NCBI RefSeq assembly: GCF_000002075.1
Contig: NW_004797514.1
Coordinates: forward strand, 624,451-688,450
Reading direction: 5' to 3'
Length of the DNA stretch: 64,000 nucleotides
DNA from: Aplysia californica
Taxonomy: Eukaryota
The notes beneath the pieces were generated by a model, which was not told where the DNA came from, ran no database searches, and worked only from the letters and a program-made list of their open reading frames with translations. Below, piece by piece: positions 1 through 64,000 of this stretch. Position numbers and translations under genes: made by a program. Position 1 is the first letter of the stretch; each line of letters starts with the position of its first letter.

Positions 1-689
1 CGTTTGGCCTAAATGGGTTTTTTTTTATAACACAACATCACCTCACGAGTAAAATGTTTAAGACTTTAAAGAAACAAAACACAGCTGATTTTGCAGGTAG
101 AACACTAAGTCACAATACTAGAGGAGTCCACTTTTATGAAGTAAGTAACAGCAACCCGAAATAACTGCTTGAATAAGGGAAACAATTACCTTAAAAAGTA
201 GTGTTAAACAACAGTAAACAAAAAAACAGAAAAGCCGCTTTAATAAATGAAAGACAAATCTAGCAAAAATTGTGCTTTGTCAAAATATTATGAGATGTTG
301 CAAATCTTAATAAGTCTTAAGACAATTTACTTTTTTAATGAAGAAAAGGACATCTTAAAAATGTTCCAAACAAAACCATAATATAATATAATTCTTAGTA
401 CACTGACTATATAAACAAATCGAGATACCTCTTACATATATACGACATGTATTTGTAAGATGGCCTCTTTCCACTCCGCTTTACGTCTCGTACGCAATTC
501 TGCTTGTTTATTAAATTGGATAATACAAAGAAATCATTAAACAAATTGGATAATACAAAGAAAACATTAAACAATAGAAATCTACATTTGAAAGTTATTA
601 ACAGCCACTTATTGTCACTTGTTTGTTACTATATCGAAGACTAGTTATGTAGGGTCGAAAAAATGACCTCTAGTAATTCTTACGCGTGC

Positions 690-1187
690 GACCGGTATCG
701 AATCTTGATCGTCCAAACGATGATAATCAAACAATAGTGTAAATATCGAGTAATCTCAGGCAGGCATCGAATTATGACTTAGCTGAAGGAGATCGAGTAA
801 TGGCAGCCAGGGCAAGAGAGGTATCGAATAATGATTGGGCAATAAAAGTATCTAATATGATCGGGAAAATAGCGGTCGAATAATGACCTGGTAAGTGAGG
901 TATCGAATAATGATCGGGTGAGTCAGGCATCGAAGAGGCATCAAAGAACACTGGGCAATGGAAGTGTCGAATTTACACCGGACAAGTGGTATCAAATAAT
1001 GACCAGGCAAGAGTGGTGTGAACGTTGCGATGAGTTACCGGAAAAAGAAAGTACCAAGTTGGTATCGAATTATGATAGCCAGTGATGTATCAAATAAGAT
1101 TGGGCAACTCGGAATCGAGTAATGACAGAATTGTTGTATCGAATAAACCAAACAAAAGGGGTATCGAATAATGGCCGTGCAGATGAG
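690..1187. repeat. Degenerate tandem array, unit about 25-27 bp (core ggtatcgaataatga), running into a gap
   Basis: More than 15 recurrences of the core. Confidence 0.75.
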
Positions 1188-3669
1188 NNNNNNNNNNNNN
1201 NNNNNNNNNNNNNNNNNNNNNNNNNNNNNNNNNNNNNNNNNNNNNNNNNNNNNNNNNNNNNNNNNNNNNNNNNNNNNNNNNNNNNNNNNNNNNNNNNNNN
1301 NNNNNNNNNNNNNNNNNNNNNNNNNNNNNNNNNNNNNNNNNNNNNNNNNNNNNNNNNNNNNNNNNNNNNNNNNNNNNNNNNNNNNNNNNNNNNNNNNNNN
1401 NNNNNNNNNNNNNNNNNNNNNNNNNNNNNNNNNNNNNNNNNNNNNNNNNNNNNNNNNNNNNNNNNNNNNNNNNNNNNNNNNNNNNNNNNNNNNNNNNNNN
1501 NNNNNNNNNNNNNNNNNNNNNNNNNNNNNNNNNNNNNNNNNNNNNNNNNNNNNNNNNNNNNNNNNNNNNNNNNNNNNNNNNNNNNNNNNNNNNNNNNNNN
1601 NNNNNNNNNNNNNNNNNNNNNNNNNNNNNNNNNNNNNNNNNNNNNNNNNNNNNNNNNNNNNNNNNNNNNNNNNNNNNNNNNNNNNNNNNNNNNNNNNNNN
1701 NNNNNNNNNNNNNNNNNNNNNNNNNNNNNNNNNNNNNNNNNNNNNNNNNNNNNNNNNNNNNNNNNNNNNNNNNNNNNNNNNNNNNNNNNNNNNNNNNNNN
1801 NNNNNNNNNNNNNNNNNNNNNNNNNNNNNNNNNNNNNNNNNNNNNNNNNNNNNNNNNNNNNNCCCCGTCTCTCCTTTTTGGAGACCATCGTACAATATGG
1901 TAAATACTGTCTTCAAGGTATAGTGCAATTTTGGCCCCTAAAGCAGTCTCTTGTCACCTCTATGAAAGCTAGCTGAGACCTATCTTTATGACCCGAGTGG
2001 AGCGTGTGGTTGTAGGGCGACACTGTTAGGTTCAGCTTCTTTTCTTCCCCTCTCTTGTTTCTATCATTTTTTCACAGGGTTAATATAAATAATCCCATTT
2101 ATATTGCGCAAACCCATGTTTTACAGCATGCTCTATGGACGTACAACTAACCCCCCCCCCCATCCCCCACCCCAAGCAGACCCTAGAACATTCAGAAACA
2201 TTTTCACGTTAATGTGTCCAACACAAATATCACTTTACTCAAACAAACAGACAACCCACGTTTGTCCTTACAGACAGAGTCGATCAAACAACCAAGACGA
2301 CGTATACCTCTTTACTCAAGCAAACATCCTAAGTTGGTCCTATAACAGATAGAGTCGATTAAAAAAATCATTTCGATGCGGAGAGTAAAACCTTAACTAT
2401 CATTTAACATGATCTGTCTAGCGGAAGTTTGTAGTTTTACTCTGAATGGGGATACATTTATTTTGCTCCTAAAGCATTTCCGCCTTTCAGTTGATGTTCT
2501 GATGGCTGAACTATTATGCGTTCCGCTTTTGCAATGACCTATGATTGAGTCTAACAGCTCGTGAAACTTAAGAAATAACCCGTAAATGGGGAACCAATTT
2601 CGAGCTTGAAATGCAGCAAATTTGAATAATCCGAGCGCGTTAGCGCGTTTTGTTAAAATGAAGAGTTGTAGTGTGCACTTCTTTCATAATTTTCATTTTC
2701 GTATACTCCATTTAGGTATGAGTGGTGAACGCGATCCATAGACTTGGATTATGATACGGTCATGGCCGCTGCTCTTTACGCTAAATAAACACTTCCCTGC
2801 GCTCACGCGCATGATAGGTGCGCAAACGAAGGGGGGACATCAGTCCAACCTTGCCCTTCATTTGGTTTCAAAAAGACTCAATTGCCGCGTTCCACAGTGA
2901 ACCGGAAGTACGTCAGAGTGCACAGTTTAGATCATCATCATCCAGTGCCAGATCTGCGACAGACATCGGCGATCATGGTTTTCCATTCATTCCTTTGCTC
3001 CGATGCTCTAAAAAAAAGCTACGTTTCCCTGATCTTTCACTGTTACCTATTTGTTTAGGTTCCCTAAGTATGTTGTTCTGGGCCTACCCCTGCCTCGCTT
3101 GCCCTCAATTGAGGGCACAGTCTAGATAGGATATTAAAATGCGAGTCTATGGCACAATCTTTAAAGCCCTGTTCACGCTTCCTACTAATATCTTCTATCA
3201 GGGTATAGTTCGCACAATAAGAATATAATGTTATGACATTTCATAACATTATGTCCATTAAGCCACCGATTTAAAAAAACCCATCAGGTTAAGAACCGAT
3301 GTAATTGATACTGTAGAAGCGCAAACACTCAGAATTCAATTTTAAAGGGGAAAAAATAGTATTGAGGTTTAACACCTTCATCGACGTAATTTAGATCATT
3401 TAGGAGGCGGGCTACTTCCATCCTGCCTGTCAGGGCTAATGCAGACTGAGAATGATACATTAATGTCCCAGCAGAAAGACTGAGATACTCGCTAAAAATT
3501 CTATTTGCACAGGAATAGAAATCGGGTTTTCTGCGTGTGATGATGAAGGGCCAAACCGTTACACCACAGACGCCAATATAAGTTCAGCCTCGAAAAGGAA
3601 TCAAAATTGTATATGGGGATAACAAACCCAAGACGCACTTCTCGGGCAGAGTATAATATAAATTATAGT

Positions 3670-3830
3670 GGTGTCGGTAGTCTAGTGGTTAGGCTACTGG
3701 ACCCATAATCGTAAGGTTGCGGGCTCGAAGGTTCAAGGCTCAGCTTGACTCGACGTCGTGTCCTTACAAAGGTCACTTTACACGAATTTTCCAGTTTGGC
3801 TCAGTCATAAAGGAGACGGTCGCTAAATTC
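3670..3830 (+). mobile_element. tRNA-SINE head and core fragment (same family)
   Basis: ggtagtctagtggttaggctactggac...gtgtcctt, matches the 25404-25280 region. Confidence 0.65.
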
Positions 3831-3925
3831 AGAGGTCCTTTACCTCCTAAATAATCTTACTGTGTTGCAAGGGATGTTGAACCTAAACATTTTTTTCGGG
3901 CTATCTAGACACTTTCTTCTTTTTT

Positions 3926-4106
3926 GTTAGTTTTAGTTTTAGTAGAGATTTTACGGCGCTCGCAACTGCATAAGATCAAATGAGCGCCAGAAGATTAGAA
4001 GTGCTACGAGAGAGTAACAAACACAAAAAATAAGGAGGGGAGATAAAGACGACAGACGTTGATAGGAAAAAAGAAGCACACCACACCAGAGCACCCGCCA
4101 ACCACC
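3926..4106 (-). mobile_element. Non-LTR retroposon family A, copy outside the gene
   Basis: Shared core ttttacggcgctcgcaactgcataag.tca.atgagcgcc; (ctaaaa)n tail on the minus strand. Confidence 0.75.
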
Positions 4107-4239
4107 GTTACCAAAAAGAAAAGCCAGTAAAACAGGGAAAAAGAGTGTACCTTGCAACTTTTTATCTAAGCAAAACTAGAGCCAGTATTCCACTCCTGAA
4201 AAATGTCCAGTTTCCAGAAAAATACCAACAGAAGCATAG

Positions 4240-4390
4240 CAATAACAACATCAACAAAAACAACAACAAAAACAGCAACAACAGCAGCAGCAGCTAAACA
4301 AGAACAACGACAACAGCAACATAGCACCACCAGCAACAACAACAATAACAGCAGCAACAGCAGCGACAGCAGCAACAGCAGCAGCAGCAG
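4240..4390. repeat. (CAA/CAG)n low-complexity tract
   Basis: Direct inspection. Confidence 0.85.
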
Positions 4391-5528
4391 GAGAGGCGGC
4401 AGTGACATCAATGACAACAGCTCCATAGCCATTTCGGGTTTCCTCTGTGAACCACTGCAGCTCGTTGACTGACACAGACAGGCCAAAAGTCTTCGCCAGG
4501 AAATTGGATTATTCTTGCCAAACAAGCAGGCCGTCATAAAACATTCCTCCCTTGCCCCTGATCAGTGAGACAAATATTGCAATAATACACGTAGACCCTA
4601 TACTATAGGCTTCATAATAGAGGTACGGTACCGCAGACTTTACATTAAAGGTACCGCAGACATTATATCCTGTGCACACTACCAATAGGATTCATCCGAT
4701 TGATCAGGGGCCACTAAGATTTTTCCTCCATGGAGGGGGCAAAAGATACTATGTACTTTGGCACAATACAAATGATTCGACTCACGGCCTTGAAAAGCAA
4801 ACATGTCTTTAATTTTGAAGGCCAGACTCTAATTCAGTTAAATTAGTAGTATTGTGCCAAAATGGTAGCTTTTGTCCCATTCATGAAAGAAAATTTGCTA
4901 GCTCCTACTCGATCAAACGAATCCGACTAGCAGTGTACATTGGATATTTATGACATTAGAGGTGTTGCGCCACCCCTGACCGTCCCCAGGCGTCCTGCTT
5001 TAACCAATAATGTGTAAATGACGCCTTTCAAGAGCAGTCGGCTGCCCCAAGCCAGAACGACGTATCTGACAAAATAGAGGATTTTGTTTGTTTGTTTGCT
5101 GGTTGGCTTTTTTAAAAGATTGATTTGTTACCCATAAGACTTGCCCATACTCTTCATGTGCCAAAAGCAGGAAGAGACGTCTACATACAGAATATGAGTT
5201 TTCAAGCTACGTATAAGTGACTGACTTCAATAAAAAACGTCAAGAGTAATTCTCCGCGGTTTTTTTCTCAAGATCATGAAATAATATGCACCCTTCTTGC
5301 AATGAGCCACGGAGAAAGTGTCCCTTAAAGCATAATATTATCTTAGAAAACGTGATATGCTTGCTTGTGACTGACAGGTTCAAGAGTGTCAACGATAGGA
5401 GAAAGGTAAAGGAATAATGAGCCACGTCTCCTCCGACTGCTGTTATAGTGGGCTTAATAGACAGACCGAAGCAGTTGATAATAATAATAATATAATTGGT
5501 TACGTGCACAGGGGCTGTGGCTAGACCA

Positions 5529-5531
<3 letters not shown>

Positions 5532-5603
<72 letters not shown>

Positions 5604-5607
5604 CTCT
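5532..5607. repeat. (CT)n microsatellite
   Basis: Direct inspection. Confidence 0.95.
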
Positions 5608-6332
5608 CGTAACACAAATAAAAATCTACAACTCAGTAAACTAAACGAAGAGAACACTATCTGACTTTTACAGTACACCAGTTTATTAGTGTTAAAATTG
5701 ATCAAAGCAAAAATATAAAAAGTCGCAGTGACAAAATCTGTATGTTAAACAAATTATTATCCCTGGGACTGGAATAATCCGTCTGTACCTTTAAGATAGT
5801 AAGGTATCATCATAAAATGTATGGACATCATGACAATCATATTTATTGAATTTAAATTTCTGAAAGAACCTTCAGAAAAGTGCAAAAGGACATAGGTGCT
5901 CACAGAGAAACACAAGGAGACAGAAATTTGGAAATTTAGAAAAAGAAAAAATAAACAACAGGGGGTGGGTGGCGTGAAGCACTTTAGACATGTACAGTAA
6001 AAGTTACCTTTTCAAAAATGAAACGACTGGCAAACTACAGAAGAACACGTTTGAGTTTAAGTAAAGGCACACACATCGCTACTTAATAACAATCATTTAG
6101 TGAAAGTCCAAGGAAAAAGTAAAATGGACGGAGAGCAAAAAAAGAGGGAAATTAAAGAAGTAGAGCCTATCAGTGTCCAACATAAAAGACCAAAAGAAGC
6201 TTGAAAGGTACATATAAGTATAAGGACAAGAAAAGACAAACAGTTAAATAAGTGACTCATGTCACGGTCGTCAGTAATAACTAGCAATACAACATATTAT
6301 ACTTAAAACAAAATCCCAGTCAACACATTTAA

Positions 6333-6804
6333 CCCTTTCCTGGTTGTCGTTTTTTACCTGTCAAAAACTGGACGGACGTGCGGCACCTTTCTCTGATGGA
6401 ATTCCTCAATGGTAAGCTTGGCTAGGGTAAAAGTTGATCAACTGATATTAAGCCGTAGCTTTGGGTTAATTTCTAGATTTACATTATATTACAAGTCTGT
6501 CCTAAAGCACTTAGAAGGCAGTATTGGCAAACCCCTGAGTAGGGAGCCTCAAAACTCTACAGGAACCTGGAAGACTTGCGGCAAAAGCAGCCTTCGCACT
6601 AGAGACTAGGCTGATCATTCATAGATGAAAGAGAAAAAGACAAAGTTTTCTAGAGGAGGAGGTGTGTCGGAGTCAGCGTCAGTCTTTACTTTTACTTCCC
6701 CAAAGTGTAAAGGAATGTGAACTCCAGGAGGCTGCCCCATGTACTGTGCAGATAACTTAACAAATGGGCCAACATTGCTGGAAAAGTATAAGAACAGGAA
6801 AGGA
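6333..6804. mobile_element. piggyBac-type non-autonomous element
   Basis: TTAA|ccctttcctg ... caggaaagga|TTAA. Confidence 0.55.
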
Positions 6805-7112
6805 TTAAGAATACACAGAGGTTATACAAATGTCAAATTGGCTAAGATTGCATGATAACATTGACACTTTGCGTTTATAAAAGGTTAACAATAAATTTAT
6901 TATATTGCAGATCTAAAAAAGCTGCTCAAATTAATTGTAAAAGGACGGACTCTTGTTAATTAGGAATGTCTCTGAAAGAAAATGCAATACGGTATCACAA
7001 AACTAAAAATAAAAGCTTATGTTAACATAAATAGTCAGGCCAGCTGACACAAAAAATAAATATTTGCCAAAAAGACACTCGAATTAAAAAGTTTCAAAAG
7101 CATTATAACATA

Positions 7113-7298
7113 GAGTCGAATCTGCTCTTACAGCTAACTGCCCATGACAATCACCCACACAAAGACAATCCTACCTGCCCACTAGTGGGGGTGGTTTTTT
7201 TCTTCAATATTTTAATGATATAGTCCAAAAGGACCATCTGTCTTAGATGACCACTATTTTACTTGACAGTGGGTGGTTGTCTTGAAAAGGTTAGACTG
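7113..7298. mobile_element. Old Tc1/mariner-like MITE family D (also 23435-23613, about 24920-25439, 37361-37650, 46402-46598, 51199-51378)
   Basis: Degenerate TIR cagtc(g/a)aacctg...caggtt(c/t)gactg, TA flanks in several copies. Confidence 0.6.
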
Positions 7299-9208
7299 TA
7301 ATTGCAAAAAAAGACACTCGTCCGATTAAAAAATCAAAAACTCTCAAAATCATAGTAAAATAATAGGAACAGATACAAGTGTATGTTTAGATTTTCAAGA
7401 AATGGTTTGATTATCACAGAAAAAGCTTATTGTCATTTTACAGAAGTTACCTGAAACACTGTTGCTTTTGATTATACAAAGGAAATATAACAATAATTTT
7501 TTTTCTCACATGACAACAAACATAAATTGTAAAGCACAAGGAAAAATGTTCCTCATTTTCTTCTGCTATCTTAACGACCAGCACTTGGTAAGCAAGGCAT
7601 AATAAGCATTCAGTAAAGAAGGAATGTGGGTATGACAGAAGTGTGTCCTTAATAGGTTGTAACACTGTATGTCCCTCCGCAACTGAGATGGAAAGAACTA
7701 GCTGGCAAAAGAAGTTATTGTGAAATCTGCAAACTTTCTGTCAGAGATGGTAAACTAGAAATAAGAGCTTTATTTTCACAACCAAAAGAAAGTTTGAGAT
7801 TATATCCTCTTTTCACACACCAGATTGTATCTGCTATAGATCATCACATAATTAACAGGTCTCTGTCACATGAAAACCATAGAGCAATCTCCCATTCTGG
7901 CATAAAAAGAATTACAAAAAACATTGACAAAGTACGTTACATGCTCCCTCATCATTTAAACTCTAATCTTCCATTGTTTAAAAGCCTTATTTTTAACCAT
8001 TATAATCATGGAATATTCATTGCACATTAGGAAAATCCACAGAAGTGAGAAGCAAACATTCTTCCAAAGTTAAATCGGTGTCTTTGGAACAACTTGAATT
8101 ACAAGCCAAACTTCAGCAAAAATATCTAAATACTCTTACAGATAACATAAATAAAAGCTCTGTTTTCACGTCTACAAAAGGTACTATGGTCATTATTTAA
8201 ACAAAATTTAAGCTTCCCCTGAACTTACAAGGTGTCACAGTGACTATGACCATCTTATCACTAATACACTTCACACTTGCACAAAAATATCTCACCCCTT
8301 CATGACATACGCTTTTTTTAGTCTATACAGTGCTCAATTTTTACTGTCAGGACTGAGAGGTTTCAGTCATTTTGAAACCTCTTCGTGATCAAAGATTTGT
8401 GGTTCATACATTTTCGCTGTGGAAAATTCCAATCTTTCTTCAGTTTTCCAGCAAACTCCATTCAAAGATGTTATAGTGCGGTTATAAAATCCCATATTGT
8501 GCATGTCTTGCGGTCCTCACAATTGCTAAAATTGGTTGATTTTAGGACATACATTGTACAAGACAACATCATCTTGGCTCATGGTGGCCAAGGTACCATC
8601 TACGAGAGCTGTCACGAAGGAGCTATAGGCAGGTAAAGCTGAAGCTACTAGTCCTGAGGCACAGATAAGAGTATGCCGAAAAGGCCATGAACTGATATCC
8701 CATTTTAAATAGGATAAGAACTAAAATAAAAATTTATATGATGATCATCTGTATCACTATGTAAATAGTGTCTGCACAACTCAGGTCACATACTTGTAGC
8801 TGAAAACCTATAAGATTTAAAACAAAAGTGGCCTCACAAATAAATCCTAAAATCTTATACCTAGATGTTCCATTTTGTCAATACAGATAACAGGAGAACG
8901 ATATATGTCAACTGAGTGAAAGAAAAAAACTGGGTAATATTTTGATTTATTTTTAAATGCTGATTTGGTCAAAGTTTACTACACATACAGATTTGTCTCA
9001 TAACTTGTACACTTTTATTATTCAATAAACTAGATTCTAATTTCAACTTAAAAAAGACTTTCACACGGAACACTTATTTTTTTCTATTACCAAATTGGGA
9101 CAAATTATGTAAGCTTGTTTGAATAGAAACAAGAAAATACACAAGTAATGAGTGTTAGTAATACATTTTAAGTATCTTGTTGAGGCAGTAACAACCCTTG
9201 GAGATGGA

Positions 9209-9310
9209 TCACATGTGTTTCATTGATCCTCCGCGAGGAGATTTGGACCGGCTTTCTCTCATCTTTGAAACTCTCTCTTTCATCTGAGCAAGCTGTCTCT
9301 CTCTCTCATC
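9209..9310 (-). CDS. Terminal coding exon E49 (DERERQLAQMKERV...GGSMKHM*)
   Basis: ttttctccag| acceptor, in-frame TGA at 9211-9209; minus-strand AATAAA at about 9014-9019 and 8946-8951. Confidence 0.83.
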   Translation of the reverse strand, partial: DERERQLAQMKERVSKMRESRSKSPRGGSMKHM

Positions 9311-12300
9311 CTGGAGAAAAAAAGAGCAAATTAATATGACCACAATTGCAAGAAATTATCTAATTTTGTTTATCTAATTTAAAGAGAGGCTCATAGACTA
9401 TATGTGTCACAACGCGGTGGAATCAGGCACTCGTCAATTTTGGGGCATACAGAGTTATTGGTATTGTCTTAAAGCCTATCCATTTGCCTTTCTCGTGATG
9501 AAAAAAAATATCCATTTATCTTGGATACAAGTCAAGATATTGGCGATTGAAGGTGGTGGGGGTCATCTTGTTTCAGAAGTAAAATTAGCGAGAAAATGGG
9601 CGCCAAAGTTGAGTTGTTTCCTTAGTTGAGAGTCCATGGAAACTGAAAATGTACTTCTTTTATGCCTTAAATCAACGTTTTTCAGTGTAATCCGCACCAA
9701 AATGTGTTCTTTAATGGGCAGGAAAGGTGTTGAACTAAAACACAAAAATTCAATTAAAATTCCCAAACCTGCGGAAAAATGCCAGTTTCTTGACTTTCAT
9801 TATTTTAACGAGTGCCTGATTTCCCCACATTGCCTCACATAAGAATAATAATCAGGTACTTAGGCCTATAATGGAGGATACTACAGAATCAAGAGTGGAA
9901 GATATTACCATAAATCACTGATACCATTAAAGTCACGGCAGTTTTAAATTCATATACATATCACAAGAATGAAGCAGAAAGATGAATTAAGAAGGTTACA
10001 ACTTTTCTTTGAATTTCTCTGACTGTTTATTTCACTTAAGCTTCCTAATTAAAGAAGGGTCAAGTTATTTAAGTTTGAGTAAAAATAAGCACATTGACAT
10101 GATAAGCATCCTGTAGTGTACTGGTTTGAATTCTTGATTACACATTCTGAAACTTGGGTTGTTTGGGGGATTTTTCAAAGCTTTGAAACCACTTGGTAGG
10201 GTACTGTGGGTGGTGGACATTGAAATCTAAAGTCCCATCCTTTAAAAAATATTACAACATTGAAAGGAAGGTGTGTTGAACTTATACAAAATCCAATTTC
10301 GATTTTTGGAGAAAAAAAAAATGGAATAGCAAGTGTAAATGTGGACATTGAAATCTAAAGTCCCACCCTTTAAAAAATATCACAACATTGAAAGGAAGGT
10401 GTGTTGAGCTTATACACAATCCAATTTCGATTTAAAAAAAAAAAAATGGAATAGTAAGTGTAAATGTTTTATGCCCCCATCGACACAATTTTGGACATTT
10501 AGGAGACAAGTTTCTTCAACCCTGCAACATATTCTCCTTTAACAAACAAGAAAAAACTTACCCTCTGGGATTGCTGAAGTACTGTCTTTTGCCTCTCACC
10601 CAAACTGTAGAGAGCTGCGGCTTCATTCTCACGTTTGCTGCTTCTGAGCTCCAATTTCCGTTTAAGCTAAAAGGAAGAAAAACACCCAAAAAATCATCCC
10701 ACCTCATCTGAACTACAGAAGAAAAATTTTTAATAGAACATCCATTGAGATTGAAACTTCTAGAACATTTCATAAAACAACATTTCTGCCATGCTGAATC
10801 CACCATTTCCTAACAATGTACGAGTATGTCGAGTGGTGAGTAAAAGTTGTCACACTTTATTTTTCTAATGCATATTGTTCAACTCATTGATTTAAAAAAG
10901 GGCAATACAAATGCAATTGAACATTATTATTATTTTTACTGATGTATATGACAGACTAGTAGCAGAAATATTTGAGGGACATAAGTGCTAAAGTAAATAT
11001 ATTAGGAAATCATGAATTTGTGAAAGTAATTAAATAAATCACCTCACACGAAAGGTTATAATTTCTTTACCAAAGTCTCCTTTTTTCTAATCCCTCTTTT
11101 AATGTTTTCTCCTTTTCTTTATTTTCCTCTTTACATTTCCTTCTCTCTTAATAAGTCATATCTGCCATGCTGAATTATTCAACCTTCACAATGACAACTT
11201 CAAACAAATTCATGCTGTTATGTGTAGTAGTTGCCTTTATCTGCTTGAGCTAGTGAAAATGGATCATATCTGTAAACAAAGTGTAGAATTGACCCTATCC
11301 ATACGTTGCGTTTTACTATCGTATCCATATGACGTGGGGCACTCTGTGGCATCACTTTCCAAAGAATAGATTTACTCGTTAATCCGATCTGTACGCTTTG
11401 CAGAGCAGTCTGTCAAAATGATTTTTTGAGAAATACAGAAAGTTTCAAAGAGATCTTCGTACTAGAAGTATTCTAAAATGTGAAGAATACAACCCCGGGG
11501 GTACAAAATGACCCCAGGGCCTACGGATAGGGTTAAGAAAGAGATAAACAAATAAATCAACAGAAGATCCTCACCAGTTCCTCCTGTCGAGACTGCTCTG
11601 CAAAGATCTGCTGCTGTCTCTTGAGGCCTTGTTGGACCACCTGGTCGTACATCTCCTGTTTCTGCTCGTCACTGACCCTCACGTCCACCACCGTCTTCTC
11701 ACGGGTCAGGGAAAATGTTGGTGTCTGAAACAACGAGGTAAACTCATATACAACATGGACTGGTAGGTTGGGATATGGTAAAATAACATGATGCGCCCAA
11801 AGACATTCTAAAGAATCGCTGGCCTGACACCATAAGAAATGAACAGCTATAGGAGCAACCAAATCAACATGAAACAGATATTGAAATCAGTAACAGAAAA
11901 TAAAAGTGGATTGGACACACCTTCAGAAAACTGAATACAGATATTACCCACAAAGATTTAAGGTAAAATCCACACAGAAAGAGAAAGACAGGAAGACCTA
12001 AAAGCACCTGGAGGAGGGACTTGTCTTTAGAGCTAAAACAGATGAGATATAGTTGGACAGTGGTGGAGGCTATATCCAAAGGCAGAAGTAGATAGAGAAC
12101 TCTTGTTTCTTGGCCTTTTCTACAACATGGGGTGAGAAAGGACAATGGCCAAAGACATGAGGACAGAAAGTGTCTTTTACACTGGGGACATTACACTTGT
12201 GCACTTTACATGAATGGAATGCATAATATTTTTTTTTAAAATGTTTACAGTTGCCTACTTCATCTCAAAGAAGCAGCCAAGGTGGCCTTCAAATGAGTTT

Positions 12301-26900: not shown

Positions 26901-29900
26901 AGGATTTATTTGTGTACTAATTCCAAAGTTTTTCAACCAGATTCTATCCCTACAGTGTGTTAGGTACACTATTAATAAATAAATAATGAACTATACACCA
27001 CTAGGAAACGTTACCTCAGAAATGGCAAAGCAGTACATGTGGTCAGCTTTTGGGTGTAGTTGTGCAGCAAACTAAGCTATTTTACATTCAATTAAATAAA
27101 ACTTTCTTTACTACATAGTGGTTGAAGGAAGTCACTGAAAGATCTTATTTCTTCTCTTTTCTTGTCTTCTATTGTTGCTGTCTATCAATCTCACTTTTTC
27201 TTGCACTTTATCATATCCATGTGCTTCTCTTTATGCAATTAAACAAAACCATACTGAGATTTTTTCAGTAAGATTAAAAGAACACTGAAATCTAAATTCA
27301 AAACTGTATTGACACAAATCATACAAACCTCAATAAGTAGTTTGTCTCTCATTGCGTCATACTTCTTCTCTAAGGCTTTCACAACCTTATCATCTTCTTT
27401 TTCCTCTTCTGTCTTTTCTTCCTCATCCTCTCCCTTTCCTTCCCCAAATATATCTTCCTCATTGGCGAAGGTAAACAAAATTCCTGCTACGTTGTCATAG
27501 CGTTTATCTTCTAGCTGTTTTCTTTGGGAATTCAGAATCTGTTTCTTGTGTTCATTGTCCTGTGAATAAATGAAAATGTGAAACTGAGGACACCATTATA
27601 CTGTAGGAGGGAAGACATTTGTTAGACTCATCAGGCATGTACGTTAGTACAGAGGCAGAATTAAAAGAGAGAGTTGTTTCTCCCCTTTTGGGCTAATCCT
27701 CCATCTCCCCATCAGACAGGACACAATTGTCTCTCCTGGCACTATGCCTCACCCACACATGTCAAACAGGATTCTCTAAAAACAAATTCTAACCTCAGAT
27801 GTAGCACCAAAAAAAACACAGCTCTGTTTGACTTGATCAGTCAGTTATTCATTACACTAACAGTATACGCTTTATTACTGTTCCCATAACTCAGTAAATC
27901 AGACAGGCAAAAAGCATAAGGAGTTTATCCAACACCCCAAAGTTGAAATGACTGCGAAGTCCCCATAGATATTAAAATTATTGAGGCCAAAACAAACAAT
28001 CCAAAATTTGGGCTGACAGGTTTTTGTCACAATAAAAATTCTGTGAAATAAAAAAAATGAAAAAGATGCAGCAAGGTGAAAGGAAATGATATTAAAAGAA
28101 ATTATTTCAATTAACTTCAATAACGCAAAATTTATGGATCATAATAATTGTCTAATACATCTTGTATAAAAAAATCTAGATTTCTTGATTTGTCTGCAAA
28201 ATCTGGAACCCCTGATTAACTCTTTATCTCTGAAGGGGGGGGGGGGGGGACCCACTATGCCGGGCCCTGTTTCGGTACTAAATCTTAAACACAAAAACGT
28301 CACTAAATTGATTATAAAATCAAAACAAGTGAACCTAATTTGATAGTTCTTCCTCTAATGAATGAACTTCCGATAAAAGAGACCTGTTTTTGGCAACTGT
28401 TGAAAAGTAATTTGATGTCAACGTCGTCATAAAGGAATGGGCCCGAGATGCCGTCAGCGGCTCACCGGCACAGCAGTTCCGACTGCAAGCCGCTGCCAGA
28501 GATAAAGAGTTAATGTACTGGACAAAGAGAAATACAACTGACCACAGTAGTAAGAGTTTCCATCATTTGTGCAGCCTCTCCATCTTGCTTCATCTGAAGC
28601 TCCGCCAGTAGTGCGACCTTGACATCTTCATCCGAGGCCAGCTCTCCATCTGCTTGCATGTCCCGCTTCTTGACCTCAAGGCTCAGAACTGCCACTTCCT
28701 GCACACAATGTAAACACAAATTGGTGCAACATTAGTTCAGTTCGTTTTATGCTGGACTACAGAGTGGATGGCCCGGGCTCGAATCCCAAATGGGTTTTTC
28801 TGAACATAGATAGTTTTAATGAGTTTTTAAAGCTCTCCATCCATTTGGCTCTGTCCAATTAAAGATGGACATTAAATTCGGAGGTCATACCTCTTAAATA
28901 ATTTTAGTGCTGATATTATCACCCCCATTTGACCCTTAAACACTCATAAACCTTCTCTGCTTTCCAAGAAAGCATACAGTGCAAGCTGCCATTTTACTGG
29001 AACTAAAACATTAAGTAGGCCCTAATAGAAACTCACAGCTAGTATTTTCTCTCCATCTTCCTTCTCCCCAGAATCTGAATTTCTCCACAATTCGTACAAC
29101 TCTTGAGCAGCAAGCAGCTTCATCTTGAGCTCATCATCCGTCAGGACACGGACTTCATCTCGCTGCTCAGACTCACTGCCTTCATCTAGAAGCTGAGGAC
29201 AAAATTAAGATACGATAAGATGAGATAAGATGAAACAAGACAAGAAAAGACAAGACAAGAGTTTAATGATCTCCGCAAAGAGAAATTTGCTGAGGCATAG
29301 TAAATACAAATACAAAATTTGTAATGTTTTTTCTAACACTTAATGTTTTTTAGTATCTCGGGCTGTTTTGCATAATTCATGCAAGCTTAGGATTTATTTG
29401 TGTANNNNNNNNNNNNNNNNNNNNNNNNNNNNNNNNNNNNNNNNNNNNNNNNNNNNNNNNNNNNNNNNNNNNNNNNNNNNNNNNNNNNNNNNNNNNNNNN
29501 NNNNNNNNNNNNNNNNNNNNNNNNNNNNNNNNNNNNNNNNNNNNNNTTGTAATACAGCTTCTATCTGAAAGTTAAGGAAAAGATAAAGATCTAACATAAA
29601 GATTCCTCATTCTTCTGCTTTTATCTAACAGCTGTGGATAAAATGAACATATTGTGCAAAATTCTTTGTTTAACTGACTTAATTTGTGAGTTGTAGATAA
29701 AAAAAACAACCATATTTATGGTGTACAATAGGCTAACTCTTCAATTTTTGTTTTTTTCTCATCATTTGAATCAGATGGTCTCTTTTCCCAATTGAAAGAT
29801 TTTCAAGAAACCAGCTGAATGGTTAGAAGATAACACCATTGATACGCAACATACAGTACTTTAAAAGCTCCCTAAAAACAGAAGATGAGCCATGACAAGT

Positions 29901-32900
29901 CAAGTATTTCATTAAGTGTGACCTGTAGTTTTGAAAGGCTGAAGTTGCTGAATTACAGAATCAACTGACTATCTAAAGTGTAATCTCCCACATTATCATG
30001 AATACTTCATTTTTGTTTTGTTTTATTTTAGAAAGAGTTTTACGACACTTGCAACGCAATTAGGTCACATAAGTGCTGAAGATTAGAGGTATTACAATCA
30101 CTAAAAAGCATTTAAAAGCTTCATTTTCACGAATTGATGTGGTCAGCTTAGAGGTTTTTCTCTTGCTTTAGCATTTCTAATTCACAAAGCCTCATATGCA
30201 AAAAAAACAACCAGAAAAACATTTTTATTGATCTCAAAAGAGCAATTTGGTTTACAAACGCAAACATACATACGTGCTTAAATACTTAATTATACATATA
30301 TACATACTTAAATACATACACATATACATACATAAATACACAATACGACTTGCTCTCCTCTGAGTCTGCTGCTATCCTAATAGTTCTGGCAGAAGCCAGG
30401 TTCTTCCGTGTCAAGGAAAGAAAGTGGAAACTAAGCAATAGACGTATCAGAACAAACTTCAGCTCCTGTACCTTTGAATATCAAGGCCCAAAGATCTCGA
30501 ATGCTTTGCCAAGTACTTTAAGAGAGATCAAATCTTTTGATTCATTCAAATGTCAGCTGAAGTCATTTTCGTTTTTAAATTAGTAAGATGAAAATTAGGA
30601 GTGATATTCTTTTAGTCAGAACACAACGTTTTATGTTATTGTTGTACAAAGAATTGTATTGTAAAGCGCTCAGAGCCTGTGTACTTTAACTCTTTGACTA
30701 CCATGGGCCGATCTATCGGCTCCATAACCTCCTAGTTCGTGGCCAAAAGCCGAATTATCGGCTCGCGCTTTTCTTTCCCTTTCCCTTCCACAATTTGACT
30801 CAACCTTTTCGTTTCATGTTTTTAACTGCTGTGCTTACCATACATCAGTCAACCAGTGAAGGAATTTAGCGGCTTTTGTGTTTTATTCTGTTGTTTTTTT
30901 GGCATTTTTTCTTGTTTTTTTTACCCGCCCTATGTTGCTCGAATTAATTTACACGCATAGCAACGGAAAAATGGCTGATAACCCATCAGGTTCCCCCCCC
31001 GTCACAACGTTTTTCTGCTTCAAAAGCCCTGGAAAAGTTTGATGGAGAACTGTCAGTACTTTCCAATAGTGATGTAGGAGGTGATGAAGTTANNNNNNNN
31101 NNNNNNNNNNNNNNNNNNNNNNNNNNNNNNNNNNNNNNNNNNNNNNNNNNNNNNNNNNNNNNNNNNNNNNNNNNNNNNNNNNNNNNNNNNNNATAATAAT
31201 AATAATAGTATTGCTGCTGCTACTGCTGCTGCTAATAAAAATAACAACTGCATTTATATCTAGAGCATGCTCTATGCACTTAACATCAGACTAAAGAACA
31301 CTCAGAGACATTCTAGGCTTCCCAGGAGGAAGCATGCAGCACAAATTGCCCTTTTATGGGCACTAAAACGCTAACTAATAAAGACTCACAGCAAGTATTT
31401 TCTCTCCATCTTCCTTCTCTCCAGAATCTGAGTTTCTCCACAGATCGTACAACTCTTGTGCTGCAAGCAGCTTCATCTTGAGCTCATCATCCGTCAGTAC
31501 TCGGACTTCATCTCGCTGCTCAGACTCACTGCCTTCATCTAGAAGCTGAGGACACACAGGGATTAATAAAGTGTAATGTTTTTTATTTTATATTAATATA
31601 CAGTCAACTATAAAAGCTCTCTAAAAACGGATGGTATGCCATGGCATTTAGAGTATTTTATCCAGTGCAAATTGAACAATTGGAAAAGTTGAGGTTGCTG
31701 TATTACTTTATCAATTGACTAAAGTGTAATCTCTTCAAGCAGCATGACTGCTTCATCTAAAATGCAAAGAAAAAAGGAAATATGACAAAGAAAACAGGAA
31801 AGAGATTGATTAATCCCAAAAACACTGATCAAGTGAGGAAAGTAATAATAATAATAACATTTTGTTCGTCAGTGTCTGATGCAGAACCAATGCATCCGCA
31901 GAGGAAAATATTTCTTGAAGAGAAATGGAAGAAATAAGGATTAAGACAATTAGTAGGTTCTGCTGTGGCCAATTAGAATAATTCTAGTGGAGAAGAGTGT
32001 ACCACATTTTGAGCATTTAAAAGCTAAATTTCCACTTATGAATGTGCGCAGCTTGGGGGTTTCTCTTTTGGCGTCAGCATTTCTAATTCACAAAGCCTCG
32101 TATGATTTGCTGCCCTCTGAGACTGCTGCTATCCTACTCGTTCTGGCAGAAGCCAGGCTCTTTTGTGTCAAGAGAGGAAAGAAGAAACTAAGCAACAGAT
32201 GGATCAGAACAAACTTCAGTTCCAGTACCTTAATGAGTAGATCCCTCTCTAGCTGGTGTCTTCTGTCCAGCATCCTGAGGGCCGTCTCTCCCACTTTGGA
32301 CTCGTCCTCCATCTCCCCCTCAGGCAGGACAATCGTCTCTCCCCGCACCATGTTCTCACCCTGAAGCTTCCGCTGTCTGGCAGCTTCCAGACGTTGTCGA
32401 GCCAGATCTTGCTGTCTCTGACGCTCTTCATCTTTTGACATTTTATGTCTTTGAAACAGAAGAAATCAAAAGCGACCACATGAAACCCAAACTATGCTGA
32501 TACTTTTTCAACTTCAATCTTGTTACCAAGAGCTCGTTGTCTCTTGTGCTCTTTGTCTTATGACAGTTTATGCCTTGGAAACATCAGAAAGCAAATATTA
32601 GCACATTAAAAAAGACAACAAAGTGGTGTGAAAATGTTGTGTTAAAATTAAAATGAAGCTTTGGTAGGTCTACCTACATCTTCAGACGATAAGGCAGTCT
32701 GGCTCAGGACTTCTAAGGTAGGTAGGAATGTGCAAGAGTTACCAACTGCCCTATGTCATACTGATGATGCACAGAAACCATGCATACCACTGAGGTGAAA
32801 ATGTACATCTCTGGAGTACATATTACATGCTTTGGCAGCAAACTGTGTCTCAACATAAAATTACCAGGTGTTGTTGTTTCCCTTCATTAGAACATATATC

Positions 32901-35900
32901 AATTTATCACGGTTTACCGTAGCATAATAAGTCAACTTCAATATTACCTGTATCCTACATACATGCTATATCTTAATACTTATATGAAGGTGCAAAAGTA
33001 ACATTATAAAAAAGATTTGGGGGTTACTAAATGCTTCCAGTTACAAAAAACTTCACCACCATAAAAGATAAGATATCAATCATTATCTGGAAATGAAAAG
33101 CAAGCACCTTTTATCATTTTCCTCCGAGAGTCCCAGCACCATGGCCGCTGAGTCAAACTTGTCCTCCTCTCTCAACCGCCGCTGTTCTCGCCTCAGCCTG
33201 AGCATCTCCAGCTGTTTTTGTCTCTGTTTCTCGCTCTCGTCTTTCATTTCAGCAAGTCGTCGAAGTAGCGCTGCTTTCTCCTATTGAAAAAAAACAACAC
33301 TTTGAATCCAGAAGCTAAGAAATTTCAGGTGTAATTTTTGTAATAGAGAAGAATACCCTTCAATATCAAATAAAAGCAAGAAAACACAAAAAAGAAGGAG
33401 GAAATGTTGGCAGAACCACCGTACTACCTAACAAAAATGTTCTTAATATTGTTTTAACAGCATAGAATAATATATATTGTCACATCTTGCTTTTTAAAAA
33501 TCACTTTGTTATCTTTAATTTACATATATGAAAAGTAAACAATGAAGACCAAGAGGGGTCTAATCTTCAGTAAAATCAAGTTTGGTACACAACACTCGAA
33601 AAAAAATCATCTTAAAAGCTAAGAAGGAAGGCATTAATAAAAAAAACTCAGTATTTTACAGATGATACTGCGCGACCTCAGTGCTCATATCTCCATTTTT
33701 TTTAACCATGAAAATGTCACATCTTCTTAAGCTCACTCTTTGTTATGAACTGTTTTCACTGTTATCAAAAATGGAGATATGACAAAAAAGCACTGAGGTC
33801 GCAACTGTGGTACGTTTAAAAAAGTCAGGTCATCATTGGCTAATGTACACAATTACGACTTCTACTAACAAAAACAAGTATAACTGGCACTTACAGAATT
33901 TCTGCTTCACACAAGACGTACCTCATCATGACAGTGTTCTAGGTACAGCAAAATATTTTTCTTCTTTTCTCTTTCCTCTTCTTCCTCTCTGGCAATCTCC
34001 TCAGCTTCAAGTTCATCACATTCCTCTTCTGTCATTCCTGTAAAAATAAAAAGAAGCAGCCCACCACTAATTTACACTGTGCTTAATAATGAACATCACT
34101 AGTTTAGTTTTAGTAAAGGTTTTACGGAGCTCGCAACTGCATAAGGTCATATGAGCGCCAATGAACATCACTGTGTGAACAAATTAAAATCCAAACATTT
34201 TAGTAGTAATATAAGATGTTGAAATTTTTTTAAGTCACCTATGAAATTTGTTTCAGTCAGTCAAGAACTTTCAGGCTGACCACTAAGAAAATCCATTATA
34301 AAAATGTCATTAATAACAAAAATTTTCTAAACACAAGTTAAACTTTTTTTTAACACCATAGAGTACTTCATATAAATAGTGAATATACATGCAAATGTCA
34401 TTTATACCTTCAGCCAGTCTCTTCTTCCGACGCTCCAGTCTTTCCCTCAGCTTCCGTTCCTGCTCAGCCTTGGAGTCACCCAATAGTTGTCTCAGTTTCT
34501 CTTCATCGTTGAGCAAGGAACCTGTCACAAATCACACACATTCTGGTAGTCAAAAACAATGCCATTTATTGACAATAATAATAAACACTTTTTTGCACAT
34601 GGCCTTAGCTCAGTGATCAATAAAGGCCACGGAAACCTAGCAAGAAGCTCTGCATGGGGCGAGATATTTTCAAATAACAAGCATTAATCTAGCAAAAGAT
34701 CAATCAATTCTTTGGGACTCACTGCAGTCGGCCTTTTCTGCAAACATTTGCCTTATAGTTAATTTACCAAACATACCATTACCACAGGACATTAAAGTGG
34801 GTGGGGTAGGGGAAGAATTTCAGCAACATGTCCCATTGGGAGGTCTTTAAATTATGGTGCAAGTCATGTAGGTTTGATTCTGATTTCAGAATTTCTTCTT
34901 TCCATCCAGGACTGCCTGTGTAGTATAACGGCACTCCAATAATGAAATGTAAACAACATTATAAATAAGTAAGTACCGAGAAGGGCAGCCGCTTCATCAT
35001 ATCGCCCTTCTCTCCTGAGTTGTCTTTCCTTTAGCTTAAGCTCCATCAGACGGCGTTGTCGCTCCTTCTCTGAGAGACGATTCCACTCCGCTTCTCCCAT
35101 CTGAGGAAGCATAGGTAAGGTACAGAATATTTCGTACAGGTATGGACATTTTTGGAAGAAGCTCTCACACAAATATAACTTCTTTACCATCTTTTTACAT
35201 CCTGGCATTATTCTTAAGTGAACTTCAGCAGCACATATGAAACTCCCAGCTTGGATTTGCAATGATGTATCATCAGCGCTATCCCATATTTCCCAATCTT
35301 TTGGATTTTTCAAAGTGACTCACAATTAACATGGGGTGTATACACTTACAATGGAAATCTACGAATGACAATAAATGCAAAGATAAAGTGAAGTAAGGTA
35401 ACACTTGCGAGAAACAAGGTCTTTGTTAAAAAGAAAAATATTAAGGGTTTTAATATAATTCTCCCAATACAACAACAAGAAAAACTCTGAGAGCTTTGAC
35501 TCTAATCTCATCTGCCCATTTGGTAAATTGATGCCCTGATCACTGAGACTACACAGCCTCTAAAACTACTTGTTCATCAACTTCTTCATTATGACAGAAC
35601 GTACTGACTCCCAACTGTCAGGCCTGCTTACCTATCTTATTAAACATGACACAGAAATCTTGAAATACAAAGAGAAATAGTTGAAATTGTTCACATCTTG
35701 CAACTATAGATCTCTTCTCACCTCATTGATCAGAGCCTGGATCAACAGCTGATCTCTGAGGGCATCGTATTTCCCATCCACAGCTTCCTCCAGTAGTCCG
35801 TCTTGGTTCTGAGAGTCAGCCGAGTCATGACCTTCAGCAGCAAAGACCACATCAGCAATGTTGATCGCATGACTCTGGGTCAGCTCTGCGGCTATTGCTT

Positions 35901-38900
35901 GCTGGTTTTCTATCAAGTCCTCATTGCTCTGAACAGGTGAAGTGGCATACAAAGCTATTACCAATACTGGTATTACAAGGTCAATATTAGCACACATTAA
36001 AAAAATCAGTTATATTAAAAAAACAAAGAAAAGAAAAGCAAATTAGTGCCACTAATTATGTTTTCACTGGTTCCTTTTTTAAAATCTTTCAAACCAAGAA
36101 TTTTTGTGTTGTGTACATAAAACAATCTTTGAAACTAGTCTTTCAAGGCAATATTTAGATACTTTCTTATGTTCTTTCAATTATGTAAGTTCAAAATGTA
36201 AAATATACAATCAAAATGAAGACTATAAACAGTGTTGGTATCAAAGTCAGGATATGCAATATTATTTCAGCCACCTCTAGATAACAATATTCCCTTTTCA
36301 TCAGAATCTTTTTTACCACATCATTTAAAAGTCATGATTTTAAGGCTACTATTCTATTCTAACAACTTAAAAAGCTTAATCAAATTCATTACAAAGGAAT
36401 TACTTCCAGAGCAAACTATTGGAGTTTCTCTTTACAGTATTCAAACATATTGAGAAAGGAGTTACAACTGACCTCAGCAGAGAACGCTCCGAGGTAAATC
36501 TCTGCTTCAACAAGCTGGGTCTTGAGGAGATCAGCCATGAGAGACACGTTGACTTCACTGTCCCCCACCTCACCAGATGAACTCTGACCTGAGAGGTGAC
36601 AGCGACGCATCTCTCTCTTCACAGTCACTGCCTCCTCCAGAATTGTCTGATGCTCTGATGAGGCAGCTTTAAAAAGAAAACCAGGAGACATATTGGAAAT
36701 TTGGGGAATGGGGGGATGAACAAGTCTATTAAAGAGATTTAATGTAACCATGAATTGAATTTTAGTGTAAGATTTGTTATTTAAAAGTATTATCATGTTT
36801 CTGGTCTCTTCTTGCTTCATCTACAAATCTGAGAAACAAGTGAAATTCAGCAAAAAGTAAACACATAATAATGAATACAACAAAGCTTTACTGCCTTGTG
36901 AAAAGAACATATAATAAGCTCAGATAAGAGGCTATCAAAAGTGCATCGCTGTTGATGGTTGAACATTTTGATGTCCAACAGCAAAAATCAAAACATTTTA
37001 TTTGGAGCTTCCCTTGTTATGCTTTAATCTCTTATTTCAATAAGAACTTTCAATCCTACAGACAGTATTTATCTGATGATTTTTCTTCTTTCTTCACAAT
37101 CAATCCCTTTTTTAACAGCAAGTGAGTACAAAAAAGAAGTACTGGCATCTCTCACCGAGGTCAAATTTTTCCCGAATGCCATGCAGAACCATCAGCCTGT
37201 CACTTTTTTGTTGCTGTGTCTCCGTGGCAACCAGTTCCCTCACTTCTTTAAAACGATCACTGGCCATCATCTGACACAAAATGTTCCACTCGTCCTGATG
37301 TTTTTTGTGAAGAAGTGTCATGACAGCTTCCTGAAAAACAAACATTGAATTGCAATAATACAGCCGAAATTGTAAAAAAAAGGCCATCCAATGTTGAGGA
37401 GAAAAGTGGTTGTTTTAGACAGGTGAACATCTTGGACAATATGAGTGTGTGCCTAAAGAAAGGTACCAAAAGTCGCAACAGACCATTTTGAGCTACAAGC
37501 TAATGACAAAAAATGGTTAAAATCAGACTTTTGGTACCTTTCTTTAAGCCTACACCCATAACATCTGAAAAACGAAAGGAGGGAAGTAGGAAGTGGCCAT
37601 TTGTACAGCCGATTGCCTTAGACAGGTAATCTTCAGAGCAGGTTCAGCAGTATTCCTTAACTGACATTTTTCTGAGAAAGAAGTACCAAGAACTCAGCAC
37701 AATGACAAGCAAAAATATTGAGTCCTAATGTGGCCATCATAGCATAAACACATTGCAAACCTCAACAAAAAGAAAAACAAAAAGGAAAGAAGACGAAATG
37801 AGGTCTGTCTTCCTTCCAGCTTCTGTGTTTGAAATTTCTCAGAAAGTTACTCAAGTTCCATTATAATAGCATTTATGACATAACCTACTGTAAATCCCCT
37901 TAATCAAACTATTCCCTCCATGCTACCAATACACTTCTTTATAAAACCATTCTTTTGGACATTAAAAAAGCAGACATATTGGTTTCACCCAACAGACTCC
38001 ACCACATGCCCGATGGTACTCAGAAAGCACATGTAGGCATGAGCCCGGTGCTCAAAAAGGTAACAGCAGTGCCTGCTTAGGAGCCCTCAGGTCCAAAGGA
38101 TAAACATTATTTTACAGAATGTTGAAGAGAAAGCCAGGTAAAACAGCAGAAATACACTCACCTGGAGTTTGTTTACATCATCTCCTTTGACAATATCAGC
38201 AGACTTCTTTATCTGTTCTCTCTTACATGCCAGAAGCTGCTGAGCAAGGAGTCCGTAGCGGTCATGGTCTAACTTCAGTCTGCCAAAAGAGAAGAAGAAA
38301 AACAAGTGGTAAGAAACAAAAATCATTCTAGTGCAACTGATGTGCTCCAAACTGAGAAACTAATTCAATGTTGTCACAAGAAAAAAACATTCACTTCAAT
38401 TTCCTTTATTCCCCCTTGAAAAAGTGTCAAAATGAGTTATTCATTTTACTCATTATAGAACAGATTTATTTCTTCATGCTCAGTCATAGTTATCATCATA
38501 TTGAACAATTATCCTCACAGAGTCTGAGATCCCCATATCATCATCATATAAAGCCAGATCTGCAACAGACAATGGCGATCATGGTCTAGAATTCGTTTCT
38601 TTTCTCGAATGCTCTGAAAAAAACAAAACAACCTATCCTGGTCTTTTCCCTTCATCTATCAGTTCACATTTTCCAAGTAAGTTGCCCTTGGTTTACCACT
38701 GCCTCTTTTGCTTTCAATTTTACCAGTGAGAGAAAGATATGTCCAAGGCTTTATGTTGATTGAAGTGATCCAGAAACTGCATTTGTGAAGCTTGCTGACA
38801 AAATGAGTTACTTCTCGGATTCAAGCCTTAAAGAAATAGATACATCGCGCTTAATGGTGAAGTTTTAAAAATTTATAAGAATGAAATAATAAAAGACAGG

Positions 38901-41900
38901 TTATAGTGAAAGAATATGACATCAATAGAAAATCTACCATTTGATCCTTATGTCGATTTTTGGCCAATATCTCCATTTTTGGATTGTGAAAAGTAACTCA
39001 TTTTGTCAGTATACCTCACATTTGTCTCTTTCTAACAATTTTTATTAGTGGGCGGCCCTTGTGAGCTTGAAATCCCCACATTACACCAATATTACCATCA
39101 GTTTTCGCCAATAATTCTCCACTCACCTAAAGACTCTGTCTGTATTCTGTCTCTCTGCTAGACCACACACAAGGCTGGCAGTCACAAAGTCTCCCACAGA
39201 AGACACCAGCTGACACTCCCACTTGAGTTTGTTCTCCAGTAACTTCTTGTCTGATTCCTCCGGAACTTTTTCCAGACATCCTGACAAATAGCATTTGATT
39301 AGTTTGAATAACGAAGAGCACATTTTAAGTAAATAAAATGGCCATGTACATAAAAATCAACTGCATTGAGAGAAAAAGATCTTACAGTCATGTGCAGTTA
39401 CTCTCTGAGCTCAATCATTGGTAAGAGAAGTTGTTGTTTTTTTAGTTAGTGTTTTACGGCACTTGCAACACAATAAGGTCATATAAGTGCAGAAGACTAG
39501 AGGTGTTACAAGAGAGTAACAAATACAAAAAAGAAGGAGGGGAGAAAAAGACAATAGATGTTTGATAAGAAAGAAGAAGCAGCAGCAAACCACACCAGAG
39601 CAACCGCAAACCACCCACTTGGTAAGAGAAGAAAGAGGAGAAACACTGTGTTTCCAATAGGGTTTATATACCACACAACAGTGAGTTGTTCCATTGAGAA
39701 ACCAAAGATACAATAAGTCATGAAAAGTGATTTAGAGGAACAAACCTGCGATGTAGTTCTTGACAAAGTCCACCTCAGCCATGTAGCGTCTGTGCAGGAA
39801 AGATATTGTTTCTCCATTTCCCTGGTCATCAGGATTTAGTCCTTCATTTTCTTGAATGGGGTCTTCACTTCCTGAATAGGTGCAAAAAGTTTTGTTCATA
39901 ATTGTTTCCTGTAAGTTGAAGCGGCTTCTCAAATTACTAATCTAAAAAAAGCCACATTCAAATCAAATATTGACTTTCAAGAAAGAAAATGTAGACAAAA
40001 CAAGACAGACTACCACATTCTTTTCACCGTCCTTAATCTTTCTATCTATAAGTGTCAATGTTTTATGCCCCCATCAACTCAAAATGATTGTTTGGGAGGC
40101 AGGCAGCTTAGATTATGCTTGTCACTGCCACCCTATTCTGAGTAGGATAAAAGATATCTGTAATTAGACAGATATCCCCCCCAAAAAAAATTCTGTACTC
40201 AGAAATAAAAAATAGAACTCTTGTTGTCTGCATGCAATTTCAAAGAGCCAAACCGCAACACCACAGACATCAAGCGTTACAAAAAAAAAGTATTACCAGT
40301 TGAAATTTTGGTAAATATCTCAACATATTTATGCAACTAGCTAACACCATATAGTGCCTCCTCTTTAGTGTTATAAAATTGACGCTCACAAACTCCAAAG
40401 TAGAACAAAATCATGAATACAAGCTAGGAGTAGACGGGCACTGACTAAACCACAAGGGAAATTAACAAACTTGAAGTAAATGGGATCCCAGTTTATCTTC
40501 AGGTAAGATTTTCCTTTCAGCTTGGCAGCGAGTCAGCGTCAAGCACTTTGCCCTTCAAAGAGACACTCCATGTAAAGAAGTAAAAAATAAACTTTTAACT
40601 TTTTCAGTGCCCTTTCAGACAATCGTTGAATTAGGACTTGAGTGCCAGATCATCAGAAACAAAGTTGCGCTTCATTTAGCAACTCACGTGGCTTTTAAAA
40701 CTTTCAGTTAATAGAAACTTTATATCTCAGTTATTATTCCAAATAGTAAACAGTTCCATGCAAAAATAAAGTATTGACAAACCTTTTTGCACATGGGGTA
40801 AAACTCCTACTTTTTTCCCATTTAAGGCATGGAACTGCTAGGGTATATGCTGGGATTTAGGGGCTGGCATTGAAATGGTTAAAAATAAATACACAGAATA
40901 GGACCAAGGAGAGAACACTGTACTGACCAGCCCACACAGCCGACGAGTACTGTTGCCGACTCATTCCACTCAGGTAAGGAAGGGTGGGCTTCAAGGTAAA
41001 GGCTGGGGTCAGACATGCCGACAGACTGCCACTGTCGCCTGTGATGAATCATAATAATAAGAATAAAAGATCAGGTTCAGTGAGCCAGCTTGAACTGGAA
41101 GAATGCTCAGTGTTATTTGCAACAGAAAGCATACATCATCAGTGTCTGACTATAGCTCGTATCAGTAAAATTAGGCAAAACACTTTTTGTCTTCAATTAT
41201 GTTATTAATAACCTTATTTACAATTGGTGATCCTAAAATATATACACACTGATTCATCTATGACAAAATTCAATTAAAAAATTAGAAATGTGCACAAAAG
41301 GATTAAGAGAGTTGTCTCTTTGCCCTGACATGGCTAATTTGGACATGGCACCATTGATACACACATCTTTTCTAAAATTATCGGACTGTGAGAAAAATGG
41401 TCACTTTTAAGGACAAGCGGGCTAACCCAGGTTTCGGGGGTTTCTAGAAAACTTGACCTACACCAAAAGTGGGCATTGTCTTATCTATAGGAGAAATTTG
41501 GTTTCATTGGTGTGTATATATTTGTTCGGTTATTGAGAAACTCTCCTTGTCTTTTAAAGAAACTGAATAACAGGCAAAAACTTTACCTTTGATTTTCTCA
41601 AAACAGCATTTTTCTGGATAGCCCCCTTGTGCTTAAAAGCGACCAAATGGCGTGATAACACAACTGAGACCAACAACAAAAATTACAATGGTGCTGTATT
41701 GATGTAAAGTGCCTTGAGCCCATTTGACGAAAGGGCGCTATAGAAATCTGCTGATCATGGTTATCATTTTTGGAAATGCAAAGTCCTAACCTTCATTCCA
41801 CAACGCAGATTCTTTAGCTTGGAAAGTGGAAATGAGCTTGTTCTTTTGCTTCTGTCCCATTTTGGCCCACTTCAGCTTCCCTTGTCTCTGTGACAGGCAC

Positions 41901-42219
41901 TCATCAATCAGGTGGTCTCGGAGCTTTCTGTACTTGGCATCCAGTAACTGCAGAAGGGCAAGAGGAATATTATTCAGTGCGAAAAGAGCATGTCTGATAG
42001 TGGGGGTTTTTGTTTTGTTTTGGTAAGTGCTTTACGGCCCTCGCAACGGCACAAAGTCATATGAGTGCACAGGACACATTAAACATTTTCAGTTTGGTAG
42101 GAATTAATTTTGAATTTTGCCAGGGTGGCGGTGGAAGAATACTCTGATAGTGTGTTTGTTTCTGAGTTTGAGTGTGAGTGCATGTGTTCATGTGAGAGTG
42201 AGTATGTGTATATTTGTAG

Positions 42220-42272
<53 letters not shown>

Positions 42273-45200
42273 TGTGAGTGTGTGTGTGTGTGTGTGTTCA
42301 TGTACCTGTGTGCATTGAAAGTGAGGTTATATTTGTCTAAACATGCACATGTATAAGTATTTGCAGATATTTTTGTATATGTTAATGTACTTGCATTGAT
42401 GGGAAAGCAGTAGGGTGTTATGATGGACTTTGTGAAACTTTTATTTAACAATAAAATTGTATCTGGTACATGATACCTATAACGTTTAACATAGCGATCA
42501 CAGAAGTCATTCAGTTGTCCTTCTGACCAAATATTTAATCTTTCTTTCTGCATCCCTTCCAACAATTATCTTTTAGAATATTCATCCCAGAAATGAAGTA
42601 GCATTCTTCACAACTTCACAATATATTGGATACCTACAATCTACAATAATTTTCACTGTTTGGCACTTCTCTTCTTCTGCTTCTTAGCTTTTCCAGTAGA
42701 CCTTTCTGCAATAAAACACCCTGTCTTTGGCCATTCTCTCTGACTGAGTTGTTTTGGTTCTAAGCCAGGTTTCTATATCCTGTTCCCACCAATGTTAGGT
42801 CTTCCCTTTTCTTTCATGTCTTTTACCTCTGCTTCAAGAATATGTCTCTCAAGTGAATCATTGTGTTCAACTCTACATAACCATAATTATGTACTGTACA
42901 AAACACTTCAGTGACTTTGTTAATTAAAATCCTTTAAAAAAAGCACAATTCAATGTAGTTTTCCTAGGTCACAAGAGAAATGGTGAAACTGTCAAGTCAT
43001 AGGTACAAATATAAAAGTAGAAGCTCAGCTATGAAGTATGATTAAGGTGTGAATTGGTCCATAGGTGCTAAAAACATTTTGCCTTTTCCCTGAGGCTGAA
43101 AAGTTTTGGCTCATCTACACATCAAGCAGGTTTTTTTCCCATTTACCTCTTCTTAAAGAACCCACAGTACCTCCAATTAGTATCCCATCCCTTTTCGAAA
43201 CAAACGACTGTGATTGGGAATCCTAAAATCATCGAACACGCACTTACTTGATCAAAATCAATGTCTGAGGAACCTCCGTCGAACTTCATGAAAACTTTCA
43301 TGACTAAATGACTGTGGCTGTTTTTCTTCGCCTTCTCCTCTGCCCAAGCTTTTTCTTGCATCTCATGGCCATTCTGACAGAAAAGAAATGAACTTTCAAG
43401 AGTAAAGGGAATTCAGTTTGAAAAAATGCAGGATATTTATCTACAAAAAACAAATATAACCCTTCGGACCCCATCACTAGTTTCAGCATCTATTTGTAAA
43501 AGGTTGATTTTTAGCATACAAAACACCACGCAAAATGTTTTTGAATTAAAAAGCATATAATAATAGATCAACGCTAACATTAAAAACTAATCCCCCCCCC
43601 CCCAAAAAAAAATTTTGTTAAATTGCCACACAAGTAGTAAAAGAATCAAATTGATTGGTCCATATTTTTCAAATCCCAAAACATCAGCATTTCTATATTT
43701 CCCACATAAATTCCGTATAATCGTGTTATTATAATAAAAATCCCTACCAGAGTCCCCAGCTGGTTCAAGATTGTTGCCAAGTCTCGGTCTTGCAGATCCT
43801 GCAGCTCAGCCAACAGCTGTACGACCACTTCATCCATGAGGACAGCGCGGCCGCCATCCATAACCATCGCAAACTTCTTGCTGGCACAACGGATGGCACC
43901 AGCTTCCTCCAGGATGGATGTGTGCTCCTCCTGATTGGCTGGGTGAATAAATGAAGACATTGTCTACTTATCACGTCCACTTATCACTCCCATTTTGACT
44001 CAAATCTGGGTTAAAAAATTTAACATCGTCCTTTAAATTGTGGAGTTCTTTCTTAAGAATCACAAAAATTAAACACAATAAATTTAATTATTTTGTTATC
44101 AAGAGGAATATGTAGGCAATAAATTAAAGCAGCTTGATCAAACCTTATCAACTACAATCAGTATCGACCAAGGGTTAAAAACACACAAAAATATAGAACG
44201 TTTTACAAGCACATCCCCATGTAAACGGTTCCCACCTCCTCCCTTTCTAGAAAAGAAACACTACTCCACACCTTCTCAAAAGACTGAAAATCAAAACAAA
44301 GCTATAATGTGCCTATCTGAGGTGTCAGTAGTCTAGTTTTAGACTATAGCACTCATAATAGTGAGATTGCGGGTTCGGGGGTTCAATGCTCAGCTTAGTC
44401 CAATACTGTATCCTTGGGAAAAGCATTTTACACAAATTTTCCTGATTTGTCGCTGTTATCGAAGACAATTGTTCAATTTGGAAGTCCTGCCTCTTGAACA
44501 ACTTTAGTCTTGTAAGGAGTGTTAACCCTCTATAATTTTGCAGGTTTTTTCCACTTTTTTCTGAGCCCATCTACCCATTGCTATTCAAAATAAAAGAAAA
44601 TAGTTGGTATTTACATAAATGCTAAACATGGAGGAGATGTCTGGAAAGGGAAATGAGCGAGATGAAGCTCACTTGGAACGAGCTTGGAAGGATGGCCCAG
44701 GACAGAGATAAATGGAAGGAGCTTGTATGTGGCCTATACCCTGCCAGGGGTGAAACGCACTGATGAGGATGATATAAATACTGACCTTTGTCGTCCAGAT
44801 CCATATTCTCTCTCTTGTCCTGCAGTTCCTGCATTCTCTTCCTGCCCTGGTCCACAGACATCACAGCCGCAGCCTCCAACAGCTCCTCCATGCCTTCGTC
44901 TTGGAGCAAATTCAGCATGACTTCCCGCTCCTTGTAGTGCCGTCTCAGCACAGCCCGCATGTAGATAGCCTGCATGGTCCTCTCATCATCTGAAAAAAAA
45001 AAAAGGGTCGTTTTGGGGTCAGCATCCGTTTTATTTTCCTGTTGGGTCTTAGAATAGTTTTGCAGTTAACAGAAGCGAATCAATATTTTTTTATGCGTCA
45101 ATCATCTTACTGTATGTTTTTGTCTTGTTTTTTTGTAGTTGTTATTTTATCAAGGTTTGTTTGTTGTTGTTGATCATTTTGTTGAGATTTTGAGGGGTTT

Positions 45201-48200
45201 TTTTTCTTTTTTAGGGAGGAGGGGTATGAGAAAACCTGTAGTGCTAAAGTTCAGACAATGATATTGAAGACTTTATCAGAATTCCCTATGAACTGAGAGT
45301 AGGGGAATGTAAACCACTACAACAACAAAAAAATAATCCTGAAAATAGATAAAAATACTTTTCAGGGATTCTTCACTTCAACTGTTTGCTTCATTTACAG
45401 TTATATAACTGCATCAATACTTTTCTTTGAGCTCTAAGGACTGCTGAAATATTCACAAAACTCCAAGATTCCTGCACTTTATCCAATTTCAGTCCAAAAA
45501 ACCTGTACTGAGTTCGTTATCAACAGTAATCTGAGAGCCCTCAACTTTACCCGCACCACTGCCACATACCCAGTTCGACAAAAACATATCAGAAAGAGTG
45601 CATGTAGTACTATCTGACTCTTACTTTCATTGGACTTGTCTTTTTCCTCTGGTGGTGGTTTTTGCTTTTCCCCTTGGTTGACACACTTTTTCCGTAATGT
45701 AGCCCTCTTCTGGGCCAGCAAAATTTGTTTTTCCCTGTCACTCTTTGACCTGTGAACACCCATTTATCAATTTGATCTAAACAATTATCTTAAAAGTATA
45801 TCATACAACAAATATGTTACTCACAGCGCAGTAAAGACTTCAACGCCAAAGTAAGTACAAGTGTCAGTAGCCAAACGGTCAACGTTTGAGAAGAAGATAT
45901 TATTCAAATTAGAATTCAACTTAGTACATTTTTTAATATTCTACAATAATAAAGGCAAACTAACATGGGGCTGAACTTTGCTAACATATGGAGGTTCAAA
46001 GTCTGAAACTCCCTAAAGTCCACCTTTGATCGTTTCCCTCTCAGCCCAAAGTCCTCATGGGAGATCAATAGTCCACTTTCACAGGTACCTACAAATGCCA
46101 TAAACATTTATGCCTACCGTGTTAACAAAAAAGAGGGTAATTTATAAGCTATATTTGAGTCATGAAAAAAAAATGCAAATTTTATATGGAAGTCATCAAA
46201 CTGTTCATTAAAAGAAATCATCAAACCTTCATACTCCATTAAATAAGTAAAACACTTCTAAACACTTGCACAGTTAATGTTTCCATTACATGAGTAAAAC
46301 ACTTATATTATATCAAAGTTACCATTACATAAATAGAACACTTACAATATTAATGTTACCTCTTATATCATGTCCATAGCAGGGTCAAATTGACTAAAAT
46401 ACAGTTAAACCTGTGCAAGACAACCATCCATTGTCGAAGAGGAAAGTGGTCCGTTTGAAGTGTCATTAAGGATCGATAACAACCTGGATCGAAGAGTCAT
46501 TATAATATAGAAAAAAAAAGCAAGTGAAGAAGTGGGAAGTGGTAGTTTGAACAAATGATTGTCTTAGACAGGTTTTCATTAGAGCAGGTTTGAACACATG
46601 TTGAAAAGGCCTTAAAACAGCATCAATCACAAAGAGAGAAGAGGGATGACTAACCTGCCAGACAGAGCCATCCCAATTCTTTCCAAGAGGCCCACAAACA
46701 GCAGCGCAGTCTCATGATCTCTCTCAGCGCTGGCAGCAAACTTCTCCATAGCAATTCTGGTCAGCTGACCATGCTTGCTCCGCAGAGTTGACCCCTTAAC
46801 CTCCTCCGAGCGGAGCCAAGACACGAGAGAATCCTGCTCCTGGTCAAAGCGGGGAACTAGGTCAGCCAGCAGATTGATGGAGCGTGACTCCGATGTCTGA
46901 GGCGGAGATGCTGTATACGTGCAAGATGAGAATAGAACAACAGTCCAAATTATTCAAGACAACCACCCACTATTTGACCAATTAAAAAAATTCATAATTT
47001 ATGAATGCACATAAAGGATCAATTAATATTACACATTAGTGATCAAGCATTTCTCAATTAAAATTTATTCCACACCTTTAACAAATGACTTCAACATTCC
47101 ATAGCGGCACAAAGTTAATGTCTACAAGGATCAGAGAAAGGACTGATTCAGACAACAACTTACAGTTCGGAAATACTTTGTCTTCTCCAACAAGTGTAGG
47201 CAGCAATGCTAAAGCCTGTGGAATAATATAAACATTTTTTTCAGTATCTAAACTGCACATTGAAAAAAAAAACATCCTTGTCATTAACAAATTTCAAAAC
47301 CATAAACAGTGACTTGAAACAGGGACAGAGATCTCAGCTTCCATTCTATTATCAGGTCTGTAACTTTTCAAGACATTTCTGTGAATCCGTTACAATGAAA
47401 GAAGTATGAAAAGATTTTCTTGTAAGTAACCCCTTTGGGCTATCTCCACTCAAACCTTCCTGATCCTCACCCAAGCTGGTCATTTCGTTTCCAAAACAAA
47501 TTGTTTCCTTATCTTTGTTTCTTCACTTCAGTGAGGGTCAAATGATTTGGTCTTCAAAATTACATCACTATTAATATCTCTAAAGTTGCACTATTTTTGT
47601 TTGAAGTAGCAGGAGTCAATTTCAAATCGGTTTACAACAAACGTTTTGAGCAGTAAGAAAATATGCCCCAAATATAAGTCTCTCAACCAGGCCAACAAGA
47701 TTCACTTCAATACAAAAGATCAACTGAAGTGGTGCACTGTACAGAGTCAGAGATTCAAAATACCAATTTTTTTTTTACAGATACTCTGACACCTGCTGAG
47801 AGAAACAGAAAAAAATAAACACAAAAAAGCCTAGTTGGAGCTTGGAAAAGGCAAGATAAATGGAATAGCATTACAACGATATGAACCATCCTTCATTACA
47901 GTGGTTCACTGGTAAATAATTACAAATCATTTCCTTAATCAGGGTATATCCCATATTTGCATCCAGTATTATTTTAGAATAAGCCCATACCATGACTGTG
48001 GTGAATACTTTATGTCACATCATCCACCAACTTTGTTGTTTTAGTTGAGGTTTTACGGCGCTCGCAACTGCATAAGGTCATATGAGCACCAGAAGAATAG
48101 AGGTGTTACAAGAGAGTGACAAACATAAAAAAGAATAAGGGGAGATAAGGACGATAGATGTTTGATAGGAAAGAAGAAGCAAACCACACCAGAGCACCCG

Positions 48201-51200
48201 CCAACCACCCACATCCACTAACTGTAAAAGCCCTTTTTCTCGCGCACAGCTGATATGACAAAAGAGCCAGAGTGTCACAATCACTGGCAATGTTTCAGGC
48301 TACAAATTTCTTTGAAAGAAAAATTATTCCTTGAATCAAGTTTCAACATAGCCAAAATGACCTAAATTACTTTTAAAAAGGTGTCATATTTTCAAATAAA
48401 CGTCCAAACTAAGAAGCCAGTGGACCATTAGACCATTCACCTGCGACCGAGGCCCAATGAGGGCTGACATCTGTTCCAGAAGCCCTTCTCCTCTCAGTCT
48501 CTTCTCCTCCTTCCTTTGGCGTAGTATCTCTCTCTGTTTGTTCTCTTTCGACAACCTGCAAAGGATAAAAATAAATCGAATTGCAAAGACATACAATGTA
48601 TGAAAGTCAAAGTGAACGGCAGTTTGTAAAGGTGACCAAAAAATTGCCTTTCTCAACGTCACTTGAAGGACTGAGATGAAAATTTAGAATTAACACACTG
48701 GCCAAAAGTGTAGTTTATGAGTAAAATAAGACTCCTATCAGAGAGGATTCAGGACAATTATTCTTACTTTAACTTCAACTGTCTCAGCTTCAGATTTAAC
48801 ATAAAACCTGTCAGATATTTACACATACCCCTTCCACTCGGATCCCATTTTATCCACAAGTCCAAAAACAAAGACCTGGTCTCTGAGAGCCTTGTATTTC
48901 CCATCCAAAACCTTAAGGAACGCTGTGTCTTCAGCACTGAGGTCAACGCAACCTAAGATGACGTAGGCGATGCTGTTGAAGTGTTCCTCCTTCGTGGCTT
49001 CTATCTCACTCAAAACGAGCCGAGTCACTTCTTGTGCATTCTGAAAAGAATTTCAAAGAGGGGAAAGTTAATTCGTNNNNNNNNNNNNNNNNNNNNNNNN
49101 NNNNNNNNNNNNNNNNNNNNNNNNNNNNNNNNNNNNNNNNNNNNNNNNNNNNNNNNNNNNNNNNNNNNNNNNNNNNNNNNNNNNNNNNNNNNNNNNNNNN
49201 NNNNNNNNNNNNNNNNNNNNNNNNNNNNNNNNNNNNNNNNNNNNNNNNNNNNAGCAAATCAATATAATGCATCTTTTTAAAGTATGGTCAACTTTTTGCC
49301 CTTTATTTGCCAAAAGGATATAATAAGTGTAAATGTTTTTATTATCATTTATTATCATTGACAAAGAGCCATCCTCCAAATATATGGAACATTACATAAT
49401 GCATTGATACGTCTGCAAGGAATGTGAAAGCATACTACGTCTATTATATATGTGGAGTACACGAGAAAAACAGAAATAGTCACAAACTGAAAATCGTGAG
49501 GGTTCAACGCTTGTTGACTTATAACTGTATTTCTGTTTAACTGTTGGTTGATTATTGTGGTAAGATTTTCCTTTCAACAAACATAGCAATAAACCAATAA
49601 TCAAACAAATATGAAGTTTTGAGTCCACAAGCTTTTAAAATTGACACCCTAACAATTTCCAGTTTGTGACTATGCTCATTTTTGCCGTGGACTCCTCATT
49701 TATATGTATACAATATGTATGTATTGGTATGTCTACAGAGCATTAATGTGAAGGGTGCTGCCAAAATGAGTTACTTCTCGGATTCGAGACCTATAGAAAT
49801 AGAAGTGTCACGCTTATAGGTGAAGTTTTTACAATTCAAAAGTATAAAATAATAAAAGGCTTATTATGCTCAAAGAATATGGCATAAATAGAAAATCTGC
49901 AAATTTGACCCTTGAGTCGTTTTTTGGCCAATATCTCCATTTGTGGATTGTGAGAAGTAACTCATTTTGTCCGCATGCCTCACATTTTTCTGTTTACCTA
50001 CCATTTAAAAAGAACCAAAGAAAAAGAAAAGAAAAGAAAAGCGACGTTCAAATCTTTTCACCTTTTTATGAATTTCACTGACAGTCTTTTCAAATTCAAC
50101 CTCTTGTCTCTGCTGCAGGTCAGCCAGAACAAACGACATGACAGTCGAGTCAGTGGCATTGTGGTCCTTGCTCTCAACATCAGCACGGCTTTGCTCAAAG
50201 TACAGTCCAGTGGCTGTAATATTGTGCGTTGAGAAAAGTAAATGTTTTATTCTCTAAAAAGCAAGAACTAATGGGTATTTTGAAATAATTCATATCGTCT
50301 AAAATATGAGCTATTCATTCATTGTAAAGCGCTCAGAGCCTGTGTACTTTAATCAGGGATGAGCGTCATATAAATGTAATTTATTATTATTATTATTATT
50401 GTCAGGTGTGTGAGAATGCCATTGTTTATATGTCTATCCAATGACTATTCGTGTGTGTGCGTCTGTGTATGTAAATGTAAGAGCATGTGTGTGTGTTGAC
50501 CGAAGCATAGGCGTGTATGTATTTGCCATGCTGAAGCAAATTTCTCTTTGTGGACATCAACAAATTATATGTTCACTTATCTTTAAAAGGGTAAGAGGGA
50601 ACATTGTGAAGGCTTGTGGAACAGAACTGATACAGGGCTATAATCATCACTGTAACTTCCCTATAATAATGACAAGAAATAATAAATTCTTAAACAATAA
50701 ATTGATAACTTAAACTCTGCTGACACTAAAGGGGTCACTGGTAGTTGCCTGTATTTAGATGACATATTGGCATATCCAAAAAAGATTCCCAAGGTGTCAC
50801 AGAGAGCATAAACTTTTAATAAAAGCAAACATTTTAACAAAAGCAAACAGAGATTTCTATGTAGGTTTTCTTTCTGCCAAGATTTACATAACTTTTTTTG
50901 TACTTCAATTTATCGGTATAAGGTTATACACTGTAATGAAAAGTAGTAACACGTTGGTGCATAGCACAAAAAGAGTTAAAGTCTAATGTCAGAGTTGTCT
51001 TTTTAAAAACCTTACTTAAAAAAACCAAAAGCTTTCTTAACACTTTGCGGTCACTTGGCGCAATAATGCGCCGGAGGAAATTATTCGTTCCGGTCACAAG
51101 GTGCAGTTCTGCACAGTCTCCTGGCAGAGTGACCAGATGGGTTATTGTGTACTGCTGTCTGTGCGACGGCAAAATGGTAAAACTGCAAGTACAAAGTACG

Positions 51201-54200
51201 GTTGAAATTGTCCAAGATGGCAAACCATTGTCGAGGACAATAGTAGTTGACTTAGACAGGCTGGTGTCTTAGACAGTATCAGCATGATATTTTAAAAAAC
51301 CTAGGGGAGAAAGGGAAAGTGGTTGTTTGTACATGTGATTTTCCTGGACAGAAATGACCATCAGAGCAGGTCCGACTGTACTTGTTGAGATAAAAGGGTT
51401 GTAAGACGGAAGAAATGTCACTAATTCTAATGCTTAACCATACCAACCTTCTTGAAGCAGTTTGTGATTCACCGACGAGTCAGAATTATTCATCATCTTC
51501 CACTCTTCTCTTTGATTCCTCAAAGTCCTGATCCGAAGTTTGCGCTCATCAGGAGACATTTTGGCAGCTGCTTCAAAAGATGACTTGCTGTCGGGGCCTT
51601 GCAGAAGGAAGACCATGGCCTGTAAAAATGAGTTTGAAACTGGTTATAAATTTCACTTGCAGTTCTAACAATTCGTCAGCCGGTTGGTCAGATGCATTAA
51701 GACAAAAATTCAGACTTTCAAAAAAAATTGCACTTTCTTTATCTGTGGTATTGATTGCATGTGCACAAAAAACATTTTGTTGAAATTCAAATTCTGCATG
51801 ATGAAAAAAGCAAGAAAAGATTCATTATTTGGGTACAGTTTTTAACAGAATAAAACAGTTCTGTTTATTTTCAATCTCTTAAAAAACTTTGCTTTCCTGG
51901 CCTAAAACAGTTGCACAACTTGTCAGTGATTTATCAAGAAGGAACATGCTACAATTATAGAAAGCGTTCACCCGTAAACAATTTTGAAAACAAAGAATTG
52001 CTCTAGATTGCTACCTCTCTCTCTAAAAAGTAGCGCTGCTCCATTTCTTCCACAAGTCTCTGCTTGATGCCAGCTAATGCTAGACTCTGCAGACTGTCCA
52101 GGTCTGGGGCGGCGGTAGATCTTTTGATTGGTCGATGTCCTCTTCGTGACTCCAGTCGTAAGTTCGCCAGAATTTCACTACGCTGTCTGTCCCAGTCATA
52201 CCTGGATGTTTAAACCAGGACAAATAAAAAGAAATATAAAACATCTTCATAAATACTTGATGGATGTCAGATACAAGGAGGACATTTTCTGAACAAATTG
52301 AGACTAAGTCTTAGCTATTGTGAGGAAGAAAGTTGATAATCTACATAATCAAACAAAAATATAAGAGCCAGGGAAAAAATGTCAGAAGCAAAACAAAAAA
52401 GGTCACATAAAAAAACAACTAAAATCATGTCATACGTTTCAACCAATAAAGGTATTCAAAACAAACCTTTTAGGTTTGTATTCCTGCTTTCGTTCAGCGA
52501 GCCCCACAGAAATGGCAGCTGATGTGACAAACGGCTCCAACTGAAGGAGTCGCAACTGCCGCAGCAGATGCCAGTACGCCAGGGCTAGCACAGCAGAGGG
52601 TGGGAGAGATGAAGAGCTCTGATGGAGAGAGTGAAGAACTGCATCCCTCTCTGCTTTGTGCCGCATGTCCAGCTGAGTTAAGATGGCGCCACATGAACGG
52701 GGGCCTGCATTAGGAATATTACAACAGAACATTTATACATGGGCCATCAGCCTAATACAGACATACCCACAATTTTACTCTTACTAAATAAGTTAAAAGT
52801 TCAGAAAGTCACATCAGGGGTTTTTTTTTACTTAATAGTTCAGAAAAATATTCTGAACATGCACATCCCAGTGATCACTCTTTAAAGACTGGAGGCATTT
52901 AAAAAAACAAACGTTGCATATTTCAAAGCATAATCATTAGCTGTGAATCCCTCTGCCACACGGAAAACAGTTTTCGACCCGTTGTCTCAAAGTGACCAAT
53001 GACACTAATTGGAATCTTCATGTCTCTAATTGCATGCTGTGGACACACACATTTGCTCATTTTCCCAATCACTGTTGTCACTGCTTACAAAGATTAATGA
53101 ATATAACCTAACAGCCCATCAAAATTAAATGTCTTTAAGGCTCAGCAAAGAATGAGCCCGTTCCCACTGTCTTTTCTTATCGAACTCTTCTTGTAAAAAG
53201 GCACAGGATCATCGAACTCTTCTTGTAAAAAGGCACAGGATCATCGAACTCTTCTTGTAAAAAGGCACAAGATCATCATACTCTGCAAGTCCTGACAAGG
53301 AGTTGAAAGTTCATGACACTTTCCCCAAGGACCCAGTAACCATTGGGCCCTTGTAAGAAATGTCTTGCTTTCTGCGACTATTTCCACACATACACAAACA
53401 TACACACTCACACTCAACAAGGGAATTCTTACCTTTGAACTCAACCTACCCTAATTTCAGAGCCCCACGAACTCTTTGACCCACCCACCACCACTGTCAA
53501 CGCAATAAATATATTACCTGCCACATCTCTCTTGTATCTTTCTGCCAACTCAGCATCTACTTGCTCATCAGTTCTCTCCTCAGTTTGCAACTCTGAAGCC
53601 AAAGACTTAAACTTTTCTTTCCGATTTGCTTCTGCCGAGTGCAGGTCACCGATCAGGCCTAGCAGACTCATGGAAAGTTCCACTTTTGCTCCAGGCAAGT
53701 CATCCACATTCTCTGCAAGACTTTTACTCTTGATTGAAGCTGTGACAAGGCGTTTGATTTGCTGAAATGTCTCAGATTTCTCACTGTCCATATCTGAAGC
53801 AGAAGACAGAATTGTCCTTTTAAAAAAAAGAAAAACAGTTAAAATTGTCCACGGCAATTGCAACACAGTTAGGTCATATAAGTACCCGAGATTAGAGGTA
53901 CTACTAGTTTGTAACATTCAAAATGAAAGAAGGAAACATAAAGACTATAGATTGATAGGAAAGAAGAATAGAGCAAACCACAATAGAGTGCCCATTAAAC
54001 AACCACAAAAATAGAAAAGGACGTACTGGCAGCAAAAGAAGCCATCTCCACGATGACCTTGTCTTGCAGGAGAGAATATTTCAGGTCCAGCGCCTCCATC
54101 ACATTGCTGGTGGTCACTGTGTCACTCAGCTTGGACATCTGCTCGTCTCCTTCAGTCTGGCCCAGACCGTCGTCATGCAGAAGTGAGTCCAGGCCGTGTT

Positions 54201-59978: not shown

Positions 59979-60233
59979 TGAATACTCCGAATGAAGAACA
60001 ACAAGCACAACGTTAAATTGAAACAGACTGGAGGAACGAAAGGGGACGATGAAGGGGAGGAGGAAGAAGAGAGGAGGAGAGAAGAAGGAAGAAAAATTAT
60101 TGGAAGAGCTGAAGAATGTGTATTTGAAGTCTACAAATTTGACTCCTTTCATTAATGCACGTGTGTGTGAGTGTTTATGTGTGTGTGTGTGTGTGCGTGT
60201 GTGTGTGTATGTGTGTGTGTGTGTTTGTGTGTT

Positions 60234-60266
<33 letters not shown>

Positions 60267-60433
60267 NNNNNNNNNNNNNNNNNNNNNNNNNNNNNNNNNN
60301 NNNNNNNNNNNNNNNNNNNNNNNNNNNNNNNNNNNNNNNNNNNNNNNNNNNNNNNNNNNNNNNNNNNNNNNNNNNNNNNNNNNNNNNNNNNNNNNNNNNN
60401 NNNNNNNNNNNNNNNNNNNNNNNNNNNNNNNNN

Positions 60434-60678
60434 ATATTAATAATAATAATAGATGACATTTATATAGCGCTCAATCACGATTAAAGTACACAGGCTCTTA
60501 GCGCTTTACAATACAATACAATGTACAACAGGAACATAAAACGTTGTGTTCTGACTTAGAGAAAACCGCTCCAAATACTTATCTTTTTTATTTAAAAACA
60601 GAAATAACTCCAGCTGACATTTGAATGAATCAAAAGATTTGATAAGCGTTCCAGATCTTGGGGCCTTGATATTCAAAT
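60434..60678 (-). mobile_element. L2/CR1-group LINE 3' fragment (same family)
   Basis: Reverse-complement match to 30470-30689 plus gcgctatataaat(att)n tail. Confidence 0.72.
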
Positions 60679-61487
60679 GCCCTTTCATCCATTGTTTTAA
60701 GTTTTATAGATGGTAAAATGTATATGTGGTGTGTTCAGATGTAGGGTTGAATATTGACGATGCTCTTGGGATTTCCTAAAACTGTGATTATCTTCAGACC
60801 AACCGGAAGTTTTGGTGCCTACTTATCGCGAACTTAGAATTACAAAGTCCTTTCTGACACTTTTGGCAGTTTCGAGTTACTAAGAACCTGAGGCCAGAAA
60901 CCAAACGTTCTGTCAGCTCCATCAACATCGTAGGATTATTCGGAGTCGTCATCAGGATATTCAAAAAATAGCATTTAAAAAAGCTTGACATGTGAAACTC
61001 AATTTTTTAACGTCAAATTTATCCAAACTAGGCACTGAGCAGACAGAACGTTGTAATTCTGGAACAGTGCTATGGCAGGAAGGAAATGTGCCACAAGAGA
61101 AAGTTTTTGGAAGAATTAGAAATTACTCTGGGGTCACTGATTTTTCAAATTGTTGTAACTCTTTCTAACCTCTGTTTGACCCATGATCTGTTTTGTAATT
61201 GGCCAAACCTTTGTATGCTTGTTGGTAGGTTTTATTTTTCGTACTTTATTCAAAGCTTTGCTTGGTTGTTAATCTTTTTCACTATATATCAGTCTTTGCT
61301 TGATAGAGAATCTTTTCTCTTATCTTTTCCCATCTTTCTTGACTTAATTTTTTTCAAAATTCATTAATAATTGTACTTTTTAAAGAGTAATAATTAATCC
61401 CCACCATGTGAAAAAGAACAAAAACATGTAGCTCACTTCGCTCTCTACTTTTTTATGACTGAAAAATGATATACTGTTGAAATAATA

Positions 61488-61883
61488 TTATGTCCCATCT
61501 GTGTTGATATTATATGTCCCAATTGTGCTGATATATGTCCCATCTGTGCTGATATATGTCCCGTCTGTGCTGATATATGTCCCATCTGTGCTGATATATG
61601 TCCCGTCTGTGCTGATATATGTCCCATCTGTGCTGATGCAATATGTCCCATCTGTGCTGATGCAATATGTCCCATCTGTGCTGATATATGTCCCATCTGT
61701 GTTAATGCAATATGTCCCATCTGTGCTAATATATGTCCCAATTGTGCTGATATATGTCCCATCTGTGCTAATGCAATATGTCCCATCTGTGCTGATAAAT
61801 GTCTCATCTGTGCTGACATATGTTCCATCTGTGTTGATAAATGTCCCATCAGTGTTGATATATGTTCCATCTGTGCTAATGCA
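61488..61883. repeat. 21/24-bp minisatellite (atatgtcccatctgtgctgat, with or without gca)
   Basis: About 18 units by inspection. Confidence 0.92.
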
Positions 61884-63840
61884 AGCTGCCCCAGCTGCTT
61901 TCACGAACTCTGTCTACCAGGAACAGTTCTGACTCATTTCGGTCTTTCCTTTTGTTAGACGGTTGTATTGCATACACGCAGCACTGACCCAGAGAACTGG
62001 GCAAAGCTTGCACATAGCTGTGATAAGTGGAGATGAATTGTGCGAAAATGTGCGAGACAAAGACATGCGACTTTTGAAGAAAAGTAAAATGAGAGGAAAC
62101 AAAGACAAAGAAACGGAAAGTCGGGTTACGTACATCTCGTAAATCGAAGTATCGTGTGCTCAGAATGAACCAGAGTCTGCTGCCTGTCTTTCCGTCGCGG
62201 GATGAACTAGCCATGAATGACGCTGTGTATGCGAGAGAGCTGCGGCTGAAAAGTCACCAACTACAAACTGTAAAACTGTTCACGACCGTCTGTTACAGAC
62301 TTATAGAGCCATCATAATTGCTTACCCGAAACTGGTTATATGTTCCCGATACCTTCATCTTTAATCTAGGGGGGGGGTGTAGGGTGGGGGGGTTAGGGTA
62401 TGTTACTAGAATCATTCTTAAATCGTCACTTTTGTTTTGGCCTCTGATTAGACTGTTGATAAATCGTTCTCCTTTTTTGTTAAATCTACTTATTCATATC
62501 CTTTTTTTTTTCTTTGTGCTTCTGTTTCTTTATAAATTCAAACCCTTGTTTCAACTGTTACTTTATCTATTCGTTTTTTTTATTTGTTGTTTTTCTTTTT
62601 TGTTACATTTTTAACTGTGAATCTTTAGATTTGGGGGAGAGGGGTGTTTTTCTTTGGTTTCCATTTTTGTTTTTACTTTTTGTCCAAAAGGGTATAAGCG
62701 GCGTATAAAAGTAAGGATAAAAGTAAACTTTTTAGATTTTGTTTTTACCTTTTTTGTTTTGGTTACTTGTTCGAACCATTGTCTGATGTTAAGATCGTTT
62801 TTGTGTTTTTTCCTTTCTCATTCCAACTTTTGCCAGGTCGCTGACGTTTTTGTGACATTTTCCAACTTTCACTTAATGGGGGATGTACATGATACGAGGA
62901 AAATTGTCATTTTGTTTTTGTTACTCATCCGAACCCTTCTGTAAAGAGAGGAAAAGAACATGAATTCATAACTCACTTCCCTTTACGCTTTCCCGTGATG
63001 CGATGCTTGTATTGCATACACGGTAAGCCGTGATTGCATACCATAGGATCGTTTCCGAGATGTCTTCACGATGTCTTGTCTAGCTGAGTTATTTGTCATC
63101 CATTTCACACTCTGCTTTTATGATAATTGTGTTGCATACTATTGATATAAGCCCCAAAAATAAATGTTCTCTGTGTTTTATTTTTTACATTCCTTTATTT
63201 TTTTTTCACGAGTTGTATCAAACCTGCTTGTCTGTCTTTTTTCAAGTTTATCTTTTCTGGTTTAATAAAGTAATACAAAGTCATGTGTTTGTATACGACC
63301 ACTGTTGACAACAATTATTCCGTTCACATTGATCTACGTTGTTTGGTTCCAACTGAACTCCAGTTCCTTGTCATTTTTTTGTGTTATCATTAAAAAAGAT
63401 GAAATCTACTCTTTCAAAAGATGAGCCAAAACTAGATCTAGTTGATTAGAATTAATCGTGATTATCTCTCTCTCTCTCTCTTTCTCTCTNNNNNNNNNNN
63501 NNNNNNNNNNNNNNNNNNNNNNNNNNNNNNNNNNNNNNNNNNNNNNNNNNNNNNNNNNNNNNNNNNNNNNNNNNNNNNNNNNNNNNNNNNNNNNNNNNNN
63601 NNNNNNNNNNNNNNNNNNNNNNNNNNNNNNNNNNNNNNNNNNNNNNNNNNNNNNNNNNNNNNNNNNNNNNNNNNNNNNNNNNNNNNNNNNNNNNNNNNNN
63701 NNNNNNNNNNNNNNNNNNNNNNNNNNNNNNNNNNNNNNNNNNNNNNNNNNNNNNNNNNNNNNNNNNNNNNNNNNNNNNNNNNNNNNNNNNNNNNNNNNNN
63801 NNNNNNNNNNNNNNNNNNNNNAGAGGGAGAGAGAGTGGGT

Positions 63841-63875
<35 letters not shown>

Positions 63876-64000
63876 TGAGAGACTGTCAGAGAGAGAGAGA
63901 CTGTCAGAGAGAGACTATCAGAGAAACAGACAGACAGACCTTGTCCCGCCACGAAATGCCTAAGATTACTAAGAACACGCGCAGCATCTGAGACTGAGAT

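What the first reader, a model, noticed from the sequence alone, without database searches (positions are those of the whole stretch)
9209..57407. About 2,600-aa protein: EF-hand head plus five tandem super-repeats of about 400 aa, of a module I cannot assign to a named domain
Seen: the spliced exons give the same ordered motif series five times. LDxKYxxL[RQ]D occurs in E4, E10, E18, E25 and E33. WxxLSxxERQ..LRREG is clear in E10/11, E26 and E34. IL..L...H..E+.A[LV]L recurs. F.SAA...GL[AS]ER occurs in E6, E13, E21, E29 and E37. It is followed by D/E+xRQ..LA, L.++H..ER..L, H..IL.EA, and LA[DE]LQxxQ (E9, E16, E24, E32, E41). Spacings from summed exon lengths are 385, 387, 422 and 467 aa. The N-terminus has up to four EF-hand-like loops (DSSRKGYVTIDQ and DYSGSGLIALKD are clearest). 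Known: S100 fused-type proteins such as trichohyalin also pair EF-hands with long charged repeats, but those repeats are short and lie in one exon. Inference: an independently built Ca2+-responsive scaffold or filament protein that pipelines would probably label only as trichohyalin-like or uncharacterised.
Basis: partly seen in the sequence, partly recalled or inferred. Interest (0 to 1): 0.8.

Follow-up and report, generated by a model that had tools for sequence, protein, structure and literature searches.

The report
Giant EF-hand protein, five ancient repeats
This is one real 48-kb sea-hare (Aplysia) gene for a protein of about 2,580 residues, with a calmodulin-like head and five ancient copies of a roughly 400-residue helical module that no domain library names; the family runs from comb jellies to sea squirts, is mislabelled "trichohyalin-like", and has no known function.

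Summary
One gene lies on the minus strand from 57407 to 9209. It has 48 readable GT-AG exons plus one exon hidden in the gap 54422-55064. The coding sequence is 7,746 nt (2,581 aa) with a single final stop.

Every other assembly gap lies in an intron between exons whose phases fit. Those exons are also adjacent in RefSeq Aplysia californica proteins that map residue for residue onto the window. RefSeq splits the gene into a 2,037-aa model and a 532-aa "NST1" model. Full-length collinear orthologues of 2,500-2,930 aa argue for one gene.

The five units of 384-476 aa are homologous end to end. Profile-profile E-values are 1e-51 to 1e-87, against 0.15-0.7 for reversed controls. The units share two intron positions and cluster by position across Cnidaria, Placozoa and Bilateria.

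The head is a four-EF-hand, calmodulin-like domain. Only one loop is near-canonical, and only in about half the species.

Pfam, PDB sequence profiles, Foldseek and VIA-align assign nothing to the units beyond generic helical bundles. No vertebrate, arthropod or nematode homologue was found. S100-fused, spectrin and EVC2 membership tests failed.

The most likely role is an intracellular modular helical scaffold with a calmodulin-like regulatory or docking head. Function is inferred, not shown. No read-level RNA evidence was obtained.

The parts
9209..57407 (-). Whole coding span of the gene: 48 readable exons plus one in a gap; 2,581 aa; about 294 kDa without the unread part; pI 5.35
55522..57407 (-). 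Head, aa 1-150: calmodulin-like domain of four EF-hands (exons E1-E3). EF1 loop DSSRKGYVTIDQ; EF3 loop DYSGSGLIALKD.
   Evidence: Pfam EF-hand families in 10 of 16 members; PDB profile hit to calsensin, 1.9e-6; AF2 plus Foldseek/VIA
48947..54126 (-). Unit 1 (aa 236-642), exons E4-E9 and the start of E10
43283..48944 (-). Unit 2 (aa 643-1026), exons E10-E17
35820..43280 (-). Unit 3 (aa 1027-1419), exons E17(end)-E24 and the start of E25
27412..35817 (-). Unit 4 (aa 1420-1854), exons E25-E32 and the start of E33
19217..27409 (-). Unit 5 (aa 1855-2330), exons E33-E42
9214..19214 (-). Conserved C-terminal tail (aa 2331-2581), exons E43-E48, with family motifs REKTVxDVxVS and LGERQKT
57201..57407 (-). 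E1 (ATG at 57407)
   Evidence: P0114 maps exactly
56040..56214 (-). E2
55427..55587 (-). E3
54422..55064 (-). Assembly gap hiding one exon (about 80 nt; phase 0 in, 2 out). Not filled.
   Evidence: P0114 aa 182-208 have no counterpart in the window
54027..54208 (-). E4 (LDxKY of unit 1)
53518..53793 (-). E5
52467..52704 (-). E6 (FxSAA..GLAER, unit 1)
52015..52201 (-). E7
51448..51619 (-). E8
50062..50213 (-). E9 (LADLQ, unit 1)
48829..49040 (-). E10 (LDxKY of unit 2)
48441..48555 (-). E11
47164..47215 (-). E12 (52-nt exon missed by my ab initio model)
46655..46910 (-). E13
45625..45749 (-). E14
44786..44989 (-). E15
43748..43938 (-). E16 (LAELQ, unit 2)
43248..43373 (-). E17
41791..41947 (-). 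E18 (LDxKY of unit 3)
40928..41038 (-). E19
39746..39871 (-). E20
39127..39280 (-). E21 (GLAER, unit 3)
38162..38279 (-). E22
37156..37330 (-). E23
36473..36666 (-). E24
35722..35928 (-). E25 (VDGKY, unit 4)
34977..35100 (-). E26 (WNRLSEKERQ...LRREG)
34408..34521 (-). E27
33108..33280 (-). E29 (FDSAA, unit 4)
32229..32448 (-). E30
31390..31545 (-). E31' : upstream copy of the duplicated 156-nt exon; not used in RefSeq model P0114
29037..29192 (-). E31: downstream copy of the duplicated exon; used in P0114
28543..28698 (-). E32 (LAELQ, unit 4)
27329..27559 (-). E33 (LEKKY, unit 5)
26577..26739 (-). E34 (WNRLSELERQ...LRREG)
25879..26048 (-). E35
24697..24822 (-). E36 (last exon of RefSeq model P0114)
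23745..23839 (-). E37 (FESAA, unit 5). RefSeq 'NST1' model P0198 starts at an internal Met here.
22444..22574 (-). E38 (alternative acceptor 9 nt upstream, at 22583, used by P0198)
21936..22075 (-). E39
20669..20861 (-). E40
19781..19923 (-). E41 (LADLQ, unit 5)
19214..19400 (-). E42
17533..17553 (-). Optional 21-nt micro-exon (present in P0199, absent from P0198)
14917..14987 (-). E43
13610..13798 (-). E44
12656..12793 (-). E45
11575..11724 (-). E46
10562..10666 (-). E47
9209..9310 (-). E48 with the stop codon TGA at 9211-9209

Best explanation
SHOWN
- The interval is one protein-coding gene of Aplysia californica (window = G000 contig C244). It encodes an intracellular, acidic, all-alpha protein of about 2,580 aa.
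- The layout is: an N-terminal calmodulin-like domain of four EF-hands (about 150 aa); a conserved linker; five tandem homologous units of 384-476 aa; and a conserved charged C-terminal tail.
- Each unit carries the same ordered motif series: LDxKYxxLRD; W..LS..ERQ..LR.EG; F.SAA..GLAER; DR.RQ..LA; KH..ER..L; ILEEA; LLADLQ..Q; and, in the family consensus, EGW.DN.A.
- The gene belongs to a family found across animals that is effectively single-copy here. Its five units were already distinct before Cnidaria, Placozoa and Bilateria separated.
- The units arose by duplication of a multi-exon block. Two intron positions recur in all five units: one of phase 0 after the LADLQ helix and one of phase 2 after GLAER.

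INFERRED
- The protein acts as a modular, elongated helical-bundle scaffold or spacer of fixed length. This is similar in principle to spectrin, alpha-actinin or talin rods.
- The calmodulin-like head probably works as a docking or regulatory clamp on a helical target, either in the same protein or in a partner.
- Ca2+ (or Mg2+) control through EF-hand 3 is possible in Aplysia. It is unlikely to be universal in the family.
For: One gene:
- The exon chain is in frame and uses only GT-AG sites.
- RefSeq P0114 (2,037 aa) and P0198 (532 aa) map residue for residue onto it.
- E36 and E37 join cleanly in phase 0.
- P0076, encoded on a second contig (C587), spans that junction.
- Orthologues of 2,500-2,930 aa align collinearly over nearly the whole length. 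Examples: Lingula, 32.6% over 2,322 aa; Patella, 29.8% over 2,476 aa; Antedon, 29.5% over 2,513 aa.
- Several orthologues sit on intronless Logan contigs of about 9-10 kb that read like full-length transcripts.

Repeats:
- Self-similarity within Aplysia, and five units collinear by MAFFT with nine motif blocks.
- hhalign gives 100% probability, with E 1e-51 to 1e-87, against 0.15-0.7 for reversed controls.
- Unit lengths are conserved to within about 5% across phyla.
- Units cluster by position in the tree: U1 support 100, U2 89, U5 99.
- Intron positions and phases are shared between units.

Head:
- Pfam EF-hand_7 and EF-hand_6 hit 10 of 16 members.
- The family profile hits calsensin at 1.9e-6.
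- The AF2 model has pLDDT 83.5 and pTM 0.61. Foldseek gives probability 1.0 to calmodulin, troponin C and SCaMC. VIA gives Z 8-8.8 at rmsd 2.4 A over 73 aa.

All-alpha bundles:
- DSSP on both models shows only helices, with pLDDT 86-94 for residues 400-580 of unit 5.

Distribution:
- Ctenophore, placozoan, cnidarians, molluscs, brachiopod, annelid, nemerteans, echinoderms, hemichordates, amphioxus and tunicates.
Against: - There is no direct evidence on function, location, partners or Ca2+ binding.
- RefSeq annotates two genes at this locus, not one.
- EF-hand ligands are degenerate in many species.
- The unit 5 model has pTM of only 0.41 and contains a 124-residue helix that may be an artefact of modelling the unit alone.
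- Structural matches to bundles are generic (Z <= 7.4), so the rod analogy rests on secondary structure and repeat regularity alone.
Confidence: 0.6

Rival explanations
1. The locus holds two or more separate genes, as RefSeq has it: LOC101847194 (2,037 aa, E1-E36) and a 'stress response protein NST1' gene (532 aa, E37-E48).
For: Both RefSeq models exist on this same contig. P0198 starts at an internal Met in E37. I have no read-level junction evidence for E36|E37.
Against: E36 ends and E37 begins in phase 0 with good splice sites. The split falls in the middle of unit 5. Every orthologue is one collinear protein of 2,500-2,930 aa. P0076, from the second contig, crosses the junction. Redundant contigs (C587, C3599) carry copies of the 3' half, which would confuse read-based model building.
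Confidence: 0.07
2. Same gene and architecture, but its role is specifically ciliary or centrosomal. It would be a fixed-length structural ruler or linker of the apical ciliary apparatus of ciliated epithelia or sperm, and the EF-hand head would be purely structural.
For: The phyletic pattern fits: present in ctenophores, placozoans, cnidarians, lophotrochozoans, ambulacrarians, amphioxus and tunicates, and not found in arthropods or nematodes. Unit lengths are strictly conserved. EF-hand ligands are degenerate.
Against: No vertebrate homologue was found, although vertebrates keep motile cilia. No expression or proteome datum could be tied to this family. The 'trichohyalin' that marks oyster ciliated cells is a different gene, LOC105338222. 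The axonemal EF-hand structural hits are generic.
Confidence: 0.2
3. The 'super-repeats' are a by-product of biased, coiled-coil-like composition (rich in E, K, R, Q and L) and not true domain homology.
For: 35.8% of residues are charged, and pipelines call the protein trichohyalin-like.
Against: Reversed-sequence controls give E 0.15-0.7 against 1e-51 to 1e-87. Alignments run end to end and in register. Non-charged residues (K-Y, W, F.SAA, G-L, H) are invariant. Intron positions are shared. Units cluster by position across phyla.
Confidence: 0.02
4. It is a true relative of trichohyalin and the S100 fused-type proteins, or of EVC2/limbin.
For: Database names; an N-terminal EF-hand followed by a charged repeat region.
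Against: No S_100, EVC2_like, Spectrin or TPH match appeared at E <= 1 in any of 16 members. The head has four EF-hands and is calmodulin-like. Repeats are about 400 aa over 6-10 exons each, not short peptide repeats in one exon. There is no transmembrane anchor.
Confidence: 0.01

Closest known systems
RefSeq/UniProt predicted 'trichohyalin-like', 'EF-hand domain-containing' or 'uncharacterized' proteins of 2,500-2,930 aa. Examples: Littorina saxatilis P0105, Mizuhopecten OWF34681.1, Lingula XP_013408861.1, Nematostella P0085, Trichoplax TRIADDRAFT_52404, Branchiostoma XP_066283910.1.
   Same: These are true orthologues. They are collinear over nearly the full length, with the same head, five units and tail.
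   Different: None is characterised. The Aplysia entry is split into P0114, P0198 and P0076 under three unrelated names.
S100 fused-type proteins (trichohyalin, filaggrin, hornerin, repetin)
   Same: An EF-hand head followed by a long, highly charged repeat region.
   Different: Their head is a two-EF-hand S100 domain and their repeats are short peptides in one exon. Here the head has four EF-hands and is calmodulin-like, and each repeat is a folded helical unit of about 400 aa spread over 6-10 exons. No S_100 match was found.
Spectrin superfamily (alpha-actinin, spectrin, dystrophin)
   Same: A working analogy only. Both combine a rod built of tandem helical-bundle repeats with a calmodulin-like four-EF-hand domain whose loops are often degenerate and which clamps a helix.
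   Different: There is no spectrin-repeat or CH-domain match. The unit is about four times longer, the EF domain is N-terminal, and no fold match exceeds generic level.
   Same: A large, helix-rich animal protein.
   Different: No Pfam EVC2_like match in any of 16 members at E <= 1. It has no transmembrane anchor, and it has an EF-hand head.

Membership tests
Five-repeat EF-hand giant family found across animals (labelled 'trichohyalin-like' in RefSeq) | Full-length collinear similarity to family members | tested here: met
   29-36% identity over 1,600-2,500 aa to scallop, Lingula, Patella and Antedon; 43% to Littorina
Five-repeat EF-hand giant family found across animals (labelled 'trichohyalin-like' in RefSeq) | Five units, each with LDxKY...W..LS..ERQ...F.SAA..GLAER...KH..ER...LLADLQ | tested here: met
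   (4-6 matched stretches in full-length family members of about 2,500-2,750 aa)
Five-repeat EF-hand giant family found across animals (labelled 'trichohyalin-like' in RefSeq) | Conserved C-terminal tail (REKTV.DV.VS, LGERQKT) | tested here: met
EF-hand superfamily (calmodulin-like four-EF-hand domain) | Paired helix-loop-helix fold and sequence profile | tested here: met
   Met at family level: EF-hand_7 31.1 bits in Lingula, hits in 10 of 16 members; calsensin 1.9e-6; Foldseek probability 1.0 to calmodulin and troponin C. The Aplysia sequence alone stays under Pfam's cut-off (20 bits against 25).
EF-hand superfamily (calmodulin-like four-EF-hand domain) | Canonical Ca2+ ligands at loop positions 1, 3, 5 and 12 | tested here: inconclusive
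   EF3 in Aplysia reads D-x-S-x-S-G-x-I-x-x-x-D, which is acceptable. Only about 7 of 15 species keep such ligands. EF1 has Gln at position 12. EF2 and EF4 are degenerate.
S100 fused-type proteins (trichohyalin) | N-terminal S100 domain (Pfam S_100) | tested here: not met
   No S_100 hit at E <= 1 in 16 members; the head has four EF-hands
S100 fused-type proteins (trichohyalin) | Short tandem peptide repeats encoded in one large exon | tested here: not met
   Units of 384-476 aa, each split over 6-10 exons
Spectrin superfamily | Three-helix spectrin repeat of about 106 aa (Pfam Spectrin), CH domains | tested here: not met
   No Pfam hit; no spectrin chain among the top Foldseek or VIA rows
EVC2 / limbin | Pfam EVC2_like domain | tested here: not met
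TPH (trichohyalin-plectin homology) coiled-coil proteins | Pfam TPH domain | tested here: not met
   No hit at E <= 1 in 16 members

The most novel reading that the evidence does not exclude
The roughly 400-aa unit is a new all-alpha domain family. Its five ancient copies would make a fixed-length ruler or linker of the apical or ciliary cytoskeleton in early animals, read out by a calmodulin-like head. The protein would then have been lost independently in vertebrates and ecdysozoans.
Probability: 0.25. Interest if true: 0.75.

Novelty: new variant of a known kind. Interest (0 to 1): 0.55.

Why it matters
A protein of nearly 300 kDa has kept its length, its five-unit plan and even some intron positions since before cnidarians and bilaterians split. 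Yet it has no domain annotation, no name of its own and no known role. It is missing from the main model animals: none was found in vertebrates, arthropods or nematodes.

Its misleading labels already lead to false inferences. 'Trichohyalin' annotations have been read as wound closure in Hydra and as hair-follicle programmes in Hydractinia.

Defining the family and its unit gives two things. The first is a clean profile for annotation. The second is a testable candidate for a conserved structural element of non-vertebrate animal cells.

Tried and rejected
RNA evidence:
Local scripts kept using the window file.
- The public protein P0114, which covers the same exon, was a row in alignments A5 and A6 used. 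The second Atlas search was limited to residues 1-1500 to stay clear of it.
- The look-up of sequencing runs lists unclassified runs holding 0.3-0.34 of the sampled words, against an exon share of about 0.26. That hints at transcripts but proves nothing.

Spliced model:
- The spliced model was never sent to a search tool. Searches used single exons by reference or public protein ids. The joined model lived only in local scripts.

Alignments not used:
- A1 (FxSAA exons) was too weak. A3 (mixed exons) was misaligned by MAFFT.

Searches that added little:
- My first ab initio run over-called tiny exons.
- The word-index profile search and the single-unit search added only family members and the RefSeq 'NST1' fragment.
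- The ESM Atlas gave nothing above noise.
- Foldseek and VIA-align gave only generic helices or bundles for the units.
- The bacterial 'WD40' hit P0025 matches only the non-conserved start of the profile, and I take it as chance.

Literature:
- Accession and LOC searches found nothing.
- 'Trichohyalin' mentions refer to other genes or cannot be mapped. The oyster ciliated-cell marker is LOC105338222, not this family. Hydractinia Tchh1/2 are LOC130657211 and LOC130662747, which I could not link to XP_057296641. The sea-urchin spine gene LOC121409999 could not be mapped.
- One search was badly designed and wasted.

C-terminus:
- No further C-terminal exons were found below 9209.
Full report
SOURCE AND STRAND

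The window has 37.8% G+C, CpG observed/expected of 0.50 and twelve N gaps. It is contig C244:624451-688450 of a 927-Mb assembly in 4,332 contigs. RefSeq proteins of Aplysia californica map onto it residue for residue, so the organism is that sea hare.

The gene therefore runs from 57407 down to 9209.

GENE MODEL AND GAPS

I built a splice-aware dynamic-programming model from codon bias and generic splice-site matrices. With a realistic intron penalty it gave 47 exons, no phase break and one stop.

I then compared it with the RefSeq models.
- The 2,037-aa protein LOC101847194 (P0114) maps exactly, with a unique GT-AG solution at every junction. It agrees with my model at 960 of 960 residues across P0114 residues 741-1700, about E13-E30.
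- It corrected two exon borders, added a 52-nt exon (E12) and removed a spurious poly-Glu exon.
- The 532-aa 'stress response protein NST1' (P0198) maps exactly onto E37-E48 and equals my C-terminal 200 residues.

The refined model has 48 readable exons, a CDS of 7,746 nt and 2,581 aa.

I tested the gaps first, as asked. Five of the six listed gap stretches, and the sixth too, lie in introns whose flanking exons are adjacent in the RefSeq proteins and compatible in phase.

A seventh gap, 54422-55064, hides one exon. About 27 residues of P0114 have no counterpart in the window, and the phases (0 in, 2 out) fit about 80 nt. I left it as X.

The stop at 9211-9209 is probably the true end. No homologue tail matches further downstream, and scallop and Mactra end at the same point.

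THE REPEATS ARE REAL

Within the Aplysia protein, chunk-wise BLASTP gives significant hits at offsets of 362, 387-411, 506 and 750 aa. E-values reach 1e-29 between units 4 and 5 and 4e-14 between units 2 and 4.

MAFFT aligns the five units collinearly, with nine recurring motif blocks. The LDxKY anchors are at aa 248, 655, 1039, 1432 and 1867.

I cut the five units out of a 16-species family alignment and compared them with hhalign. Probability was 100%, with E 1e-51 to 1e-87 over about 390-410 columns for all ten pairs. Reversed-sequence controls gave E 0.15-0.7.

Unit lengths are conserved across phyla: about 405-430 aa for U1, 385-425 for U2, 390-427 for U3, 410-435 for U4 and 440-525 for U5.

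Two intron positions recur in all five Aplysia units. One is a phase-0 intron after the LADLQ helix, at E9|E10, E16|E17, E24|E25, E32|E33 and E41|E42. The other is a phase-2 intron after GLAER, at E6|E7, E13|E14, E21|E22, E29|E30 and E37|E38. The units therefore arose by duplication of a multi-exon block.

RELATIVES

A profile of the five LDxKY exons, given by reference, was run with HMMER against 1.84 billion cluster representatives. It found 66 proteins. The long hits were 2,500-2,750 aa with four to six matched stretches.

Their names are 'trichohyalin(-like)', 'uncharacterized', 'EF-hand domain-containing', 'autophagy-related protein 11' and 'golgin'.

A word search with the amphioxus member added sea urchins, sea cucumber, acorn worms, tunicates, Owenia, nemerteans, many molluscs, corals, Nematostella, Hydra, Clytia, Trichoplax and Mnemiopsis. 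No vertebrate, arthropod, nematode, sponge or unicellular hit appeared.

This absence rests on the full HMMER scan plus two capped word searches. It is 'not found', not proven absence.

The Aplysia model aligns collinearly with these proteins almost end to end, including the tail. Several family members sit on intronless contigs of about 9-10 kb from Logan, JGI or ENA that encode the complete protein, as full-length transcripts would.

In a tree of 76 units, the units group by position and not by species. Support is 100 for U1, 89 for U2 and 99 for U5, and label shuffles never come close. The five-unit plan is thus older than the cnidarian-placozoan-bilaterian ancestor. The three Mnemiopsis units cluster together on long branches, so the ctenophore case is open.

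WHAT THE PARTS LOOK LIKE

Pfam finds only EF-hand families, in 10 of 16 members, and nothing in the units or the tail. A family profile against all PDB sequences hits only EF-hand proteins, over profile positions 1-115. The best is calsensin at 1.9e-6.

AlphaFold2 of head plus unit 1 (the Nucella fragment with a 22-row family alignment) gave pLDDT 83.5 and pTM 0.61. It shows four helix-loop-helix motifs with the short paired strands typical of EF-hand pairs, followed by about 20 helices.
- Foldseek places the head on calmodulin, troponin C and the SCaMC regulatory domain, at probability 1.0 over 140-160 columns.
- VIA-align gives Z 8-8.8 at rmsd 2.4 A over 73 residues for each pair.

AlphaFold2 of unit 5 (P0076) gave pLDDT 75 and pTM 0.41. 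It is all helical, with a 124-residue helix and a confident C-terminal bundle (pLDDT 86-94).

Neither Foldseek (no hit at E <= 1e-3) nor VIA-align (Z <= 7.4 for unit regions) places the units beyond generic bundles and long helices. The tools warn that a 600-residue model can hide a domain match. So this means 'no fold assigned', not 'new fold shown'.

CALCIUM

The EF1 loop (DSSRKGYVTIDQ) has Lys at position 5 and Gln at position 12, and Gln is the family norm. EF2 and EF4 lack the ligands.

EF3 (DYSGSGLIALKD) has acceptable ligands with Asp at position 12. Amphioxus, Trichoplax, Lingula, Owenia, Lineus and Littorina also keep them. Scallop, Nematostella, Hydra, sea urchin, Clavelina and others do not.

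Ca2+ responsiveness is therefore possible in Aplysia but is not a conserved property of the family.

INTERPRETATION

Shown: one gene, its architecture, the homology of its units, the antiquity of the plan, and the absence of a named domain.

Inferred: this is an intracellular protein, with no signal peptide or membrane segment visible in the sequence. It is acidic (pI 5.35, 35.8% charged residues). It is built as a string of helical-bundle units of strictly conserved length, with a calmodulin-like head.

The closest working analogy is the spectrin/alpha-actinin design, in which a rod of helical repeats is paired with a calmodulin-like domain that is often Ca2+-insensitive and clamps a helix. 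Membership in that family fails, as it does for the S100 fused-type proteins, EVC2 and TPH.

A ciliary or apical-cytoskeleton role would fit the losses in ecdysozoans. It is unsupported by data, and the loss in vertebrates speaks against it.

ANNOTATION STATE

RefSeq splits the gene on this contig into P0114 (E1-E36) and P0198 (E37-E48). It also carries a third partial model, 'golgin subfamily A member 6-like protein 22' (P0076), on contig C587. That contig holds a second copy of the unit 5 exons. A small contig, C3599, holds a copy of the unit 4 LDxKY exon at 97% identity. Exon 1 is unique in the assembly. These look like uncollapsed haplotype pieces, which may explain the split models.

LITERATURE

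I found no paper on this family. The label 'trichohyalin' in invertebrate papers points to other or unmappable genes.

LIMITS

- I have no RNA reads.
- There was no AlphaFold DB or HHpred search.
- The gap exon was not read, by rule.

VERDICT

The gene is a member of an uncharacterised family found across animals, whose repeat module has no name. Its function is open.

Noticed in passing
window 31390-31545 and 29037-29192 (with 32012-32231 vs 30107-30474): A 156-nt exon is duplicated in tandem. The copies are 93.9% identical over 180 nt and differ by one residue (Asp vs Glu). The duplicated upstream intron pieces are only 82-85% identical, so the copy is old and the exon is conserved. RefSeq P0114 uses only the downstream copy, and orthologous units have one copy. 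This fits mutually exclusive exons. Two assembly gaps lie between the copies.
   Followed up: partly
window 17533-17553 (-): A 21-nt micro-exon with good splice sites lies between E42 and E43. It is present in the older protein version P0199 and absent from P0198. Orthologues have 7-14 extra residues at this junction.
   Followed up: partly
window 22575-22583 (-): E38 has tandem acceptors 9 nt apart (ccag|CCTTCTCAG|TGAG). P0198 uses the upstream one, which adds three residues.
   Followed up: partly
G000:C587:490920-501923 and G000:C3599:754-1942: Second copies of the unit 5 exons (on C587, the source of the partial RefSeq model P0076) and of the unit 4 LDxKY/WxxLS exons (on C3599, 97% aa identity). 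The C587 copy has an extra E37-like exon about 3 kb away. These are probably uncollapsed haplotype contigs, but a real partial duplication is not excluded.
   Followed up: partly
window 58899-59648 (+): An intronless ORF of 249 aa lies head to head with the gene's 5' end. It has an N-terminal membrane anchor, a short coiled region and a C-type lectin domain (Pfam Lectin_C, 2.6e-20).
   Followed up: partly
window 61489-61877: A tandem array of a 21-nt unit (17.8 copies, 85% matches; higher-order period 66 nt). It gives long spurious ORFs on both strands.
   Followed up: no
window 48056-48299, 39414-39731, 22715-22963, 13860-14049, 3954-4175: Copies of one short interspersed repeat (SINE-like) lie in introns of the gene and downstream. 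They were seen as cross-matching pseudo-ORFs in the self-comparison.
   Followed up: no
window 55315-55422 (-): A GAA/GAG microsatellite in intron 3, next to the 643-nt gap, reads as a poly-Glu ORF. It fooled my first gene model into calling an exon.
   Followed up: yes
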